DNA of 64,000 nt from Acidobacteriota bacterium (lineage in GTDB: Bacteria > Acidobacteriota > UBA6911 > RPQK01 > JACQSY01), in NCBI GenBank assembly GCA_016211085.1, contig JACQSY010000016.1, positions 20,501 through 84,500 on the forward strand, given 5' to 3'. A program made the translations under genes and the position numbers. The notes beneath the pieces are model-generated. The model made no database searches and had not been told where the DNA came from. It saw only the letters and a program-made list of their open reading frames with translations. Positions 1 to 64,000 of this stretch are shown here, piece by piece. The first letter of the stretch is position 1, and each line of letters starts with the position of its first letter.

Positions 1-825
1 AGCAGGCTCAGCAAAAGGGAGAGCGGCAAATTCACGCCTCTCCCTTTCCGTCAAATTGCGGACGTCATCGTAAAAGCCCGGAAGGGTGACCCGTCCCTTT
101 TCATCCTTCATGGCGGCCAAAAGTTGCGCCAGGACAAAGGCGGGATTGGCAATGGTTCCCCCAAACGTTCCGGAATGCAGATCCTGCCGGGGACCCCGGA
201 CATCGATTTGAAAGTACACCAGGCCCCTCAGGCCGTAACAGATGGAGGGAATGCCGCGAGCAAACATCGCGGTGTCGGAAATCACCACGACATCTGCTTT
301 AAGCAGGTCGCGGTTTTTCTCTATGAACTCATCGAGGTGAGAACTCCCCACTTCCTCCTCACCCTCTATGAGATATTTCAGATTCACCGGGAGTGCCTGA
401 CGAGTCTCGACAAAGGCTTCGGCGCTTTTGAAATGAATAAAGATTTGGCCCTTGTCATCGGCTGCTCCGCGAGCGTACAGCTCCCCGTTTCGGATGGTTG
501 GTTCAAAGGGCCCCGTTTCCCATAAGTTCACGGGATCGACCGGCTGAACGTCATAGTGTCCGTAGATAAGGACCGTCGGCTTATTCTTGCTTTCCACCCG
601 CTCGCCGTAGACGATGGGGTGCCCGTCCGTGGGGAAAACCTCCACACGTTGCATGGAGGCCTTTCGCAACTGGTCGGCAACGAACTCGGCGGCTTTGCGG
701 ACATCCTGCTTTCGTTCGGGATCGGTACTGATGCTGGGGATACGGAGGAACTCAAAAAGTTCCTGCAGGTAGCGGTCGCTATTTTTCTCGATATAACGAA
801 CGATCTCATTCAGATCAGCAGCCAT
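1..825 (-). CDS. M20 family metallopeptidase/dipeptidase, 5' part only (gene runs off the left edge)
   Basis: Absent from the ORF track because it has no stop inside the window. Hand translation of the minus strand from ATG 825-823 gives MAADLNEIVRYIEKNSDRYLQELFEFLRIPSISTDPE...VLIYGHYDVQPVDP...ARGAADDKGQ...LIEGEEEVGSSHL, the metal-ligand blocks of M20 dipeptidases. The ATG overlaps the TAA of the upstream CBS gene (TAATG). Track ORFs 124..525, 528..809 and 556..852 are shadow frames of this gene. Confidence 0.8.
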   Translation of the reverse strand, partial: MAADLNEIVRYIEKNSDRYLQELFEFLRIPSISTDPERKQDVRKAAEFVADQLRKASMQRVEVFPTDGHPIVYGERVESKNKPTVLIYGHYDVQPVDPVNLWETGPFEPTIRNGELYARGAADDKGQIFIHFKSAEAFVETRQALPVNLKYLIEGEEEVGSSHLDEFIEKNRDLLKADVVVISDTAMFARGIPSICYGLRGLVYFQIDVRGPRQDLHSGTFGGTIANPAFVLAQLLAAMKDEKGRVTLPGFYDDVRNLTERERREFAALPFAEPA

Positions 826-1286
826 TACTCCTCCACCTCAGGGGGGATGTAGTGAATGTAGGCGTTCATAATCTTGAGCGCCTCATCTTTCTCTTCAATT
901 TCCACCTGCATCAGGTCGCGCAACGAAATCAGTCCTAATAGGCGGGGTGAGCTCGAGGTGGAGCTCTCGACGATCGGAAGATGGCGGCAGTTGGCCTGCT
1001 GCATTTTCGCCAATCCCGTTTGGCACGAATCTTCTGCGTCAGCGATGACCAATTCACTGGTCATCACATCTTCAACGCGCACCTGATGAGGATCTTTTTG
1101 GGGCACCACCACCCGGTTCATAAGGTCGCGCTCCGTGAAAATTCCGACCAGTTGCCGGCCTCGCAGGACCGGTACCGCGCCCACCTTATTTTCCTTCATC
1201 CAGCTGGCAGCGGCGTACACGGTCTGATCAGCCTGCACGTGGTAAATAGTTGTACGCCCTTCGAGAACACTTCGCAGCTTCTTCAC
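825..1286 (-). CDS. CBS domain pair protein
   Basis: 153-aa ORF with two CBS-like modules (VGAVPVLRGRQLVGIFTERDLMNRVV and HLPIVESS...LLGLISLRDLM). It overlaps pncB by 4 nt. Confidence 0.85.
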   Translation of the reverse strand: MKKLRSVLEGRTTIYHVQADQTVYAAASWMKENKVGAVPVLRGRQLVGIFTERDLMNRVVVPQKDPHQVRVEDVMTSELVIADAEDSCQTGLAKMQQANCRHLPIVESSTSSSPRLLGLISLRDLMQVEIEEKDEALKIMNAYIHYIPPEVEE

Positions 1287-2641
1287 GCGTATTGTTCTTC
1301 CAGTTCCCGTTGGATAGCCAAAAGCTTTTGACTATATTCTACAGGATATACTTCAGTTGTATGCAGTAGTTTTAAGAAGCCGGGAAGGCTCTCCAGCTGT
1401 TGGCGCGCATATTCTTTGGAAGCCACTAACGACGGGAGTTCGCGAATGATTCGGCCTCGCTGTACCCACTTCTTCAGCAATGGCTCTCCGTTCGCGTCTT
1501 CATCCCATCTCCCCACAACGTCGCGCTTGAAGAAATCTCCCTCACGTTGGCGGAAGATTTGTTTGCGACAGGGCACGGTTCCCTTTCCCTCGCTGGCTTT
1601 GAAGCGCGGCTGGATGTTGCCGCCACTGATAACTTCCACCAGCTTATAAACCAGGTCGCAGGTAGGGGCGTCACGCGAGACAACCAAATCGGTCCCCACT
1701 CCGTAAGCGTCTATGGGCGCATCAGCAATGGAGAAGGAGAGGACGCGCTCCTCATCCAGATTGCCGCTGGCCACGATTCGAGCTTCTTTGCGATGGTTCT
1801 GATCCAGTAATTCCCGGGTTTTCACCGCCAGCTCCAACAGGTCGCCGGAGTCGAGGCGCACTCCCGCCAGCTTTCCGCCTATCTGAAGGGCCTTGCGCAC
1901 TCCCTGCAGCGAGTCATAGGTATCGACGAGCAGGATGGAGTGATCGGGGAAAGCATCGTGAAAGCGGCGGAACGATTCCAGCTCATCCCCGAAAAACTGC
2001 ACGAAGGAGTGGGCCATAGTGCCATAGACGGGAATACCCATTTCGTAACCAGCCAGCACATTACTGGTTCCGTTGCAGCCTCCAATAAAAGATGCACGGG
2101 CCGCCTGGACCCCCGCCTGGGGCGTGTGGGCACGCCGGCTCCCAAAATCAATAACCTGTTTGTCATGAGCAGCCAGGCGCAGCCGTGCGGCCTTGGATGC
2201 CACCATGGTCTGAAAATTGATGGTGCTGATCAAAAAAGTCTCCAGCACCTGAGCTTCGATAATGGGTGCGCTTACCTGGAGAATCGGCTCATTCTCGAAA
2301 AGGACGGTGCCTTCGGGAACAGCGTGCACATCGCCACTAAAGCGAAAGCGATGTAGGTAATCGAAGAAGGCAGGATCCGTTCGTGAAAAGACGGGGAGCT
2401 TGCGCAGGTAAGAGATGGTATCGCTGCTGAAACCGACGTGGGTGATGTAATGCAGCGCCTGCTCCAGGCCTGCGGCCACCAGGAAGCTGCGCGTCGGAGG
2501 GAGCTTGCGCGTAAAAAGTTCAAAGGTGGCCCAGTCACCGGCATGCCCTGATTGAAAATAGACCGCTGACATCGTCAGTTCATACAGGTCGGTATTGATA
2601 CCCAGCGTTTCTATAGTTGGAAAAAGAGGATTCAATTTCAT
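1283..2641 (-). CDS. pncB: nicotinate phosphoribosyltransferase
   Basis: 452 aa. INTDLYELTMSAVYFQSGH at the N-terminus and GTMAHSFVQ are typical of NaPRTase. Confidence 0.9.
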   Translation of the reverse strand: MKLNPLFPTIETLGINTDLYELTMSAVYFQSGHAGDWATFELFTRKLPPTRSFLVAAGLEQALHYITHVGFSSDTISYLRKLPVFSRTDPAFFDYLHRFRFSGDVHAVPEGTVLFENEPILQVSAPIIEAQVLETFLISTINFQTMVASKAARLRLAAHDKQVIDFGSRRAHTPQAGVQAARASFIGGCNGTSNVLAGYEMGIPVYGTMAHSFVQFFGDELESFRRFHDAFPDHSILLVDTYDSLQGVRKALQIGGKLAGVRLDSGDLLELAVKTRELLDQNHRKEARIVASGNLDEERVLSFSIADAPIDAYGVGTDLVVSRDAPTCDLVYKLVEVISGGNIQPRFKASEGKGTVPCRKQIFRQREGDFFKRDVVGRWDEDANGEPLLKKWVQRGRIIRELPSLVASKEYARQQLESLPGFLKLLHTTEVYPVEYSQKLLAIQRELEEQYA

Positions 2642-2650
2642 TTTAAACGA

Positions 2651-3943
2651 CTAACCGTAGACGCGCTTAAAAACAAGGTCCACGTGACGCAGCTTATATT
2701 CGAGGTCAAATATTCTAGTAATGTCGTCCGAGGAAAGGTGGGCTGTAATATAGGGGTCCTGCCTGACCAGTGACTCGAAGTCGGCACCTTCGTCCCAGAC
2801 ACGAGCAGCATTCCGCTGGACCCATTCATAGGCCTCCTCCCGCAAGATTCCTTTGCGGGTCAACTCGAGCAGCAGGGATCCGGAAAAAATCAACCCTCCC
2901 ATTAAGGAGAGGTTCTTTCTCATTTGTTCGCTATCGACCACGAGGCCCTTAAGGATGCCGTTCAAGTTCACCGTCAAATAATGCGCCAGTATAGTGCTGT
3001 CGGGCAGGATAACGCGTTCGACGGAGGAATGAGAGATATCTCTTTCATGCCAGAGTGGAATGTTTTCCAGCGCCGCCATTGCGTTACTGCGCAGAAGCCG
3101 CGCCAGGCCGCTGATTTGCTCGCAATTCACTGGGTTACGCTTGTGGGGCATGGCGGAACTCCCCTTTTGCCCGCTGGCAAAAGGCTCCTGAGCTTCACGC
3201 ACTTCGGTGCGCTGCAGGTGGCGAACCTCAGTGGCAATCTTGTCGTAGGTGGAACCGAGGATGGCGAGTGTGCAAAGGTACTCTGCATGGCGGTCACGCT
3301 GGAGCGTTTGAGTCGATGCCAGAGCAAATCCAATCCCAAGTTTACGACATAGGGCCTCTTCAAATTCCGGGGACAGGTAGGAGAACGCCCCCACCGGGCC
3401 GCTGATCTTCCCGACCTCGAGGGCGCAGCGGGCGCGGCGAAAGCGCTCCAGATTACGCTGCATTTCCGTGAACCAAACCGTGAGCTTGAGGCCTAATGTG
3501 GTGGGCTCTGCGTGAACGCCGTGGGTACGCCCGATCATGGGAGTACGCTGGTAGCGACGAGCCTGCTGCTTTAGAGTTTCCAAAAAGTTCAACAGTTCGG
3601 CCTCGATCAGTTCAGAAGCCTCACGAATTTGTAACGCCTGTGCCGTATCCACAACATCGGTTGAGGTCAAACCCAGGTGGACGAACCGTGATTCCGGACC
3701 GATGCGTTCGGCTAAAGCCGTGGTGAAGGCCACGACATCATGGCGAGCGATCTTCTCAATCTCGTGGATACGCTCCACGGTAAACCCAGCCTTTTTCTTG
3801 ATTTGCTCGATAGCGGCCATGGGGATTTCGCCGCGCTCCGCAAGCACTTCGCAGACGGCGATCTCGACGGCGAGCCATTTTTGGAACTTGTTTTGCTCTG
3901 ACCAGACACTCTCCATCTCGGGGCGCGTGTAGCGCGAGATCAT
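2651..3943 (-). CDS. purB: adenylosuccinate lyase
   Basis: 430 aa. Starts MISRYTRPEM and carries the fumarate-lyase signature GSSAMPHKRNP. Confidence 0.95.
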   Translation of the reverse strand: MISRYTRPEMESVWSEQNKFQKWLAVEIAVCEVLAERGEIPMAAIEQIKKKAGFTVERIHEIEKIARHDVVAFTTALAERIGPESRFVHLGLTSTDVVDTAQALQIREASELIEAELLNFLETLKQQARRYQRTPMIGRTHGVHAEPTTLGLKLTVWFTEMQRNLERFRRARCALEVGKISGPVGAFSYLSPEFEEALCRKLGIGFALASTQTLQRDRHAEYLCTLAILGSTYDKIATEVRHLQRTEVREAQEPFASGQKGSSAMPHKRNPVNCEQISGLARLLRSNAMAALENIPLWHERDISHSSVERVILPDSTILAHYLTVNLNGILKGLVVDSEQMRKNLSLMGGLIFSGSLLLELTRKGILREEAYEWVQRNAARVWDEGADFESLVRQDPYITAHLSSDDITRIFDLEYKLRHVDLVFKRVYG

Positions 3944-4749
3944 AATTCCAAAACTATGGAAGGTTTGTCCTGGTCAGTCAAGTGGACGCAAGTGTTGGAG
4001 GGGGAAGGCCTGCTCTGCAGGGCACGGGTGGCAAACTCAACAGCGATTTCCGGATGATTGTTGGTTCGGCTCAGATGTGCGAGAAACAAATGGTCGGCGC
4101 GGCCATCGAAAGCTCCCGCGAGGAATTTTGATAGAGAACAATTGGAAAGATGTCCATTGTTGCTCAGCAGGCGCTGTTTTAGAAACCACGGGTATGAGCC
4201 TGCTTTCAAAAGTTCCAGGTCGTGATTGGACTCAATGACCAGCCAGTCGCAACCTTGAAGCCGGCGCTCGGAAACCAGGTCGATCTCCCCAAGGTCGGTC
4301 GCCACCGCTCCGGTGATGCCCTGTGTCGTCAAGCGAAATCCGACAGGGTCCAATGAATCGTGTGAGACAGGGAACGGCTGGACCTCGATGTCTCCGATGG
4401 TAAAAGGTCGGCTTGAAAACAGCTCGCCGCGGGGCAGCTCTTGAAGCTCAGCGACTTCCTCGCGTGTTCCCTCATTAAGAAAAATGACCGGGTTTTGATC
4501 TTTCACGATGGAGTGAATGCCGCTGACGTGGTCGCTATGCCCGTGGGTAATGAGTGCGGCGTCCACCTGAGGCAGTTGTATTCCTGAAGCCTTGAGGCGG
4601 CGTTTCAGAGTTCGCCATCCAAAGCCAACATCGATCAAAAGACAGGTTCTTCCCGTGTTGAGGACTATGCAATTGCCGCCACTCCCGCTGCCCAGCACGC
4701 AAAGCTGAAACACCTGTTCTCCTCGATCTCGGAACCCGCCGGGATTCAC
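3940..4749 (-). CDS. MBL-fold metallo-hydrolase
   Basis: 269 aa with the HxHxDH motif (ITHGHSDHVSG) and the beta-lactamase-fold start CVLGSGSGGNC. Overlaps the purB start by 4 nt. Confidence 0.8.
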   Translation of the reverse strand: MNPGGFRDRGEQVFQLCVLGSGSGGNCIVLNTGRTCLLIDVGFGWRTLKRRLKASGIQLPQVDAALITHGHSDHVSGIHSIVKDQNPVIFLNEGTREEVAELQELPRGELFSSRPFTIGDIEVQPFPVSHDSLDPVGFRLTTQGITGAVATDLGEIDLVSERRLQGCDWLVIESNHDLELLKAGSYPWFLKQRLLSNNGHLSNCSLSKFLAGAFDGRADHLFLAHLSRTNNHPEIAVEFATRALQSRPSPSNTCVHLTDQDKPSIVLEL

Positions 4750-4825
4750 ACAATACCGCGCGGCGCTCCCCGGGTTAATGCGAACTATTCACAGGACACA
4801 GTATTGTAGAATCTAGCAAGAGGGT

Positions 4826-5860
4826 ATGAAGAAGAATTTGCTCGGGTATGACAAGTGCGAACTGGTGGAGCTGGCGCTCGGGATGGGCGAAAAGTCATTT
4901 AGAGGAACTCAGCTTTATCGGCAGATTTATCGGAAGAAGGCGCTGGACGTGGAGCAGATGACGGACCTCTCGGGTGAATTCCGCCGCCGGCTTTCTTTCC
5001 AGTGCGCCGTGAAATACCCTGCTTTGGTGCGGCTTACAAAAGCTCGGGATGCGACGGTGAAGCTGCTTTTTGAATTGTCCGACAATCGTTTTGTTGAAAC
5101 CGTTTACATCCCCGAAGACGGACGCGATACGCTCTGTATCTCCTCCCAGGTGGGCTGTGATGTGGGATGCACTTTCTGCATGACGGCACAGATGGGATTC
5201 CAGCGCAACTTGAAAGCGGGTGAAATTGTCGGTCAGGTACTCAGCGCTATTCAGCGGGGGATGGTCCGGGAACGCGGCTTTAATATTGTTTTCATGGGCA
5301 TGGGTGAGCCGCTCTTGAATTACCAGAACGTGATGAAGGCCTTTCGAATCTTTATCGATCAGGAGGGAATGGGCTTATCCCACCGGAAGATCACTGTTTC
5401 CACATCGGGCGTCGTGCCGGTCCTTAAGAAAATGAAAGAGGAGGAAGTGCTGCCGAACCTGGCTATTTCTCTGAACGCAACCACCAATGAGTTACGGGAC
5501 CAGATCATGCCGATTAACCGAAAATGGAACATTGAGGAACTATTGGACACTTGCCGGGAGTTTCCGCTGGACTCGCGCCGTCGCATAACTTTTGAATATG
5601 TGTTGCTCGCCGGCCTGAACGATTCAGACGAGGACGCCCGACGATTGACACGTCTTCTGAGAGGGATCCATTCCAAGCTGAATCTGATTCCTTACAATGT
5701 CAACCCCGGGCTGCCATTCCGGAGGCCTTCGGAAGCTCGGGTCGAAAGGTTCCAGTCGATTTTGCTGGAAAATCGTGTGTCGGCGTTTGTCAGAAAAACC
5801 CGCGGCGATGATGTAGCAGCCGCGTGTGGCCAGTTGGCTTATCGGGAAGTGCATGCCTAA
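4826..5860 (+). CDS. rlmN: 23S rRNA/tRNA adenine-C2 methyltransferase RlmN (radical SAM)
   Basis: 344 aa. Radical-SAM cluster motif GCDVGCTFCMT, and the C-terminal catalytic Cys region DDVAAACGQL is RlmN/Cfr-like. Confidence 0.93.
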   Translation: MKKNLLGYDKCELVELALGMGEKSFRGTQLYRQIYRKKALDVEQMTDLSGEFRRRLSFQCAVKYPALVRLTKARDATVKLLFELSDNRFVETVYIPEDGRDTLCISSQVGCDVGCTFCMTAQMGFQRNLKAGEIVGQVLSAIQRGMVRERGFNIVFMGMGEPLLNYQNVMKAFRIFIDQEGMGLSHRKITVSTSGVVPVLKKMKEEEVLPNLAISLNATTNELRDQIMPINRKWNIEELLDTCREFPLDSRRRITFEYVLLAGLNDSDEDARRLTRLLRGIHSKLNLIPYNVNPGLPFRRPSEARVERFQSILLENRVSAFVRKTRGDDVAAACGQLAYREVHA

Positions 5861-7262
5861 GAAATTTTTTATTGCCACTTTCGGCTGCCGCACCAATCAG
5901 GCGGACAGCTCCATGGTCCGAAGCGCCTTTGTGCAAGAAGATTATCATGAGACGCTGGTACCCTCTGATGCCGACGTGATCGTTATCAATTCCTGTACGG
6001 TCACCCATCGGTCCGACCAGCAGGTGCGTCAGCTGGCGCGTCATCTCAAGCGAGAAAGGCCTGAGGCGAAGATCATTGTCACCGGCTGCTATGCCCAGCG
6101 CGACCCTCAGACTCTTGCAGGCGTCGCTGCGGTCGATGCCGTCGTCGACAATGCCCGCAAGCATGAGCTGGTCCAAATCGCGGGGTCTCTGGTCAAGCGG
6201 CCGCAACAAGCTGTGCCGAGCGCCAAAGAGCTGGCTGCCATCTACACGGACAGTTTTAGGAAGGTGCGCGCCATGCCGGCTTTTCCTTCGTTGCAGCCGG
6301 CAGATCGGACCCGCCCCTTTGTGAAAATTCAGGACGGATGCGATGCCAAATGTTCCTACTGCATTATCCCTTCATCGCGCGGACCGGGCCGAAGCCTTCC
6401 TCCGGAAATGGTGCTGCGCCAGATTCGGGAGCTGGTCGGGAACGGCTATAAAGAAATTGTGCTCACGGGAATTCATATGGGGACCTACGGCATGCATTTA
6501 CAACCCCATTACTCGCTGGAATGCCTGATTGAGGAAATTCTGGAAATACCCGGACTACGCCGTGTGCGTCTTAGCTCGATAGAGCCGATGGAGCTTTCGC
6601 GAAAGATCATCAAGATTGCAGCGAGCAGTGATCTGCTGGCTCCGCACTTTCATATTTGTCTGCAGAGCGGCAGCAACCGGATTCTTAGAAGGATGCTGCG
6701 CCCCTACAGCGTGAAGCGTTTTGCGGAAATTGTTGAGGAGATTCGTTCTTGTATTCCGGATGCCGGAATCGGGACCGATGTAATTGCAGGATACCCTGGA
6801 GAAACAGAAGAGGATCATGGGGCGACGCTCGAATTCGCAGAGCGCATGCCGTTTACGTATCTGCACGTTTTCCCCTACAGTGATCGACCAGGCACGCCTG
6901 CTTGTCTGGATCCGCACAAGGTGCCTGCAGGTATATTGAGGCGCCGCAGCCGTGAACTGCGGGCTCTGTCCTCTCGCAAGAACCTGGAATTTCGCCGTCA
7001 GTTTCTTAGTAGAAAGCTTTCCGTTCTTACACTGAGCGAAGAGGTGGAGGGGAAAAGGGAATGCATCTCCGGCAATTACCTGAAGGTGCTGGTGGACCGA
7101 GAAATTCCTGCTAACGAGCTGTTGCTGGTTCAAGCGACGGGAAGCAGAGGGGAGTATCTGATTGGTGAAATGGAAGCTTCAACTCTCCAGGATCACGACG
7201 GCCACCGCGTAACTCTGGGTGTGGGTCAAAGAGAGCAGCACACTGGTCGCACCGCAATTTGA
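5853..7262 (+). CDS. mtaB: MiaB-like tRNA methylthiotransferase (MtaB type)
   Basis: The N-terminal UPF0004 domain begins MPKKFFIATFGCRTNQADS. Radical-SAM motif CDAKCSYCIIP and a C-terminal TRAM-like region are present. Start chosen at Met-10 of the track ORF (5826). The 3' end overlaps convergent acpS by 84 nt. Confidence 0.85.
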   Translation: MPKKFFIATFGCRTNQADSSMVRSAFVQEDYHETLVPSDADVIVINSCTVTHRSDQQVRQLARHLKRERPEAKIIVTGCYAQRDPQTLAGVAAVDAVVDNARKHELVQIAGSLVKRPQQAVPSAKELAAIYTDSFRKVRAMPAFPSLQPADRTRPFVKIQDGCDAKCSYCIIPSSRGPGRSLPPEMVLRQIRELVGNGYKEIVLTGIHMGTYGMHLQPHYSLECLIEEILEIPGLRRVRLSSIEPMELSRKIIKIAASSDLLAPHFHICLQSGSNRILRRMLRPYSVKRFAEIVEEIRSCIPDAGIGTDVIAGYPGETEEDHGATLEFAERMPFTYLHVFPYSDRPGTPACLDPHKVPAGILRRRSRELRALSSRKNLEFRRQFLSRKLSVLTLSEEVEGKRECISGNYLKVLVDREIPANELLLVQATGSRGEYLIGEMEASTLQDHDGHRVTLGVGQREQHTGRTAI

Positions 7263-7553
7263 AAAAAACTCTTTAGCTTTGCCATAGAATGCGAGTTCCG
7301 GTTTCCCCGAGTTCCCCACTGAAATTTCAACGTCACGCCACCGAATTCCCGCTTGCCATCCGGTCCCCAGGGCTTTGAGTGCGGCCTCCTTGGCGGCGAA
7401 CCGGGCGGCAAAATGCTGGTACTTGTTCTTACGGTCGAGGCAGTATTGAATCTCGGCCTCGGTAAAAACGCGCCGGATCATGGGCTCGCTGTTTTCGAGC
7501 GCCGAGCCGATGCGCGCCACTTCGACAATGTCGATTCCCAATCCAACAATCAT
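7179..7553 (-). CDS. acpS: holo-[acyl-carrier-protein] synthase
   Basis: MIVGLGIDIVEVARI...AAKEAALKALG...LSLTHTQSYAVAVVILE is the AcpS 4'-phosphopantetheinyl transferase pattern. Start moved to the internal Met (track ORF starts at 7610). Confidence 0.85.
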   Translation of the reverse strand: MIVGLGIDIVEVARIGSALENSEPMIRRVFTEAEIQYCLDRKNKYQHFAARFAAKEAALKALGTGWQAGIRWRDVEISVGNSGKPELAFYGKAKEFFSNCGATSVLLSLTHTQSYAVAVVILES

Positions 7554-7667
7554 GAGCAGGGCGAATTGTAACAGAGCATACCGTCTGGCGTCGGCAACAA
7601 TTAGGGTCAACCATGCGCTTCAAGCGGCTGCGGCGGCACAATATTCCGCTATGCTATCCTGATTCGG

Positions 7668-8399
7668 ATGCTTTGCGAAGTATACCGTCAAGGAGTTTCT
7701 TACCTGGTCTTTGAGGAATTGGAGAGCATTCCAGGATTTCTTCATGCATTCACCACGCGCCGCACCGACGACGGAGATTTTGCACAGGCCGGCTCCGAGA
7801 AGGAACGCTTTCTCAAAGCCCTGGGAGTCCCCCGAAGGCAACTGATTCCGTTACAGCAAAGCCACTCGGATCGCGTGATTATCGCTGAGGAAAGCGCCTG
7901 TGGCGGGGAATCACCCTGTGTTGCCGATGGCGTCATTATTACGGCTCCCGAAAAATATGCGGTTATTCAGACGGCAGATTGCCTCCCCGTGATCGCTGTA
8001 GAGCCACGTGCGCGAGCCCTATGCGCGATTCATGCCGGCTGGCGGGGAACGCGGGCCAGAATAGTGGAAAAAGGCATTCAGAGTTTCCTGAAGCTGCTGG
8101 GCACTTCGGTGCAGGACCTGAGAATTGCTTTCGGCCCCTGCATCCGCTCCTGCTGCTACCGGGTAGGGGATGAAGTGCGCAATGATTTCCAAAGGGAGGG
8201 ACATCCGGTGGAGCAAATCTTTCAAGGAAACCGACTTGATCTCTCGAAAGCGAATCGATTGCAGCTGAGCAAGGTGGGTGTGAATGACGTGTTGGATTGC
8301 GGCCTTTGCACGGCGTGCGATTCTGGACGTTTTTATTCTTACCGGCGTGAAGGCCATACGGGACGCATGTGGGCCTTGGCGGGGTTCGGTCGGAGGTGA
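7668..8399 (+). CDS. pgeF: YfiH/PgeF family (DUF152) purine nucleoside phosphorylase / peptidoglycan editing factor
   Basis: 243 aa with the conserved blocks QSHSDRV, TADCLPV, HAGWRG and CCY. Confidence 0.85.
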   Translation: MLCEVYRQGVSYLVFEELESIPGFLHAFTTRRTDDGDFAQAGSEKERFLKALGVPRRQLIPLQQSHSDRVIIAEESACGGESPCVADGVIITAPEKYAVIQTADCLPVIAVEPRARALCAIHAGWRGTRARIVEKGIQSFLKLLGTSVQDLRIAFGPCIRSCCYRVGDEVRNDFQREGHPVEQIFQGNRLDLSKANRLQLSKVGVNDVLDCGLCTACDSGRFYSYRREGHTGRMWALAGFGRR

Positions 8400-8452
8400 G
8401 CCACACACTGTATCACCACCACGGATGATACGCAGCGGCTCTACGGCGGGGA

Positions 8453-8935
8453 TTAAAGGGCGGTCTTGTCCACTTCTTGCCGCAGGCGTTCTTTATAGGC
8501 GCGCAGTTTGTCTGCGAGTGCTGCATCGGACCGGCCTAAGATTCGTGTGGCAAGAAGAGCGGCATTTTTAGCGCCCGCCTTTCCAATGGCGACAGTCGCA
8601 ACCGGAACTCCGGCAGGCATCTGAACTGTGGCCAGGAGCGCATCCAGTCCTTTAAGCGGCGAGGATTCCAGAGGCACTCCAATAATGGGCAATATCGTTT
8701 GCGATGCAAGCACTCCAGCCAGGTGGGCCGCGCCTCCGGCGCCTGCAATGATGACCTGGATGCCGCGCGACTCGGCAGTTCGTGCGTACTCGGAAACACT
8801 TTCGGGAGACCGATGGGCCGAAAGAACGCGCATCTCGTGAACTATGCCAAACTGATTCAGCATCTCAGCAGCTTCGCGCATCACCTCGACATCGCTTTTG
8901 CTGCCCATCAAAATCCCTACTTGCACTCTGCTCAT
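8453..8935 (-). CDS. purE: 5-(carboxyamino)imidazole ribonucleotide mutase
   Basis: 160 aa. [14 protein letters not shown] and [14 protein letters not shown] are PurE signatures. Confidence 0.93.
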
Positions 8936-10230
8936 AGTCTTTGTTCCCCCCGCTCTTTTGGCAGGCCCTTTAACCCAATATCCTTGCGATAATACATACC
9001 CTCGAAGTGAATGCGGTTGACCGCATCGTACGCCTTCATAATAGCTGCTTCCAGGGAACCACTATGAGCGCAAACGCCGAGGACCCTGCCTCCGCTGGTA
9101 AGGATTTTGGAATCGCTAAGCGTCGTCCCGGCGTGAAAGAGAACAGTATCAGTCAATTCCGCGGCCATTTCCAAGCCTGAGATCTCCTTTCCCGACTCGT
9201 AACTGCCGGGATAGCCCTCAGCCGCCAGAACCACGCAAACGCCGGCCCCCGGCTTCCACTCAACTGTACTGCTTTGAATATTGCCCAGAGCCATCGCCTG
9301 AAGAATCGGAAGCAGATCAGATTGCAAGCGGGTAAGCACTACCTGAGTTTCAGGATCTCCAAACCGGGCGTTAAATTCGAGGACGCGAGGACCGTGCGCG
9401 GTCATCATGAGGCCGGCGTAAAGAATCCCCTGGTAGGTCCTACCCTCGAGAGACATCCCCTGGAGGGCGGGGACGATCACCTCTTTCATGATCCGCTCCT
9501 GCAGTGATGGGGGCACTAAAGCGTCGATAGAGTATGCTCCCATCCCGCCGGTGTTGGGTCCTTTGTCGTTGTCGTAGATCGCTTTGTGGTCCTGGGACGG
9601 AACCATGGGAATGGCGTGTTCCCCATCCGTAAATACCATGAAGGAGATTTCTTCCCCTTTTAGATACTCTTCTATGACCAGACGCCTTCCGGACTCCCCG
9701 AAGCGGCGTTGGCGCATGACTTCGTTGAGCGCGGAAAGGGCGTTTTTCAAATCATTGCAAATGTAAACTCCTTTACCTGCGGCCAGCCCGTCTGCTTTCA
9801 AGACCACAGGGAACTCGAACGTTCCGGACGCAAGCGCCTTCTCGGCAAGGTCCGGGTCCTCAAAAACTTCGTAGGCGGCTGTGGGAATGCCGTGTCTGCG
9901 CATGAAATCTTTTGCAAATGCTTTGCTTCCTTCCAACGCAGCGGCTTTTTGGTTGGGTCCCACCAGGAGTAGGCCGCGGCTGCGAAAATAGTCGCCAATG
10001 CCCGCCACCAAAGGGGCCTCGGGTCCTGCTACTGTGAGTTCAACCTTGTGAGAAACTGCGAATTCCAGAAGAGCCGGAATGTCGGCGGAAGAGATAGGAA
10101 CGTTTTCAGCGAGGCAGGCGGTCCCGCCGTTGCCGGGAGCGCAATAAAGCTTTTTTAGTAAGGGGCTCCGGTGCAGCTTCCACGCAATAGCGTGTTCTCG
10201 GCCTCCGGAACCGATGACGAGGACATTCAC
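8932..10230 (-). CDS. purD: phosphoribosylamine-glycine ligase
   Basis: 432 aa. Starts [19 protein letters not shown], with an ATP-grasp core. Coupled to purE by a 4-nt overlap. Confidence 0.95.
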
Positions 10231-10250
10231 TGGAGTCTTTTTAGTGAGTG

Positions 10251-10541
10251 TTAATTGGAGCCTGAGCTGTCGGTCTTGCCGGCCGCGGGAGCGGACTTTG
10301 ATTCGGCCTTTGCTGCAGACGGGCTGCTGCTATCCCCGGAAGTCGGGGAAGCTTTTCCGTTTTTCCCCGCATAGTCGGTGATGTACCATCCCGAGCCTTT
10401 AAATTGGATGGCGGGCGCCGACAGCAAACGGACCAACTGCCCGCCGCAGGACTGGCAGATCTCCAGAGGTGAATCCGAAAATTTTTGGATTACTTCTATG
10501 ACCTGTTCACAATCAACGCAGCGATACTCGTAAAGGGGCAT
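10251..10541 (-). CDS. FmdB-family zinc-ribbon protein
   Basis: MPLYEYRCVDCEQ...CQSCGG is a CxxC...CxxC ribbon, followed by a low-complexity Ser/Ala tail. Confidence 0.8.
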   Translation of the reverse strand: MPLYEYRCVDCEQVIEVIQKFSDSPLEICQSCGGQLVRLLSAPAIQFKGSGWYITDYAGKNGKASPTSGDSSSPSAAKAESKSAPAAGKTDSSGSN

Positions 10542-10648
10542 CTAAACTACCTATTTAAGCACGTTATTCTGAATCCTCACTATAAGATTCACCTCCTGGG
10601 TTGTCAAGCCGGCGAGACTGCATGCTATTATCCACGCGAGGAGAAATC

Positions 10649-11527
10649 ATGAAGAGGGTTCGAAAGGCGGTGATTCCGGCGGCCGGTTTGGGAACTCGGT
10701 TTCTTCCAGCCACCAAAGCCATTCCAAAGGAAATGCTGCCGATTGTGGACAAACCCACGATCCAATACGTGGTGGAGGAAGCGGTCCATTCTCAGTTTGA
10801 AGACATTATCTTCGTAACCAGCCAGAGCAAGAGCGCCATTGAGGATCATTTTGACTATGACTATCAGCTTGAAAAATTTCTGAAGGACCAGAATAGAGAA
10901 GACCTCTGGAAGATGGTCTCCGAAATTTCCGGAATGATAGCTATTTCTTCGGTTCGTCAGAAAAAACCGCTGGGGCTTGGCCATGCAGTCCTGGTTACGG
11001 AGGCTTTTGTAGGTGAAGAACCGTTCGGGGTTTTCCTGGGGGACGACCTCCTCGATTGCAGCACTCCCTGCATGAAGCAGTTGCGGGAGGTTTTTGAAGC
11101 GTACCACTGCACAGTGGTGGCGGTTCAGGAAGTTCCGAAAGAAGCGGTGTCGCGCTACGGCGTGGTTTCTGTAGACAGCGTTGCCGATGGAGGGGAAGGG
11201 CGGCTGTTCCGCGTAAAGGAAATGATTGAAAAACCAAGCCCTGAAAAAGCCCCGTCGAACCTGGCCATCATTGGCCGATACATTCTGACCCCGCGGATTT
11301 TCAAGTCCTTGCGTGAGACCCAGCCGGGTAAGAATGGCGAGATCCAGCTGACCGATGGAATTCGTGCCTTGATGCAGGAGGAGCCCGTTTATGCTTACCG
11401 GTTCAAAGGCGCGCGTTATGATGCCGGCAACAAGTTGGAATATCTGATGGCAACGGTGGAGTTTGCTCTACGTCATGAAGAAATCAAGGATGACTTCCGC
11501 GCTTATTTGAAGAGCTTGAAACTGTAG
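10649..11527 (+). CDS. galU: UTP-glucose-1-phosphate uridylyltransferase
   Basis: VRKAVIPAAGLGTRFLPATKAIPKEMLPIVDKP nucleotidyltransferase motif. Start taken at MKRVRKA (track ORF begins at 10601). Confidence 0.9.
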   Translation: MKRVRKAVIPAAGLGTRFLPATKAIPKEMLPIVDKPTIQYVVEEAVHSQFEDIIFVTSQSKSAIEDHFDYDYQLEKFLKDQNREDLWKMVSEISGMIAISSVRQKKPLGLGHAVLVTEAFVGEEPFGVFLGDDLLDCSTPCMKQLREVFEAYHCTVVAVQEVPKEAVSRYGVVSVDSVADGGEGRLFRVKEMIEKPSPEKAPSNLAIIGRYILTPRIFKSLRETQPGKNGEIQLTDGIRALMQEEPVYAYRFKGARYDAGNKLEYLMATVEFALRHEEIKDDFRAYLKSLKL

Positions 11528-11556
11528 CTGAGGCCGCCTGCTCTTAGCCCTTCCCT

Positions 11557-12849
11557 ATGCTCGACCGAAATTTTATCCGCGACAACCTGGATTACGTTGA
11601 GCATCGTCTGAAGACGAAAAATTTCACCTTTGAAAAACCGACCTTCATCGAGTTGGACCAGCGGGAAAAATCATTGCGCCTGGAGTGGGAGGATTTGCGA
11701 GGGCGGCGAAACCGCACCAGCGATGAAATCGCGCGGCTCAAAAAGTCCGGACACGACACCAGCACCATTGTGGAAGAGATGAAACAGGTGTCGGCGCGCA
11801 TCAAGCAACTCGATTCAGAACTGCTGGATCTTCAGGAGGCCGTGAAGGATTTTCTTTCACGGATACCCAATCTTCCTCACGAGTCGGTTCCCATAGGAAA
11901 AGACGCCTCTTCCAATGCAGTGGTCCGGCAATCAGGCACACCGCAGAACTTTGCCTTCCCCCTAAAAGACCACGTGGATCTGGGAGCTCAACTGGGCATT
12001 CTCGACCCGGAACGGGCAGCTAAGATCACCGGCGCCAGGTTTGCCAACTATTACGGAGCGGGGGCGCTACTGGAGCGCGCGCTGATTAGCTTCATGCTCG
12101 AGGTGCACACTCGCACGCACAATTACATTGAGGTGCTGCCTCCCTTCATGGCCAACCGAACCAGTTTTTATGGAACGGGGAACCTGCCCAAGTTCGAAGC
12201 GGACCTTTTTCATGTGGAGGGAACGGACTACTTTCTGGTACCCACGGCGGAAGTGCCGGTCACCAATATCTTTGCGGGTGAAATCCTGGAGGAAGAGCAC
12301 CTTCCCATCAGCCTGGCTGCCTACACTCCCTGTTTTCGCAGTGAAGCCGGTTCTTACGGTAAGGACACGCGTGGCCTCATTCGCCAGCATCAGTTCAACA
12401 AGGTGGAGTTGGTGAAGTTCGCCACCCCCGAGCAGTCCTACGAGCAGTTGGAGCAGCTTACGCGTGATGCGGAAGAAATATTGCAAAGGCTCCGGCTTCC
12501 CTACCGTGTGGTGACCCTCTCCACCGGAGATATGGGATTTTCCGCCGCCAAGACGTATGACCTTGAAGTCTGGATTCCCAGTCAGGGCACTTACCGCGAA
12601 ATCTCCTCCTGTTCCAACTTTGAAGATTTTCAAGCGCGCCGCGCCAATGTTCGATTTCGTTCCGCCTCCGGCAAAAAAATCCGCTTCGCACACACACTCA
12701 ATGGGTCGGGACTGGCGGTCGGACGCACCTGGGTCGCCATTGTTGAAAATTTTCAGAACAAGGATGGCTCCGTCTCTATCCCGGAAGTGCTGCGGCCGTA
12801 CATGTACGGCATGGAGCGAATAGTCCGTGACACTCGTGTACCCCTATAA
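11557..12849 (+). CDS. serS: seryl-tRNA synthetase
   Basis: 430 aa. N-terminal coiled-coil arm and class II core blocks ([28 protein letters not shown]). Confidence 0.95.
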
Positions 12850-12876
12850 TAAGATCGCAGGCGTTTTGGGGCAGGC

Positions 12877-13824
12877 GTGATCAAATTCAATCTGGATAAA
12901 CAAGTCAAGCTGTCCTTTTATGATCAGATCAAAGGGCAGCTGCTCTCGGCGATTTATTGCGGGAAGATCAACGAAGGAGATCGCTTGCCTTCCATCCGCG
13001 AATTGTCGGAGTCGCTGGGGGTCAATTACAAAACCATCCGGGGCATTTATCTGCGGCTTTCACGTGAAAATTATCTGGAGCTGGTCAAGGGAAGCGGCGC
13101 TTTTCTGAAGAAGCGCAGCGGCTCTGATACTTACGACCAGATGCGCCGCCGGGCCACCTTCCGGCTCCTGGGCGAAACTTCAGAAAAAGCCCGCAATCTG
13201 GGAATTTCTCCTGAAAAGTTCGCGCAGCTTCTTTCCAACTACTGGACCGGCAACAATCTTCGGAAATTACGCCTGGCGGTCATTGATCACGAAGAAGAAG
13301 CCTTTATTTTTTCGCGGGAGCTCAAGATGCGGCTGCGGGCCGAGGTGGTGCCCATTGCACTGGGACCGCTGCCGGCTAACGGCACCGCGCGGGAAATTCA
13401 ACAATGCGATTACCTCCTGACCACCAGCTGGCACATGGAAGAGGTCTCGGCTTTGGCCGCGAGGTTTCAAAAAGAAGTCGTCGAGATCAAGCCCAGTCGC
13501 GAGATCTACAACGAAATTCTTACGGCTGCCAAAGATCGGAACGTCGCCATTGTGATCCAGGACGAGCGCACCATGCACGCGTCATGGGAAATCTTCATGA
13601 ACATTTTTTATCCGTCGACGGACAAGAAATTTTGGATTGCACCGATTCACCGCGAAGACCTGCTGAACAAAATCATCAAAGAAGCAGATGTGATTTTCGT
13701 TTCTCCGATGTGCTGGGACGAGATGCGCAAACGAGCTCCTGCCGAAAAAGAATTAAAGACGTATGAAAATTTCATTTCTGAAGAAACGATCTCATGGCTG
13801 AAAGAGCTGCAACTTCTTGGCTAG
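12877..13824 (+). CDS. GntR-family transcriptional regulator with an uncharacterised C-terminal domain
   Basis: GTG start. GntR winged-helix block LPSIRELSESLGVNYKTIRGIYLRL. I did not recognise the C-terminal ~230 aa. Confidence 0.75.
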   Translation: MIKFNLDKQVKLSFYDQIKGQLLSAIYCGKINEGDRLPSIRELSESLGVNYKTIRGIYLRLSRENYLELVKGSGAFLKKRSGSDTYDQMRRRATFRLLGETSEKARNLGISPEKFAQLLSNYWTGNNLRKLRLAVIDHEEEAFIFSRELKMRLRAEVVPIALGPLPANGTAREIQQCDYLLTTSWHMEEVSALAARFQKEVVEIKPSREIYNEILTAAKDRNVAIVIQDERTMHASWEIFMNIFYPSTDKKFWIAPIHREDLLNKIIKEADVIFVSPMCWDEMRKRAPAEKELKTYENFISEETISWLKELQLLG

Positions 13825-13891
13825 TTTCCGAGACACCGAAGGTGTCGCGTGATCGAATGCAACATGAGTTTCTCTCGGACGCGAAGCAGCT

Positions 13892-14938
13892 GTGAGTAGC
13901 TCTGCCCGCAATTTCATCCGCCGCTTGCCCAAGGCGGAACTGCACGTCCATCTGGAAGGATCGGTTACCCCTGAGCTCCTGCTCGAGCTGGGCCGCAAGT
14001 ATTCAAGTGAGTACGCCCAACTCAGCCTGCAGGAAATTCGCACCCGCCTGTTCCAGTACGAAAACTTTTCAGCCTTCTTGAACACCTATCGCGTTGTGTG
14101 TGAACACTTGCGCGAACCGGCAGATTATCTGATGGTGTTGGAACACCTGCTGCATGGTTTTCAAGAGCAAAATATCCGATATGCCGAGGTGATTTATACC
14201 CCCTCTATTGCCTGGAAAATGGGCCGCGACGGGAAGGCCATCCTTATGCAATTGCTGGATCGATGCACACGGTTTCATCCAACCAGTGCCATTAGCATCC
14301 ACTGGATCCTGGATTGTGTCAGACAGTGGGGCCGGGAGGCGGCCGACAAGACAGCCCATCTTGCAGAAGAGTTTCGGGGCCGGGGAGTTAAAGCCATAGG
14401 TCTGGGGGGAGACGAGAATTCGCTGCCGCTCGAGGGGTACCGCGAAACGTTTGCCTGGGCAAGAGCGCACGGTTTGTTTTGTCATGTTCATGCGGGAGAA
14501 ACGGGCGGGCCCGAACAAGTGTGGGGCGCGATCCACGTCCTGGGAGCCAACCGTATCGGCCACGGTTTTCAGGCCGCTCGCGACGCTGGCTTGATGGAGT
14601 ACCTCCGGGAGCATGCGCTGGGATTGGATATTTGCCTGACCAGCAATATCAAGACTCGCGCCTGGGGACTGCTTTCCTCCCATCCTTTCCAGCTGCTGTA
14701 TCGGCGCGGTGTGCCGGTGACCTTGAATACCGATGATCCAGGGCTGTTTGAAACCTCGCTGCCGCAGGAATACGAAAAAGCCGCGCAGCTCGGTCTTCAA
14801 AGAAGTGATCTAGCAAGAATTGCGCTGCAGAGCGTTCAATCCGCTTTCCTGGCCCACCCTGAGAAAACCGCGTTGATGCAGCAATTTCAGGATGAAATCT
14901 ATCAGCTGGGGAAGGAGGATGCCGAGACTTTGGGGTAA
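13892..14938 (+). CDS. add: adenosine deaminase
   Basis: 348 aa. LPKAELHVHLEGS, HAGE and LNTDDP are metal-dependent deaminase motifs. No CARF domain. Confidence 0.9.
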   Translation: MSSSARNFIRRLPKAELHVHLEGSVTPELLLELGRKYSSEYAQLSLQEIRTRLFQYENFSAFLNTYRVVCEHLREPADYLMVLEHLLHGFQEQNIRYAEVIYTPSIAWKMGRDGKAILMQLLDRCTRFHPTSAISIHWILDCVRQWGREAADKTAHLAEEFRGRGVKAIGLGGDENSLPLEGYRETFAWARAHGLFCHVHAGETGGPEQVWGAIHVLGANRIGHGFQAARDAGLMEYLREHALGLDICLTSNIKTRAWGLLSSHPFQLLYRRGVPVTLNTDDPGLFETSLPQEYEKAAQLGLQRSDLARIALQSVQSAFLAHPEKTALMQQFQDEIYQLGKEDAETLG

Positions 14939-15063
14939 CCAGCCATGGGTAGGATTGAGATGCCGCGGAGGCGGAGGAGCAAAGCGTACTGTAGGCCTTT
15001 ATAAGTTGCGGTATTTAAGTCCCTTGCCTAGGTCGGGCCTTGGGAGTATTTTGCCGTAAATTT

Positions 15064-15093
15064 TTGTGAGAAATTTGTGTCGAGTGGTATAGT
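15064..15093 (+). promoter_or_regulatory. candidate sigma70-type promoter of the sdh operon
   Basis: TTGTGA (15064-15069), an 18-nt spacer, then TATAGT (15088-15093), lying 20 nt upstream of the ATG at 15114, with GGTGG as a possible SD. Pattern match only. Confidence 0.3.
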
Positions 15094-15113
15094 GTGCGCT
15101 CGATAGGTGGTCT

Positions 15114-15884
15114 ATGGAACAGAACATTGCTGTAGGTAAACAAGGATGGTTGGGGACCGCTCGCCGTGACACGTGGTGGGTGGAGCCGTTGCTTATCCTG
15201 GTGGGCTTGAGCGCGTTTGGAATTTATTCAACTTATTCGGCGGTTTTTTGGGACTATCATTTTGAAATCGGTCCTTATCTTTCTCCCTTTTACGAACCCT
15301 TGCTGGTTTTTGACTGGTGGCCTTTTTCCCCCGCCATACTGATCCTGTGGATTCCTCTGGGATTTCGCACCACCTGCTACTATTACCGCGGCGCGTACTG
15401 GCGCTCTTTTTTCGCGAACCCCCCTGCCTGCGCCGTTACCGGCTGGGAAGGAAAAAATTACGCAGGGGAAGCCAAGTTTCCGATTTTTGTCCTGAATTTC
15501 CACCGTTATTTTATGTACGCAGCGCTATTGCTTAACGTGATGCTTTGGGTGGGAGCCGTTCGCTCTTATTGGTGGCAAGGTGAGCTGGGGATCGGTCTGG
15601 GTTCGATCATCCTCACCATCAACGCTTTCTTGTTAATGATGTATTCGCTTGGCTGCCACTCGCTTCGACACCTGGTAGGCGGGAAGCTCGATTGCTTCAG
15701 CTGTTCTTCGTGCGCGCGAACGCGTAAGCGCATATGGGACTACATCACAAGATGGAACGAACACCACAAGTTTTGGGCGTGGGTCAGCTTGATTTGGGTG
15801 GCGTTTACGGACTTTTACGTACGCATGGTTTCTTCCGGCGTCTTTAATGATCCGAACACCTGGTCCAACTTTCCTCGTCCGTAG
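15114..15884 (+). CDS. putative membrane anchor subunit of succinate dehydrogenase/fumarate reductase
   Basis: 256 aa with several hydrophobic helices and a Cys-rich segment (CHSLRHLVGGKLDCFSCSSCARTRK). It lies immediately upstream of sdhA/sdhB. Assigned mainly by context (similar to the Rv0249c-type anchor of actinobacterial Sdh). Confidence 0.6.
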   Translation: MEQNIAVGKQGWLGTARRDTWWVEPLLILVGLSAFGIYSTYSAVFWDYHFEIGPYLSPFYEPLLVFDWWPFSPAILILWIPLGFRTTCYYYRGAYWRSFFANPPACAVTGWEGKNYAGEAKFPIFVLNFHRYFMYAALLLNVMLWVGAVRSYWWQGELGIGLGSIILTINAFLLMMYSLGCHSLRHLVGGKLDCFSCSSCARTRKRIWDYITRWNEHHKFWAWVSLIWVAFTDFYVRMVSSGVFNDPNTWSNFPRP

Positions 15885-15925
15885 TCTGAGCGTCCCTCAC
15901 TCAAACCACAGATCTGGACACTACC

Positions 15926-17638
15926 ATGAGTGATTACGATCCAATTGATTTTGACGTGTTAGTCGTTGGCGCCGGCGGCGCCGGTCTTCGCGCGGCCATT
16001 GAGGCCTCGGCGCGAGGGTTAAAAACCGGGCTGGTTTGTAAATCTCTGCTGGGCAAGGCCCACACCGTGATGGCTGAGGGCGGGGTTGCTGCAGCGCTCG
16101 CCAATGTTGACAAGGACGACAACTGGCAAGTGCATTTTCGCGACACCATGCTGGGCGGAAAGATGATGAACAACTGGCGGATGGCCATGCTGCATGCCAA
16201 GGAAGCGCCCGAAGCGGTCTACGAGCTGGAACGCTGGGGAGCGGCCTTCGACCGGACCGAGGACGGAAGAATTCTGCAGCGGGCATTTGGCGGGCACAAG
16301 TACAAGCGCCTGGCCCACGTGGGTGACCGGACAGGCCTGGAGATGATCCGCACCCTGCAGGACCGGGGCGTCCATCAGGGGATTGAGGTGTTCATGGAAT
16401 GCACCATCACACACCTCTTGACGGATGACGGACGCGTGACCGGAGCGTTTGGCTATTGGCGCGAGAGCGGACGTTTTATCGTCTTTCGGGCCCGCGCAGT
16501 GGTGCTTGCCACCGGCGGCATCGGGAAAATGTATCGGATCACCTCCAATTCCTGGGAATACACGGCTGATGGTCATGCCTTGGCCTACCAGGCCGGTGCG
16601 GAGTTGATTGACATGGAGTTTGTTCAATTCCATCCCACAGGAATGGTATGGCCACCCGGAGTGCGGGGGATCCTGGTCACTGAGGCGGTGCGGGGTGAAG
16701 GAGGTCTTTTGCGCAACAGCCTGAACGAACGCTTTATGCAGAAATACGATCCTGAGCGGCTCGAGCTGTCGACGCGCGACCTGGTTTCCAAGTCCATTTA
16801 TCGTGAAGTGCAGGAAGGACGCGGTACGCCGCACGGCGGGGTCTGGCTTGACGTGTCCCACTTGCCCGCCGATCAGGTGATCAAGAAGCTCCCCAGCATG
16901 TATCACCAATTCAAGGATCTGGCTGACGTCGACATCACGCGCTCTCCCATGGAGGTGGGTCCCACCATGCATTACGTGATGGGGGGAATACAGGTGGATG
17001 CTGAAACGGGCGCCAGTACCGTTCCAGGCTTGCTCGCGGCAGGAGAATGCGCCGGCGGGATGCACGGAGCCAATCGTCTCGGCGGAAACTCTTTGTCAGA
17101 TCTGCTGGTATTCGGGAAACGGGCCGGAGCCGGGGCTGCTGAATTCGCGCGCGCCAACAGCGGCAAAGCCGGGTTTGACCCCGAGCAGGTAAGAAAGGCC
17201 GAAAGAGAACTCCTGTCTGTCTTCGAGGCAGCTCAAGGAGAATCTCCTTACGATGTGCAGATGACGCTGCAGGAGCTGATGCAAAACAATGTGGGGATCA
17301 TTCGTGAGGGTTCCAGGCTCCAGCTGGCCATCGACGAGTTGAAGAAGCTGCGAGCGCGGGCGGCCCACCTTTGTGTGGAGGGCAGCCGTCTCTATAACCC
17401 GGGATGGCACCTCGGCTGGGATTTGCGAAACATGCTGACCATCGCCGAGATTGTGGCGCGCTGCGCATTACAACGAGAAGAAAGCCGCGGAGCCCACACC
17501 CGCCTGGATTTTGAAAATACCGACAAGACGAAATGGGAAAAGCTCACGAGCTTTGCCCGCAAAAGAGACGGGCAGCTGGAAATCGGCACCAGCTCTAAAG
17601 GGGAAATGCCGCCCGAACTGAAGAGCTTGTTTGCCTGA
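15926..17638 (+). CDS. sdhA: succinate dehydrogenase/fumarate reductase flavoprotein subunit
   Basis: 570 aa. FAD dinucleotide fold DVLVVGAGGAGLRAA, plus HPTG and the active-site region ESRGAHTRLDF. Confidence 0.9.
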   Translation: MSDYDPIDFDVLVVGAGGAGLRAAIEASARGLKTGLVCKSLLGKAHTVMAEGGVAAALANVDKDDNWQVHFRDTMLGGKMMNNWRMAMLHAKEAPEAVYELERWGAAFDRTEDGRILQRAFGGHKYKRLAHVGDRTGLEMIRTLQDRGVHQGIEVFMECTITHLLTDDGRVTGAFGYWRESGRFIVFRARAVVLATGGIGKMYRITSNSWEYTADGHALAYQAGAELIDMEFVQFHPTGMVWPPGVRGILVTEAVRGEGGLLRNSLNERFMQKYDPERLELSTRDLVSKSIYREVQEGRGTPHGGVWLDVSHLPADQVIKKLPSMYHQFKDLADVDITRSPMEVGPTMHYVMGGIQVDAETGASTVPGLLAAGECAGGMHGANRLGGNSLSDLLVFGKRAGAGAAEFARANSGKAGFDPEQVRKAERELLSVFEAAQGESPYDVQMTLQELMQNNVGIIREGSRLQLAIDELKKLRARAAHLCVEGSRLYNPGWHLGWDLRNMLTIAEIVARCALQREESRGAHTRLDFENTDKTKWEKLTSFARKRDGQLEIGTSSKGEMPPELKSLFA

Positions 17639-17663
17639 GGGTGGAGCAATCGAGGAGAAGGAA

Positions 17664-18407
17664 ATGGTTCAGGAAGAAGGAAGACAAATAACCGTCCGGA
17701 TACTGCGGGGAGAAGGCGTAAAGACGCAGGAAGTCGAATATCAGGTTGCGGTGGAGCCTGGTTGGGTGGTTCTGGATGTTGTGCTGCACATCCAGGCGCG
17801 CATGGCTCCCGATCTGGCAGTGCGTTGGAACTGTAAGGCCGCCAAGTGCGGATCGTGCAGTGCGGAAGTCAATGGCAAGCCGCGCTTGATGTGTAAGACG
17901 CGGCTCGACGATCTGGATCTCACCAAACCGGTGGTGGTTCATCCCATCAAGACGTTCCCGCGCATCAAAGACCTGGTGACCGATGTCTCCTGGAATTTTG
18001 AAGTCAACAAAAAGATACAACCCTTTACGCCAAAAAAGGACGCAGCCTTTATTTACTTCCAGGAAGACATCGATCGCGTCCAGGAAATGCGAAAATGCAT
18101 TGAGTGCTTCCTTTGTCAGAATGTGTGTCATGTGCTCCGCAATCGCGAACAGTACCAACGATTCGTGGGCCCACGGTTTTTTGTGCGGCTGGCAGGATTG
18201 GAGATGCACCCGCTGGACGATGCGGACCGACTGAAGCAGATTGAAGAGGACGGCATCTTTCTTTGCAACATCACCAAGTGTTGCACCCATGTTTGTCCGG
18301 AAGACATTCACATTACCGACAACGCGATTATCCCCTTGAAGGAACGCGTGATCGACAAAAGCTACAGCTTCTGGAACTGGGTTTTGCAGCCTTTTTCATC
18401 CAAATAG
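17664..18407 (+). CDS. sdhB: succinate dehydrogenase/fumarate reductase iron-sulfur subunit
   Basis: Three cluster motifs: CKAAKCGSCSAEVNG, CIECFLCQNVC and CTHVCP. Start taken at MVQEEG behind GAGGAGAAGGAA (track ORF starts at 17631). Confidence 0.9.
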   Translation: MVQEEGRQITVRILRGEGVKTQEVEYQVAVEPGWVVLDVVLHIQARMAPDLAVRWNCKAAKCGSCSAEVNGKPRLMCKTRLDDLDLTKPVVVHPIKTFPRIKDLVTDVSWNFEVNKKIQPFTPKKDAAFIYFQEDIDRVQEMRKCIECFLCQNVCHVLRNREQYQRFVGPRFFVRLAGLEMHPLDDADRLKQIEEDGIFLCNITKCCTHVCPEDIHITDNAIIPLKERVIDKSYSFWNWVLQPFSSK

Positions 18408-19623
18408 AAACGGGAGCGCCGGCAAGCATGCGGGCCCGCCCGTACCAGCCAAGAAGTTCCGGGCGCCCCAGGGCTAAAGCTTCCGCCAGCCTTTCTTGAA
18501 GCGCCGGCCGCCTTCGCAGCGCCAGTACGGCCTTCCTCGCCGCGGCCGGGTTCTCGAACAAATCCAGCAACCGTTCAGCAAAGCGCCATGCGCTTGAAAA
18601 GTATTTGTTCCTTTTCCGTGTAAACTCGGAGAGCTCTCCGGCCAGCAGCCGATCTCGAGGAATCCTGGGCTTGAGCACGGCAAGCGCGAGACAGGCGTCA
18701 CGAAGCGCCAGGGTCATGCCCTGCCCGGTGATCGGATCCACGGCACCGGCGGCATCGCCGATCAGCAGGAGACGGTTCCCATGTGCGCGATCAGTCATTA
18801 GCGAGAGAGGGGCGGTGGCTTCAAATGTGTCAGACCCCCTGGGAAGCGCTACTCTGGAGCGCAGCTCGGGGAAAAGCTCCAGGGCAGCCTCAAAGGAAGA
18901 GCGGGCACCGCCCCGGAGCGCTCCTGCGGCCGTACCGTCGATCAGCAGCGAAATGGTGACCCGTCCTCCCCGACGGGGGGCCACGTAAGCTTCTCCCCGT
19001 GAAGTGAAATAAACCTCTACCGTTTCGAAATCATCTTGCCGGGGGCGGCCCAGCGCTCGCAGTGCAAAGCGTTTACGCCGCGGACGGCAGATGGGCACAC
19101 CGGCCAGCCGTCGTACCTCGGATCTGATGCCGTCGGCGCCCAGCAGCACCCTGGCTCGAAAACCTTGCCTGACTCCTTTAACATCTGCGAGGACCTCCAC
19201 GGCCGTTTCGCCGAAGTCAACGAACTTGACGGCGCTTCTTTCCAGCAGGGTCACGTTGGGACACCGGGCTGCCCGGGCCGCCATCTGTGCGTCGAGCTTC
19301 AGGCGGTCGACGACCAGTCCGTAGTCGTGCGCACGAAGGTGGTTGAATCCAAGCGAAAGTGCGGGCAGGCCCCCGGCGATGAGGCGAATCCCTTTAAAGG
19401 GGACACCGCCAGGGTTCCCGGCCTCCAGCATGCCTGCCTGGTGAAGCAGGCGCACACCTGAAGGCATGAGTCCTTCTCCGCAGATTTTTGGGCGGGGAAA
19501 GGACGCCTTCTCCAGCAGAAGCACGCGGAAACCGGCTGCGCCGAGGAGGTGGGCAGCAGTAGAGCCGGCCAATGAAGCGCCCGCGATAATGACGTCGAGT
19601 TCAGGCTCGGGGCTGCTCACCAT
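18328..19623 (-). CDS. FAD-dependent oxidoreductase (geranylgeranyl-reductase-like family)
   Basis: GxGxxG fold DVIIAGASLAGSTAAHLLGAAGFRVLLLEK...CGEGL, plus GDAAGAVDPITGQG. Start at the internal Met (MVSSPEPE), since the track start at 19710 would overlap the upstream peptidase. The 3' tail overlaps sdhB by 80 nt. Confidence 0.75.
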   Translation of the reverse strand: MVSSPEPELDVIIAGASLAGSTAAHLLGAAGFRVLLLEKASFPRPKICGEGLMPSGVRLLHQAGMLEAGNPGGVPFKGIRLIAGGLPALSLGFNHLRAHDYGLVVDRLKLDAQMAARAARCPNVTLLERSAVKFVDFGETAVEVLADVKGVRQGFRARVLLGADGIRSEVRRLAGVPICRPRRKRFALRALGRPRQDDFETVEVYFTSRGEAYVAPRRGGRVTISLLIDGTAAGALRGGARSSFEAALELFPELRSRVALPRGSDTFEATAPLSLMTDRAHGNRLLLIGDAAGAVDPITGQGMTLALRDACLALAVLKPRIPRDRLLAGELSEFTRKRNKYFSSAWRFAERLLDLFENPAAARKAVLALRRRPALQERLAEALALGRPELLGWYGRARMLAGAPVSIWMKKAAKPSSRSCSFCRSRVPSRG

Positions 19624-19627
19624 GCGT

Positions 19628-21028
19628 TCAATGAGGCCGCACCGCCTCTCTTGCAATTTCGAAGAACACCTCCAGGGCTTTCCGGAAGCCGTCGAGGGGA
19701 AGCCGTTCATTGTCGCTGTGGAGCGAAGCCAGAATTTCCGGCGTCACGACGATCGGCAAAAAACCGTAGGCGTAAACGCCGCGTTCACGGAAGGCGGCCG
19801 AATCTGTGCCGTAGGGGACCAGCAGAGGCGTCACGATCGTCTCGGGAAAATGCTTTTGCAGCGTGCGTTCCATCGCTTCAAACAAGCCGGTCGAGAAAGG
19901 CGTGCTCTGTTTGGCGCCCGAGTCATACAGCGCCTCGACGTTGACGGCGGAATCCTTGAGCGTTTCGTGCAGCGATTCAAGGAAAGCGGCGCTCGATTGG
20001 CCCGGCATCAGCCGGCAGTCCAGCGTGGCTGAAGCCTGAGAAGGGATCACGTTGACTTTGGCGGGCTCTCCGACGCCCGACCTCAGGCTGGTGAGTGAGC
20101 AGGTAGGGCGCTGGATGGCGCGCGTAAAAGGATTGTCTGCGAACGTGCCGATACGAGCCGTCATTTCTTTTAGCACCGGATGCTCAGTCGAAGGCCAGGT
20201 GTGATCGCGCAGGCGCTGAAGCGCGCCGACCAGGTGATCATTGGCATTTTCGGAGACCGGCTGTGAGCCGTGGCCCGACGGACCGCGGGTATTCAAGCCT
20301 AGCCACAACACCTGCTTTTCGGCGACTGAAATTCCGAAAACCGTGCGGCCGGATGCCAGGAGAGATTGAAATCCCCATCCACCCTCGTCGATGACGAATT
20401 CGGGATCCAGTTCTGAAAAGTGATTTTCGACCATCCACCGGGTTCCGGCAACGCCGCCCGATTCCTCGTCGGAAACAGCAAGGAACACAATGTCGCGGTC
20501 GCGAGGAGTCTGGGCGCGTTTGAGTTGCAGAAGTGTCATCAGGTGCACGATGCCGTGGGCTTTCATGTCCAAGGCGCCACGACTGTAGAGAAAACCGTCA
20601 CGGATGGTGGCTGCGAATGGGTCGACCGGCCACTGCTTCCGGTCGGCGGGAACCACGTCCATGTGATTTAAAAGCAGAAGCGGCTTACGCGGATTTGCGA
20701 CCGTCGCAGGGAGCCGGGCCAGCAAATTGGCTTTTTCCTGGGGCACGGACTCAAAGAGCCGTGTGGAGATACCTTCGCGGTCCAGGATGCTCTTGAGAAA
20801 TTGCGCGGCCTCCAGGGTGCGCCCCGGCGGGTTGGAGGTGTCGATCTTCAGATACTCCTGCAGGTACGTGAGGGCTTCGCCCGCGGGATCACCAGGCGTC
20901 TGCTGACCAAAAGCTGAGAGAGTGAGGCCTACGACCAAAAGGGCGAGAATGCTCCCGCGACATGCGTCGTAAGATCCAGGTGAAGGAATTTCCGCCTTAA
21001 TCGAGGGACCCGTCGGTTGTTGCGGCAC
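19628..21028 (-). CDS. secreted M20 family peptidase
   Basis: 466 aa with a hydrophobic signal-like N-terminus (ILALLVVGLTLSAFG). M20 blocks LLLNHMDVVPAD, SDEESGG and GTDSAAF. Confidence 0.8.
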   Translation of the reverse strand: MPQQPTGPSIKAEIPSPGSYDACRGSILALLVVGLTLSAFGQQTPGDPAGEALTYLQEYLKIDTSNPPGRTLEAAQFLKSILDREGISTRLFESVPQEKANLLARLPATVANPRKPLLLLNHMDVVPADRKQWPVDPFAATIRDGFLYSRGALDMKAHGIVHLMTLLQLKRAQTPRDRDIVFLAVSDEESGGVAGTRWMVENHFSELDPEFVIDEGGWGFQSLLASGRTVFGISVAEKQVLWLGLNTRGPSGHGSQPVSENANDHLVGALQRLRDHTWPSTEHPVLKEMTARIGTFADNPFTRAIQRPTCSLTSLRSGVGEPAKVNVIPSQASATLDCRLMPGQSSAAFLESLHETLKDSAVNVEALYDSGAKQSTPFSTGLFEAMERTLQKHFPETIVTPLLVPYGTDSAAFRERGVYAYGFLPIVVTPEILASLHSDNERLPLDGFRKALEVFFEIAREAVRPH

Positions 21029-21061
21029 TTTAGTTTAGAATACTACTTTGTCGATCGCTGC

Positions 21062-21151
21062 GGAGGAGTGGCCGAGTGGTTGAAGGCGGCGGTCTTGAAA
21101 ACCGTTAGGGGTTAACGCCCCTCGTGGGTTCGAATCCTACCTCCTCCGCCA
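21062..21151 (+). tRNA. tRNA-Ser (anticodon UGA), CCA encoded
   Basis: Hand-folded. Acceptor GGAGGAG/CTCCTCC, anticodon loop CT-TGA-AA, long variable arm AGGGG-TTAACG-CCCCT, T arm GTGGG-TTCGAAT-CCTAC, discriminator G, then CCA. Confidence 0.9.
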
Positions 21152-21152
21152 A
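21123..21152 (+). repeat. 30-bp direct repeat, left copy (attL-like; tRNA-Ser T-arm/acceptor/CCA)
   Basis: CGTGGGTTCGAATCCTACCTCCTCCGCCAA is identical to 35543-35572. Confidence 0.75.
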
Positions 21153-21367
21153 GTTGCGCGTTTTTCTTTCGCGTCATTCGGTGGCCTTTAAGTTGGGGAT
21201 TCCTCCCGTTCTCCTCCCTCGCCCCTGCAATAGCATTACCAAGGCTCGCTGTCCGGCAAACGCTGGAGCGAGCGTAATACTTTTCGGTTGTTGCAACAAA
21301 CGAATGTCCAAGAACTTCTCTCTCTCCCCACTGTGATTCAGTGGCAGAACGGCAGAGAGAGCTCTGA

Positions 21368-21944
21368 GTCTCAATCGCCTTTCGGCTCGGTCATCACTCC
21401 CTACGAAGCTAGCCAAGCCTATGACGAAGCTTACCAAGACTTGTCTCAATCGCCTTTCGGCTCGGTCATCACTCCCTACTCGTGACGTCGGTGCCGTTCT
21501 TCCCATCAGTACGCTGTCAGTTGGTCTCAATCGCCTTTCGGCTCGGTCATCACTCCCTACTCTTTGGGACGAGGCTAATCCCCAATTTCCCCCTGGGGAT
21601 TGTCTCAATCGCCTTTCGGCTCGGTCATCACTCCCTACGCTTGCCACGGGCAGAATGGCAATACGCCATCCTCTTAGTCTCAATCGCCTTTCGGCTCGGT
21701 CATCACTCCCTACAAACTCGCCTATGAAAAAGCTTATCAAGCTTGGGAGGCGTCTCAATCGCCTTTCGGCTCGGTCATCACTCCCTACTTGGCGGCCGGG
21801 ACCGCAGCATTTGGAAAAGTTGCAATGTCTCAATCGCCTTTCGGCTCGGTCATCACTCCCTACTTAAGGTTTTCAGGATTTACCAAAGAGCCCACCTTTG
21901 CTACCGGGTCTCAATCGCCTTTCGGCTCGGTCATCACTCCCTAC
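21368..21944 (-). CRISPR. CRISPR array, 8 repeats / 7 spacers
   Basis: Eight identical 37-bp repeats GTCTCAATCGCCTTTCGGCTCGGTCATCACTCCCTAC (plus strand) start at 21368, 21443, 21524, 21602, 21677, 21752, 21827 and 21908. Spacers are 38, 44, 41, 38, 38, 38 and 44 bp. On the minus strand the repeat ends ATTGAGAC, close to the canonical ATTGAAA(C/G) 8-nt crRNA tag, so transcription is inferred to run on the minus strand from the cas2 side. Confidence 0.95.
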
Positions 21945-22165
21945 AGCGGAGCCTGGAAAGTGCCAAGAAGCGCCCCTTTACAGGCCGGCTTCGGCGGCAC
22001 TGGTCTTATGCGCTGGCTAAGAGGAATTTCTGATCTGCTCATTCCCATCATTGTTGAGTTCCAGGTCGGCGGCAGAGGGCCCTTTTCGACCTTTTTCGTC
22101 TGCCGCCGAGCATCCGGCTCCCAAGCGACCTTTCGAAGAACTGTAGCATAAAAAAACGGGCAAGC
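21945..22165 (-). promoter_or_regulatory. putative CRISPR leader (between cas2 stop and first repeat)
   Basis: 221-bp non-coding gap on the cas2-proximal side of the array. It contains an 11-bp perfect inverted repeat, TCGGCGGCAGA...TCTGCCGCCGA (22066-22109). Orientation is inferred from the repeat tag. Confidence 0.5.
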
Positions 22166-22549
22166 TCACAGCATGTATAGTAGGGCGCTCTCCGGCCGGG
22201 TGGTCTTTCCCATCCCACTAATTCGCTGGACGCAGGCGCCACAGATTCGATAAACCAATATAGTATCTTCATCCGGCTCGATTTCGCTTGCAAGGTCACA
22301 CCATAATCTTGCAAACACCTCTTCACTCAGATCACATTCGAACACGCTGTACTCCACCCGGATACCGTAATCCTCACAGACCTTGGCTACGCGTCGCAGG
22401 CGCTTCGGATGTCGAATGTCGTAGGCAACCAGATGTAACATGTCTCGATACCGCATCTCCGCCGGGTTGAATTCGCCCAGCGAGTAACCGACCAGATAGG
22501 GATCGTCCTCAAAATTGCTGCTTGAATTCGGGGGAACTTCATCGCTCAT
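22166..22549 (-). CDS. cas2: CRISPR-associated endoribonuclease Cas2
   Basis: 127 aa. The core LHLVAYDIRHPKRLRRVAKVCEDYGIRVEYSVFECDL matches the Cas2 ferredoxin-fold pattern, with a ~35-aa N-terminal extension. Overlaps cas1 by 4 nt. Confidence 0.9.
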   Translation of the reverse strand: MSDEVPPNSSSNFEDDPYLVGYSLGEFNPAEMRYRDMLHLVAYDIRHPKRLRRVAKVCEDYGIRVEYSVFECDLSEEVFARLWCDLASEIEPDEDTILVYRICGACVQRISGMGKTTRPESALLYML

Positions 22550-23571
22550 GGCATTAGAAAGAATTGAAGATCCCGTTCACCTTCCATGCCCCGCAGCACT
22601 GTGGCGACGGAGCTCTCGATCACCCTTCGGAAATCTGTATGCGGCTGTCCTTTGGCCGGGGCAAATTGCCGCGACATGGTGGACTCATAGGTCGTGAAGA
22701 AAGTCTTTCGCGATTCCTCCTTCAAATAAAACCCGCCCTTTTCGGCGTCGAACCGGAAATCCGCCTCACTCAGAATGCGGTGATTTAGCAGGTTCAACAC
22801 CAATAGATCGCAGACCGGTGCTCGCAGCGGCTCCAGCAGGTCGAGCGCCAGCGAGGGCGTGCCGTGTTTAAGCCCATGCAAAAAGCCCAGGCAGGCATCC
22901 AGCCCATGCTTTCGCACGCAGCCCTCGATCTCTCCAAGCAGGATCGTATAGGACCAGGAAAGCAATGCGTTTGCCGCATCCTTCGGAGGACGTCGCGTGC
23001 GTCCGCCAAAGGGGACGTTTGGCGGGAAAAAGCAACCAAGGCGCGAAAAATAGCGGACCGCCCCCATTCCTTCGTATCCTCTCAGCTCCTCCAGAGTCCC
23101 GGCCTCCCGTGCGCGGGCTGCCAGTTGCTCCAGTTCCCGATCAACCTGTCGCTGCTCAGGTAAATGGGATTCGTCCCGATTGGCCGAGAGGCGCTGCAGT
23201 ACACGCCGGCTATTGCGCAGCTTGGCATAAACCAGCACCCGCGCCACTTCCAAGATGAAGGCAGCGTCATTTACCAACTCGTACTGGCGAACTCGCCTTC
23301 CCGCATTCTTGTTATTATCCGGACTGAGACTTCCCATCCAGCGTCCGCGCGAGGTCAGAAAGAAACAAGGAATGCCTTCGCGAAGCAACCCGTAGAGTAC
23401 GGGAAAAGAGATACTGGGTCGTCCAATGACAATGACTCGGTCCACGTCGATCAGAGGGACGCGCATCCGGGATTCCGGCTTCTTCCCCCACTCTACCCAA
23501 CGGATGACTTCAACGTGTCTGGAAATGAGCCGAACGCTGATTGTTTCACTTGAGATAACCAGACTGGCCAT
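22546..23571 (-). CDS. cas1: CRISPR-associated endonuclease Cas1
   Basis: 341 aa. Cas1 blocks RRPPKDAANALLSWSYTILLGE, GLDACLGFLHG and DLLEPLRAPVCD. No RT fusion. Confidence 0.92.
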   Translation of the reverse strand: MASLVISSETISVRLISRHVEVIRWVEWGKKPESRMRVPLIDVDRVIVIGRPSISFPVLYGLLREGIPCFFLTSRGRWMGSLSPDNNKNAGRRVRQYELVNDAAFILEVARVLVYAKLRNSRRVLQRLSANRDESHLPEQRQVDRELEQLAARAREAGTLEELRGYEGMGAVRYFSRLGCFFPPNVPFGGRTRRPPKDAANALLSWSYTILLGEIEGCVRKHGLDACLGFLHGLKHGTPSLALDLLEPLRAPVCDLLVLNLLNHRILSEADFRFDAEKGGFYLKEESRKTFFTTYESTMSRQFAPAKGQPHTDFRRVIESSVATVLRGMEGERDLQFFLMP

Positions 23572-23603
23572 ACACTTTCACTTCTTCCGTAAGCTGCTGC
23601 CGC

Positions 23604-24887
23604 TTATATCTTTAGAATCGGGAAACGCCAGAGATCGGACTCCCCGGCACCCAACAAATAGAGGGCATCCTGGAAAATCCCCTGAAAATTGGCTTCCCTC
23701 ATAGGTACAAACCCGTGCGCCAATATGGAGCGGTTGCGATCTGCCAGATGCCCCGTAAGCTGCTTTTGGATTTCCCGATAGCGGCGGCCCACCGGGTCCT
23801 GCAGTTCCGCGAGCAGCTCCAGCGCCTGAATTGCCCCGATGCGTACCTTGCGGGCCATGCCATCGGGAGTCTCCTCTATCTGCGTGTACCTACGCTCGTA
23901 TTCAGCTCTCAATTTGCCCGGTATCCGCTCCAGCCGGACATCACTGGTACTAATGCCATGTTGGGAAAGCTGGCGCTGGGCGGTTTTTTCGATCGCGGCG
24001 TAGCACCGGGCGACCGCATCCTCGTATTTCTGCTCCAATTCCGCGCGACGCAGCGCGTTGGCAAGGAGGTCATGGATGGCCTCCCAGGTGATCTCGCCCG
24101 GTTCGATGCCTTTCAAGGTTTGGGCCAGCTCCTGCACTTCATCTGCAAAAGGCTTGAGAGTGGGAGTGATCCAATGAGGCGTCTGGGCCAGGTCGCACAG
24201 CGGCTGCAGGTTTTTAAAAAGCAAATTTTTCGCCCCGCGGTGATTGAAGATATCCCACTGATAGAAAGCTTCAAATATTTCGCCGAGAACGATGTAAAGA
24301 CGCTTTGAATACTCGTCATCGACTCTGCTCCGGATGTGCCTGAGCAGACCGGCGGCGTTTCCGTACTGCCCCCGGTTGAATAGCTCCACCGCATCTCGCG
24401 CCTCGAGCCAGGCAATCCGGTTCCAGGGATTCTCCTGCCGGAACATCCTTTCCTTGCCCTCAATCACGACACCCAGACCTTCCTTCGTGCGGCCGGAGGA
24501 GTCGGGCGTCCCGATGTAGGCGACGCGGCAGGGATACCTAGAAGAAGCAAGGATAAGCGCGGCACTCATGGTCTTGGTGCCGGCCGTGTAATCGACCAGA
24601 TCAGGCCACTCCAGTTCTCGCTCTCCCAATCGGCGCAGCGCCCGGGGGACTTCGCGCAGCAGGGTGAAGACAGTTTCCCCAAGGTCTTGCTCGTCCTCCG
24701 TCACGATGAACTCGTGGTCAGGCAGACGTCCCGGATCCTGAAGCAAGGCAGGCAAAATCTCATCGGTCACAAGTCGCCGCGATCCAGGCGAGGTGAAAAA
24801 GAGAACCCGCTCGGCCCCATGCTGGCGAATCGAAAAGATGATCGGGCCGGGCGTTCCCCCGACGCTGATGAGAAGAGTGCTAGGCAT
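23604..24887 (-). CDS. csx1: CARF-HEPN protein (Csx1/Csm6 family, TIGR02710-like), predicted cOA-activated RNase
   Basis: N-terminal Rossmann-like CARF (MPSTLLISVGGTPGPI...DYTAGTKTMSAAL) and a C-terminal HEPN R-x4-H motif (DRNRSILAHG). Start taken at ATG 24887 behind GGAGCGAAGGG (track ORF starts at 25055). Overlaps the upstream stop by 8 nt. Confidence 0.8.
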   Translation of the reverse strand: MPSTLLISVGGTPGPIIFSIRQHGAERVLFFTSPGSRRLVTDEILPALLQDPGRLPDHEFIVTEDEQDLGETVFTLLREVPRALRRLGERELEWPDLVDYTAGTKTMSAALILASSRYPCRVAYIGTPDSSGRTKEGLGVVIEGKERMFRQENPWNRIAWLEARDAVELFNRGQYGNAAGLLRHIRSRVDDEYSKRLYIVLGEIFEAFYQWDIFNHRGAKNLLFKNLQPLCDLAQTPHWITPTLKPFADEVQELAQTLKGIEPGEITWEAIHDLLANALRRAELEQKYEDAVARCYAAIEKTAQRQLSQHGISTSDVRLERIPGKLRAEYERRYTQIEETPDGMARKVRIGAIQALELLAELQDPVGRRYREIQKQLTGHLADRNRSILAHGFVPMREANFQGIFQDALYLLGAGESDLWRFPILKI

Positions 24888-26130
24888 AACCCTTCGCTCC
24901 TGTAATGCCGCCTCCGCTTTGCGCCTGAAAACGGGCGCTGATCTGGTCGCCGATAAGAAGTTCCACACCAAGGGATTCCGCCCAGTTGCGGTATTTTTCC
25001 TCTTCGTCTTCTCCGACCCGCAGAACGGCCAACATGGCCCGGGCGTGACTTCCACCGAGGGTCCTGGCGCGCTGAACGAGCGCCTCCATGTGTTCGAGGG
25101 GAGCGCGATTTTGAAGCGATTGCTTGCAGGAGATCACCAGCAACCTGCAGGCTACGCGGTCCACACAGACCACGTCGGTTTCTCCCAGCGCCCGGTCCTG
25201 TTGGCGTATAGGTTCGAGGCTCCATTGCATGTCGCCAAAGGCGGGATTACGATGCAGCAGGTCGACAACGAACAGCTCGAGCCACGATCCTTCAAGCAGA
25301 TTCGAAAGGGTTTCTAGCGCGCCCTTCAGGTCCCTTTTCTGTGAGGCCCGGCAGAAGGGAAAGAAGTTTCCACCCTCTTGTTTCAGCAGCCTGGCGGCTG
25401 CGGCAGCACAAAGAAATTCCAATACGGCACCGTCCCTAGGGGCGGGAAGTGGCTTCCTGACTAACTCGTCCAGCTTTTCGCGGCTTGCGGGGATCTTGCC
25501 CTCGTGGCAGCGGAAGTGACTGCGCAGCTGCCCTTCGAAATCAAGGAAGGCAGGCGTGGCTTTCAGTTTGAACGGCCAAGCCGCTCGCCCGAACTCGAGC
25601 TGCTCAGGTTCAATAGGTTTCGACCGTAGACTCCCCGGCTCCTGGCCATTCGCTGCAGCGATCAGCGACACGGTCAAATATTTCGAGAGCTGATCGAAAT
25701 CCAGGCCGTTTAAAGCGCCTCCTTCCGGAGCCCAGACGAAGCGGCGTCTCGCGCTGTCACAGTAAAGGGTCCGGACGTTGCGTTCGAAGGCCAGTTGGAA
25801 GGCGCCGACCGATATCATTTTGGTCCCACCGGTGTAGTTGAGGACGGTGTTTTCAGGGTCTGCAAACCAAGGGGCCAAATCGGCGTATACCTGGTTCACA
25901 GTCGGGTACTCCTCGCTCAATTCGTAATCGACGAAAGTGGGAGCATGTCCGCCAAAGTCGGGGTACGATTCAGCGAGGTGCCGCACGGCGGCTTCGATGC
26001 TTTCCAACTGCACCCGGTGCAAACCCCGGCTGCGCACCTGCACGATGCGGCCCGGCCGAAAAGCCATAATCGGCAGCAGGTTCTGCAGCGTCTGCTCGCT
26101 CACGAGGTGGATGAGGGTAAAAGCATTCAT
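24880..26130 (-). CDS. can2: CARF + PD-(D/E)xK-like nuclease protein (Can2/Card1, DUF1887 layout)
   Basis: N-terminal CARF (FTLIHLVSEQ...NYTGGTKMISVGA). The C-terminal restriction-endonuclease-like region is GSWLELFVVDLL...GETDVVCV...LLVISCKQ. ATG 26130 has a strong SD (GGAGGG, 6 nt upstream). The alternative GTG at 26193 overlaps the cmr1 stop (GTGA). Confidence 0.75.
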   Translation of the reverse strand: MNAFTLIHLVSEQTLQNLLPIMAFRPGRIVQVRSRGLHRVQLESIEAAVRHLAESYPDFGGHAPTFVDYELSEEYPTVNQVYADLAPWFADPENTVLNYTGGTKMISVGAFQLAFERNVRTLYCDSARRRFVWAPEGGALNGLDFDQLSKYLTVSLIAAANGQEPGSLRSKPIEPEQLEFGRAAWPFKLKATPAFLDFEGQLRSHFRCHEGKIPASREKLDELVRKPLPAPRDGAVLEFLCAAAAARLLKQEGGNFFPFCRASQKRDLKGALETLSNLLEGSWLELFVVDLLHRNPAFGDMQWSLEPIRQQDRALGETDVVCVDRVACRLLVISCKQSLQNRAPLEHMEALVQRARTLGGSHARAMLAVLRVGEDEEEKYRNWAESLGVELLIGDQISARFQAQSGGGITGAKGYA

Positions 26131-26189
26131 GAAGCTCCCTCCGTCGTGCTGCAACGCAACACGACTCGCCTGGAAGCGATGAGAACAAT

Positions 26190-27017
26190 TCACGCGAGGG
26201 GGATTCCCTCTCCGCCGATGGGCTTAGACGTCAGGAGCTTGAGCCCGTCGCCAGCTCGGTGGTCGTCCGGTCCTGGAAACCCGACGCGTAAGATCCAATA
26301 CGGCTTGCTTTCGTTAGCCAAACGAATGACCTTGAACTTGAGGGGTGATGATTGCCTTCCTTGCGACCCTGCATATCCCAATTTGCCTGTCCCGTCCATT
26401 ATTGTGTCACTGCAAACCCTTCTGGCTTCCTCAGGAGTGTCAAAGGGCGTCTTGAGCACGTCCATTAGTGCCTGCCACAACGGGCCGACAGATATTTCCA
26501 GGTCAAGCTTGAGCGCGGTTTCCCTGAGCTTTGACAGTTCGTGTCTCATGGAGTCGATAGACTGGGGTCCGTCAGCGGGCCAGACCGAGCCCGCGCCGCG
26601 GTTGGAGCGAAAACCTAGCCCACCCAGTAGGAGCCAGGTTCGCACGGCCAGCTTGGCCAGTTCGAAAAGCCGTTCAGGCTGACCTGGTCTGGAAGCAACT
26701 TGGATTGTGAACGTACCGTTGGCTGCGAGAGCCGGTGCTCTGAATTTTTTTGAATGGGGCAGGATTAGCTCCCGGCGCGCTTCCAGCACAGCATTCCTAA
26801 GCTGGAGCCCAACTGAGCTAGAGCGGTTTTCCGCTTCCTTATTGCCAGCAGAGCCAAAAACCTGGCTTTCCAGTTCCCGATTTGTACCGAGCGCGCGAAG
26901 CCACCAGCGCAGTTGGCCTCGGATGGAGGAAACACGGATTTCGGCTCGGTCGTTAGGATACGCTCCTCTGCAGAAGCACGGTGTGAGCAAGTCAATCTTG
27001 AATTCCTCAATTCTCAT
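26190..27017 (-). CDS. cmr1: type III-B RAMP protein Cmr1
   Basis: 275 aa. LLTPCFCRGA...EIRVSSIRGQLRWWLRA...VFGSAG...LLGGLGFRSNRGAGS is the Cmr1 N-domain pattern. It is shorter than typical Cmr1 and sits after cmr6 rather than before cas10. Confidence 0.8.
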   Translation of the reverse strand: MRIEEFKIDLLTPCFCRGAYPNDRAEIRVSSIRGQLRWWLRALGTNRELESQVFGSAGNKEAENRSSSVGLQLRNAVLEARRELILPHSKKFRAPALAANGTFTIQVASRPGQPERLFELAKLAVRTWLLLGGLGFRSNRGAGSVWPADGPQSIDSMRHELSKLRETALKLDLEISVGPLWQALMDVLKTPFDTPEEARRVCSDTIMDGTGKLGYAGSQGRQSSPLKFKVIRLANESKPYWILRVGFPGPDDHRAGDGLKLLTSKPIGGEGIPLA

Positions 27018-28348
27018 GACAAATCCACTCCCAGCACTTTGGCAGCTTCTTCGAGAGCCTCTAACCGCTTCCGATCCGGGCGGGTTCCGCTGCTGCGAAT
27101 GTTTTCCAGAATCGAACGCTTCGGGCCAATCAAAGTCTGAAGCAGGATGCGAATTTCCGGTCTCGAATAGTCGGTCCGGTGGCGCAATTCGTTGATCTTT
27201 GCCCGAATTTCATTGTCCGAGAGAGCAGAGAACTGGTTGACGCCTTGTTTAATTTCAGTTTCGGGCATCTCTTTCACTGCTTCCCGGCGACGTCTTGCAT
27301 CGGCTTCTTCCGCAAACTTCTGCTGCCGCTCTTCATCGGGGAGAAACCAGCCATAGCCGGCATTAGTTTTAGCGCCGATTCCGAACCATTTCAGTCCCTT
27401 CTTGAGCCAGTTCACGGCCTGATCATCTTGAGCGATCACGGCAAAGACAAAACTATTACCTGGGGCCACGGCCGGGAAGAAGATGACCGGGCCCGGGTCT
27501 TCCGTATCGGGGGCAACTTCAAAGTCGGGTTCACCCTGGTAGTACTTCTGATGGTGGCAAGTCAACACATCAAGTTCCAGCGAACAGGTCGCCGTCGGGT
27601 GGGCGGGGAGGAACTGCCCCCGCCCAGCAAAGTGGCCGAGCTGGCGATCGAAGTTCTCCGAAGAAAAGTCGTTACCGAACACCTCTTGCCAGAGACGTGC
27701 CTTGATCTCTCTGACAAACGTTCTGTTCCAGAGGCGATCCCCCAAGGCAAAAGCGAAATCTGAACGTTCCTTTTCCCAGTCCTGTTTGAAGTCTTCCTTC
27801 GTCTTCCAGTCCTGGGCTCCCCAGCCGAAAGTCAGGGCAATCTTGATCAACAGTTCGAGCTTCTGTTCATCCGGTGCGTCTAACAATTCCTGAATTGCCA
27901 TTCGACGAGCACAACCTTTGACGGCGCTTCCCGGAATGTAGGGTTCGCCAGAGAATCGGTCCAAGCAAAGCCCGGCATTCTCCATGACGCCTCCCGCCAT
28001 GTTGACCATCATGCGTGACTGGAGTTTGGCGAAGTAAAGACCTCCGTCAGGTACACCAAGGCGACCTCTGGGGCAGATGTCTTTGAGCCAGGACTGCAGG
28101 AAGATCTCGGCTTCGGAGTTCTTCTTGTCGAGAGCCGACTCAAAGAAATCCCTTCTCGCTTCGTTCTTCCAGTCTGGATTGGCATAGCGGTCCAGTGACA
28201 GAGAGCGTGAAGCACACTCAATGTTGTCGACTTTGCCCTTCCACTGGATCGCTCCTTGCGTATCCCCAGGTAGGTGGATTGAATAGTTTCTTTCGCCTTG
28301 CCCAGGCTTGTCTGGCCTCCTGGATTTCTGACCGCGATTGCCTGGCAT
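27014..28348 (-). CDS. cmr6: type III-B RAMP protein Cmr6 with an extra ~109-aa C-terminal helical extension
   Basis: Cmr6 blocks MVNMAGGVMENAGLCLDRFSGEPYIPGSAVKGCARR and the terminal G-rich loop FGIGAKTNAGYGWF. The protein then continues for ~109 more residues. Start at ATG 28348 (MPGNRGQ), 1 nt after the cmr5 TAA and behind AGGAGGAC. Confidence 0.85.
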   Translation of the reverse strand: MPGNRGQKSRRPDKPGQGERNYSIHLPGDTQGAIQWKGKVDNIECASRSLSLDRYANPDWKNEARRDFFESALDKKNSEAEIFLQSWLKDICPRGRLGVPDGGLYFAKLQSRMMVNMAGGVMENAGLCLDRFSGEPYIPGSAVKGCARRMAIQELLDAPDEQKLELLIKIALTFGWGAQDWKTKEDFKQDWEKERSDFAFALGDRLWNRTFVREIKARLWQEVFGNDFSSENFDRQLGHFAGRGQFLPAHPTATCSLELDVLTCHHQKYYQGEPDFEVAPDTEDPGPVIFFPAVAPGNSFVFAVIAQDDQAVNWLKKGLKWFGIGAKTNAGYGWFLPDEERQQKFAEEADARRRREAVKEMPETEIKQGVNQFSALSDNEIRAKINELRHRTDYSRPEIRILLQTLIGPKRSILENIRSSGTRPDRKRLEALEEAAKVLGVDLS

Positions 28349-28349
28349 C

Positions 28350-28748
28350 TTAGTCCTCCTCCCGCCCCTTCTTTTCTGACTTGACCGCAAATCGCTTCAG
28401 ATAAGCCAAGTACGCAAGGGCCTCATTGGTGGCCAGCCGCAATGCTGCTGAAGTTGATGTTTTACCACTTAGCTCTTCGATCATCCCCTTCGTGCCCTTC
28501 GTGTTCCGAGCGCCCTGAAGTCGTGCAATTTCGGGATCAAGGAGGTGCTGAACGATGGCATCCATAGCGATTTTCAGCTCGGGACTCTGCTTGCTCTTTC
28601 CCTCCGCGAACGCCGCGGCTGCTAGAAGGCCGTTATTGACAATCATGGCGGGAAGCCGGTCCACACCCTCTTTCTTCACAGGTTTCGAATTCCTGGAATC
28701 GGTTGCAACGAGTGCATTTCGTGCGCGAATCTGTTCGAGGTTCTGCAT
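28350..28748 (-). CDS. cmr5: type III-B small subunit Cmr5
   Basis: 132 aa, all-helical (MQNLEQIRARNAL...NGLLAAAAFA...ALAYLAYLKRFA). It sits between cmr4 and cmr6. ATG 28748 lies behind AAGGAGGGTGA. Track ORF starts at 28880. Confidence 0.8.
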   Translation of the reverse strand: MQNLEQIRARNALVATDSRNSKPVKKEGVDRLPAMIVNNGLLAAAAFAEGKSKQSPELKIAMDAIVQHLLDPEIARLQGARNTKGTKGMIEELSGKTSTSAALRLATNEALAYLAYLKRFAVKSEKKGREED

Positions 28749-28749
28749 T

Positions 28750-29649
28750 TCACCCTCCTTTTGGGTAATTGAGCGTGAAGGTGCACCAACCCAGGCCGGT
28801 TGTTTCATTGCCTCCGAGCTGGATGGCTTTTCCGTCCAGGGCACGCAGTTTAGACAGACTGCCAGCCGGGTTGTGCCCATTGATTTTTTGGCCGGCCATC
28901 ATCCCATAAAAGAGCGTCTCGGCGGGACAGTTCTCCTGGTTGAACAGGGCGCGGGCCTTTGCGGTTCCCGTGTCATCATCAATGGCAACGTGCTGGGCCA
29001 CTTCGCACGCGCTTTGAACGAAGAAGGAAAAGATGCCGTCAGGAACGATCACCAGGCGGTCTTTGAGCAGCTGCCAAACTCGCTCATTCTGAAGGATTTT
29101 GAGCAGGTGTTCTTCCCATTTCGCTCGAACATCGTCCTGGGCTGGAGGAGCAGCAGTGAAGGTGTACTCCTCCAGGACAACCTTCTTCTTCTCGGTTACC
29201 TTGGTCCCGGCGAGCACCGTGACGCTACCATCCTCCCCTTCCTGAACTGTGTCCAAGCCCTTCGCGGAAGGAAAATTATCAATCGTCACGTCTCGCGAGT
29301 AACGAGATAGCATTAGCGGACAAGTGATCCAGGCGAAACAACCTTTGGCTGAGCGCACCGGAAAGGCTAAAACACGTGCCTCTCCGATCAGCAAGGTTCC
29401 CGCATACGACTGGCTTTCGCCGTCGCTTGTAGCCTTTCCAAAGAGCATATCGGCGTCCGGCTTGAGCTCAGGGTGATCTCGAAGAACCCCCTTCAGCCCA
29501 CTTCCCGGTACGATCGGAATGCGCGTATGCGCTTCCCGTTGGATCGGCAGATCGATGTAACCGACCGATTGTCCGGCGCCCACGTGCAATGGCGTGCGAG
29601 TGAAAAGAAAATAAGGACATTGATCGGCGCTGTGTTCAGGCATTTTCAT
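28750..29649 (-). CDS. cmr4: type III-B backbone RAMP Cmr4
   Basis: YFLFTRTPLHVGAGQSVGYIDLPIQREAHTRIPIVPGSGLKGVLRD is the Cmr4 N-terminal motif, including the catalytic-loop Asp. C-terminal QLGGNETTGLGWC. ATG 29649 overlaps the cmr3 TGA (ATGA). ATG 29643 is also possible. Confidence 0.9.
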   Translation of the reverse strand: MKMPEHSADQCPYFLFTRTPLHVGAGQSVGYIDLPIQREAHTRIPIVPGSGLKGVLRDHPELKPDADMLFGKATSDGESQSYAGTLLIGEARVLAFPVRSAKGCFAWITCPLMLSRYSRDVTIDNFPSAKGLDTVQEGEDGSVTVLAGTKVTEKKKVVLEEYTFTAAPPAQDDVRAKWEEHLLKILQNERVWQLLKDRLVIVPDGIFSFFVQSACEVAQHVAIDDDTGTAKARALFNQENCPAETLFYGMMAGQKINGHNPAGSLSKLRALDGKAIQLGGNETTGLGWCTFTLNYPKGG

Positions 29650-30941
29650 TCCCCCTTTCCAAATTTGTCCATTTTTTGGTTTTCCCAGGTCCCGCACACG
29701 CCGAGACCCAGGCCTTTTTCCCCCAGGTAGTCGGAACGGCAGCGGTTTTGCAGTGCCGCCTGAAGCTTGAGGGTTTCTGCCTCGCTGTCGGTCTCAAAGT
29801 AGAAAACGGACCCAGCGGGTACGGCGAGGAAGGTAGGGCGGCCGCCACCTTTATTCTTTTTCTCATCGACCTCGGTTTCCTCCCGCAGCAATTCCCATCC
29901 GCTCATAACTCTTGGTTTGCCAATACAGGCAGCAACCAACCGAGCGCGGATCCTTTGAGCAGGATCGCTTGCTTCGTCGTATTGCCACCCCGCATCACGG
30001 CGTTGCCGTCGAAGAGCCCGGCGCGCATCCTTGTCGATGACGCGCAGCATGACCCTGCCGTCAGTTCCAATCCATCCCGGGTACCACCCATGGCTAAAAA
30101 TTGCCGGTATGACGAGCATCCATTTCAGATATTGGGTCGCAAGCTCAACCCTGGGTAGAACGAGATCTTCCGACACCCCTGCGATTCGTCCGAAACGCTG
30201 TTCGCCGCCAAGCTGCAAAATAGTACCGTCCAAGGAGTCCAACGTGACCCCGGCCTCCTTCATGTGGTCGGTCTTGTGGGCTGGTCGTTCGGCAACGGCA
30301 AACCGAAGCGACACTTTGTCGGCAAGCCGCAGATGTTCGGTCCCGTAAAGCTGACCCGGGACGGCTCCATGAGTCGCCGGGTTGATGGCGACTCCAATTC
30401 GGTGCTCGCGCCTCCAGAGAACATTCTCTATGGCAGGGATCGCATCTCCCGTTAAGTACTGTTGGAGCAAACCTGATGAAATCCAGTCCGGCTGTGGCTC
30501 TTTTGAAGGCTCCTCGAAAGAAGCAGGGATTTGCTGCAGAAAGCCACCTTGCAGGTTATCTAGGAATTCGCTTCCCTTCCCCTTTGGGCGCTCAATCAGC
30601 CGGAGAAACTCAAAGTCCCTACTTTTACTTTTCACCAGATCGCGCGGCGCTGGGAAAAAGAGCTCCTTGGCGTCTCGGACGGGAAATGGGCCGTGAAGGT
30701 GCAACCAGTCAAAAGCGGTTGTGCCCAACTTGCCGGGAACCCTCCCGTTTCGTGGAGTCTTGTCTTTATCTTTCTTGAGTGGAAGACAGTCCGCGTTCCG
30801 GAGGAGCGCGGTTCTCAATGCCCCGTGCAGCACGGTGGGCAGAGGCCAATTTGCTCCACGCCCGTAAACATTGCCCGCCGCAATAGGTCGGGCGTCTCGA
30901 ACGAATAGGGTATCGTTCGGCTTGAAATCAAATGTCTTCAC
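29646..30941 (-). CDS. cmr3: type III-B Cmr3 (Cas5-like)
   Basis: 431 aa. MKTFDFKPNDTLFVRDARPI...WPLPTVLHGALRTALL is the Cmr3 start pattern. The GTG start lies behind AAAGGAGGTGA. Confidence 0.88.
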   Translation of the reverse strand: MKTFDFKPNDTLFVRDARPIAAGNVYGRGANWPLPTVLHGALRTALLRNADCLPLKKDKDKTPRNGRVPGKLGTTAFDWLHLHGPFPVRDAKELFFPAPRDLVKSKSRDFEFLRLIERPKGKGSEFLDNLQGGFLQQIPASFEEPSKEPQPDWISSGLLQQYLTGDAIPAIENVLWRREHRIGVAINPATHGAVPGQLYGTEHLRLADKVSLRFAVAERPAHKTDHMKEAGVTLDSLDGTILQLGGEQRFGRIAGVSEDLVLPRVELATQYLKWMLVIPAIFSHGWYPGWIGTDGRVMLRVIDKDARRALRRQRRDAGWQYDEASDPAQRIRARLVAACIGKPRVMSGWELLREETEVDEKKNKGGGRPTFLAVPAGSVFYFETDSEAETLKLQAALQNRCRSDYLGEKGLGLGVCGTWENQKMDKFGKGE

Positions 30942-31312
30942 CTGTCACCTCCTTTTCGAATGAAACTGGCTGTCATCAATGGGCCGAGAAAGTCATCCAT
31001 GGAGCGTTTCTGTTGACAGCAAGTGTTGAGGTAACTGATCACTCGATCCTGCAACACTTTCTTTGTTTCCTGAAGCTCTGGGTATCCCGGATCGTGTGTC
31101 TGGAGCTTTTTGGAATGCCGATCCAGGGCATATTTGAATTCCTGCTCGATGATCTCCTGGGCCGGCCATCCCGCCGCGCCGAGTCGAAACGACTGCCCGC
31201 TTGAAGCAAGAGAGACCATTGGCTTCCGCACGTAGGGCTGAAGAACAGCCTGAAAGGCGTAGGGAAACCTCTCTCCGAGAGCATCTTCTGTTCGAGAGCA
31301 CTCTGGACCACT
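30938..31312 (-). pseudogene. cas10: cas10 C-terminal segment, readable only in the -1 frame relative to the main cas10 ORF
   Basis: This frame is open from 31312 down to TGA 30938-30940: ...DALGERFPYAFQAVLQPYVRKPMVSLASSGQSFRLGAAGWPAQEIIEQEFKYALDRHSKKL... Its stop overlaps the cmr3 GTG (GTGA) and it contains the cmr3 SD, as at the other junctions of the operon. Past ~31265 the main frame turns into low-complexity text and stops at 31039, leaving a 97-nt gap. Confidence 0.6.
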
Positions 31313-33945
31313 TCAAAGAGTTCGACGGCCCCTCCCTCCCACTTGGCCCCCCACTGCAGCACTTCACCGGATCGTTTCGCGAGATTCACCGCAAAGGCTG
31401 CCTTCCCGTAACCGTCTTCCCCCTTCGCCTTTTTCCCCGCCTCTCGAGCGGCAGCGATCAGTGCTTGCAGGGGTGTGTGCATGTGGCCCATCGCGATGCC
31501 AGCCGAGATCTCCGCATTGCGCCCCGGGACGACCAGGGGATAGCCTCGGGGGAGGTGCTTCTTCTCGAAACGGGACCACCCGTCCCACCCGCCATTCAGT
31601 GCCACGAAGCCCCAGTCCAGCGCCAAACCCTGCTCGTTCTCCTTCTGCAATACGCCGGGAAACACGTCGCGTAGACCTAAACCAGGGTCGCCAGGGTCGC
31701 CTCGAAAGGCCATGCGAAGAGCCGACGCGCAGGCAAATGCACTCCGGGCCGGCAACATCGCCAGGACGTCATCACCGCCTGCATAGATCAGTTGGCCGTT
31801 AAACCAATCAATAATTGGAGCAACTAGAAAGACGGCAAAGTTGCTGAGTGCCTCGCTGAATTGCAGGTGGTAACTCGGAGAGACATGCCTGGGCGCAGTC
31901 AGAAGAGGACGGAGCAAATCATTTCCATCGAAATATTTCCTTGCACTCTCAGCCAGCTGGCCGCCAAGTGGGGGCGTCTTCCCCCCGGACAGCCACTTTC
32001 CCATCGAGTCTCCGTCCATGGCCAGGACGGCGACGTAGCGCAAGGGTTTATCAATCTGTTTGTGCAGCTCTCGGAGTGCGTCCCGCGCTTTGCCTAGTCT
32101 GCGCAGGTTATCCTCATTGGCAAGCTCCGCGTTTCTAACGTCTCGAATCTGTCTTTCCCATTCGACGTCGTGAAAGGCGGCCGCGTCAGTTGTGTCCAGC
32201 CAATCGGCAAGACTACTTCCGAGGAGCCGGATGGCGGGAAAAAGATCGCTCGCGGCTGAGGCTGCATCAGCAAAGCGCCTGGCAAGCTCGTCGACTGCGG
32301 GTTCCTTGATGTTTTCCCTGAGTTTTTGAACCCACACACTCGCTGCGATCGCGGGAATGGAGTCAAACTGTACTCTTCTCCGCTTGAGCCCCCACGTTTT
32401 ATCCAGATACGCCAGATGCCAGATCCGCTTGATGAGGTTGAGCGCGCCCAATCGTTCCTTTTCATCGAAGAGAAACTTCGTCTTCAGTTTAGCCAGCCCC
32501 TTTTGCCATTCCTCACTTCCAATGACTTCTTCCTTCCCGGAGAACATGTCCTTGACAGCCCCCCTCCGGCTTTCGAACGAGCCCAATGCCCAGGGAGCGA
32601 AGTCCCGGGTATTTTTCCGGCCAGCCAAATAAAACTCCGTCAGGGCGTAATGAGCCGCCCAGGCGAATCCCGGGTTATCAATTACTGGAAAACCTTGCTC
32701 GTCAGGGATTATTTCGGAAAGCCATTGCCCACTCTCGGGATCCTGCCAAGCCCGATGTTTGTAGTTTCTGGCATCGAGATCGCTTTTGGGGATTCCTTCG
32801 CAGGCCGCCTTCACTCGGTGGCTGAGTGCATCTGCGGGCGGAATACGAGGCTCGTCGGAGAATTTCCCTGCTGAAGGGATCTGATGAAACAGGGATATGC
32901 TGGCATTTAGATCTTTCCACTCCCAAATCTGCCAATAGAACTGAAGAAACTGATCCAGTTGCTGACGCCATCGGTCCAATGCCTCAGTTTCAAGCGCGTG
33001 TCCTTTCTCTTCAAACCAATCGAGGCAGGTCGAACCGATGCGCTTCAGCTCTTCTAAGATCGCGCACCTGACCGAAGCTGCAAGCCCCCGAGCTCGGTCG
33101 GCATGCACAAGAGCGAGAAAACGGTTAGGGAAGTTGGGGGTAAGAATCTGCTCATCCTTAGGACGAATCTCTGACCACACGCTCTCGCCAAAAAACTCCT
33201 TATGCAGGAAATCAAAAAGTGGTCGCCTCCAGAGAGAAGGGAAAAGAACGGAGTCGGGACCCTCGCGATCGGCAATCTCTTTGAGTCCATGACACATCAG
33301 CCAGCTGAGCAGGTAACTGCCGCTCCAGCAGTCGCGAGTGGTGCGGGCCTGTTCAATGAAATCCTGCACGGGTCCGATTTCAAAAAGCAGGAAGGCAGGC
33401 TTCAATTCGCTGTCGTGTTGCCCCGTTTCATCCATTGCACACGCCTGAAGTGCACTGACGAGACTGCAGTGGGTCCAGATCGTGTGATCCGGAATGCGGG
33501 TATCCGCCGGCAGGAAAGCGAGGTGCGGGTCGGACTCTGCACAATACTGCGGCCAAAGGCGCCAGTGAAGAAAGAAATTCCGCTGGTAATCCTCGTCACG
33601 ACCCAGCATCTGCTGGTGTTTTGCCACCTTGTCTTCGGCATCGGCTTCACTGGCGATAGGTTGTGAGATCCGGAAGCGTCCCCCGCCCAGTGGATGGTGG
33701 AATATCTGCGTGTCGCTCCACTTGACGGCTAGGGCGCGCGGATTCGGAAACGCGATGCGATCTGCGCAGGCGGCCATTCTGTCCGCCTCCTTGTTCATCC
33801 GGCGGTTTGCCAGTTCCTCGGAGAGACCGGCCTGGGCGATCAACCCTTTTGCGATTTCCCAGTGTTCTCGGAGCGAATAAGGTTTATTCGGCGGATCATG
33901 TAAGAACGCCAGCAGTTTTCGTTTCCAGAAATCGGGGTTATTCAT
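31039..33945 (-). CDS. cas10: Cas10/Cmr2, type III-B large subunit (main frame; 3' end apparently frameshifted)
   Basis: N-terminal Cmr2 HD-type region (MNNPDFWKRKLLAFLHDPPNKP...HHPL...PADTRIPDHTIWTH). Cyclase/palm motif IYAGGDDVLAMLPA. Start at ATG 33945 behind AAGGAG (track ORF starts at 33987). Confidence 0.9.
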   Translation of the reverse strand: MNNPDFWKRKLLAFLHDPPNKPYSLREHWEIAKGLIAQAGLSEELANRRMNKEADRMAACADRIAFPNPRALAVKWSDTQIFHHPLGGGRFRISQPIASEADAEDKVAKHQQMLGRDEDYQRNFFLHWRLWPQYCAESDPHLAFLPADTRIPDHTIWTHCSLVSALQACAMDETGQHDSELKPAFLLFEIGPVQDFIEQARTTRDCWSGSYLLSWLMCHGLKEIADREGPDSVLFPSLWRRPLFDFLHKEFFGESVWSEIRPKDEQILTPNFPNRFLALVHADRARGLAASVRCAILEELKRIGSTCLDWFEEKGHALETEALDRWRQQLDQFLQFYWQIWEWKDLNASISLFHQIPSAGKFSDEPRIPPADALSHRVKAACEGIPKSDLDARNYKHRAWQDPESGQWLSEIIPDEQGFPVIDNPGFAWAAHYALTEFYLAGRKNTRDFAPWALGSFESRRGAVKDMFSGKEEVIGSEEWQKGLAKLKTKFLFDEKERLGALNLIKRIWHLAYLDKTWGLKRRRVQFDSIPAIAASVWVQKLRENIKEPAVDELARRFADAASAASDLFPAIRLLGSSLADWLDTTDAAAFHDVEWERQIRDVRNAELANEDNLRRLGKARDALRELHKQIDKPLRYVAVLAMDGDSMGKWLSGGKTPPLGGQLAESARKYFDGNDLLRPLLTAPRHVSPSYHLQFSEALSNFAVFLVAPIIDWFNGQLIYAGGDDVLAMLPARSAFACASALRMAFRGDPGDPGLGLRDVFPGVLQKENEQGLALDWGFVALNGGWDGWSRFEKKHLPRGYPLVVPGRNAEISAGIAMGHMHTPLQALIAAAREAGKKAKGEDGYGKAAFAVNLAKRSGEVLQWGAKWEGGAVELFEVVQSALEQKMLSERGFPTPFRLFFSPTCGSQWSLLLQAGSRFDSARRDGRPRRSSSRNSNMPWIGIPKSSRHTIRDTQSFRKQRKCCRIE

Positions 33946-34138
33946 CGGGTGCGTTCTCCTTTCGTTTCCTTTGCGGCTTCGCTCCAACCTCCCGACCTGC
34001 CCCGACGGGCGGCAAAGGTGGGTGACCAGCCCAGATGCCGGTCACGCCCACCTGGGGAGGACCGCCGCTCTCTGGCCCAGCGCTGGGTGGCCGGAGATGA
34101 TCCGATCTTAGCCGCCTTCGAAAACGGACGCTGGGTTT

Positions 34139-34158
34139 CTGACGTCCGCGGACGTCAG
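34139..34158. promoter_or_regulatory. perfect 20-bp palindrome CTGACGTCCGCGGACGTCAG (hairpin/operator candidate)
   Basis: Self-complementary over all 20 nt. It includes the TGA stop (34155-34157) of the CARF-wHTH gene and lies ~195 nt upstream of the cas10 ATG. A T-run follows it only on the plus strand. Confidence 0.4.
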
Positions 34159-35279
34159 GCTTTTTGCACGATTCGGAGCCGCTGCGCCGGAAAGCGCGGC
34201 AAATCCCCCTTCTTGAGATCGGGAAGCAGATCATTGACCCAGGACGGATCGTCGCCGGTCTTCCCCAGCTTGGCTCTCAGCGAGGAAGCCCACTTTCTCA
34301 CGTCGGATTTAACATCCAGGCGACGGTCCTTAAACTGGCAGAGCCACTCCGGATCGTTTCTTCGGTCCAATTCCTTTTGTCGGAGGGAATCGAGTTCTTG
34401 GCCTATTTCATGCCACGAGGACCACGGTCGGCCCGCTTTCAGCCGTCTCGCCACTATAAGCAGAAGCGCAAACTCGGCCTTCGTGACCTTGACCTGGCGG
34501 CCATCGATTTCAACGGTGGCCCTGGACTCATCGAGTATGACCTCCGGCATTTGCCTTTCGCCCAAAATCCCTTGGACCTGGTCGACGAGTGTGGAAAAGG
34601 AAGGGGGCAGATTTCTGAAGCGATCCCGATACAGCTGCCGGAGACGCACAAAAGGCACGTCGACCAGCTCGATTCGGGCGTCGACGGACCGAACTGCTAC
34701 GCCTGAATCCGGAATACGGTGAGTCATGCCCGGTTCGGGAAAGAGAAAAGGAGGCCTTAAATTTGGCGAGTCGTAGGGAGGATTGACGAGAACATGGCAC
34801 AAGAGGTCAACATGCGGCCTGGCCAGCAAAGTCATGCACGACGTCAGGAGGGCTGACATCGTCTTACGCCCGCCTGCCAGCGAGGCAATGAGCCGCGTCT
34901 CGGGATCCTCCGTATACCCGCGCAGGACGCGGAGAATAAAGTCCCCGGCCGCCCGGCTGTCGTGCGAACTCACTAAGTCTTCCAGTTCGCCGGTTTCGTC
35001 AGGCCTGGAAAAGACGCGAATGGAGTTGTTCGACGGGCCGAACCTGAGACGATTCTTAACCCCGAAGCCCTGGGAGGCCAAGTGCTTCAACAGCCGATTC
35101 CATCCTCCCTGATGAAAGAGCTTAGTACGGATCGCCTCCCTGCCGCTGGTCGTCGTGAGAACCAGCACCTCTTCGGGAATCAGCCGCCGTTCGACCGCAA
35201 GAGCCCAGACTGTCTCGGTGAGGATGGCCGGAGAGATTCCCATCACGGCCAGAAGCGTAGTCCTGTACGATTGAGCCAC
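34155..35279 (-). CDS. CARF-domain protein (NE0113/TIGR02584-like) fused to a winged-helix-like C-terminal domain; putative cOA-responsive regulator and/or ring nuclease
   Basis: GTG start. N-terminus TTLLAVMGISPAILTETVWAL plus LAGGRKTMSALLTS are the hallmark strands of this CARF family. The C-terminal ILDESRATVEIDGRQVKVTKAEFALLLIVARRLKAG resembles the OmpR/PhoB trans_reg_C wHTH. Confidence 0.7.
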   Translation of the reverse strand: MAQSYRTTLLAVMGISPAILTETVWALAVERRLIPEEVLVLTTTSGREAIRTKLFHQGGWNRLLKHLASQGFGVKNRLRFGPSNNSIRVFSRPDETGELEDLVSSHDSRAAGDFILRVLRGYTEDPETRLIASLAGGRKTMSALLTSCMTLLARPHVDLLCHVLVNPPYDSPNLRPPFLFPEPGMTHRIPDSGVAVRSVDARIELVDVPFVRLRQLYRDRFRNLPPSFSTLVDQVQGILGERQMPEVILDESRATVEIDGRQVKVTKAEFALLLIVARRLKAGRPWSSWHEIGQELDSLRQKELDRRNDPEWLCQFKDRRLDVKSDVRKWASSLRAKLGKTGDDPSWVNDLLPDLKKGDLPRFPAQRLRIVQKA

Positions 35280-35513
35280 GGGTTTACGTCCCCGTTTTCA
35301 AGTGTCCTATCACCGAGCCGTCGCAATTGCGCCCGAGAGGAAGCATTATGAGGCGCTGGACTTCGTGATCTGCAAGTTTACCTCGGGGATCAGATGGTCG
35401 ATCTCCAAGCGCCTTTGCAATTTCTGAACGAGCCTAACCGTGACTGCCTAGTTTCGCAAGCTCATCCAAGTATGCCGCAACTTCGGCAGATGTGCTAGGA
35501 TCGACCGCCTCGA

Positions 35514-35571
35514 CTTGAAAACCGCTGTACCCTGACGGGTACCGTGGGTTCGAATCCTACCTCCTCCGCCA
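35514..35571 (+). pseudogene. displaced tRNA-Ser 3' half (anticodon loop to CCA), attR-like
   Basis: CTTGAAAACCG (matches 21094-21104), an 18-nt different but self-pairing variable arm (GTACCC-TGAC-GGGTAC), then 28 nt identical to the tRNA T arm, acceptor and CCA. It has the same 58-nt length as the corresponding tRNA segment. No 5' half is present. Confidence 0.75.
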
Positions 35572-35572
35572 A
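35543..35572 (+). repeat. 30-bp direct repeat, right copy (attR-like)
   Basis: Identical to 21123-21152. Confidence 0.75.
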
Positions 35573-35638
35573 AATGAAATGGGTGCCCGTTCCCGAAGAA
35601 CCAGAAGTTTTGACTGCCGCTTGTTTAGCACCAGAAAT

Positions 35639-37246
35639 TCACGCGGCTGCCGTATCGCTGTTGTGTTTTATCACTGGAACTTCTTGAGCGGGAAACGGAG
35701 CCCCGTCCCTCTTGGAGTGTCGCCGAGAGCGACGGGCGCGGGCGTGTCGAAGCGCTTCAAAGCAAAGTGAGCACAACATGCGGCGATTCCTCCACAAGAG
35801 GAAAAGCCATTGTCGCGGGCGTATCTGGGGAAAGTAAATGCCGCGAAAAGCGAGACGGGCAAAAAACATCACGGCGCGCTCGTGAAAAGGACGCTCTGAA
35901 ATGCGCCGCAAGGCTTCTTCATTGGCTTGGGGACTGTAGGATCGGGTCCAAGCCTCGCGCACTTCCGCTTCGGCTCCCGTGATGCTGATCTTCTCCGGCG
36001 TAAACGCCATGCGGAACGGATGGAAATCAAGCCAGTGCTGAGGCCTGGTTAAACGCCCTGCTTTCAGCAGGCGGTCGTAAAGCGGAGTGGCCGGATAAGG
36101 AGTCATCAGGCCAAAGACAGGTAAACCCGGTGGCCACGTCTTTATTACTTCCCCGGTGCGCCTGGCTACCCCGGTCGTATCGCCGTCCATCCCGAAAATG
36201 AAAGAGGTGATCGCGTAAATGCCACGCTGTGCGAGCCGATCAAGCGCAAGTTTGTAGTCTGCAGGCTTATTAAAACTTTTACGCACACTGCTAAGATTGG
36301 CGGCGTCGACCGATTCAAGTCCGACAAAAATCCATCGTCCGCCGCTTGCCGCGATCAGATCGAGGAGTTCCTCGTCTTTTAAAAGGTTAATGCTGATCTG
36401 TGCCACCCAGGGTAGTACCGCATCATGAGCGATAATATCGCACAGAAGAGATTTCGTGCGCTTCACATTGATGGCGAAATTATCATCAATGAAAAACGCG
36501 GCGACCGTCCCGCTCTCCTTTCGACCCCTTTGCTTGAGGCGGAGCAGTTCATCCACCACGCTTTGATTGGATCGGAACCGGATGGCATCACCAAAAAAGC
36601 CTGTTACCGTACAGAAATCACAGCCGTAAGGACACCCTCTTCCGGATTCCACAGGAACTACATACAGACTGTTCCAGTGAGATGTTTTCTGCTTGAGAAC
36701 TGTGCGGATCGGACCGGGGAGTTTGCGGATGAGATTGAATTGTTCAAGATCGATCGAGTCCCAGGGAATGACGGGGTAGTCTCTGAGGCTGGGCTTCACC
36801 TCCCGACCGTTGTCGTCCGTCGGCTGATAAATTTCCTGCAGATTTCCCGCCGCGGCATCCGCCACAATCCGCGGCCAGGTATAGTCGGCTTCACCGATTG
36901 CAATGACATCAGCGTGACGCGGCTCCCCACTGCGGCCCAGCGGCTCGTCCGGCACCTCGGTCACGTGCGGACCGCCGAAGACGACCTTCGTGCGAACCGA
37001 TCGGACCGCATCAGCCATTCGATAAGCTCGCGCAGCCATGCGGGTCATTGCACTCATTCCGACGAGTCGAATGTCTTGGACACGGACAAACTGGGCCAGT
37101 TCATCTTCCGTCATGGGCTGAGCATTTCCATCAATCAAGAACACTTCGTGTTCGACCGGCGTGAGGGCCTTCAGTAAGAACATCCAAAGATGCGGCATGA
37201 AATTGCGTGTGACGCCGTTATCCGGGCTGTAAAGCAGAATATTCAT
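35639..37246 (-). CDS. B12-binding domain-containing radical SAM protein
   Basis: N-terminal cobalamin-binding-like domain (MNILLYSPDNG...) and radical-SAM motif GRGCPYGCDFCTV. Start at the internal ATG 37246. Confidence 0.85.
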   Translation of the reverse strand: MNILLYSPDNGVTRNFMPHLWMFLLKALTPVEHEVFLIDGNAQPMTEDELAQFVRVQDIRLVGMSAMTRMAARAYRMADAVRSVRTKVVFGGPHVTEVPDEPLGRSGEPRHADVIAIGEADYTWPRIVADAAAGNLQEIYQPTDDNGREVKPSLRDYPVIPWDSIDLEQFNLIRKLPGPIRTVLKQKTSHWNSLYVVPVESGRGCPYGCDFCTVTGFFGDAIRFRSNQSVVDELLRLKQRGRKESGTVAAFFIDDNFAINVKRTKSLLCDIIAHDAVLPWVAQISINLLKDEELLDLIAASGGRWIFVGLESVDAANLSSVRKSFNKPADYKLALDRLAQRGIYAITSFIFGMDGDTTGVARRTGEVIKTWPPGLPVFGLMTPYPATPLYDRLLKAGRLTRPQHWLDFHPFRMAFTPEKISITGAEAEVREAWTRSYSPQANEEALRRISERPFHERAVMFFARLAFRGIYFPQIRPRQWLFLLWRNRRMLCSLCFEALRHARARRSRRHSKRDGAPFPAQEVPVIKHNSDTAAA

Positions 37247-37487
37247 AATCGTTTCCTTTGTTCTGGGAAAATGCCGGATTGCGGGGCAGGACAAGTACCG
37301 TCCGGCCCGGACGTGATTCCCGGATACAATCCAGAATCAATTAGGCGCCAAGAGCCAAGCAAGTCTAAATGATGCTGAAAGGATCACACGAGTCTACGTC
37401 GGCCGTGATCCTGGACGCAAGAGAATTGAGAGTCGACCTGCGGGTCCCACCTCTGCACCGATTTCTACTTGTCTTATTTCACAGGGC

Positions 37488-37775
37488 GTGCATCGTATTT
37501 ATATCAACACGCACACGCGTAGAATTGCGGGAATTGATGTCGGCGACAGAGTCCGTCTCAGCCTTCAGTATGATCCTGCGCCGCGATTGCTTCCGGTTCC
37601 GGATGAGCTCAGCAAAGTGCTGGCGAGCAATAAACGAGCTCGTGTTGCCTGGGAAAGCTTATCGCCTTCACATCGAAAAGAATACCTTTCTTATCTGAAT
37701 GCGCTTAAGACGAGAGAAAGCGTGGAGCGTAATGTTAAAAAAGTAATGGAGAACCTGTTAAAGCACGAGAGCTGA
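37488..37775 (+). CDS. YdeI/DUF1905-related small protein, possibly N-terminally truncated
   Basis: GTG start. GIDVGDRVRLSLQYD (end of DUF1905) followed by the YdeI-type tail WESLSPSHRKEYLSYLNALKTRESVERNVKKV. The frame is open upstream to 37317 but has no ATG there. Confidence 0.55.
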   Translation: MHRIYINTHTRRIAGIDVGDRVRLSLQYDPAPRLLPVPDELSKVLASNKRARVAWESLSPSHRKEYLSYLNALKTRESVERNVKKVMENLLKHES

Positions 37776-37829
37776 ACTGCGCGCTTCACGAAGCGCTGCA
37801 CCTGCTGTCTTTCCCTTCCTCATCACAGA

Positions 37830-38534
37830 ATGTTGCGTATTCATTATTTCCAGCACGTTTCTTTTGAGGGTCCGGCCCACATTGAGGCGTGGGCGCGTTC
37901 ACGCGGGCACCGGGTCTCCTCAAGCCGTTTGGATCTAAGTCAGCCATTGCCACCGCTCGAGGAGATTGATCTGCTCGTGATATTGGGCGGCCCGATGGGC
38001 GTTGACGACGAAAAGCGGTTCCAGTGGCTGGCCGAGGAAAAACGTTACCTGGAACACGCGGTTCGCTCTGAAAAGATGATCCTGGGAGTTTGCCTGGGGG
38101 CCCAGTTGGTTGCCCGGGTGCTGGGTGCACGGGTTTTTCAAAATGCGCACAAAGAGATCGGCTGGTTTCCTCTGGAGTGTGTCTCTGACCGAGCGCCTGG
38201 TTGGCCTTGTGGGATGCCCGAGCGCTTTGATGCCTTCCACTGGCATGGCGATACCTTTGACCTGCCTCGCGGCTCCGTACACCTTGCTCGCAGTCGCGCT
38301 TGTGAAAACCAAGCCTTCAGTTACGGTCCGGCTACGCTGGCGCTGCAGTTTCACCTGGAAGCAACAGCGCACAGCGTTTCACAGCTCGTCGATCACTGTC
38401 CTCAGGATCTACGACCGGGTGCTTATACACAAAGTGCTGAGCAGATGAAGGCGGTACCCGCTCCGGTCTTCGAACGGATGCACGCCCTGCTTTTTAGGAT
38501 TTTGGATGGGCTGAGTTCTCAGGTAATGCAATAA
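37830..38534 (+). CDS. class I glutamine amidotransferase-like protein (GMP-synthase-type GATase domain)
   Basis: 234 aa. Nucleophile elbow ILGVCLGAQLVA, plus FHWHGD. Confidence 0.8.
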   Translation: MLRIHYFQHVSFEGPAHIEAWARSRGHRVSSSRLDLSQPLPPLEEIDLLVILGGPMGVDDEKRFQWLAEEKRYLEHAVRSEKMILGVCLGAQLVARVLGARVFQNAHKEIGWFPLECVSDRAPGWPCGMPERFDAFHWHGDTFDLPRGSVHLARSRACENQAFSYGPATLALQFHLEATAHSVSQLVDHCPQDLRPGAYTQSAEQMKAVPAPVFERMHALLFRILDGLSSQVMQ

Positions 38535-38606
38535 AGCGAAGGTACGAGGCGCCGAGGAAAGGCAAGAATGTGAGGCCGTACGGGTCAATTGCGAGCGGCT
38601 TACCCA

Positions 38607-40301
38607 TCAAAGCGGCAAATCGATGATGAAGGTGCTCCCGGTACCGGTTCCGGAGCTTTCGGCTCGGATCGTTCCTCCGTGCGCATGGATGATCTGGCGT
38701 GTAATGGAAAGCCCCAGCCCCAGGCCCCCGTGTTTTCGTGCGGTGGAGAAGTCCGCCTGCCGAAAAGGTTCAAAAAGGTAAGGGAGGAACTCAGGCGCTA
38801 TGCCCGTGCCTGTGTCCTGTACGGTGATAACAGCCCTTCTGTCCTGCCGGCAGAGTGTGACTGAAATCAAGCCTCCCGGCCCAGTAAATTTCACGGCGTT
38901 GTTCAGAATGTTGCCCAGCGCCTGCATGAGACGGCCCCGGTCAGCGCGCATCACCACAGGAGCGTCAGGCAGATTCAGCGCTAGTTCCAGCTGTTTCTGA
39001 CGCATGGATTCGGAGATGGAATCCAAACACTGGCTGAGCAGTACCGATAAGTCCGCTTCATCCTCTTGCAAGTGCAACTGTCCAAATCGCGAGGACGACA
39101 AGGTCAGTAGGTCCTCGATCAGGCGCGCCAGAAGCCGGGCGTTTCGATCAATCACGTCCAGGCCGGTTTGTACCGACAGCTTTCGTTGCGGATCGCGCAG
39201 CAGGTTGGACCACCCGATGATGGGGGTAAGGGGCGTTCTCAACTCATGTGAGAGCACTGCCAGGAATTGGTCCTTAGCGCGGTTCGCCTCTTCTGCAGCC
39301 AGGCGGGCCTCTTGCTCGGAATGGTAAAGGCGCGCATATTCCAAAGCCTGCGCAATGCGATCCGCAACCAGTTTCAAAAGCTGCTCATCCTCACTGGTAA
39401 ACATACGCTTCTGGTTTGTGCATACCTCCACCACTCCAATCAGTCGGCCTTCGACCATGAGAGGCGCGCCTAAGGCAGAACGGATACCTCTTTGGCTAAA
39501 CCCGGGATACCGGCTCTCGATTTCGCGCGGGTCGCTGATTGCCAATGATTCTTGTTGCTGAGCGATTTTTCCAGCAAATCCTTCGCCCACCCGGATTGCG
39601 CCAGAGGAAGCTTCTTCTAATCCCAGCACACCTACCGGCGTCAAAGTCTGCTGGTCCTCGTTCAAAAGGAGAATTGCGGCCATGTCCGCCCCGACGACGC
39701 TGCGAATGCGGTTGAGCAGTTCGGGGACGAGTGTTTCCCGGGTGAGATTGGAAAATGTGGCGTCGGTCACGAGTTGCAACCGCCGCATAAGCTCGGCACG
39801 TTGTTCAGCAGCAGCCCATGCCATTTGCTCCTGCGCCAGCTGCGAGCGTTCCTGCTCAGCTTGTTTTCGCTCGCTGATGTCGCGCAGGATGACGGTGAAG
39901 ATCTTCCCTCCTTTGCTCTCGAGCTTGGAAATGGAGGCCTCGGCCGGGAATTCTGTGCCATCCTTGCGCCTGCCGGAGATCTCGCGACGTTCGCCCATCT
40001 TTCGCGCGGTTTCGGGAGCAGATGCGAACTGTTCCACATGCCGGCGGTGAACCTCCGCAAAACGGACGGTAAGCAAGAGGTCCAGGGGCTTTCCGATTAC
40101 ATCTGAAGCAACATAGCCAAAGATTTTTTCTGCGCCCTGGTTGAAAAAAGTGATGTTTTGTTCTTCATCGGTAGAGATGATAGCGTCGTCCGCAATATTC
40201 AGGATATCGGCGAGGCGTTCTGCGTCCGCTACCTGACTTGCGCTTATACTCGGGTGCTTTGACTTTGAGTGTTCCAACCCTTTCCATATTACCTCATGCA
40301 C
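38607..40301 (-). CDS. PAS/GAF sensor histidine kinase (no adjacent response regulator)
   Basis: PAS (ITFFNQGAEKIFGY), a GAF region, H-box SHELRTPLTPI, and ATPase N/G boxes NNAVKFT, DTGTGI and GGLGLGLSI. Confidence 0.88.
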   Translation of the reverse strand: MHEVIWKGLEHSKSKHPSISASQVADAERLADILNIADDAIISTDEEQNITFFNQGAEKIFGYVASDVIGKPLDLLLTVRFAEVHRRHVEQFASAPETARKMGERREISGRRKDGTEFPAEASISKLESKGGKIFTVILRDISERKQAEQERSQLAQEQMAWAAAEQRAELMRRLQLVTDATFSNLTRETLVPELLNRIRSVVGADMAAILLLNEDQQTLTPVGVLGLEEASSGAIRVGEGFAGKIAQQQESLAISDPREIESRYPGFSQRGIRSALGAPLMVEGRLIGVVEVCTNQKRMFTSEDEQLLKLVADRIAQALEYARLYHSEQEARLAAEEANRAKDQFLAVLSHELRTPLTPIIGWSNLLRDPQRKLSVQTGLDVIDRNARLLARLIEDLLTLSSSRFGQLHLQEDEADLSVLLSQCLDSISESMRQKQLELALNLPDAPVVMRADRGRLMQALGNILNNAVKFTGPGGLISVTLCRQDRRAVITVQDTGTGIAPEFLPYLFEPFRQADFSTARKHGGLGLGLSITRQIIHAHGGTIRAESSGTGTGSTFIIDLPL

Positions 40302-40348
40302 AAGCAGAACCTGGAAAGATGCAAAACATTCTTTTCAACGTTCGGGAG

Positions 40349-41470
40349 TTAAACGCTGGGTCTCGGGATCAGATGAATGGCGGAAGCTTTAACGGAGGCG
40401 GCAACGGAAGAACCTGGAGCCAGGTGCAGGTCGTGCAACGCCTGGCGAGTGATGGAGGCAAACAAACGGATTCCCACGTCGAGTTCTACGAGCACGCCGA
40501 GGCCCCTGGGAGTGATATCAACCACGGTCCCTTGCAGATGATTTCTCGCGCTGCTCTGAATGGGCGCGCCGATTTCCAATGTAACATCTTCAGCGCGGAT
40601 GCAGACATAAACGCTGCGATAATCTCCGCCGCGGTCGGCCACGTGCAAGAGTGTTTTGCCGGCGCGGACCTCAAGCATACCTTCGTGACGTCTCATCACT
40701 TCTCCCGTTTCCACGGATTCCGTGCCGAGCGCAGCGGCGACATCCACGTGGGCAGGACGTGAAAATACATCCTGGGGTGTGCCGCACTGCAAGATGCGGC
40801 CGGCCGAAATAACCACCAGCCGATCACCCAAAGCCAGTGCTTCCGTCCAGTCGTGGGTTACCAACACGGCCGGAATGCCCAGCTTTTTGAGAAGCCCCCG
40901 CAGTTCGGTGCGCAGCAACTGGCGAGTCGGTTCGTCCACGGCGGTGAGTGGTTCGTCGAGCAGAAGTAGCCGCGGAGCGCGGACCAGCGCGCGGGCCAAT
41001 GCGACCCGCTGCTGCTCTCCTCCTGAAAGTTCACCGGCATAACGGCGAGCCAGCTTTTCAATTTTTAGCAACGCGAGCATCTCCTCTATGCGGCGATGAC
41101 GCTCCGGTCGCGGCAGGTGACGCAAAGCGTAGCCTACGTTGCCTTCGACGGTCAGGTGCGGGAACAGGGCGTAATCCTGGAACACATATCCGATCCGGCG
41201 TTTTTGAGGCGGGACAAAAATACCCGCTGCCACGTCATTCCACACGTCCTCACCAAAAGTGATTTTGCCTGAGGAGAGAGGCTCCAGCCCCGCTAGGCAT
41301 CGCAGGACAGAGGTCTTGCCGGCCCCTGAAGGTCCAAAGAGCGCTGTCACCTTCGCACTGTCGATCGGCGCCTCAAAGCGGCAGTCGAGGAGAAAACCTG
41401 AGGAATAACGTTTGATCAGGGTAGCGCTGATCTTGCCCGGGGCTGCTATTACTTCAGAGGTGCCGGCCAT
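40349..41470 (-). CDS. modC: molybdate ABC transporter ATP-binding protein
   Basis: Walker A GPSGAGKTS, signature LSGGEQQRVALARAL, Walker B LLLDEP, and a C-terminal TOBE/Mop-like domain. In an operon with modB and modA. Confidence 0.88.
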   Translation of the reverse strand: MAGTSEVIAAPGKISATLIKRYSSGFLLDCRFEAPIDSAKVTALFGPSGAGKTSVLRCLAGLEPLSSGKITFGEDVWNDVAAGIFVPPQKRRIGYVFQDYALFPHLTVEGNVGYALRHLPRPERHRRIEEMLALLKIEKLARRYAGELSGGEQQRVALARALVRAPRLLLLDEPLTAVDEPTRQLLRTELRGLLKKLGIPAVLVTHDWTEALALGDRLVVISAGRILQCGTPQDVFSRPAHVDVAAALGTESVETGEVMRRHEGMLEVRAGKTLLHVADRGGDYRSVYVCIRAEDVTLEIGAPIQSSARNHLQGTVVDITPRGLGVLVELDVGIRLFASITRQALHDLHLAPGSSVAASVKASAIHLIPRPSV

Positions 41471-42129
41471 AGTTTCCAGATTTGCCTATTGGCTGCATAT
41501 ACGAGGGCGAGCACCACAAACGAGAAGACAAGCAGCACCGCCGACGTCATACCTGCCGCCGCGTAATCGAGCGCTTGAACGTTATCGTAAATATCAATGG
41601 AAACTGTTCGCGTCACCCCCTCGATATTCCCTCCCACCATCAGCACGACGCCAAACTCACCCAGAGTATGCGCAAAGCTGAGCACGAAAGCCGTGATCAC
41701 ACCTGGGAGTGAGGCAGGAAGAATCACTCGCACAAAGGTGCCCCATTGGGACACCCCCAGTGTCCATGAAGCCTCCATAAGGCGGCGGTCAACGGCGCTG
41801 AAAGCAGCCGCAAGTGGCTGCACGGTAAATGGAAGGCTGTAGAGGCAGGAAGCCACGACCAGACCTTCAAAAGTAAAAGGCAGAGTGGATCCAAAGAGCT
41901 GTTGATAAAGCTTTCCGAAGGGGCTGCGCGGCCCGGAACCTATCAGCACATAAAACCCGAGCACCGTGGGAGGCAAGACCAGCGGAAGAGCCACCACCGC
42001 CTCCACTAGAAATTTCCAGCGCTTCTGGGAATAGGCGATCCAGTAGGCGAGCGGCGCCCCGATGATCAGGAGAAAGAAAGACGTAGTGAGCGCCAGTTCC
42101 AGGCTAACGCGGACGGCATTCCAGTTCAT
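41449..42129 (-). CDS. modB: molybdate ABC transporter permease
   Basis: 226 aa. CysTW-type permease with an EAA-like loop (MEASWTLGVSQWGTFVRVILP). Confidence 0.9.
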   Translation of the reverse strand: MNWNAVRVSLELALTTSFFLLIIGAPLAYWIAYSQKRWKFLVEAVVALPLVLPPTVLGFYVLIGSGPRSPFGKLYQQLFGSTLPFTFEGLVVASCLYSLPFTVQPLAAAFSAVDRRLMEASWTLGVSQWGTFVRVILPASLPGVITAFVLSFAHTLGEFGVVLMVGGNIEGVTRTVSIDIYDNVQALDYAAAGMTSAVLLVFSFVVLALVYAANRQIWKLWPAPLK

Positions 42130-42932
42130 TTTTGCACCTCATTCGTGAGACCATCCACTACAAAGCCAGAGCTGCGCAGGACCGATCGACTGTATTCCCC
42201 AGATACCCACTCAAAGAATCGACGCGCAGCAGGAGCAGTCGCGCGCTTGTCGTGCCGAAGGAGTACGACCGCCTGATTCAGTGGCGTGTGTGCCTCCTCC
42301 GGGACTTCCCAATGGATGCCGCTGGCTTTCATTTCCGGTGAGACGGCAAGCGACAAAGCAATGATGCCTGCGTCGGCCGCACCCGATTGTGCAAACTGAG
42401 CTGCTTGAGAAATGCTCTCTCCGTAAATCAACCGCGGCAGCACGTTCTCATAAACCCCGTAATGACGCAATGTCTCAATCGCCGCCCGGCCATAGGGGGC
42501 ATGCCGCGGGTTTGCAATGGCAATCTTCCTCATGGAGGACGACTGCAAAGCTTTGATCCCCAGCGACTCTACATCAAGGCCCGATTCAGCGCGAGTCCAC
42601 ACGGCCAGCCTTCCCCTGGCATAAACGTACAGCGAGCCTGCCAGCGCCAGCTGCTCTTCCTGGAGACGGCGCGCGTATTCAAGATCCGCCGAGAAAAACA
42701 CGTCGAAAGGAGCACCGTCTCGAATCTGGGCGTAAAGGTTTCCGGAAGAGCCGAAGGAAACCTTGGCCCGGTTGCCGGTGAGTTGTTCAAAACGTTTGGC
42801 GATTTTCTCAAGCGCGAAGGTCAGGTCTGATGCCGCCGCGACTCGCACCTCGTTTTTAGGGAGAGGAGCGGCGCTGCAGAAGGTAAGGAGAGTAAGATAT
42901 CCAAACAAAAAAAAGCGCGCAAGCACATGCAT
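42126..42932 (-). CDS. modA: molybdate ABC transporter substrate-binding protein
   Basis: Signal peptide. ModA blocks VAAASDL, SFGSSGNLYAQI and IANPRHAPYG. Confidence 0.88.
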   Translation of the reverse strand: MHVLARFFLFGYLTLLTFCSAAPLPKNEVRVAAASDLTFALEKIAKRFEQLTGNRAKVSFGSSGNLYAQIRDGAPFDVFFSADLEYARRLQEEQLALAGSLYVYARGRLAVWTRAESGLDVESLGIKALQSSSMRKIAIANPRHAPYGRAAIETLRHYGVYENVLPRLIYGESISQAAQFAQSGAADAGIIALSLAVSPEMKASGIHWEVPEEAHTPLNQAVVLLRHDKRATAPAARRFFEWVSGEYSRSVLRSSGFVVDGLTNEVQK

Positions 42933-42957
42933 CCCTGCGCGCTAGTATACAGCTACA

Positions 42958-42994
42958 GCAAGGGCTGGACATCGCGTCCAGCCCTTGCTTTTCT
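42958..42994. terminator. 13-bp GC-rich hairpin GCAAGGGCTGGAC-ATCGC-GTCCAGCCCTTGC, with a T-tract on the plus strand
   Basis: Perfect stem 42958-42970/42976-42988, followed by TTTTCT. It lies 30 nt downstream of the stop of minus-strand gene 43021..43458 and 25 nt upstream of the modA ATG. Confidence 0.5.
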
Positions 42995-43020
42995 CGTCTC
43001 AGCCGGCTCGTGGACTGAGC

Positions 43021-43458
43021 CTAGTCATCCAGCTCCGCCTGCCGCATGCGGCCGTTCAAACTGACTTTTTTAAGCTCCTGAGTCTTCAACTCGCGTTCGA
43101 GTTCGGATTCCATCACTTTGCTGCTTCCCGTGAGCCCGGTGATCAGGATTTCAGAGAGGAAATAGCGGTCATTGGGATACTTGTTGAAAACCACTAACGT
43201 TTCCTCGGCCACCTTGCCGTTTTCAGGACGACTCAGGAAAATGGCGGAAGCGAAGTTTTCTTCATTGCGAATTACCAGTGAGTCCGGCTGCAAGGACATG
43301 ACTCGTGAAATGCTGTATTCACCTGATGGAAGAGTTTTTTCTCCCACCATAAAGCTAAACGGGACATCCACGATCACGCGCGGTGAGGCTATTTCAGCGG
43401 AGGTAAATTGCCCGTGAACGATGAGTAGAGGGAAAATCAATAAAAGGAGTTTTTTCAT
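43021..43458 (-). CDS. hypothetical secreted protein
   Basis: 145 aa with a signal peptide (MKKLLLLIFPLLIVHG) and SD GGAGAAGG upstream. GC looks lower than the neighbours by eye. No domain recognised. Confidence 0.6.
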   Translation of the reverse strand: MKKLLLLIFPLLIVHGQFTSAEIASPRVIVDVPFSFMVGEKTLPSGEYSISRVMSLQPDSLVIRNEENFASAIFLSRPENGKVAEETLVVFNKYPNDRYFLSEILITGLTGSSKVMESELERELKTQELKKVSLNGRMRQAELDD

Positions 43459-43722
43459 TGTACCTTCTCCTTCTGTTTTTTAGATGAACAAAGCTTTGTT
43501 CTTATACCCCCGTTATAGCAAATGGCATGCCAGTGGGCTTAACGCTCTAACGGATTGTTATTACTTAGCTTATGGTTGAGCGTTCTATCTAGCCCGGCCC
43601 GGAAAAACGGGTCCATTTTCCCGGCCGGGACAGCCGTAACTTCCAGGAGGACCCTGTGGCCGCCCCAAAGCGGCGGCTCTGAATTCACAGATTTTCGCGG
43701 AGTCCGGGTTATTTCCTGACCA

Positions 43723-43791
43723 CGAAGCGCCAGCGCAGCAAGCGCTTGCGTTGGTTGCAGCAGGAGCGCTCGTTGGCACTCGCGCCTCTGA
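43723..43791 (+). repeat. intergenic repeat, copy A (contains palindrome GCAAGCGCTTGC at 43738-43749)
   Basis: 59/69 identical, without gaps, to the reverse complement of 45522-45590 (hand alignment). Confidence 0.65.
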
Positions 43792-44045
43792 AACAGGTGC
43801 CTGTGGCTGCGTTGCCTTGAATCGCCGCTGCAATTCATCGAACCAGTAAGCTCTCAGGCTCCGGCACATTGGAACAATATGATTGGCAATAAACAAAGCC
43901 AACCCCGAATCAGATCACCCTTAGTTGGCCGGGGAAGTCCGGTTTTTGCCGGGGGTGCCAGGTCCTTTTCGAGAATATCCGGAAGGCTTTTCCGGACAGG
44001 AAAAGCGGGGATTATAAGACTTGACACCCTGCATTTTACTTCCCT

Positions 44046-45485
44046 ATGATGGCGCACAATTACAACCGGGGGGGTTCAATGTCGAACGGAAATTCAAGCA
44101 CATCAAAGAGTTTTATCACCGTTGGCGTTGCTGTTTTGATAGGCGTGCTGTTGTTGCTGCTTCTTCCAGGCCAGGGCCTCGACTTCAAGGGCAGGTGGAT
44201 TGTGGCCGTTATTGCCATGACGGTGGTTCTCTGGGCTTCGAGCAGCATTGAGAATGCCGCCGCCACATTCCTGATGCTTGGCGCGCTGGTGGCAGGAGGA
44301 ATTCCGGCCAGTCAAGTCTTGAGCGGATATGCATCCGGAGGTTTTTGGATTCTCCTGGCGGTGCTTTATTACGGATTTGCAATGAGAAAGTCAGGACTGG
44401 CCACTCGAATTTCTTACTCCATCCTCGGGTTGTTTCGACCGAGCTATGCCAGCTTGCTTTTCTCCTTTTTACTGATCGGAATCGTATTGTCTCTGGGCGT
44501 ACCTTCGATGACGGTACGCACGGCCATCATGGTGCCCATTGCCTGGGCGTTGGTGCAGGCAATCGGGTTGCAGTCAAAAAGTGCCGGCTCGGCGTTGATC
44601 ATACTCACCTCGGTGGAGATGGCGGTCTTGCCCGGCGTGGCTTTTTTGTACGGGTCTTTGTGGGGACCGGCCGTGGAGAGACTGTTCACGTCCAATAACC
44701 TCCCACTCTCGTGGCTGGAATACGCCAAGGTGATGACGCTGCCCACCCTCTTTTGGTGTGTGGTGTTGGTACTGGCGAACTTATGGTTATTGAGACCTCA
44801 CGAGTCACTGCAGATGGATCCGGCTTTTGTGCAGGACCAGCTTAAGAAACTGGGCGGCTGGAAGAAAGCAGAGGTGATTACCGCGGTGATCATCGTGTTC
44901 TCCATCCTTTTCTGGATTTTGGAAAGCTACCATCATCTTCCGGCTTATGTTCCCGGGCTGTTTGCCTTTTTGATTTTTTCCCTCACGGGTATCCTTACGC
45001 CGACGGAAATCTCCACGGGTGTTCCCTGGCCGCTCCTTCTCTTTCTGGGTGGGATCTTCTCACTTCCTGCAGTCTTTGAAGGAAACCAGGTCAACAATTG
45101 GCTTTCGCTCATCCTGGTTCCGATTGTCAGTCCGTTTATGGGAAATCACTTTCTGCTCTTGTTCATCATTGGATGCGGGATGTTCCTGTTGAGGTTTATC
45201 GATCCAACAGGCTTTGTGGTCTTGGCTTCGGTGTTTCTTTCTCTGTTCGCGGTATTGATGAACGTCGGCGTATCTCCTCTGGTCTTCATCGGAACCATAA
45301 TTTTTGCCGCACACCCATTCTGGGTGACCTATCAAAATTTCTGGGTGGCCATGTCGGAGGGCATTACTGACAACCAGGCCTTTACCTCGGGACAGAAGAT
45401 TTCCTTTGCCACTGTCTACGCGGTGGTTACGCTGGTTAGCATTGTGCTGTCCGTTTTTTATTGGAAATGGACCGGCGCGCTTTAG
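44046..45485 (+). CDS. anion permease, DASS/SLC13-like (ArsB/NhaD superfamily) transporter
   Basis: 479 aa and highly hydrophobic, with many TM helices. Family call is from overall composition and layout only. Confidence 0.7.
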   Translation: MMAHNYNRGGSMSNGNSSTSKSFITVGVAVLIGVLLLLLLPGQGLDFKGRWIVAVIAMTVVLWASSSIENAAATFLMLGALVAGGIPASQVLSGYASGGFWILLAVLYYGFAMRKSGLATRISYSILGLFRPSYASLLFSFLLIGIVLSLGVPSMTVRTAIMVPIAWALVQAIGLQSKSAGSALIILTSVEMAVLPGVAFLYGSLWGPAVERLFTSNNLPLSWLEYAKVMTLPTLFWCVVLVLANLWLLRPHESLQMDPAFVQDQLKKLGGWKKAEVITAVIIVFSILFWILESYHHLPAYVPGLFAFLIFSLTGILTPTEISTGVPWPLLLFLGGIFSLPAVFEGNQVNNWLSLILVPIVSPFMGNHFLLLFIIGCGMFLLRFIDPTGFVVLASVFLSLFAVLMNVGVSPLVFIGTIIFAAHPFWVTYQNFWVAMSEGITDNQAFTSGQKISFATVYAVVTLVSIVLSVFYWKWTGAL

Positions 45486-45521
45486 CCTCGCCGATGTAAC
45501 TGAACCAACCACGGTTGCCAA

Positions 45522-45590
45522 TCAGGGGCACGAGTGCCAACGACTGCTTCTGGTGCAAGCAACACAAGCGCTTGCTCCGCTGGCGCTCCG
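45522..45590 (-). repeat. intergenic repeat, copy B (inverted relative to copy A; palindrome CAAGCGCTTG at 45565-45574)
   Basis: See copy A. It lies ~105 nt upstream of the MFS gene start. Confidence 0.65.
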
Positions 45591-45696
45591 CGCGCGCCTC
45601 TGATACACCCGACGCCGTGTCATCTCCGGCTCCTACTGTGCAGACGCGGCCTGGAGCTAGCCTCTCTCCAAGCGCCGTGGCTATACTGGACAAGAC

Positions 45697-46917
45697 GTGG
45701 ACACTCCATCGCGAGCACCTCAGGGCTTCCATGCTTATCTGGCGTTAGGTGCGCTTTTAAGTCTCACTACCTGGATGCTCCTGCTTCTTCCGAACTATTT
45801 GAAGCAGGAGGAGTGGTCTTCTCAGTCGGTAGGCTGGGTCATGGGGTTGTACTTTCTAGCCAATGTTATTTTTCAAACGGCGGCCGGTCGTCTTTCGGAG
45901 CGATATGGAAGCGTGCGGGTGGCTTTCTGGGGCGCGGTGGTGGCAACCGCCAGCGGAGTTCTCTACGTAGCGGCGTTGTGGGGGACTCCCTTGTTTTTTG
46001 CAGCCCGTGTGGTTCACGCCATGGGAACCGGGATGGTAACGGCCGGAGCTTTAATCGGGCTGGTTCATTCCGTCCCGCTTCACTTGAAGGGCCGTGTCAT
46101 CGGCTATTTTGGACTCCCTGGCTTCGTCATGCTCGGCATTGGGCCGGCTGTGGCGGAAGCATTTATTTTCAACTGGGGCTTCCTGGTGACTTTCGTTGCC
46201 CTGACGTTTTTTTTCTTCTCCATGGTGATCATCTTGTTACGGCTCCCCCGCAATCTGTCAGGCCCTGATCCTTCGGGAGGCTCTTTTGTGGATGGCCTCA
46301 GATTGACTGTTCCCCGGCTCAAATCAGTTCTGCTGTTTTCCTTGCTTTTTGGCTTTTGCTCTTCCGTGTGGAACAGTTTTCTTGCTCCGGCCGTGCGGGT
46401 TCTTGGGGCGGGAGCTGTTTCAGCTTTCGGGATTGGTTATGGGCTGGGTGCGGCCATTACACGGGTGAGCGTCAGCCCGCGGCTGGATACGGGAACGAGG
46501 AGATTGCTGGCCATTTCCAGCCTGGTAATCTACGGAGTGGGGCTGGCATTGATTCCGGCCGCCGGCCGCAGATGGCATCTCGGTCTCCTAGGGATGATTT
46601 GCGGGACCAGCCATGGGACCTTTTATCCGAGCCTGAGTTCCATTGCCACCGAACGTTTTCACCCTTTGCATTCCGGGCAGGGGCTGGGCCTTTACATCTC
46701 CGCTTCCAGCCTGGGGATGTTCATGGGACCTCCGGCGTGGGGCGCGCTGGCGGATGAAATCGGTTTAGGGCGGGTTTTTGTGGCAGCGGGTATTCTGCTG
46801 GCGGTTGCCACAGTCCTCTTTGTTGTCGGTCAATCGCGTTACAAAGGCTTGAGACGTTCTTCAGGAACCTCGACCTGGGAAACCCCTTTGAACGAAAAGA
46901 GCAGCTTCACGAGATAA
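45697..46917 (+). CDS. MFS transporter
   Basis: 406 aa, ~12 TM helices, GTG start. MFS-like loop GRLSERYGS. Confidence 0.85.
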   Translation: MDTPSRAPQGFHAYLALGALLSLTTWMLLLLPNYLKQEEWSSQSVGWVMGLYFLANVIFQTAAGRLSERYGSVRVAFWGAVVATASGVLYVAALWGTPLFFAARVVHAMGTGMVTAGALIGLVHSVPLHLKGRVIGYFGLPGFVMLGIGPAVAEAFIFNWGFLVTFVALTFFFFSMVIILLRLPRNLSGPDPSGGSFVDGLRLTVPRLKSVLLFSLLFGFCSSVWNSFLAPAVRVLGAGAVSAFGIGYGLGAAITRVSVSPRLDTGTRRLLAISSLVIYGVGLALIPAAGRRWHLGLLGMICGTSHGTFYPSLSSIATERFHPLHSGQGLGLYISASSLGMFMGPPAWGALADEIGLGRVFVAAGILLAVATVLFVVGQSRYKGLRRSSGTSTWETPLNEKSSFTR

Positions 46918-47045
46918 GTCGGTGGTGCTTCGCCGGTCTGCCGGAGCACCGTGCCTACGGCATCAGTGACGGCCGAGCCAAAGCTTACCTCGCCTACTCT
47001 CAAGCCGGAGAGATTCACCCGGACTCGGGTGTTGGCTGAGATCAT
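46839..47045 (-). CDS. hypothetical small protein (68 aa)
   Basis: The translation has protein-like composition (MISANTRVRVNLSGLRVGEVSFGSAVTDAVGTVLRQ...) but overlaps the MFS 3' end by 79 nt. Weak call. Confidence 0.3.
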   Translation of the reverse strand: MISANTRVRVNLSGLRVGEVSFGSAVTDAVGTVLRQTGEAPPTYLVKLLFSFKGVSQVEVPEERLKPL

Positions 47046-47158
47046 TGAGCCAGTATATACCTGCTTCTGCCCTGTGGCACCCGCTCTTCCCTGCCGACGG
47101 ATCTGGTTGCGGCTCGTCGCGCTCGCAATAAATGTGAACTTATTTTGGAGACGGGACG

Positions 47159-47713
47159 TTAAGGTATGGCGACCTTCACACCGTGCGAAATTAGAGGTAT
47201 GAGATGAGTCCCCACCAAAGTCACCGTGATCCGGTGATCACCGGAAGGCAGATTATGGAAGCTGAGGTAGGTGGCTGCGGTTGCTATGCCTGGCCCATCG
47301 TCAATGCGGTAACTCAGGTACGCCTGTTTTTCCGTAGTTCCATTGCCACCATCTCCCAGGTGACTAGGTTCGACCAGGCGCACCCCGTGAACCTTGACGT
47401 TCACGGTGGCGCTTCTTGCCAGTGCCTTTGCAGGTGGAACCAATTCTGCTTCAAGCTGGGGAACCGGGTTGCTTGCGGAAACAATGGTGGTTTGTTGAGG
47501 TGGCTTGGCCTGCCACAAGTTGACACCAAACAGAAGGCTGCAGAAGACAGAAACGGCCACAAAAATCCTGAAATTGGATACTCCCACTTCAAATCTCCTC
47601 CAAAAAGAGTGCAGCAATTGCCGTGCCAGCGAATTTTCTACAAGAGCGTCGCCTGAGCAGGCAGACTGGACTGGCGCGCGAGTCAAAAGTATGAAGTGAA
47701 GTGCGAACTGCAA
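47159..47713 (-). CDS. hypothetical membrane-anchored protein
   Basis: One TM helix (FRIFVAVSVFCSLLFGV), then a beta-rich domain. Start uncertain. Confidence 0.45.
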   Translation of the reverse strand: MQFALHFILLTRAPVQSACSGDALVENSLARQLLHSFWRRFEVGVSNFRIFVAVSVFCSLLFGVNLWQAKPPQQTTIVSASNPVPQLEAELVPPAKALARSATVNVKVHGVRLVEPSHLGDGGNGTTEKQAYLSYRIDDGPGIATAATYLSFHNLPSGDHRITVTLVGTHLIPLISHGVKVAIP

Positions 47714-47772
47714 TTCAGTGCGGAAATTCCTGAAGAACAGCCTTTCGGGTCAACCGGGATTTTCTTCCGACT

Positions 47773-49833
47773 TCAAGAGGCAAGGGAATCGAGTTTTTCC
47801 GACAGTTCTTCGGGTGTATACACAGGCTGATGGCACACGAAATCTTTGCAAACATAGCAAGCAGAATGATTATCGGCGACATCCCGATTTTCAAGCAGTG
47901 CCAGCCCGGCGGGTTGGGCGGGAGGTTTTGCGGCAACGACTTTTCGCGGCAGGAAATGGTGGCGAAGAACGCTTAAGAACTTCTCCTGATTGGCTGGGCT
48001 GGCGATCAAGGCTATTTCCGATACGGGTCCCAGAGAAAAGTCCAGCGCACAAAGCTGGTAGCCGAAAACCACCGGCAGTTGCTTCAGCATCTGCGCTGCT
48101 CGTTCGAGTACTTGTGAGCCATATTCCCGAAAGCGCCGATCGCCAGTCAAGTGCCAGAGCTTCAGCAAAGCCGCCGCCGCCATGGAATTTCCGGAAGGGG
48201 TGGCGTTATCATAAAAATCCTTGTGACGAATGACTAGTTTTTCATGGGAGGCGCCGGTGAAGAAAAAACCCCCGTCTTGGGTATCCCAGAATTCCTCAAT
48301 CATGAGGTTGGCGAGTCTGGCGGCTTCATTCGCCCACTTTTCCTCAAACGAAGCCTCGTAAAGCGCAATCAAACCTTCAATGAGATTTGCGTAGTCTTCC
48401 AGATACCCGTTGAGTTTGGCCTGTCCGTCACGCCAGGTGCGGAGCATCCGTCCGTCGCGTTGCAAGTTTTCTAAAAGAAAAGCCGCATTTTTTTGAGCTG
48501 CGCTCAGGTATTCCGGGGTGCGCAGCACGTTATATGCCTGGGCGAATGAAGTAAGCATGAGGCCGTTCCAGGCAGTAAGAACTTTCGTGTCGGTTTGCGG
48601 GTGAATCCTTTTTTCACGCTCGTAGAAGAGTTTTTGGCGGGCGGCATGCAGCATTTTTGCGGCATCGGCCTCTGCAAAGCCGAATTGCCGTGCCAGTTTT
48701 TCGAGGGGGGTGACCACATGGAGGATATTTTTCCCTTCAAAATTGCCTGAAGAGGAGACACCGTAGGAGCGTGTAAAGAGTGGAGATATTTCTTTGCCGA
48801 GAATTTCCTCTATCTCGTCCGCCTCCCACACGAAGAACTTCCCTTCCTCTCCCTCGCTATCAGCATCTTGTGCGGAATAAAAACCTCCTTGGGGGTGAGT
48901 CATTTCCCGAAGCACATAGCCCAGCGTTTCCTCAACGATGCGACGATAACAGGCCCGATGTGTGAGCTGGTAAGCCTCCAGATAGACACGTACAAGCAGC
49001 GCGTTGTCATAGAGCATCTTTTCAAAGTGGGGCACCAGCCACTGAGCGTCCACCGAGTAGCGATGGAAGCCGCCGCCGATTTGATCGCAGATTCCTCCGG
49101 CAGCCATCTTTTGCAGCGTGTGCTCGACCATGTGAAGGGCCCGGCTGGCGGGCTTTCTCAAGTGGTATCGGAGCAGGAACATCAAGGTCATGGAGGGCGG
49201 GAATTTGGGTGCATTGCCGAAACCTCCGTGAGTGGGGTCGAAACGCTCCTGAAAGCCGTCGGCCGCGTTGTCCAGCAGGTCCAAGCTCAGCGGGATCCGG
49301 GAAGAAGGGATTTCGGAAAGGCGCTGGAGCTGGCGGACGATTTCATCGTTGCTCCGCAGCAGTTCTTCGCGACGGTGTTCATAGTAATGCGCAATACTTT
49401 CGAGGACACGGCGAAATCCAGGGCGGCCGTAATAATCAGAAGGAGGAAAATAAGTCCCCCCAAAAAAAGGAACTCCTTCCGGCGTCAAGAATACCGACAT
49501 GGGCCATCCGCCGCTTCCGGTCGTCATCTGAACAAAATTCATGTAGATAGCGTCGACGTCGGGGCGCTCCTCGCGATCCACTTTGACACTTACAAAGTGC
49601 TCATTGAGGATCTGTGCAATTTCGCTGCTTTCAAAGCTCTCATGCTCCATCACATGGCACCAATGGCACGCTGAATAGCCGATGCTTAAGAAGATGGGCT
49701 TGTCTTCCTCGCGTGCTCGCCGGAAAGCCTCCTCGCCCCATGGGTACCAATCGACGGGATTGTGGGCGTGCTGAAGCAGATAAGGACTGGTTTCCGCGAT
49801 TAAACGATTGGTGTATTGTTCCTTTGACATCAA
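47773..49833 (-). CDS. thioredoxin-domain protein, YyaL/DUF255 family (N-terminal Trx fold + (alpha/alpha)6 domain)
   Basis: 686 aa. [22 protein letters not shown]...[13 protein letters not shown] is the DUF255 hallmark. Confidence 0.88.
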
Positions 49834-49863
49834 TGCCCGGTCCTTGACTTCAATGAATCATCG

Positions 49864-51993
49864 TCAACTTTCCTGTACCACCTCTTCCAATGTTCTTTTC
49901 GGCCGGTAGAACCGATCCACGTACTCCTTAAGCATGCGGCGAGCCGAGAACGGAGCAGCGGATCGCATCGCCTCTTTCATGACGCGAACCCAGTCTCGCG
50001 GAATCCCCCCGGCATCCCTCTTGTAGAAAAGAGGGACGATTTCATACTCAAGCAAGTCATACAGATTCTCCGCGACGGCACGATCGTCATCTGAATCGGA
50101 TTCGATGGTCCAGCCGTTGTTCCCATTGTATCCTTCGGCCCACCATCCGTCGGAGACGCTCAAATTGGGGACACCGTTGAATGCAGCCTTTTGGCCGCTG
50201 GTGCCACTCGCTTCCAACGGAGGCCGCGGGGTGTTCAGCCACACGTCCACGCCGCACACCATCCGGTAAGCTACCTGCTTATCGTAGTCTTCGATAAAGG
50301 CAAGATGGCCTCCCAGTTCTGGGGAGGAACAGGCCTGGTAAATCTGTTGCAGGTAAAGTTTGCCGGGTTCATCTGCAGGATGGGCTTTCCCTGCGAAAAT
50401 AATCTGCACAGGCATCCAGGGATTTTGCAGAATCCGCTTAAGCCGTTCCCGATCCTGCAAAACCAGCGTGGCCCTCTTGTAGGTGGCAAAACGTCGTGCA
50501 AAACCGATGGTGAGGGCATGCGGATTCAACAGGCCTCCCAGGGCCACCACCTGGCTTGCGGCGATGCGGTCCTCCACCCAGCGCCGCCGCGCCCGCTCCC
50601 GGACAAAGCTGAGCAGTTTGTTTTTCAAGAGAAAATGAATTGCCCAAAGCACATCGTCGGGAATTTCCAGGACACGGTTCCATATTTCAGTGGAATCCTG
50701 ATTTTCCACCCAGTCCGCACCTACATAGCGGGCAATCTCCGGAAGCAGTTCAAGAGCAATCCAGCTGGGCGCGTGGACTCCATTGGTCACAGAGTCAATA
50801 GGGACTTCGTCAAGTGATTTGTGGGGCCATAGAAAATGCCACATGGTACGCGTAGTTTCGCCGTGGCGCCGGCTCACGGCATTGGTTTGCGCGCTCAAAC
50901 GAAACGCCAGGATGGTCATGCTGAAAAACCCAGGCTCTGGAGAGGCGCCCAGATTGAGAAATTCTTCCCGGCTCAGCCCCAGCCGGTTCCAAAATCCCGG
51001 CAGGTACTCTTCGATCAACGAAAAAGAAAAAACGTCATGTCCTGCGTTGACGGGAGTGTGGGTGGTAAAGAGCATTTGTGAACGGACTTCGCTGAAAGCC
51101 TGCTCAAAGCTTTTCCCTTGTTGGATCTTTTCCCTGAGAAATTCAAGACCGGCAAATGCGGCATGCCCTTCGTTCAGATGGGCCAGCGAAGGGCTATAGC
51201 CCAGGGCGCGTAAAACGCGAACGCCTCCGATTCCCAAAAGAATCTCCTGCTGCAAGCGCATGCGCTGGTCGCCGCCATAGAGCTGGGCCGAGAGATTGCG
51301 GATCGCCGGCTCGTTCTCGAGAATGTCGGTTTCCATCAGGTAGGTGGGGACCCGGCCCACCTGGACCTTCCATATGGCGGCTTTGACTTCCTGTGTGCCG
51401 ATCTGCATCGATACCAACAAACGTTCGCCGTTCTCGTGATAGAGGGGGAGAACCGGAGTATCAAAAGCGTTCAGGCGCTCATTAACCGCTTCCTGCTGTC
51501 CATCGACGCCCACATGTTGATGGAAGTATCCCTGAGGGTAGAGAAAGCCGATCGCCACCATGGGAATCCCCAGATCGCTTGCTTCCTTACAGGTATCCCC
51601 TGCCAGGAGGCCGAGGCCTCCCGAATAAATGGGCAGGGAGCTGTGTACTCCAAATTCAGCGCAAAAATAGGCCAGTTGCCAGTCGCTGCAATCGGGATAA
51701 GTGCGCGAGAACCAGGTTTCCTGTGGGGCCATGTATTGATCGAACTGAGCCAGGACCAAATCGTAGAGTTCCATAAGCTGGGTTTGCTCGGCGCGCTCAG
51801 CCAAAACCTCCGGACTCATCAGTTTCAACATTTGAATCGGGTTGTGGTGGGTTCTTCGCCAGAGGGTCCGATCTATTTCCCGAAACAGCGATCTTGCTTC
51901 GGCATTCCAGCTCCACCAGAGGTTGTAGGCAAGTTCGCCCAGACGTCCGAATCGTTTGGGCAGATAAGGAAAAGTGGGGATTTCAACCTTCAT
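49864..51993 (-). CDS. glgP: alpha-glucan family phosphorylase (GT35)
   Basis: 709 aa. LAYFCAEFG, GGLGLLAGD and the PLP-lysine block EASGTSGQKAAFNG. Confidence 0.9.
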   Translation of the reverse strand: MKVEIPTFPYLPKRFGRLGELAYNLWWSWNAEARSLFREIDRTLWRRTHHNPIQMLKLMSPEVLAERAEQTQLMELYDLVLAQFDQYMAPQETWFSRTYPDCSDWQLAYFCAEFGVHSSLPIYSGGLGLLAGDTCKEASDLGIPMVAIGFLYPQGYFHQHVGVDGQQEAVNERLNAFDTPVLPLYHENGERLLVSMQIGTQEVKAAIWKVQVGRVPTYLMETDILENEPAIRNLSAQLYGGDQRMRLQQEILLGIGGVRVLRALGYSPSLAHLNEGHAAFAGLEFLREKIQQGKSFEQAFSEVRSQMLFTTHTPVNAGHDVFSFSLIEEYLPGFWNRLGLSREEFLNLGASPEPGFFSMTILAFRLSAQTNAVSRRHGETTRTMWHFLWPHKSLDEVPIDSVTNGVHAPSWIALELLPEIARYVGADWVENQDSTEIWNRVLEIPDDVLWAIHFLLKNKLLSFVRERARRRWVEDRIAASQVVALGGLLNPHALTIGFARRFATYKRATLVLQDRERLKRILQNPWMPVQIIFAGKAHPADEPGKLYLQQIYQACSSPELGGHLAFIEDYDKQVAYRMVCGVDVWLNTPRPPLEASGTSGQKAAFNGVPNLSVSDGWWAEGYNGNNGWTIESDSDDDRAVAENLYDLLEYEIVPLFYKRDAGGIPRDWVRVMKEAMRSAAPFSARRMLKEYVDRFYRPKRTLEEVVQES

Positions 51994-52072
51994 TGTTTTG
52001 CAGTTTCATTGTGTCTGAAATTGAGTATGGATCTGGGGATGTTCCGGCTCAGGCGCACTACACCGCCCTTTG

Positions 52073-52363
52073 CTAATCCAAATCCCAGGGCCGGGAGGGT
52101 TCGTCCAGTTCGTCCTTCGACTTGAGCGCTTCGCGGAATTTTTCTTCCAGGTTGCTCTGCCGCTTTTTTTCCTCCTGGAAAGCCTTGTCAAACAGCTCAT
52201 CAGCCTTTGCCTTGCGCTCCTGGACCTGCTCGAGTGCTTTTTCAAAGGAATAACCCGATTTCTTATCTTCGGAATGCAGCACCAGTCCCGTCCTGGGATC
52301 CACGGTCAGGATAGATTGACAGGACGGGCACACAATTTCGAGCCTTTGGGGTAATTTGACCAT
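52073..52363 (-). CDS. hypothetical zinc-ribbon/coiled-coil protein
   Basis: 96 aa. It contains one CxxC pair (CPSCQ) near the N-terminus, then a charged helical tail. Confidence 0.55.
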   Translation of the reverse strand: MVKLPQRLEIVCPSCQSILTVDPRTGLVLHSEDKKSGYSFEKALEQVQERKAKADELFDKAFQEEKKRQSNLEEKFREALKSKDELDEPSRPWDLD

Positions 52364-52408
52364 GCTATTATATTAACGAATCTGAAGAGAAACGGGAACA
52401 TTGGGGTA

Positions 52409-53845
52409 CTAAGGGAAAATGCCGAGTTCACGATATGCCGTGGCGATCTTGTCGATGGCCACGATGTAGGCTGCCGTGCGAAGGCTGGGCAGGCGGCGTC
52501 TTCTTTTAAAGACCATCCGTATCTGTTCGTATGCGTCCACCATGGTACCCTCCAGACCTGAATTCACCAGTTCGATCTCGTCGGCTCCATGAACCAGGAC
52601 CTGTTGGGTGCGATGAGGAATTTGTGAACCGGTGGTGGTTTCCAAGAATTCCACAATTTCCTGGCCACGCATTCTCTCCAGGCGGTGTTGAAGACGCCCA
52701 TAACGCATATGCGCCAGGTTCTTACTCCACTCGAAATACGAGACGGTTACGCCTCCGGCGTTCAAGTAAATGTCGGGTATGATTGCGACGCCTTTTTTCA
52801 GGAGGATTTTCTCGGCCTCCCGGCTGACCGGGCCATTGGCAGCTTCTGCAACAATGCGGGCGCGGACCCGGTTTGCGTTGGCTGCGGTAATTTGGTTTTC
52901 AAGCGCTGCCGGGATCAGGATATCGCAGTCTACTTCCAGAGCCGCCTTGGGGTCGGCGACAGTCTGAGCGCCTGGGAAATCTCGGATGGATCCAGTTTCA
53001 TTGCGGTGTCGTGCGAGCGCCTCAATGTCAATTCCCTCCGGTTTGATGATCGCGCCATCCCGTTCGCTCAGTGCCACAATCCGGCAGTCGTCCTCCTGAG
53101 ACAAAAAGCGGGCGCAATGGGCTCCCACGTTCCCGAAGCCTTGCAATGAAACGCGCTTTCCCTCTAGCCCGGGACTGAGACCCAGGGTTTTTATGTCCTC
53201 GGTGTAATAAAAAAAGTGACGGATGCCGTACTGAACTCCGCGACCGGTAGCTTCTTTACGGCCGCGAATGCCTCCTTGTGTGACCGGTTTTCCCGTGACA
53301 CAGGCCAGATTGTCGATCCCTCCGGGGTAAAAGGCATCGTAAGTGTCAAAAATCCACGCCATCTCCCGCTCGCCGGTGCCCATATCGGGTGCTGGAACGT
53401 TGATGCCGGGACCGATAAATCCTTTGCGGATCAATTCTGCAGTGTATCGGCGGGTGATCTTTTCAAGCTCCGTGTCGTTGTACGTGGCAGGATCGAGGGC
53501 AACGCCGCCTTTGGATCCGCCAAAGGGAACATCCACAATGGCGCACTTGTAAGTCATCAGCGCGGCCAGCGCGATGATTTCGCTCTGATCCACCATCGGG
53601 TTGAAGCGAATGCCGCCTTTAAGCGGCTTTCGATGGTGGGAGTGCTCAGCGCGCCACCCCTGGAAAATGTGGTAGCGATTCCCAAAGCGGACAGGAAAAT
53701 TCACCGCAAAAACGTTATCGCAGCACTTGATCTCTTCCAGCAGGCCGCGAGGGTAGTTCAAGAAAGCGGCTGCTTCGTCAAATTGAGCTGAAACAATATT
53801 GTTCAGGTCGAGGTCTTCCAGCTTGGAGAGGCGTCGTCGAGGCAT
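52409..53845 (-). CDS. Glu/Leu/Phe/Val dehydrogenase family enzyme (probably glutamate dehydrogenase)
   Basis: KGGIRF, GGSKGG and the NAD(P) fold LQGFGNVG. Start at the internal ATG 53845 (MPRRRLSKLEDL). Confidence 0.9.
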   Translation of the reverse strand: MPRRRLSKLEDLDLNNIVSAQFDEAAAFLNYPRGLLEEIKCCDNVFAVNFPVRFGNRYHIFQGWRAEHSHHRKPLKGGIRFNPMVDQSEIIALAALMTYKCAIVDVPFGGSKGGVALDPATYNDTELEKITRRYTAELIRKGFIGPGINVPAPDMGTGEREMAWIFDTYDAFYPGGIDNLACVTGKPVTQGGIRGRKEATGRGVQYGIRHFFYYTEDIKTLGLSPGLEGKRVSLQGFGNVGAHCARFLSQEDDCRIVALSERDGAIIKPEGIDIEALARHRNETGSIRDFPGAQTVADPKAALEVDCDILIPAALENQITAANANRVRARIVAEAANGPVSREAEKILLKKGVAIIPDIYLNAGGVTVSYFEWSKNLAHMRYGRLQHRLERMRGQEIVEFLETTTGSQIPHRTQQVLVHGADEIELVNSGLEGTMVDAYEQIRMVFKRRRRLPSLRTAAYIVAIDKIATAYRELGIFP

Positions 53846-53889
53846 GAAAGCGATTCTACTATAATAGCCGGCGGAGGATAGAAAACCTG

Positions 53890-54744
53890 ATGGCTCAAAC
53901 CCTTGTGCCGGCACAACGCGTTTCTCTGTTCAGGATTCGCGCAAAACTCCTGTACGACGCATGGCTCTACGTTTTTGACCGTGACGCCACCATTCTTATC
54001 TCCTCGATTTCCTTCAGTTTTTTGCTGTCGGTTTTTCCTTTTATTGTCCTGGTCCTGACACTGGCGAGCTACCTGGGATGGGGAGAGCTAAGAGACACCA
54101 TTTTCGAAGCGCTTCGTAGCTTCTTCCCGATAGCACAGGATTTTATTGTTCGTAATTTGCGTATCTACACCCTGACTCTTGGACAATTGCACGTGGTCTC
54201 GTTTGTTTTACTGGCATGGTCAGGGGCCGCCTTCTTTTTTGCGCTTGAGGCGGGACTTGATTCTGCCTACCGGGTTCCGAAGTACCGCCACTTTGTGCTC
54301 AGCAATCTCCTGGGCACTGCGATGGCGATTTTTTTTGGAATGGTGTCGTCTTTTTTTATTGTGTTGCTGCGCGCGGAAGCGACAGTCAGTTCCTGGGTGA
54401 TGCCGTTGGAGCTGGCGCGATCGGTCCTGGCGTATCTTTTCCATTTCATCCTGTCGGTTGCCTTAACGGTGCTGTTGTTTTTTGGTGTTTATTATTTCCT
54501 GCCTAACCGCCCCAGAAGCTTTCAGAAAGTAGTGCCGGAAGTGCTCTTTGCATCTGTGCTCTGGATGGTTTCCAATCTGATTTTCAAGTTATTGGCGCCA
54601 AGCTGGTCTCTTCAAAATATTTACGGTCCTTTTTACATTTCCGTGACGCTGTTGATGTGGGCTTACTTGTTTGGTTGTATCGTGCTGGCCACGGCCCGGC
54701 TTTCTGAGGCAGGCTTCTTTAAGCCCCGGTCTGAAGCTCAATAG
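53890..54744 (+). CDS. YihY/BrkB family membrane protein
   Basis: 284 aa, ~6 TM helices. N-terminal block DATILISSISFSFLLSVFPF. Confidence 0.8.
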   Translation: MAQTLVPAQRVSLFRIRAKLLYDAWLYVFDRDATILISSISFSFLLSVFPFIVLVLTLASYLGWGELRDTIFEALRSFFPIAQDFIVRNLRIYTLTLGQLHVVSFVLLAWSGAAFFFALEAGLDSAYRVPKYRHFVLSNLLGTAMAIFFGMVSSFFIVLLRAEATVSSWVMPLELARSVLAYLFHFILSVALTVLLFFGVYYFLPNRPRSFQKVVPEVLFASVLWMVSNLIFKLLAPSWSLQNIYGPFYISVTLLMWAYLFGCIVLATARLSEAGFFKPRSEAQ

Positions 54745-54775
54745 CGCGTTTCGGCATGGTCGCGGCGCAAAATAA

Positions 54776-55069
54776 TTGAGAATGAGTAACTATCAACGCT
54801 TGGTTGACGCTCTCATCTCCCGGTGGCAAAGTAAGTTCCTAAACGAGAGGACACGGGCCGAGCTGGAGAAAGAGTTGCTCCACAATGTCCGCCAGGCAGC
54901 TGCGCAAATAAGCGATCCCGCTGACTTCCTGGACTGGATTCGCAAACACAAGACGTATCGTTTCTTGGTACATGAAGCCCAGGCGGAGGGGCTGTGTTCC
55001 AAGCCGCGCGAGCTGAGCGCGTACATTCTGGAGCGGATTTTGCGCGAGCAGTGGGAAGAGTATGGCTAA
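54776..55069 (+). CDS. hypothetical protein
   Basis: 97 aa, helical. Overlaps the yajQ start by 8 nt. No domain recognised. Confidence 0.45.
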   Translation: MRMSNYQRLVDALISRWQSKFLNERTRAELEKELLHNVRQAAAQISDPADFLDWIRKHKTYRFLVHEAQAEGLCSKPRELSAYILERILREQWEEYG

Positions 55070-55559
55070 GGAAAATTCATTCGACATCACCTCCAAGACG
55101 GATCTGAACGAGGTCATGAACGCGGTGAACCAGACCACCAAAGAGGTAAAGCAGCGTTTCGACTTTAAGGGAAGCCGCAGTGATCTGCGCTGCGAAGAAA
55201 ATGACCTGGTTCTGATCTCGGATGACGAGTACAAGCTGAAGAGTTTAATAGAAATTCTGGAGCAAAAGCTGGTGAAACGCGGTGTGTCGTTGAAGGCGCT
55301 CACTTTTCAGAAGATTGAGCCGGCGGCTGGAGGAACGGTTCGGCAGCGCGTCTCCATTCAGCAGGGGATACCAGCGGAGAAGGCTAAAGAAATCGTGCGC
55401 TATATTAAAGACAGCAAACTGAAGGTGCAGGCTTCTATCCAGGGAGATATCGTTCGAGTCTCCGGACGTGACCGGGACATACTCCAACAAGTTATTGCTC
55501 TCTTAAAGCAGCGCGACTTTGCTATCGACATGCAATTTACCAACTACCGTAGCATTTGA
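55062..55559 (+). CDS. yajQ: YajQ family nucleotide (c-di-GMP)-binding protein
   Basis: 165 aa. MAKENSFDITSKTDLNEVMNAVNQTTKEVKQRFDFKGS is the YajQ/UPF0234 start. Confidence 0.9.
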   Translation: MAKENSFDITSKTDLNEVMNAVNQTTKEVKQRFDFKGSRSDLRCEENDLVLISDDEYKLKSLIEILEQKLVKRGVSLKALTFQKIEPAAGGTVRQRVSIQQGIPAEKAKEIVRYIKDSKLKVQASIQGDIVRVSGRDRDILQQVIALLKQRDFAIDMQFTNYRSI

Positions 55560-55599
55560 CGGCCGGAACCAATAGTGTGCGTTCCTCAGAAGCGGATCT

Positions 55600-55944
55600 T
55601 TAGGGCATGAGCTTCTTGATGTCTTCAATAAGGCGTTCGCACTCGCGTGCGAGCTTCGGGGTGTCGGCTTCCAGGATGAATGGATTGTTGAGCCGCTGGT
55701 GAAGCTTGGAGGAAGTCTGGATCAGGAGTTCCACCTTGTCGCGCAGTTGGTGATTTTTTTCTTCCTCTTGAACTTTTCTCTGCAATTCAAGGCGGGCTTG
55801 CTCCAAGGTCGAGAATTTTTCCGGACCCCTGCTCAGTTTGAGCTGCTGTTGGGACAGGTCAATCGGATCCCGGCCCAATCCGGGGTCCACGGCCGGCAAC
55901 CCTGCAAGAAGCACCAGGACGAACAAACAGGCTCGCGTTTTCAT
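55600..55944 (-). CDS. hypothetical secreted coiled-coil protein
   Basis: 114 aa. Signal peptide MKTRACLFVLVLLAGLPA, then charged helices. Confidence 0.5.
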   Translation of the reverse strand: MKTRACLFVLVLLAGLPAVDPGLGRDPIDLSQQQLKLSRGPEKFSTLEQARLELQRKVQEEEKNHQLRDKVELLIQTSSKLHQRLNNPFILEADTPKLARECERLIEDIKKLMP

Positions 55945-55964
55945 GACACCCTCCTCTTCGGCCT

Positions 55965-55984
55965 TTAGTGTCTGCTGACACTAA
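55965..55984. promoter_or_regulatory. perfect palindrome TTAGTGTC-TGCT-GACACTAA (candidate operator)
   Basis: 8+8 perfect arms around a 4-nt centre, in the divergent intergenic region. It lies 21 nt from ATG 55944 (minus-strand gene) and 155 nt from ATG 56139 (Nramp-like gene). Confidence 0.35.
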
Positions 55985-56138
55985 CCCTGCGTTCGCAACA
56001 TTCATGCCATTGAAGCTGAGGCGGATTTTCTTTGCCTTGCGCCACCTTGGGGACGAGTACCAGTCAGAGAGGGAAGTGGCAGGGGAAAATTTCCCTTTTT
56101 TGAATTTGAGTTTGACTATTTCCAAAGGAATCGGAACC

Positions 56139-57464
56139 ATGGACGCCGTGTTGAAATTACTGAAGAAGGTGGGTCCTGGCGCCATCGTGGCTTCAGCGAC
56201 CATAGGCGCCGGAGAAACCGTGTTGGCCGTACGGGTAGGGGCGTGGGGAGGCTACGAACTGCTTTGGCTGGTTCTCCTGGCTGCACTTACAAAATCATTT
56301 CTGACCTTGTACTTACTGGGGCGTTATGCGGCGGTCAGCGGGGAGCCGGTCGCCAATCGTCTGGTGGAGCTTCCGGGTCCGCGCGGTTGGTTCTTGTGGC
56401 TGGTGCTGCTCCTGGAAGGTATGGTTGCACCCTTTGTTTTCGTAGTGATTGCGGTGCCCTGCGGACAGCTCGTGAGCAATATTCTTGCGGCGGTGGGTTG
56501 GGAGGTTTCCTACAAATGGCTGGCCATGCTGCTGGCTGCAGCCGCCATCATTGTAGGAGTGATGCAATCCTTCAACGCCCTGGAAAAATCCCAAATGGCG
56601 GTTTGCTTAATCCTGATTTTCGGAACCGTAGGCGCTACCCTGCTGGTCAGGCCCGATCTGTGGGCCATTTTGAGAGGATTATTTCAGGTCGGCTATTTTC
56701 CGGATTATCCAGCCTGGGCCCCCGCTGAAATTAAATCACGGAACCAACTGCTGGAGATGGCCTCTGTTTTTGGTTACTGCGGAAGCATTCCCATGAACTA
56801 TATCGTGTACTCGAACTGGGTCTTGATGAAAGGATGGATCAGCAGGGGCACCTCACGAAAACGCGATGCCTTGCATGCCGATCTACAGCCTTTGCGATGG
56901 GACGTGGGATTCAATGCGATTTCAGTCTTTGTGGTTACCGCGTCCTTCATGGTGGCAGGCGCCGCCATACTCAAACCCTTACACCGGATTCCCGATGGCT
57001 ACGATTTACTGACGGAACAAGCGTTAATTTTTGGGCGTATTTCAAGTTGGATGGTTCCTCTCTACTTTATAACCATTCTGGCGGCTTTATGGGGAACCAT
57101 GAACACGCTTCCCGATATCTATTCACGCGGCGCTCATAGCTTTTTGACCCAAGTCGCCCCCCGTTTTAAGAGCGTCTCTTACCAAAGTGTCGCAAGGATC
57201 TTTGGAGTGGTAATGCTGCCGTTGACAGCCATCTTTATCTGGACTGAGACCACGCCGATCGTGATGATCGACCTGGTGGCTTTGTTCAGCACCAATATAG
57301 GAGTGGGGCTTACCTGCGTGGCTGCTCTCTGGTTGGACCGGCAACTCGCTCCTGAAAAAAGAGTCTCCCGCTGGCTCTACTGGCCGGCCGTGGCAGCAGC
57401 GGTTGTTATTAACGTGATGTCGTTGATCTCAGCAGGCGCCGTTATTGAAAAATACCTGTATTGA
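56139..57464 (+). CDS. Nramp-superfamily-like transporter with a non-canonical first metal-site motif
   Basis: ~11 TM helices. The N-terminus KKVGPGAIVASATIGAGETVLAV aligns with the Nramp GPG...DPGN block, but reads GAGE where DPGN is expected. Start at ATG 56139 (track ORF starts at 55968). Confidence 0.65.
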   Translation: MDAVLKLLKKVGPGAIVASATIGAGETVLAVRVGAWGGYELLWLVLLAALTKSFLTLYLLGRYAAVSGEPVANRLVELPGPRGWFLWLVLLLEGMVAPFVFVVIAVPCGQLVSNILAAVGWEVSYKWLAMLLAAAAIIVGVMQSFNALEKSQMAVCLILIFGTVGATLLVRPDLWAILRGLFQVGYFPDYPAWAPAEIKSRNQLLEMASVFGYCGSIPMNYIVYSNWVLMKGWISRGTSRKRDALHADLQPLRWDVGFNAISVFVVTASFMVAGAAILKPLHRIPDGYDLLTEQALIFGRISSWMVPLYFITILAALWGTMNTLPDIYSRGAHSFLTQVAPRFKSVSYQSVARIFGVVMLPLTAIFIWTETTPIVMIDLVALFSTNIGVGLTCVAALWLDRQLAPEKRVSRWLYWPAVAAAVVINVMSLISAGAVIEKYLY

Positions 57465-57493
57465 CAAAGCGCCGATTTCTGTGGGGACTTAAC

Positions 57494-58312
57494 TTAGATT
57501 AGTTCCCGGTCTACTCGCATCATGCGTTCACCCAGGTGGAGAAGCCGGGCCTTGAGGCTTTCTTCCGCATCGGCGTGCAATTTGCCGCCATCCTTGCTCA
57601 GGAAAAACTGGTCGTGCGCCCGTCCCCCAGGGGTTTCGATATAAGCCATCTCAATATTGCAGCCTTGGTCTGAGATGCAGCGGCTGATTAAATACAGGAG
57701 GCCGAAATGATCGCCGCAGTCCAGGGTGAGGCGCGTGGTCGATGGATGCACGTCATTATCAAAGGAGATCTCAAACTTTTCCTCAGGTGAGAGCATTACG
57801 TCACTCCAACGGCTCTTGAGAAGTGGTTCGAGTTCCAGTTTGCCCTGAATGATCTCTTCCAGGACATGTTGAAAGTTCTGCTTTTGGTTTCCCTGGCTGA
57901 TTCTATTTTCTCTGTCGATAAAGTAAAAAGTGTCCAGAACCAGGGCATGGGCATTGGCAAAAGCTTCGGCCGAAAGAATGTTCATGCCGAAGTAGCTGAG
58001 CGTTCCGGCAATGCGCGCAAACAGGTAACGTCGGTCAGGGGTGATTACACACAGCTTCCAACTCTGACCTTCTCGTGCCAGGGAGGTAATGACCTGCCGG
58101 GTCCCCAGAGTCTCCATCAGCACGTAGTGCTTGACGATCTCTATTTTAGGAGTGCTGATGAGATATTTGCGGGGAAAGCCCAGAACAAAATTAGTGAAAT
58201 GGGGCCGGTCGACCGCGATGGGCAGAGCCTCCAGCAAGGATTGAATCTCAGTGCTGTCAGTGACCGGAAGGTACAAGGATTGGGGCACGTCTGATTCTCG
58301 CATCCGGTTCAA
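57494..58312 (-). CDS. tandem ACT-domain protein resembling the C-terminal part of GlnD
   Basis: 272 aa. Two ACT-like modules (LFARIAGTLSYFGMNILSAEAF and DHFGLLYLISRCISDQGCNIEMAYIET). No nucleotidyltransferase or HD domain. Confidence 0.65.
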   Translation of the reverse strand: MNRMRESDVPQSLYLPVTDSTEIQSLLEALPIAVDRPHFTNFVLGFPRKYLISTPKIEIVKHYVLMETLGTRQVITSLAREGQSWKLCVITPDRRYLFARIAGTLSYFGMNILSAEAFANAHALVLDTFYFIDRENRISQGNQKQNFQHVLEEIIQGKLELEPLLKSRWSDVMLSPEEKFEISFDNDVHPSTTRLTLDCGDHFGLLYLISRCISDQGCNIEMAYIETPGGRAHDQFFLSKDGGKLHADAEESLKARLLHLGERMMRVDRELI

Positions 58313-58408
58313 AAAGGTGTCAAACCTGCAACGGAGCGGCGGAGGGAAGGCGCTCGATTTTGCATCTGAGGGGGAGAACCTCTAACATTAATAGTGAAAG
58401 GATACCTA

Positions 58409-59941
58409 ATGGGTTTTGATAAACAGTTTAATCCGGAAGAGCTGAAACAATACCTCCAGAAGAAGTACGGGAGCGGTGTTCAGGTGGAGTTCTTCCCCAA
58501 AGTCGAACAGGAGGGGACTTCAGAGGATGAGCATTCGGCCTTCAACATTCAGAAGGTGCTGGCTTTCAACTACAAACCCCGCGAGATACGAGAGTATCTG
58601 GACCGGTACGTCATTCAGCAGGACGATGCCAAGAAGGTTTTGTCGACTGCTGTTTGCGACCATTATCATCACATTCAAGGTTGCTCCAAGGAAAGGGACT
58701 GTCGCGATTACAAGAAGCAGAACATCATTCTGATGGGTCCAACCGGCGTGGGGAAGACCTACTTGATTCAAAATTTGGCCCGCCTGGTAGGAGTCCCTTT
58801 TGTTAAGGCGGATGCCACTAAATACAGTGAAACGGGTTACGTCGGAGGCGATGTTGATGACTTGATTCGAGAGCTAGTGCACCAGGCTGGCGGAGACATC
58901 CAGCTTGCTGAATACGGCATTGTTTACCTTGATGAGATCGACAAGCTTGCCACGCCCATCAATGTCCTGGGTCGGGATGTCAGCGGGCATGGAGTGCAGC
59001 GTGGCCTTCTCAAGCTCATGGAGGAGACCGAGGTGCCGCTGCGGTCTCCCACCGACGTTGCCAGTCAGATGCAGGCATTCATGGAGTTCCAGGCCAAGGG
59101 GAAGCTGGAGAAAAAGACAATCAACACGCGTCACATTCTGTTTATTGTGAGCGGCGCCTTCACGGGATTGAGCGAAATCATCAAGCGCCGCATCGGTGCC
59201 AAGCAGATCGGGTTCATGGGAGAGAAGACCACTCTGGAGCGGGAGCACTTTTTGTTCAGCGAAGCCCAGTCGTGCGACTTTATTGAATACGGGTTTGAAG
59301 CTGAATTCATCGGCAGGCTGCCGGTAGTTGTACATTGCAACGCGCTCGAAGTGGCGGACTTCTTCAATATCTTGAAATACTCCGAAGGATCGATCCTGAA
59401 GCAATACAAGAGAGATTTTCTATCCTACGGCATTGAAATCTTTTTTACGGACGATGCCATGATGGCAATTGCAGAGCGCGCTCAGCAGGAACGCACGGGA
59501 GCGCGGGGCTTGATGACCGTCTGTGAAAAGCTGTTCCGGGATTACAAATACGTTTTACCGGATCATCCCGTCAAGGAATTCGTTGTAAACCGGGAAACTG
59601 TGGAAAATCCCGAAGGCAAGCTGCAGGAGTTAATGGCCAATCCAAAACGCGATCATGTACAGGTGGTCCAATTTCGCCTGCTTCGGTTGCAAGAGGAATT
59701 TGCAGCCAAATATGGAATTCAAATCCAATTCACCCGCGATGCTGCTGAACTGCTCTCCGCCAAAGCGGAGGAGGGCCACCAGGATGTCCTCAGCTACTGC
59801 AACGAACTATTCCGCGATTATGAGCACGGTCTCAACTTGCTGAGGAAGAGTTCCGGAAGAGACTCCTTTGTGATTGACAGCAGCACCGTAATGGATCCTG
59901 CAGGGACCCTCGAAAGATGGATCCGGGAAAATTACCGTTAG
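58409..59941 (+). CDS. ClpX-like AAA+ ATPase lacking the N-terminal zinc-finger domain
   Basis: Walker A MGPTGVGKTYL, Walker B IVYLDEIDKL, and ClpX-like blocks ATKYSETGYVGGDVD and GARGL. No CxxC...CxxC N-domain. ATG 58409 lies behind AAGGA (track GTG at 58394). Confidence 0.8.
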   Translation: MGFDKQFNPEELKQYLQKKYGSGVQVEFFPKVEQEGTSEDEHSAFNIQKVLAFNYKPREIREYLDRYVIQQDDAKKVLSTAVCDHYHHIQGCSKERDCRDYKKQNIILMGPTGVGKTYLIQNLARLVGVPFVKADATKYSETGYVGGDVDDLIRELVHQAGGDIQLAEYGIVYLDEIDKLATPINVLGRDVSGHGVQRGLLKLMEETEVPLRSPTDVASQMQAFMEFQAKGKLEKKTINTRHILFIVSGAFTGLSEIIKRRIGAKQIGFMGEKTTLEREHFLFSEAQSCDFIEYGFEAEFIGRLPVVVHCNALEVADFFNILKYSEGSILKQYKRDFLSYGIEIFFTDDAMMAIAERAQQERTGARGLMTVCEKLFRDYKYVLPDHPVKEFVVNRETVENPEGKLQELMANPKRDHVQVVQFRLLRLQEEFAAKYGIQIQFTRDAAELLSAKAEEGHQDVLSYCNELFRDYEHGLNLLRKSSGRDSFVIDSSTVMDPAGTLERWIRENYR

Positions 59942-59980
59942 TGCCCTCTCTCCAAAGGACGTCTTCTTCTAAATAAACCT

Positions 59981-60358
59981 GTGGAATGGCGGCGTGTGCA
60001 GCGTGGCGTGGAGCTTTTTAATGCCGGGCAATTTTACGAGTGCCACGATATGCTCGAAGAAATCTGGCTTGAAGAAGCAGGGGAGGACCAGCTTTTTCTA
60101 CAGGCTTTAATTCAAGCAGCGGTGGCCTTTCATCATTTCCAGCAGGGACATTGGGGAGCGGCGCGATCCATGTTGAAAATGTCTCTCGAAAAATTTGCAG
60201 GCGTGCCGGCTACTCATCGCGCTGCAGCCGGTGAAGTATTCATTCGCCAATTGATGACATGGAAAGAGGCGCTGGATCGGTCGATTTCCTCTCCATCAGA
60301 ACAGTCGCTGCCCAAGGCTTTTCCCAAGATCGCTTTCCGGGCGCCGCAGGAATCTTGA
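59981..60358 (+). CDS. DUF309 domain protein
   Basis: GVELFNAGQFYECHDMLEEIWL...LQALIQAAVAFHH is the DUF309 pattern. Confidence 0.8.
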   Translation: MEWRRVQRGVELFNAGQFYECHDMLEEIWLEEAGEDQLFLQALIQAAVAFHHFQQGHWGAARSMLKMSLEKFAGVPATHRAAAGEVFIRQLMTWKEALDRSISSPSEQSLPKAFPKIAFRAPQES

Positions 60359-62359
60359 TTATTTCTTCAGATACTGCTCCAGCCAGCGGTGGACCTCTCT
60401 CCACCAGATGCGTCGATTACGCGGCTGCAAGACCCAGTGCCCCTCATCTGGAAAATAAACGAAGCGTGCAGGAACATTTTGTCTTTTCAAGGCAGTAAAG
60501 GTTTCAAATCCTTGGGACACGTCGACGCGGTAATCCAGTTGGCCGTGAATGACCAGCAGGGGCGTGCGAAAATCGCCGGCGTAGTTGTGAGGAGACCACC
60601 GGGAATATAACTCTTGGTTTGTCCAGGGCGTTCCGTCGAATTCCCACTCGGGAAACCAGAGTTCGTCCGTCTCGCCATACATACTGACCATATTGAAAAC
60701 CCCATCGTGATTGATGAGGCAAGTGAAGCGATCGGTATGTCCGGCAATCCAATTAATCATGTACCCGCCGTAGGAAGCGCCTGCCGCGGCCACTTTCGCG
60801 GAATCGATGAAGCGGTAATTGTCCAGCAGGTGATCCAGTCCCTTCATGACATCTTCAAATGGATAATCCCCCCAATGTTGAGATATGGAATCTGTGAACT
60901 CCTGGCCGTATCCGGTCGAACCGTGGAAGTTAATCATGGCTACCACGTATCCGGGCGCCGCAAACATTTGATAGTTCCAGCGCGGGTGGAACATGTCCTC
61001 CCAGGCACTTTGGGGTCCCCCGTGTATCAGGTAGACCAACGGATATTTGCGCGCGGGATCAAACTGGGGAGGCTTTAGAAGATATCCGTGGACCGTGTCA
61101 CCCAACGCACCTTTAAACTGAAAACTTTCGAGAGGATTCATGACGAGATGCGACATGAGCTCATCGTTGATGTGAGAGATTTTCCGTAGGCTTCTGTTGT
61201 TCAGATCGAAGGCGAAGAGTTCGGGGGGTTGGTGAGCCTGCTGGCGGCTGAAAACGAGGGTTTTTCCATCCGGGCTCAGTGCCAATCCCTGCTGGTAGCC
61301 CCCCTCCATCAGCCGTTCCCGTTTGCTGTCTTGAAGCGAGATTCGATACGGAACGTTGTTTCCCCGTTCTTCGACCAGCGTGAAAATGAAGTTCTGATCC
61401 GGGGACCAAAAAAGTTCTCCCACGCTCAAGTCCCAGTCCGCGGTCAGGTCACGGTTCGAACCCGTCTGGAGATCCATGATCATAAGGTGATGGCGGTCCG
61501 ATTCAAAGCCAGGGCGCACTTGGGCCCGGTAAGCTATTTGGTTTCCGCCCGGGCTGAATCGAGGGTTGTTATCGTTGGCGCGGTTGGAAAGGGTCAGATT
61601 TCTTTGTGCGCCATCTTCAATGGAGATCAGCACGATGTCGTTATTGGTTCCCACCGCCGGGACGGGGTCGAGGTTGGTTACAACGGCAATTTGCTTGCCG
61701 TCGGGAGTGAAGGAGACATCATGAAAGCCACCAAGAGCCAGAGTGGGGAAATCGTAGTCGTGAGGGGTGAAATCGCGGGCTTTGCCTCCCGTTCTGGGAA
61801 TCAAGAACAAGTGGGAACGCTTTCCCTCTCTCCACTCATCCCAGTGCCGGTAGAAGAGATGTTCCCAAATCTTGACTTCCGTAGGAAACGGGTCCTCGTC
61901 TTTCGCAGGCACCGGCCATGCGACATCGGAGGAATAAACCAGCGACTGCCCGTCGGGTGACCAGGCAAGATTTGAGATGCCTTGGGCGTCTGCAATCTTG
62001 CGCGCTTCGCCTCCATCCGCAGCAATAATGAAGACGCCGGGACCTCCCTCTCGAGTGGAGAAGAAGGCGATGTAGCGTCCATCCGGAGACCAACGTGGCT
62101 GGTTGTCGGTTTTGGCACTGCTGGTCAACTGCCGGGCTGTTCCTCCTGCGAGCGGAATGATCCACAGGTCGCTGTTGCCGCGGTTTTCCTGAAGTGAGTG
62201 GTCGGTAACCACAAAAACCACCCATTTGCCGTCGGGCGAGATTTGCGGGTCAGAGACAGCATCGAGAGAAATAAAATCGTCGAAGCTTATCGCTCTCTGA
62301 GGGTAGACAGGGCAAAGAAGGGCGCTCAGGAGCAAAAGGAGGATCAAAAGGGGACTCAT
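60359..62359 (-). CDS. S9 family serine peptidase (beta-propeller + prolyl-oligopeptidase-type hydrolase)
   Basis: Signal peptide. Repeated SPDG propeller motifs (ISPDGKW, WSPDGRY, WSPDGQS). Nucleophile elbow GASYGGYM and the C-terminal HG...D...EGH region. Confidence 0.9.
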   Translation of the reverse strand: MSPLLILLLLLSALLCPVYPQRAISFDDFISLDAVSDPQISPDGKWVVFVVTDHSLQENRGNSDLWIIPLAGGTARQLTSSAKTDNQPRWSPDGRYIAFFSTREGGPGVFIIAADGGEARKIADAQGISNLAWSPDGQSLVYSSDVAWPVPAKDEDPFPTEVKIWEHLFYRHWDEWREGKRSHLFLIPRTGGKARDFTPHDYDFPTLALGGFHDVSFTPDGKQIAVVTNLDPVPAVGTNNDIVLISIEDGAQRNLTLSNRANDNNPRFSPGGNQIAYRAQVRPGFESDRHHLMIMDLQTGSNRDLTADWDLSVGELFWSPDQNFIFTLVEERGNNVPYRISLQDSKRERLMEGGYQQGLALSPDGKTLVFSRQQAHQPPELFAFDLNNRSLRKISHINDELMSHLVMNPLESFQFKGALGDTVHGYLLKPPQFDPARKYPLVYLIHGGPQSAWEDMFHPRWNYQMFAAPGYVVAMINFHGSTGYGQEFTDSISQHWGDYPFEDVMKGLDHLLDNYRFIDSAKVAAAGASYGGYMINWIAGHTDRFTCLINHDGVFNMVSMYGETDELWFPEWEFDGTPWTNQELYSRWSPHNYAGDFRTPLLVIHGQLDYRVDVSQGFETFTALKRQNVPARFVYFPDEGHWVLQPRNRRIWWREVHRWLEQYLKK

Positions 62360-62400
62360 ACGACCTCCGTTGGGCCTGATGGCCAGGCTTGAGAACTGGC

Positions 62401-63003
62401 TCAGTGGGCGCTGCGCCGGTACACTGTAGCGTAAACGGTCCGGAATGGAGATACGCAGTACGACTCGATCAACTGTTTGCTGGCCATCGGGTGTGCGACG
62501 AGCTTTTCAAGAAATCGTGGCTCCACCTGAAAGGAAAGCCTCATAATATCGGCTTTGTCCTCACGCTTCTCCACCACGAACGCCTGGTCCAGGTTGGGCT
62601 TGATCTTGAAAATTTCCATGTGCGTGTGATTTTTCAGGTCGTAGGGAGTGGAGACCTTCTGCTCTCCAAATTTCTCATAATGGGCCAGCAGGCGGTTGCG
62701 GAATTCTTTGTAAGAAAAATTTTCAACCTTGTTGTTTACACTGACCTCGATAAAAAAATTGTCGCCGTTCCAGCCCGACCGAAGCCCATAAGTGAAATCG
62801 AGGTCCTGCTTGTTGAATTTGATTCGATGGCCGTTCTCATCGTGAAAACGCTTAAGTTCTTCCTCCGTTTTGAGATCCGGTGAAAACGCCAGCCCCTCCT
62901 GAGTCACGTAGAATTGTGAGACGTTCTCGTACCAATCATCGATAATTGCCTTTAAAGTCTCTTCGATCGCCTTTTGTTTTGTTTCCCGCTCTTTCTTGCT
63001 CAT
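62401..63003 (-). CDS. hypothetical protein (orphan-looking)
   Basis: 200 aa from ATG 63003 (MSKKERETKQKAIEE...). The upstream part of the track ORF (to 63378) is antisense to the TPR gene. AT-richer than the surroundings by eye. Confidence 0.5.
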   Translation of the reverse strand: MSKKERETKQKAIEETLKAIIDDWYENVSQFYVTQEGLAFSPDLKTEEELKRFHDENGHRIKFNKQDLDFTYGLRSGWNGDNFFIEVSVNNKVENFSYKEFRNRLLAHYEKFGEQKVSTPYDLKNHTHMEIFKIKPNLDQAFVVEKREDKADIMRLSFQVEPRFLEKLVAHPMASKQLIESYCVSPFRTVYATVYRRSAH

Positions 63004-63108
63004 AGGTATACACCGGATTGTAAACCAGTTTGTCGGCGCATTCCAAACTGTGCGGCCCACCCGATTTGGCGATACAATAGAAACCGACAACTTCAGTGGA
63101 TTCCTGAA

Positions 63109-63885
63109 ATGAGTGTACGAGCAGGAGTGCTTCTCCTCCTGATGGTTCCCGGGCTCGATGCCTGTAGCGGTTCCGCCCGCGTCAATAAGATCGCGATACC
63201 GGTGGAAGACGTAATCCGTTCCTACCGGCTGGCGGCGGAGGGGGATCAGTTGCTGCAAGAGGGGAAAGACCATCTGGCTCTTGCAAAATACCTGGAGGCC
63301 TCGCAGTTGAATCCCACCAATGAGGTCCTTTTTAACAAGCTGGCGGTGGCGTACTCCCGGATCCAAATGATCCCGCAAGCCAAGGCTGCAGTCGACCGTG
63401 CCGTCCGCCTAAACCCCAAATATTCTTATGCTTATAACACCCGCGGCATTGTTTATCTGGCCTTGCAGGATTATTCGAAAGCCACCCAGTCCTTCATTAA
63501 GGCAATCCGCATGGGCCCTCCGGTAGCGGTGTTTTACGTAAACCTGGGCCAGGCCTACATGATGTCTGGGAAGTTCAGCAGGGTACGCGAGGCGTACCAG
63601 GAGGCGCTGAAGCTTGATCCGGATGTGTTCAAGAGAGCGAGTGCGGTTCACTTGCCTTACACCGTCCCCGAAAACGACTCTGAAAAGAATTATGAGATGG
63701 CCAGGGTCTTTGCGGAACTGGGAGACAAGAAAAACTTTCTACAATATTTGGACAAGGCTCTGGCAGAAGGCTTTTCAGACCAGCGGCGCCTCTGGAAGGA
63801 GGCGGCATTTGAACGGTTCAAAACTGACGCTGAATTTGTTGCGTTGTTGGGTCGTTATGGAATGGCGCCTCCTACAGACAGCTGA
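63109..63885 (+). CDS. TPR-repeat lipoprotein
   Basis: Start at MSVRAGVLLLLMVPGLDACSG (lipobox L-D-A-C), followed by several TPR units (AKYLEASQLNPTN, AVDRAVRLNPKYSYAYNTRG, ...). Confidence 0.75.
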   Translation: MSVRAGVLLLLMVPGLDACSGSARVNKIAIPVEDVIRSYRLAAEGDQLLQEGKDHLALAKYLEASQLNPTNEVLFNKLAVAYSRIQMIPQAKAAVDRAVRLNPKYSYAYNTRGIVYLALQDYSKATQSFIKAIRMGPPVAVFYVNLGQAYMMSGKFSRVREAYQEALKLDPDVFKRASAVHLPYTVPENDSEKNYEMARVFAELGDKKNFLQYLDKALAEGFSDQRRLWKEAAFERFKTDAEFVALLGRYGMAPPTDS

Positions 63886-63915
63886 GATGTCCTGACAGAA
63901 GGCCGGTGCCGCTTC

Positions 63916-64000
63916 TCAGTTCAGCATCTTCCTAATCCGCTGCGCGAGTTCTGACCTGCTGATCTTCTGAGGAGCAGGGGAATAACCCGTGACCATTTGA
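63916..64000 (-). CDS. possible 3' end of a minus-strand CDS continuing past the right edge
   Basis: Hand translation gives ...QMVTGYSPAPQKISRSELAQRIRKMLN*, with TGA at 63916-63918. Too short to identify. Confidence 0.2.
   Translation of the reverse strand, partial: QMVTGYSPAPQKISRSELAQRIRKMLN

Follow-up and report, generated by a model that had tools for sequence, protein, structure and literature searches.

The window, that is, the whole 64-kb stretch of DNA that was analysed, carries a single tRNA gene recognised by ARAGORN, a tRNA-Ser(UGA). A displaced copy of the 3' half of this gene lies downstream of it, and the 14.4 kb in between are occupied by a type III-B CRISPR-Cas locus. The features of this island and of its flanks are the following.

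18328-19710: FAD monooxygenase gene, next to the M20 peptidase gene
19628-21028, minus strand: M20/M25/M40 peptidase gene, left flank (Pfam PF01546/PF07687)
21062-21151, plus strand: functional tRNA-Ser(UGA), read as attL (ARAGORN; Rfam tRNA, 59.3 bits)
21094-21104, plus strand: left copy of the 11-nt identity block CTTGAAAACCG (anticodon loop and 4 nt of stem), probable crossover region
21153-21367, no strand: non-coding inner left end, 215 nt, at the integrase-gene position of related contigs
21368-21944, minus strand: CRISPR array of 8 identical 37-nt repeats (GTCTCAATCGCCTTTCGGCTCGGTCATCACTCCCTAC on the plus strand) and 7 spacers of 38-44 nt
21945-22165, minus strand: putative leader, from its position between cas2 and the array
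22166-22549, minus strand: cas2 (TIGR01573, 55.4 bits versus a cutoff of 24.5)
22546-23571, minus strand: cas1 (TIGR00287, 230 bits versus a cutoff of 71.7)
23604-25055, minus strand: Csm6-type CARF-6H-HEPN effector (TIGR02710, 169 bits; PF09670, PF22205)
24880-26193, minus strand: Card1/Can2-like CARF-nuclease effector (PF23400 CARF_Card1 and PF09002 Card1_endonuc, both barely over cutoff)
26190-27017, minus strand: cmr1 (NCBIfam TIGR01894)
27014-28390, minus strand: cmr6 (NCBIfam TIGR01898)
28350-28880, minus strand: cmr5 (NCBIfam TIGR01881)
28750-29697, minus strand: cmr4 (NCBIfam TIGR02580)
29646-30941, minus strand: cmr3 (NCBIfam TIGR01888, 79.8 bits, under the curated cutoff of 100.4, with a full-length model alignment)
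31039-33987, minus strand: cas10/cmr2 (TIGR02577, 201 bits)
34155-35279, minus strand: NE0113-family CARF protein, last gene before attR (PF09623; TIGR02584, 148.9 bits versus a cutoff of 80.65)
35280-35513, no strand: non-coding inner right end, 234 nt
35514-35572, plus strand: displaced 3' half of tRNA-Ser(UGA), read as attR (identity to the intact gene)
35639-37294, minus strand: B12-binding radical SAM gene, right flank (PF04055, PF02310)

As the preliminary description had claimed, the two tRNA copies enclose only the CRISPR array and 11 genes, all of them cas or accessory, without any recombinase. The type III-B set consists of Cas10/Cmr2 together with Cmr1, Cmr3, Cmr4, Cmr5 and Cmr6, with NCBIfam equivalog matches for all six, and an Acidobacteria MAG contains a protein identical to this Cas10, named type III-B Cas10/Cmr2. 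The locus had also been called complete, which is generous as regards cas6: no match to a Cas6 model was obtained among the 11 island proteins, and no ORF is left over in the island. Cas6, which processes crRNA, is usually, though not universally, encoded in type III-B loci. The NE0113-family protein bears the name ring nuclease in NCBIfam. Since the reverse complement of the repeat ends in ATTGAGAC, and given the cas2-proximal position of the array, transcription of the array is predicted on the minus strand. The Csm6 ORF overlaps its neighbour, so that its true start is probably downstream of 25055; the start of the radical SAM gene is placed downstream of 37294, because the database protein is 535 aa long.

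The geometry of the two tRNA copies was then examined. Positions 35514-35571 are indeed a same-strand copy of the 3' 58 nt of the tRNA-Ser, located on the 3' side of the intact gene, on the same replicon and in the same orientation. The block CTTGAAAACCG is identical at 21094-21104 and 35514-35524, and the T-arm/acceptor/CCA block is identical at 30 of 30 positions (21123-21152 compared to 35543-35572), so that neither the 11-nt core nor the 30-nt 3' block differs between the two ends. A 25-mer taken from the 30-nt block occurs exactly twice in the window with up to three mismatches allowed, where 100 shuffles lead one to expect none. The 18-nt variable arms differ, as had been noticed, with 5 of 18 positions identical and 13 different, and each forms a hairpin of its own. 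The sequence preceding 35514 does not resemble the 5' half of the tRNA, in agreement with the initial claim, and no tRNA is called by ARAGORN in the fragment region alone. The fragment opens exactly with the first base of the CTTGAAA anticodon loop; it continues through the variable arm CTGTACCCTGACGGGTAC, the T-arm, the acceptor and CCA to one extra A. It is little decayed, its hairpin, T-arm and acceptor all being perfect. However, the T-arm/acceptor sequence is very widely conserved, and is identical also in the tRNA-Ser of three large phage contigs, so that the 30/30 identity is uninformative on the age of the event.

The proposed reading of the two copies as attL and attR holds, as the boundary falls at a recognised crossover subsite, and the same boundary is found at other loci. 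Of the 3919 islands recorded by Islander, 2083 have an anticodon-centred attP site (PMC4383910). In three unrelated soil contigs (L031, L045 and L058), tRNA-Ser fragments begin at the same nucleotide. In L045, the tRNA is followed by 2.45 kb and then by a fragment with two substitutions, and the flanks of this contig are found without the insert in L054 and L059 (81-83% nucleotide identity), which represent empty sites of that lineage. In L058, 1.7 kb separate the tRNA from the fragment. These two islets contain only integrase debris, whereas in L031 GTPase-associated anti-phage genes precede the fragment. A PF00589 tyrosine integrase is encoded 54 nt downstream of the tRNA-Ser in L026; at ten more loci, homologues or decayed pieces of it adjoin a tRNA-Ser or a fragment of one, which indicates that integrase loss is common at this site. 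Integrase remnants without tRNA fragments were seen in L030 and L034. Overall, soil bacteria seem to have a recurrent hotspot for small and decaying islands with defence genes at the anticodon loop of tRNA-Ser(UGA).

The absence of an integrase from the island, also part of the preliminary description, was borne out. The 11 ORFs are all cas or accessory genes, with no recombinase, relaxase or transfer gene among them. Six-frame peptides of both inner ends gave no Pfam match, and the L026 integrase, used as a tblastn query, matched neither the left inner end nor the rest of the island. No similarity to other loci was found for either inner end; the left one contains no degenerate CRISPR repeat, and the two share no common motifs and no arm-type repeats. 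The island thus consists of cas DNA and non-coding ends of 215 and 234 nt, and nothing else. Extending the search to the entire 64-kb window, no integrase was found anywhere.

The composition of the island was compared with that of its surroundings by computing the tetranucleotide distance between each 14.4-kb sliding window and the rest of the 64 kb. This comparison, which had been put forward as a check, singles out the island as the most deviant of all such windows (0.094, compared to 0.028 to 0.076 for those with little overlap with it). The signal is modest (GC 56.5% versus 54.6%), and refers to a single 64-kb reference. The nearest non-identical homologues of Cas10 are about 50% identical, compared to about 82% for the flanking radical SAM protein. 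Such a patchy distribution, judged from sequence similarity, would fit horizontal acquisition. No close relative or second copy of the cas block was found elsewhere in any collection searched.

Both flanks had been considered core genes. The left flank is indeed conserved: orthologues of the M20 peptidase and FAD monooxygenase pair (56-58% identity), with a divergent tRNA-Ser upstream, are kept in four relatives (L064, L065, L066 and L069). On the right, the sequence of the radical SAM gene is conserved (many homologues at about 80-82% identity) but its neighbourhood is not, and no tRNA or tRNA fragment was found beside these homologues. Among these contigs no empty site of this lineage (M20 peptidase, tRNA-Ser with the native arm, radical SAM) was found, as all four left-flank relatives stop in or at the tRNA and the radical SAM relatives are non-syntenic. 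The relatives at the M20 position have one tRNA-Ser(UGA), and its variable arm is of the type present in the fragment, not that of the current gene.

Variable arms proved useful for deciding which 3' half is native. The 5' half of the tRNA-Ser is identical in L051, L053, L065 and L069. The variable arm of the intact gene, TTAGGGGTTAACGCCCCT, is unlike the arms of the relatives that share this 5' half, and is identical only to that of L029. By contrast, the arm of the fragment is identical at 16 of 18 positions to those of L065 (M20-FAD monooxygenase synteny) and of L051/L053 (serS-gntR-add synteny). Joining 21062-21093 to the fragment restores a canonical tRNA-Ser of 90 nt, in which G27 pairs with C43. 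Since relatives with the same 5' half carry the fragment-type arm, the displaced fragment would be the native half and the 3' half of the working gene foreign. The working tRNA-Ser thus appears, from these alignments, to be a chimera, with a 5' half (21062-21093) that belongs to the host and a 3' half, from 21094 on, that comes from the element. The earlier suggestion that the two halves come from different alleles is supported, and a direction can now be added to it, the fragment being of the native type. One point goes against this assignment: along the acceptor 3' strand, the supposedly foreign half is a perfect match to the host, which calls for a closely matched donor or for later homogenisation.

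A possible history can be proposed for the locus. Within the anticodon-loop block CTTGAAAACCG, an element with a tyrosine integrase would have recombined with the tRNA-Ser(UGA) gene of the chromosome, supplying a copy of its own of the tRNA part between the anticodon loop and the 3' end. Carrying such a copy is standard for islands that target tRNA genes. Integration would have left an attL made of the host 5' half and the element 3' half, and displaced the original 3' half of the host 14.4 kb downstream, as attR. Subsequently, the integrase module would have been deleted; its usual place, just downstream of the tRNA, now holds a non-coding stretch of 215 bases and the array's distal end. The type III-B module (array, cas1-cas2, cmr1-6/cas10 and three CARF effectors) would be the only part of the interior to survive. 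In view of the att geometry, the chimeric tRNA, the absence of a recombinase, the recurrence of the site elsewhere and the compositional deviation, all of which are documented above, we consider the island to be probably a decayed, att-flanked tRNA element, devoid of a recombinase and similar to a CIME (in the sense of PMC5704250), with CRISPR-Cas as its only cargo. That CRISPR-Cas was the cargo is suggested by the compactness of the island, and the former presence and loss of an integrase by the geometry.

Four other histories were weighed against the decayed tRNA element. The scar could be real but left by an earlier island that decayed almost completely, CRISPR-Cas having entered or replaced its interior later, perhaps through homologous replacement or through turnover at the hotspot. 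The debris islets of L058 (1.7 kb) and L045 (2.45 kb) show that turnover occurs downstream of tRNA-Ser, defence genes are present in L031, integrase remnants persist without fragments in L030 and L034, and nothing in the island ends ties the cas block to an integrative element. This would, however, take two events and a near-total erasure of the first island, down to 215 and 234 nt. The fragment shows almost no decay, whereas that of L045 has two substitutions, and the array is short, with 8 perfect repeats; an undecayed fragment and a short perfect array both fit one recent event. We think later acquisition unlikely. Alternatively, the island could be a true CIME that is still mobile, moved in trans by an integrase specific for tRNA-Ser(UGA), whose gene would lie at another place in the genome or arrive on another element. 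The att sites are both intact, with an identical 11-nt core and undamaged 3' halves, integrases specific for the tRNA-Ser site exist in soil communities, and CIMEs and CIME-ICE accretion are documented (PMC5704250). Yet there is no integrase in the 64-kb window, the inner ends lack common arm-type repeats, and neither a second copy nor a close relative of the cassette was found in any context. Besides, the other recombinase-less islets, L045 and L058, contain integrase debris and hence are decay products. Continued mobility is therefore doubtful, and so, to the same degree, is the wider proposition that the att-flanked block is a functional defence cassette, moved between Acidobacteria by the tRNA-Ser(UGA)-specific tyrosine integrases of other elements. 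Should that be true, the anticodon-loop site would act as an integron-style docking point at which defence modules are swapped, CRISPR-Cas here and the GTPase-associated anti-phage genes in L031.

Two histories remain. A tandem arrangement of tRNA genes is possible, and the fragment might, without any site-specific recombination, be a second tRNA-Ser that lost its 5' half through an unrelated deletion or through insertion of the cas genes; different variable arms could be seen in paralogues. But the truncation falls exactly at the start of the anticodon loop, matching the boundaries in L031, L045 and L058. Moreover, M20-position relatives have one tRNA-Ser(UGA), with the fragment-type arm, and radical SAM relatives have no adjoining tRNA or fragment, all of which makes a tandem origin very improbable. 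A target-site duplication, caused by a Cas1-driven (casposon-like) element or by a transposon beside the tRNA, was also considered. Casposons insert near the 3' ends of tRNA genes, and Cas1 is encoded in the island. Here, though, Cas1 belongs to a normal cas1-cas2-array adaptation module, and the island has no family B polymerase or transposase gene and no terminal inverted repeats at its ends. In addition, such duplicates start identical, yet 13 of the 18 variable-arm positions differ here, with compensatory hairpins. This non-identical middle of the repeat refutes the casposon or target-site duplication, whose probability we regard as negligible.

Interpreted as a decayed tRNA element, the island resembles those catalogued by Islander in several respects: an intact tRNA and a same-orientation 3' fragment at its ends, a fragment that begins at the anticodon loop, a regenerated gene with an element-derived 3' half, and a composition that departs from that of the flanks. 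It differs from them in having no integrase gene inside. The Islander filters demand such a gene (PMC4383910), and the present island would therefore be discarded. As finders that require an integrase miss islands of this kind, site-specific integration has probably delivered a larger share of CRISPR-Cas and other defence loci than is currently estimated. These findings do not overturn current understanding: immune systems on genomic islands are already known, and this is a tidy rather than an unprecedented example. Its value is that of a clean case, at nucleotide resolution and in a phylum that has been little studied, of a whole adaptive-immunity locus bounded by integration scars, in which the direction of the integration event can be read because the tRNA is chimeric.

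CIMEs are decayed derivatives of ICEs or IMEs that have kept attL and attR and lost the genes for integration and transfer; they were defined in the ICE systems of Firmicutes, where mobilisation by a related ICE has been demonstrated (PMC5704250). Like them, our island keeps both att sites without integration or transfer genes, and recombinase-less islets with integrase debris are present at the same tRNA-Ser site (L045, L058). In contrast to CIMEs, any helper element, accretion or mobilisation would be hypothetical here, and its parent could equally be a prophage or a non-conjugative island. In Vibrionaceae, whole CRISPR-Cas loci, type III included, are found on islands or prophages inserted in tRNA genes (McDonald et al. 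2019, PMC6360697). These islands measure 26-62 kb, keep their integrases, carry other cargo and have a GC content unlike that of the host (PMC6360697). The present island shares with them a whole type III locus in a tRNA insertion and a different GC content, but it is only 14.4 kb long, comprises CRISPR-Cas only, without an integrase, and belongs to an uncultured Acidobacteria lineage. Finally, although the locus departs from canonical type III-B (Cmr) systems by its lack of cas6, by the combination of three different CARF proteins (Csm6-HEPN, Card1-like and NE0113) and by a Cas10 with only about 50% identity to its nearest homologues, it resembles them in its cas10/cmr2 and cmr1, 3, 4, 5 and 6 genes, its adjacent array, its cas1-cas2 pair and its CARF ancillary effectors.

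ARAGORN predicts a single tRNA gene in the 64-kb window, a tRNA-Ser(UGA) that scores 59.3 bits with the Rfam tRNA model. Beyond it, on the same strand and at the far end of a 14.4-kb 'island', lies a copy of three parts of this tRNA, from the anticodon loop to the CCA. The features concerned are as follows.

Wider left flank: serS, add and sdhAB, housekeeping genes, no recombinase
21062-21151, plus strand: tRNA-Ser(UGA), candidate attL
21368-21944: CRISPR array, 8 identical 37-nt repeats and 7 spacers
After the array, minus strand: 11 genes, in the order cas2, cas1, Csm6-type CARF-HEPN, Card1-like CARF nuclease, cmr1, cmr6, cmr5, cmr4, cmr3, cas10/cmr2, NE0113-family CARF
35514-35572, plus strand: displaced tRNA fragment, candidate attR
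Fragment, part 1: block CTTGAAAACCG, anticodon loop and 4 stem bases, common to tRNA and fragment
Fragment, part 2: 18 nt at the variable-arm position
Fragment, part 3: T-arm, acceptor strand and CCA plus one more A, 30/30 bases as in the tRNA
Wider right flank: molybdate transport, GlgP and GDH, housekeeping genes, no recombinase

A 25-mer taken from the T-arm/acceptor block has exactly two occurrences in the window, even if up to 3 mismatches are permitted, and none in 100 shuffles. No similarity to the tRNA 5' half was found upstream of 35514, and ARAGORN called no tRNA at the fragment; the duplicated 3' half reported in the preliminary description is correct as written. The variable arms of tRNA and fragment have 5 of 18 bases in common, and each forms a perfect hairpin. 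The 30/30 match cannot be used to date the event, because conservation of this block is so high: three phage contigs from IMG/VR (L023, L024 and L025, 115-140 kb), in which 10-16 tRNA genes form an array, each have a complete tRNA-Ser(UGA) identical to the window tRNA over the final 28 nt. The reverse complement of the fragment (35517-35568, minus strand) also gave a match to the Rfam family RF04351, Plastid-psbl-rps4 3'UTR, under its gathering threshold (31.4 bits, E = 0.003). The family probably overlaps an antisense plastid tRNA-Ser, and the match is not a real one.

The direction of the event was examined from the variable arms. tRNA-Ser 5' halves identical to that of the window were found at two loci with M20 peptidase synteny (L065 and L069) and at two with serS-gntR-add synteny (L051 and L053, 57-74% protein identity to window 11557-14938). 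The comparison was limited to the loci with a whole tRNA gene, namely L065, L051 and L053. The arm is TTGTACCCTCACGGGTAC in L065 and TTGTACCCTAACGGGTAC in the other two; both are identical to the displaced fragment at 16 of 18 positions, and neither resembles the arm of the gene now working in the window. The latter arm, TTAGGGGTTAACGCCCCT, was matched only in L029, a contig whose tRNA-Ser(UGA) (82-171) has an acceptor-stem mismatch, A6-C67, and may be another recombinant of the attL type; no integrase was found within 7 kb downstream of it. When the window's 5' half is joined to the fragment, a canonical 90-nt tRNA-Ser(UGA) results, with a fully Watson-Crick anticodon stem. Because the relatives sharing the 5' half have the fragment-type arm, and the joined gene is canonical, the fragment is the native 3' half, and that of the working gene is of outside origin. 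A native and a foreign half are the expected outcome of integration by crossover within the anticodon loop, and these comparisons support that expectation; the earlier proposal that the halves come from different alleles is borne out by the same arms.

The tRNA-Ser(UGA) is placed differently in the window lineage and in that of L051 and L053. In these two contigs it comes straight after serS-gntR-add; in the window, a stretch of 175 nt (14939-15113) containing GCGGAGGAG succeeds this trio of genes, and the tRNA lies 6 kb beyond, beside the M20 peptidase gene. The motif GCGGAGGAG corresponds to the first 7 bases of the tRNA plus 2 bases upstream, and such a 9-mer may be due to chance.

Relatives of this lineage were searched for an empty site. 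Four orthologues of the M20 peptidase were found (56-58% identity), and in 4/4 the pairing with the FAD monooxygenase gene is kept, with a divergent tRNA-Ser immediately upstream of M20; the left flank and tRNA therefore form an old conserved unit. All four syntenic contigs stop in or at the tRNA, short of any possible empty site, and none was seen for this lineage. An identical M20 gene is present in the sequencing run SRR12113401. Two Logan contigs from different sequencing runs, L001 and L069, end at the same base inside the anticodon (…GGTCTTG). The shared ends of L001:1 and L069:1 were rejected as strain variation, since branching of the assembly graph within the conserved tRNA would look the same and is probably their cause. 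M20 homologues at 50-53% identity were discarded as empty-site sources, as they are not syntenic, and in GTDB genomes the only M20 relatives were at 40% identity or less. For the radical SAM gene of the right flank, many homologues are about 80% identical (some at 82%); the relatives at this level (L021, L022 and the P0003 context) have other neighbours, and neither tRNA nor fragment.

A metagenome scan with the tRNA 3' half yielded 38 contigs, in which the same boundary recurs. L045 has an intact tRNA-Ser, an insert of 2.45 kb, and a fragment starting at CTTGAAAACCG with two substitutions in its acceptor strand. L054 and L059 share its flanks on both sides (79-83% nucleotide identity), and there the tRNA directly abuts the downstream gene. 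L045 (9886-12467) with L054 (1433-3068) and L059 is thus a true occupied/empty pair, in a different soil lineage. The L045 islet encodes a 431-aa ORF (10559-11854) without match in Pfam, PHROGs or NCBIfam, and a 56-aa integrase remnant. In L058, tRNA and fragment are separated by 1.7 kb, with the boundary of the window. In L031 (island at 1-6716), a fragment with this boundary is preceded by anti-phage genes, GTPase-associated and phosphoesterase (GASH, GAAD and metallophosphoesterase, DS8/DS9-like in NCBIfam), and a short integrase remnant just past the fragment suggests tandem accretion at this tRNA-Ser site. In L026, a PF00589 tyrosine integrase (456-1307) lies 54 nt downstream of the tRNA-Ser. 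Its homologues, or short decayed pieces of them, adjoin tRNA-Ser genes or fragments in 10 further loci, including the L045 islet; family members (L028, L033, L035, L047, L055, L030, L034, L058) are situated directly downstream of tRNA-Ser(UGA) and are often reduced to pieces of 20-60 aa, and in L030 and L034 the remnant is flanked by the tRNA and by a PQQ dehydrogenase gene, no tRNA fragment remaining. From L045, L058, L031 and L026, we conclude that soil bacteria have a real and much-used integration target in the anticodon-loop subsite of tRNA-Ser(UGA), and from the decayed pieces that integrase loss after integration is common there. A search for attP in viral contigs with a degenerate allele pattern gave nothing; matches to the T-arm/acceptor pattern were rejected as att sites, all being full tRNA-Ser genes within phage tRNA arrays.

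Unassigned DNA in the island amounts to just 215 nt beside the tRNA and 234 nt beside the fragment. Six-frame peptides of both ends had no Pfam match at E values up to 10, and the L026 integrase had no tblastn match within the island. A weak match at 19547-19759 (E = 0.019) was dismissed, as it is antisense within the M20 and FAD monooxygenase coding sequences. At the ends, searches for terminal inverted repeats, for arm-type sites, for motifs common to both and for similarity to any other fetched locus were all negative. The absence of an integrase among the 11 cas and accessory genes, and the core character of both flanks, hold as first described. The 'complete' type III-B locus was slightly generous: array, cas1-cas2, cmr genes and cas10/cmr2 are present, but cas6 is absent (21152-35513), although the locus is equipped with an array and cas1-cas2. 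The CARF proteins encoded together here are of three kinds, Csm6-HEPN, Card1-like and NE0113. Cas10 has its nearest relative at about 50% identity, compared to 82% for relatives of the flanking radical SAM gene, and its relatives are mostly from Verrucomicrobia; no closer relative of the cas block was found. The block has only cyanobacterial matches of 22-29% among plasmids, and none among phages.

As the reverse complement of the repeat terminates in ATTGAGAC, we infer that the array is co-transcribed with the cas genes and that its leader adjoins cas2. Neither array end has a degenerate terminal repeat, and the tRNA-proximal repeat directly abuts non-repeat DNA; either a young or a truncated array would explain this. 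Spacers 1 (21405-21442) and 5 (21714-21751) have a homologous core, GCCTATGAcgAAGCTTAcCAAG versus GCCTATGAaaAAGCTTAtCAAG, and may derive from one gene shared by a pair of related invaders; the core had no exact match in viral contigs. Of all 14.4-kb sliding windows, none is as distant in tetranucleotide composition from the remainder of the 64 kb as that coincident with the island (0.092-0.094, compared to 0.028-0.076 for windows of low overlap), and GC is 56.5% compared to 54.6%; against this single 64-kb reference, the composition fits a foreign origin.

The best reading is tyrosine-integrase insertion into tRNA-Ser(UGA) with later loss of the integrase. An element would have entered at the anticodon loop, its own 3' half regenerating the gene and displacing the native one; its integrase module, which by comparison with L026 should have lain directly downstream of the tRNA, would later have been deleted, leaving an att-flanked island of CRISPR-Cas alone. 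The attL/attR proposal of the preliminary description is reinforced by the chimera direction and the recurring boundary in L045, L058 and L031. A truncated tandem tRNA is effectively excluded by the coincidence of boundaries, as is a casposon-type duplication by the mismatches in the middle part of the two copies. Mobilisation of the island in trans is possible, and no support for it was found. The cas block might alternatively have replaced the interior of the element at a later time; the compact island, undecayed fragment and short array of perfect repeats would instead make its arrival with the element, in a single recent event, the likelier course.

The core interpretation, a decayed island integrated at a tRNA gene and carrying CRISPR-Cas, is supported, and has published parallels. 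One is the CIME, a decayed derivative of an integrative element in which attL and attR persist after loss of the integration and transfer genes (PMC5704250). In Vibrionaceae, CRISPR-Cas loci likewise lie on tRNA-inserted islands, but those have integrases (PMC6360697). The islands collected by Islander similarly combine a regenerated target with a displaced fragment, and attP is anticodon-centred in 2083 of 3919 (PMC4383910). That pipeline requires an integrase gene (PMC4383910) and would therefore reject the window island, a clean case showing that loci of this type escape island finders that depend on an integrase.

Follow-up and report, generated by a model that had tools for sequence, protein, structure and literature searches.

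The ring nuclease Sso2081 carries two signature motifs in its CARF domain, G9-T10-S11 and G104-R105-K106 (PMC10018336), and the CARF domain of Cad1 both cleaves cA4 and binds it with nM affinity (PMC12669630). Published work places the Cad1 CARF domain in clade CARF5, called Crf5 in the 2025 CRISPR-Cas classification, and Crf5 is marked as sensor, effector and ring nuclease (PMC12669027 Table S2). A role in transcription regulation was predicted for the NE0113 family in 2014 (PMC4012209), and the NCBIfam title of TIGR02584 is 'CRISPR-associated ring nuclease Csm6'; no experimental study of any NE0113/TIGR02584/PF09623 member was found in the searchable literature. The presence of two cA4-type effectors within one locus is common (PMC11229360).

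The window, a stretch of 64,000 nucleotides from an Acidobacteriota bacterium, carries at 21.3-35.3 kb, on the minus strand, a type III-B Cmr CRISPR-Cas locus that encodes three proteins with CARF domains. All three of the CARF open reading frames named in a preliminary description of this DNA are present on that strand, and the locus is organized as follows:

34155-35279, minus strand: NE0113/TIGR02584/PF09623-family gene, 374 aa, CARF plus predicted OmpR/PhoB-like winged helix (HMMs, homologues, AF2, Foldseek)
31039-33945, minus strand: cas10/cmr2 main frame, 968 codons as assembled (HMM matches)
33889-33906, minus strand: cas10 HD-like FLHDPP
31747-31788, minus strand: cas10 cyclase GGDD, IYAGGDDVLAMLPA, residues 720-733
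30942-31270, minus strand: cas10 continuation in another frame, RFPYAFQAVLQPY...FIRKGGD, stopping at the cmr3 start
26190-30941, minus strand: cmr3 to cmr1 block (open reading frames and HMM matches)
29646-30941, minus strand: cmr3
28750-29697, minus strand: cmr4
28350-28880, minus strand: cmr5
27014-28390, minus strand: cmr6
26190-27017, minus strand: cmr1
24880-26130, minus strand: Can2/Card1-like CARF plus PD-(D/E)xK-like protein, 416 aa (Pfam, Can2 comparison)
23604-24887, minus strand: TIGR02710/TtCsm6-like CARF-HEPN ribonuclease, 427 aa (HMMs, 5fsh match)
21368-23571, minus strand: cas1, cas2 and CRISPR array block
22546-23571, minus strand: cas1
22166-22549, minus strand: cas2
21368-21944: CRISPR array, 8 repeats of 37 nt, the repeat ending on the minus strand in ...ATTGAGAC

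The Cas10 cyclase of this locus would supply the signal to the three CARF proteins. Its cyclase motif is intact, as originally proposed, but the cas10 frame is broken near the 3' end in this assembly, at GGAGAGAGG (~31265-31275), and the final ~109 residues are read in another frame up to the start of cmr3; the preliminary description of this finding is silent on the break. The two frames combined give ~1001 aa (892 + 109), which is the length of the Cas10 beside the closest homologue of the NE0113-family protein (locus L088). Because cas10 is frameshifted in this assembly, cOA signalling may be defective at this locus.

The 23604-24887 product is a CARF-HEPN protein with an R-x4-H motif, as had been claimed: it scores 169 bits against TIGR02710 (cut-off 83.9), matches Pfam Csm6 HEPN (E 5.5e-23) and Csm6_6H, and has RNRSILAH at residues 384-391 (23715-23738; RSILAH being 386-391), with Thermus thermophilus Csm6 (5fsh, E 2.6e-14) as its nearest solved relative. 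For the 24880-26130 product the Can2/Card1 layout holds, with both Pfam domains barely above their cut-offs (PF23400, CARF_Card1, 26.4 bits against 24.6; PF09002, Card1_endonuc, 29.2 bits against 26.4) and a match to Can2 7bdv at E 1.3e-3, but the label 'nuclease' has to be qualified. The D of the nuclease motif is present in GETDVVCVD (25159-25185), and VISCKQ (25120-25137) stands in place of the VIECK of Can2 and Card1, so that the ExK position of the catalytic D...ExK of PD-(D/E)xK nucleases reads S-C-K; of 14 related Card1-like proteins from related loci, 12 likewise have S/N-C-K. Both effectors belong to types that, where studied, respond to cA4. The pairing of a Card1-like and a CARF-HEPN effector beside an NE0113-family protein is absent from the 80 sampled related loci.

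The third CARF protein, encoded upstream of cas10, has two domains:

34605-35279, minus strand: CARF domain, residues ~1-225 (Foldseek, homologue alignment)
35211-35240, minus strand: CARF motif I, G14-I-S16-P (P17) (definition PMC10018336)
34860-34877, minus strand: CARF motif II, G137-R138-K139 (definition PMC10018336)
34158-34547, minus strand: predicted OmpR/PhoB-like winged-helix domain, residues ~245-374 (~130) (Foldseek, profiles)
34440-34484, minus strand: winged-helix helix 1, TKAEFALLLIVARRL
34263-34307, minus strand: putative recognition helix, SDVRKWASSLRAKLG

The N-terminal domain is a CARF domain on the agreement of profile, model and fold searches. It matches PF09623 (E 3.5e-26, 92.7 bits, cut-off 23) and TIGR02584 (148.9 bits, cut-off 80.65), both of which cover residues 9-236 only, and an AF2 model of the protein (pLDDT 94) has the CARF Rossmann-like fold, the best Foldseek matches of this half being the Cad1 CARF, Sis0455, Sso2081 and Cam1, with the Cad1 CARF the closest (E 7.6e-5 to 1e-3). 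G14-I15-S16 and G137-R138-K139 correspond to the Crn1 motifs I and II of Sso2081; among 81 homologues motif I, G14-x-S16-P17, is conserved, S133, A135, G136, G137 and R138 are invariant, and K139 is kept in at least 90%. These retained motifs make the protein a candidate cOA sensor and a candidate ring nuclease.

The ~140 residues beyond the PF09623/TIGR02584 match are modelled confidently (AF2 pLDDT 91-94), and the model supports an OmpR/PhoB-like winged helix. About 40 of its 50 top PDB fold matches are OmpR/PhoB DNA-binding domains, with YycF 2d1v at probability 0.97, although the E values of these matches are weak (0.03-4) and their TM scores are 0.5-0.6 normalised by target length. Sequence and profile matches to CpxR, KdpE, ArlR, MtrA and RstA are likewise weak (E 0.04-0.8 for the KdpE, ArlR and CpxR profiles), and Pfam PF00486 (Trans_reg_C) has no match in the protein at E <= 0.01. 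In the model the usual C-terminal beta-hairpin wing is absent, with one helix and one strand instead. The domain is alignable over 81 full-length homologues, with E269, W312, R335, K337, L351 and P353 conserved. Profile searches and structure prediction of the 34155-35279 product, which the preliminary description had proposed as a check, refuted neither the CARF nor the DNA-binding fold, and the winged helix read from the sequence is supported.

The fusion of these domains is real but not novel, since it is standard in a large family for which a regulatory role had been predicted before. There are at least 874 homologues, mostly full-length, mostly of 360-400 aa and with a conserved C-terminal domain; a CARF domain followed by a predicted OmpR/PhoB-type winged helix is the standard architecture of the family, and 34155-35279 is an ordinary member of it. 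Of 80 related genome loci, 43 have Cmr4 next to the homologue, others have cas1/cas2 there, and many of the remainder are short contigs; in the sampled relatives with informative flanks, the three closest included, the homologue sits in a type III-B locus. Two layouts recur, regulator-cas10-cmr and cmr-effector-regulator-cas1-cas2. What is new here is a candidate operator, and a model of the regulator that is open to direct test:

34139-34158: perfect 20-bp palindrome, CTGACGTCCGCGGACGTCAG, candidate operator, including the regulator stop codon
34142-34155: palindrome core, ACGTCCGCGGACGT
34105-34110, minus strand: TAAGAT, predicted -10 hexamer in the promoter of the cas10-cmr operon, beginning 38 nt downstream from the centre of the palindrome

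The consensus of the candidate operator is ACGTCC-NN-GGACGT, and the 3.5-Mb genome has a single exact copy, between the regulator gene and cas10; the window contains no further site, such as one ahead of the regulator gene. The palindrome recurs at cas10, cmr4, card1, cas1 and regulator promoters of distant relatives in the same -10 phase. The 80 related loci contain 12 exact and 39 one-mismatch copies, against 0 and 2.8 +/- 1.9 in Markov simulations, and the whole genomes of 14 relatives (~81 Mb) contain 18 exact copies against 0 for a reversed control, 16 of them at intergenic positions in type III-B loci. At one mismatch or fewer the motif is found in only 31 of the 80 loci, and those without it must rely on diverged sites. 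Recognition helices differ between loci with ACGTCC-NN-GGACGT and proteobacterial loci with GCAAGCTTGC. A -10-like [T/C]ANNNT is present at an offset of 37-39 from the palindrome centre at 21 of 36 sites, in the gene direction only (binomial 3e-16), and the window's TAAGAT, at 38, falls within this range; in the closest relatives (L088 and L090) the operator is followed by 31 nt and then TAGACT or TATGCT, a spacing equal to that in the window. With transcription predicted to start near 34098, the operator centre would lie at about -50. This position, with half-site centres just 8 bp apart, is unusual, and settles neither activator nor repressor.

We consider it probable that the CARF-winged-helix protein is a cOA-responsive regulator that acts on the cas10 operon through the palindrome and resets itself. 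A CARF-mediated dimer would bind ACGTCC-NN-GGACGT, overlapping its own gene's stop codon, at a site whose centre precedes the predicted transcription start of the cas10-cmr-effector operon by ~50 bp. Binding of cOA, probably cA4, would shift promoter output, and we infer from the operator position that activation is more likely than repression; the G-x-S and G-R-K motifs would allow the same protein to degrade its ligand and so reset. The cOA-controlled transcription and/or signal shut-off suggested earlier is strengthened by a conserved palindrome in -10 phase before cas10 and by the retention of both motifs. The palindrome beside the cas10 promoter is a likely binding site, which makes the predicted regulator role directly testable.

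A regulator released by cOA, whose apo form occupies the palindrome and holds the cas10 operon low in the manner of Csa3b-type repression, is possible but unlikely. The operator evidence is equal for this and for activation, in the absence of infection CRISPR-Cas loci are often kept repressed (background in PMC12205988), and a partial TG kept in the -35 region of relatives suggests that these promoters may not depend strictly on an activator. The site, however, covers about -57 to -44 and precedes the -35 and -10 elements without overlapping them, and CAGCGT at the -35 position of the window is a poor match that suggests activator dependence. Quite doubtful is a stand-alone ring nuclease only, a cA4 off-switch in which the winged-helix-like domain binds no DNA but serves dimer architecture or ligand-site gating as in Crn1 and the palindrome is unrelated. 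The TIGR02584 title, the marking of Crf5, the nearly invariant motifs I and II, and nearest folds among which are Sso2081 and Sis0455, both ring nucleases, and the self-cleaving Cad1 CARF all agree with it, and Crn1 too has a winged-helix-like C-terminal part, yet is characterised as a ring nuclease (PMC8643638). Against it, the conserved palindrome follows the gene across phyla, stands at promoters of the same locus and is nearly absent elsewhere in the genomes; the recognition-helix sequence covaries with palindrome type, the C-terminal fold resembles DNA-binding OmpR/PhoB domains, LRxKL helix included, and DNA binding can coexist with ring-nuclease activity.

It is very improbable that the palindrome has no link to the NE0113-family protein and either works within the transcript, as a terminator, processing site or stabilising hairpin, or binds another factor. 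It can fold as an 8-bp stem with a CGCG loop, a consensus scan reads it as a terminator on the plus strand with a T-run after it, and in relatives it is often found within an operon, in the gap from cmr3 to cmr4. A U-tract, however, is absent after the palindrome on the sense (minus) strand; the half-sites are conserved and the central NN variable, the opposite of structural covariation; the directional -10 box at a fixed distance implies that transcription starts downstream of the palindrome; and the motif is also found upstream of the loci's first genes (cas10 and the regulator).

Compared with the NE0113/TIGR02584/PF09623 family the window protein shows no structural difference, sharing its HMMs, length, two domains, type III-B setting and the motifs G-x-S-P and GGRK. 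Csa3 (Csa3a and Csa3b of the Sulfolobales; PDB 2wte, 6wxq) likewise joins a CARF domain to a winged helix in a CRISPR-Cas locus, and its functional logic is analogous because it binds cA4 and palindromic sites in cas promoters. The CARF clades differ, however, Csa3 being found only at Foldseek ranks 31 and 36 with E about 0.01, and the predicted winged helix of the window protein is OmpR/PhoB-type, with an N-terminal beta-sheet and the LRxKL helix. The window protein has no match to the Csa3 family model TIGR01884 at E <= 0.01, and in fold searches its C-terminal domain matches OmpR/PhoB domains and not Csa3, whose wHTH is MarR-like. Csa3 comes from archaea and is associated with type I-A, whereas the window protein is bacterial and type III-B. 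We know of no ring-nuclease activity in Csa3.

With OmpR/PhoB response regulators (PhoB, KdpE, YycF/WalR, BaeR) the window protein has in common the modelled fold of the C-terminal domain, which resembles their DNA-binding domains, and a candidate site just upstream of, or in place of, the -35 at activated promoters. The protein is not itself such a response regulator, its N-terminal input domain being CARF in place of a phospho-accepting receiver (REC) domain with its acceptor Asp; its candidate site is an inverted repeat whereas theirs are usually direct repeats, helices 2 and 3 are separated by a ~25-residue insert with a conserved Trp, and its wing is altered. Crn1 (Sso2081, Sis0455) resembles it in the CARF fold, in the motifs G-x-S and G-R-K and in having a further domain at the C-terminus, but is ~180 aa, with a helical insert and without the OmpR-type domain, belongs to clade CARF7/Crf7 and not CARF5, and has no reported conserved operator. 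The closest CARF fold is that of Cad1 (CARF-adenosine deaminase; PDB 9c77, 9ofb), whose output is a hexamer-forming deaminase, whereas that of the window protein is a predicted DNA-binding domain.

The gene content from 35.3 down to 21.3 kb bears out the earlier assignment of this region as a type III-B CRISPR-Cas locus with three CARF proteins, and its features are arranged as follows.

34155-35279, minus strand: NE0113-family CARF gene (the regulator gene)
ATG at 33945, minus strand: cas10/cmr2
30941-26190, minus strand: cmr3, cmr4, cmr5, cmr6 and cmr1
24880-26130, minus strand: Can2/Card1-like gene
23604-24887, minus strand: TIGR02710 CARF-HEPN gene
next after the CARF-HEPN gene in the 35.3 to 21.3 kb order, minus strand: cas1 and cas2
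21368-21944: CRISPR array with 8 repeats

The motifs quoted in the preliminary description are present, with GGDD of Cas10 at 31747-31788, RNRSILAH at 23715-23738, and GISPAILTET and AGGRKT in the third CARF protein. The 37-nt CRISPR repeat ends ...ATTGAGAC on the minus strand, and the array is thus co-oriented with the cas genes. No cas6 gene is found in the locus (21368-35279), despite the presence of an array and a cas1-cas2 module. A complete tRNA-Ser(UGA) gene (21062-21151) adjoins the array, and just past the regulator gene there is a partial direct copy of its 3' half (35514-35571); the two agree exactly in the anticodon loop and the final 28 nt but differ in the variable arm. Because they flank the whole ~14.4-kb CRISPR-Cas locus, it is bracketed like a tRNA-integrated island, with no integrase visible there.

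The Cas10 cyclase motif is as previously described, but the reading frame shifts near the 3' end of the gene in this assembly. The change of frame occurs at the GGAGAGAGG run, a (GA)n stretch at about 31265-31275 (within 30938-31315). The main frame runs out in nonsense sequence 97 nt before cmr3, and the other frame encodes a typical Cas10 C-terminus (RFPYAFQAVLQPY...FIRKGGD, ~109 residues) that reaches the cmr3 start. Summed, the two frames give about 1001 aa (892 + 109), the length of Cas10 in L088, the locus of the closest relative. The source genome is a 152-contig draft that is 87% complete, and the frameshift may be either an assembly error or a real lesion.

Two of the CARF proteins are recognizable effectors. 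The CARF-HEPN protein scores above the TIGR02710 cut-off in profile searches, and among solved structures it is most closely related to T. thermophilus Csm6 (5fsh, E 2.6e-14). The second was described as having a Can2/Card1 layout, and it does align to Can2 and Card1 and passes both Card1 Pfam models, narrowly, but the nuclease motif departs from expectation: where Card1 and Can2 have the catalytic ExK (VIECK), the alignment places VISCK (25120-25137). The same S/N-C-K is found in 12 of 14 Card1-like proteins from related NE0113-carrying loci (including L023, L035 and L062), and is therefore a conserved clade variant rather than a local lesion. Such proteins form a distinct subclade, in which the nuclease chemistry may be different. 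Both kinds of effector are cA4-responsive in studied members, and two cA4 effectors per locus are common (PMC11229360); none of 80 related loci contains both the Card1-like and the CARF-HEPN types.

The third protein had been interpreted as a CARF domain fused to a winged helix, and structure prediction agrees with fold and profile searches in supporting this. Family HMMs match residues 9-236 only, and an AlphaFold2 model built from an alignment of 81 homologues has a pLDDT of 94. In the PDB fold search the N-terminal half comes closest to the Cad1 CARF domain (E 7.6e-5), with the ring nucleases Sis0455 and Sso2081 and also Cam1 among its top matches. The C-terminal 149 residues, modelled separately (pLDDT 91), match almost exclusively OmpR/PhoB DNA-binding domains (BaeR, YycF, ArlR, CpxR, VicR, PhoP, RpaA, VanR, KdpE and PhoB), with weak E-values (0.03-4), probabilities up to 0.97, and TM-scores of 0.5-0.6 normalised by target length; sequence profiles independently indicate the same family. 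This domain carries an N-terminal beta-sheet, an 'LSxxEFA' helix and an 'LRxKL' helix, but an insert of ~25 residues and a modified wing set it apart from OmpR/PhoB domains. It is conserved, with near-invariant E269, W312, R335, K337, L351 and P353 in the 81-homologue alignment.

The fusion is already known: CARF plus winged helix is the usual architecture of the NE0113 family, and the gene at 34155-35279 is an ordinary member. There are at least 874 homologous proteins, most of them 360-400 aa long and aligning end to end. Makarova et al. (2014) listed NE0113 with Csa3 among CARF proteins without enzymatic effector domains and predicted them to be transcription regulators (PMC4012209). A 2025 classification (PMC12669027, Table S2) places Cad1 and related CARF proteins in Crf5, which it flags as sensor, effector and ring nuclease; together with the structural closeness of the regulator to Cad1, this gives it the provisional label CARF5/Crf5. 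NCBIfam labels TIGR02584 'ring nuclease'. In two St Andrews surveys, either transcription factors are set aside or the NE0113 family is absent from the ring nucleases given, and our literature search found no experimental work on the family.

Features of a ring nuclease are also evident. Motifs I and II of Sso2081 (G9-T10-S11 and G104-R105-K106; PMC10018336) have counterparts in G14-I15-S16 and G137-R138-K139 of the regulator, and across the 81 homologues G137 and R138 do not vary, with K139 at least 90% conserved. The CARF domain of Cad1, the closest structure, binds cA4 with nM affinity and cleaves it (PMC12669630). Given these similarities, binding and turnover of cyclic oligoadenylate (cOA) by the regulator are plausible, and the retained motifs together with the conserved candidate operator described below support the proposed role in cOA-controlled transcription and/or signal shut-off.

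A candidate operator lies between the regulator gene and cas10. It is a perfect 20-bp palindrome, CTGACGTCCGCGGACGTCAG, at 34139-34158, with the stop codon of the regulator gene inside it. A palindrome search beside regulator homologues shows that its core, ACGTCC-NN-GGACGT, recurs in many distant loci. The two half-sites of this core have their centres just 8 bp from each other. The 80 related loci (1.10 Mb), mostly from Verrucomicrobiota, Kiritimatiellia and Lentisphaerae with some from Proteobacteria and Acidobacteriota, contain 12 exact and 39 one-mismatch copies, against 0 and 2.8 +/- 1.9 in first-order Markov simulations. The window's copy is the only exact one in its own genome (3.5 Mb). 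Eighteen exact copies occur in the whole genomes of 14 relatives (~81 Mb), where a reversed control pattern is absent; sixteen of the 18 are at intergenic positions in type III-B loci, and four seeming orphans prove to be just upstream of further cas10 genes. The other two (L082 and L084) are within long open reading frames and look like chance matches. Searching the window with up to three mismatches gives no credible copy besides 34142-34155, and the source genome offers no support for a regulon extending past the cas10 operon.

Other roles for this intergenic region fare poorly. An inverted repeat at the end of a gene could be its intrinsic terminator, but the sense strand has no U-tract and this reading is rejected. 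A structured leader or riboswitch in the cas10 5' UTR (33940-34100) is likewise set aside, the folding being no better than that of shuffled sequences (z -0.51), and an Rfam search returns tRNA only. A second inverted repeat (34017-34052) and other short intergenic repeats are without counterpart in the relatives.

The related loci have two common layouts. Of the 80, 43 have cmr genes next to the regulator homologue (by Cmr4 match) and others have cas1/cas2; the remainder include many short contigs. In layout A, which includes the window, the order is regulator-cas10-cmr3-4-5-6-1, and all three closest relatives examined (46-53% identity) share it. In layout B, cmr genes are followed by a Card1-like or CARF-HEPN gene, the regulator gene, cas1 and cas2. 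The operator is found in relatives upstream of cas10, the regulator gene or cas1, in the gap that separates cmr3 from cmr4 (62-89 nt ahead of cmr4), and 44-54 nt before card1. One close relative (L090:1801-3272, L091:3564-5035) has a nucleotidyltransferase/HepT-like toxin-antitoxin pair directly upstream of the regulator gene, together with a 90-aa open reading frame with a Cas3_HD Pfam match.

The operator is phased with a promoter element. When 36 sites are superimposed at the centre of the palindrome, 21 of them show a [T/C]ANNNT hexamer starting 37-39 nt away on the side of the downstream gene, a pattern confined to that direction (background about 0.8 per offset; binomial 3e-16). The window fits this pattern with TAAGAT (34105-34110), the predicted -10 at offset 38, so that the palindrome would span about -57 to -44 relative to the predicted transcription start; CAGCGT at the -35 position is a poor match. 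In the closest relatives the operator is followed by 31 nt and then TAGACT (L088) or TATGCT (L090), and it lies within the regulator coding sequence or at its extreme end. As GACGTC encodes Asp-Val, 'DV' is present in the last 30 residues of 45/118 homologues (38%) compared to 10% of other 30-residue windows, an excess that fits an operator lying within the 3' end of the coding sequence. Eight layout-B relatives (L013:3177, L042:5005, L047:15290, L055:6721, L059:4488, L061:3095, L063:5053 and L065:694) have an operator and a -10-like box in a short cmr3-cmr4 gap. The -10 ends only some 6-12 nt ahead of the cmr4 start codon, a spacing that suggests an internal regulator-dependent promoter giving leaderless or very short-leader cmr4 transcripts. 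The window's cmr3 and cmr4 overlap, with no operator of this kind.

Several observations link protein and operator. The half-site is kept and the two bases at the centre are variable, as would be expected if a protein dimer binds there; the motif and the regulator gene track together across phyla; and the window's locus codes for no further DNA-binding protein. In six proteobacterial loci (L075, L069, L076, L079, L067 and L070) a GCAAGCTTGC-type palindrome replaces the core, and the putative recognition helix reads YF[ED]xxxSR[IL] rather than DLR[KR]xLSxLRxKL, a covariation confounded with phylogeny. L073 and L023 have the half-site variants ACATCC/ATATCC. In the mechanism that we infer, encompassing DNA binding, ligand identity, sign of regulation and catalysis, a CARF dimer would set two winged helices on the palindrome beside a weak promoter, cOA made by Cas10, probably cA4, would alter output of the cas10-cmr-effector operon, and the CARF site would degrade the ligand and reset the switch. 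The position of the site favors activation, with repression the less likely alternative.

We tentatively propose, as a possibility somewhat short of probable, that NE0113/CARF5 winged-helix proteins are the transcriptional arm of bacterial type III signalling. They would be cA4-gated, self-resetting (ring-nuclease) OmpR-type activators acting on ACGTCC-NN-GGACGT near -50 of weak cas10, cmr4, effector, cas1 and sometimes their own promoters, such that target recognition by Cmr would give positive feedback on interference and adaptation genes. Its members occur commonly in type III-B loci of bacteria (the NE0113 family), and with a candidate operator defined, the promoter geometry predicted and target promoters listed, the 2014 regulatory prediction becomes directly testable. 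If true, it would reveal whether a bacterium's own alarm signal leads it to step up CRISPR expression or spacer acquisition. Type III cOA signalling turns on nucleases, proteases, deaminases and membrane proteins, and one sigma-factor route is known, that of CalpL/T/S; to our knowledge, archaeal Csa3 is the only transcription factor sensing cOA directly that has been studied.
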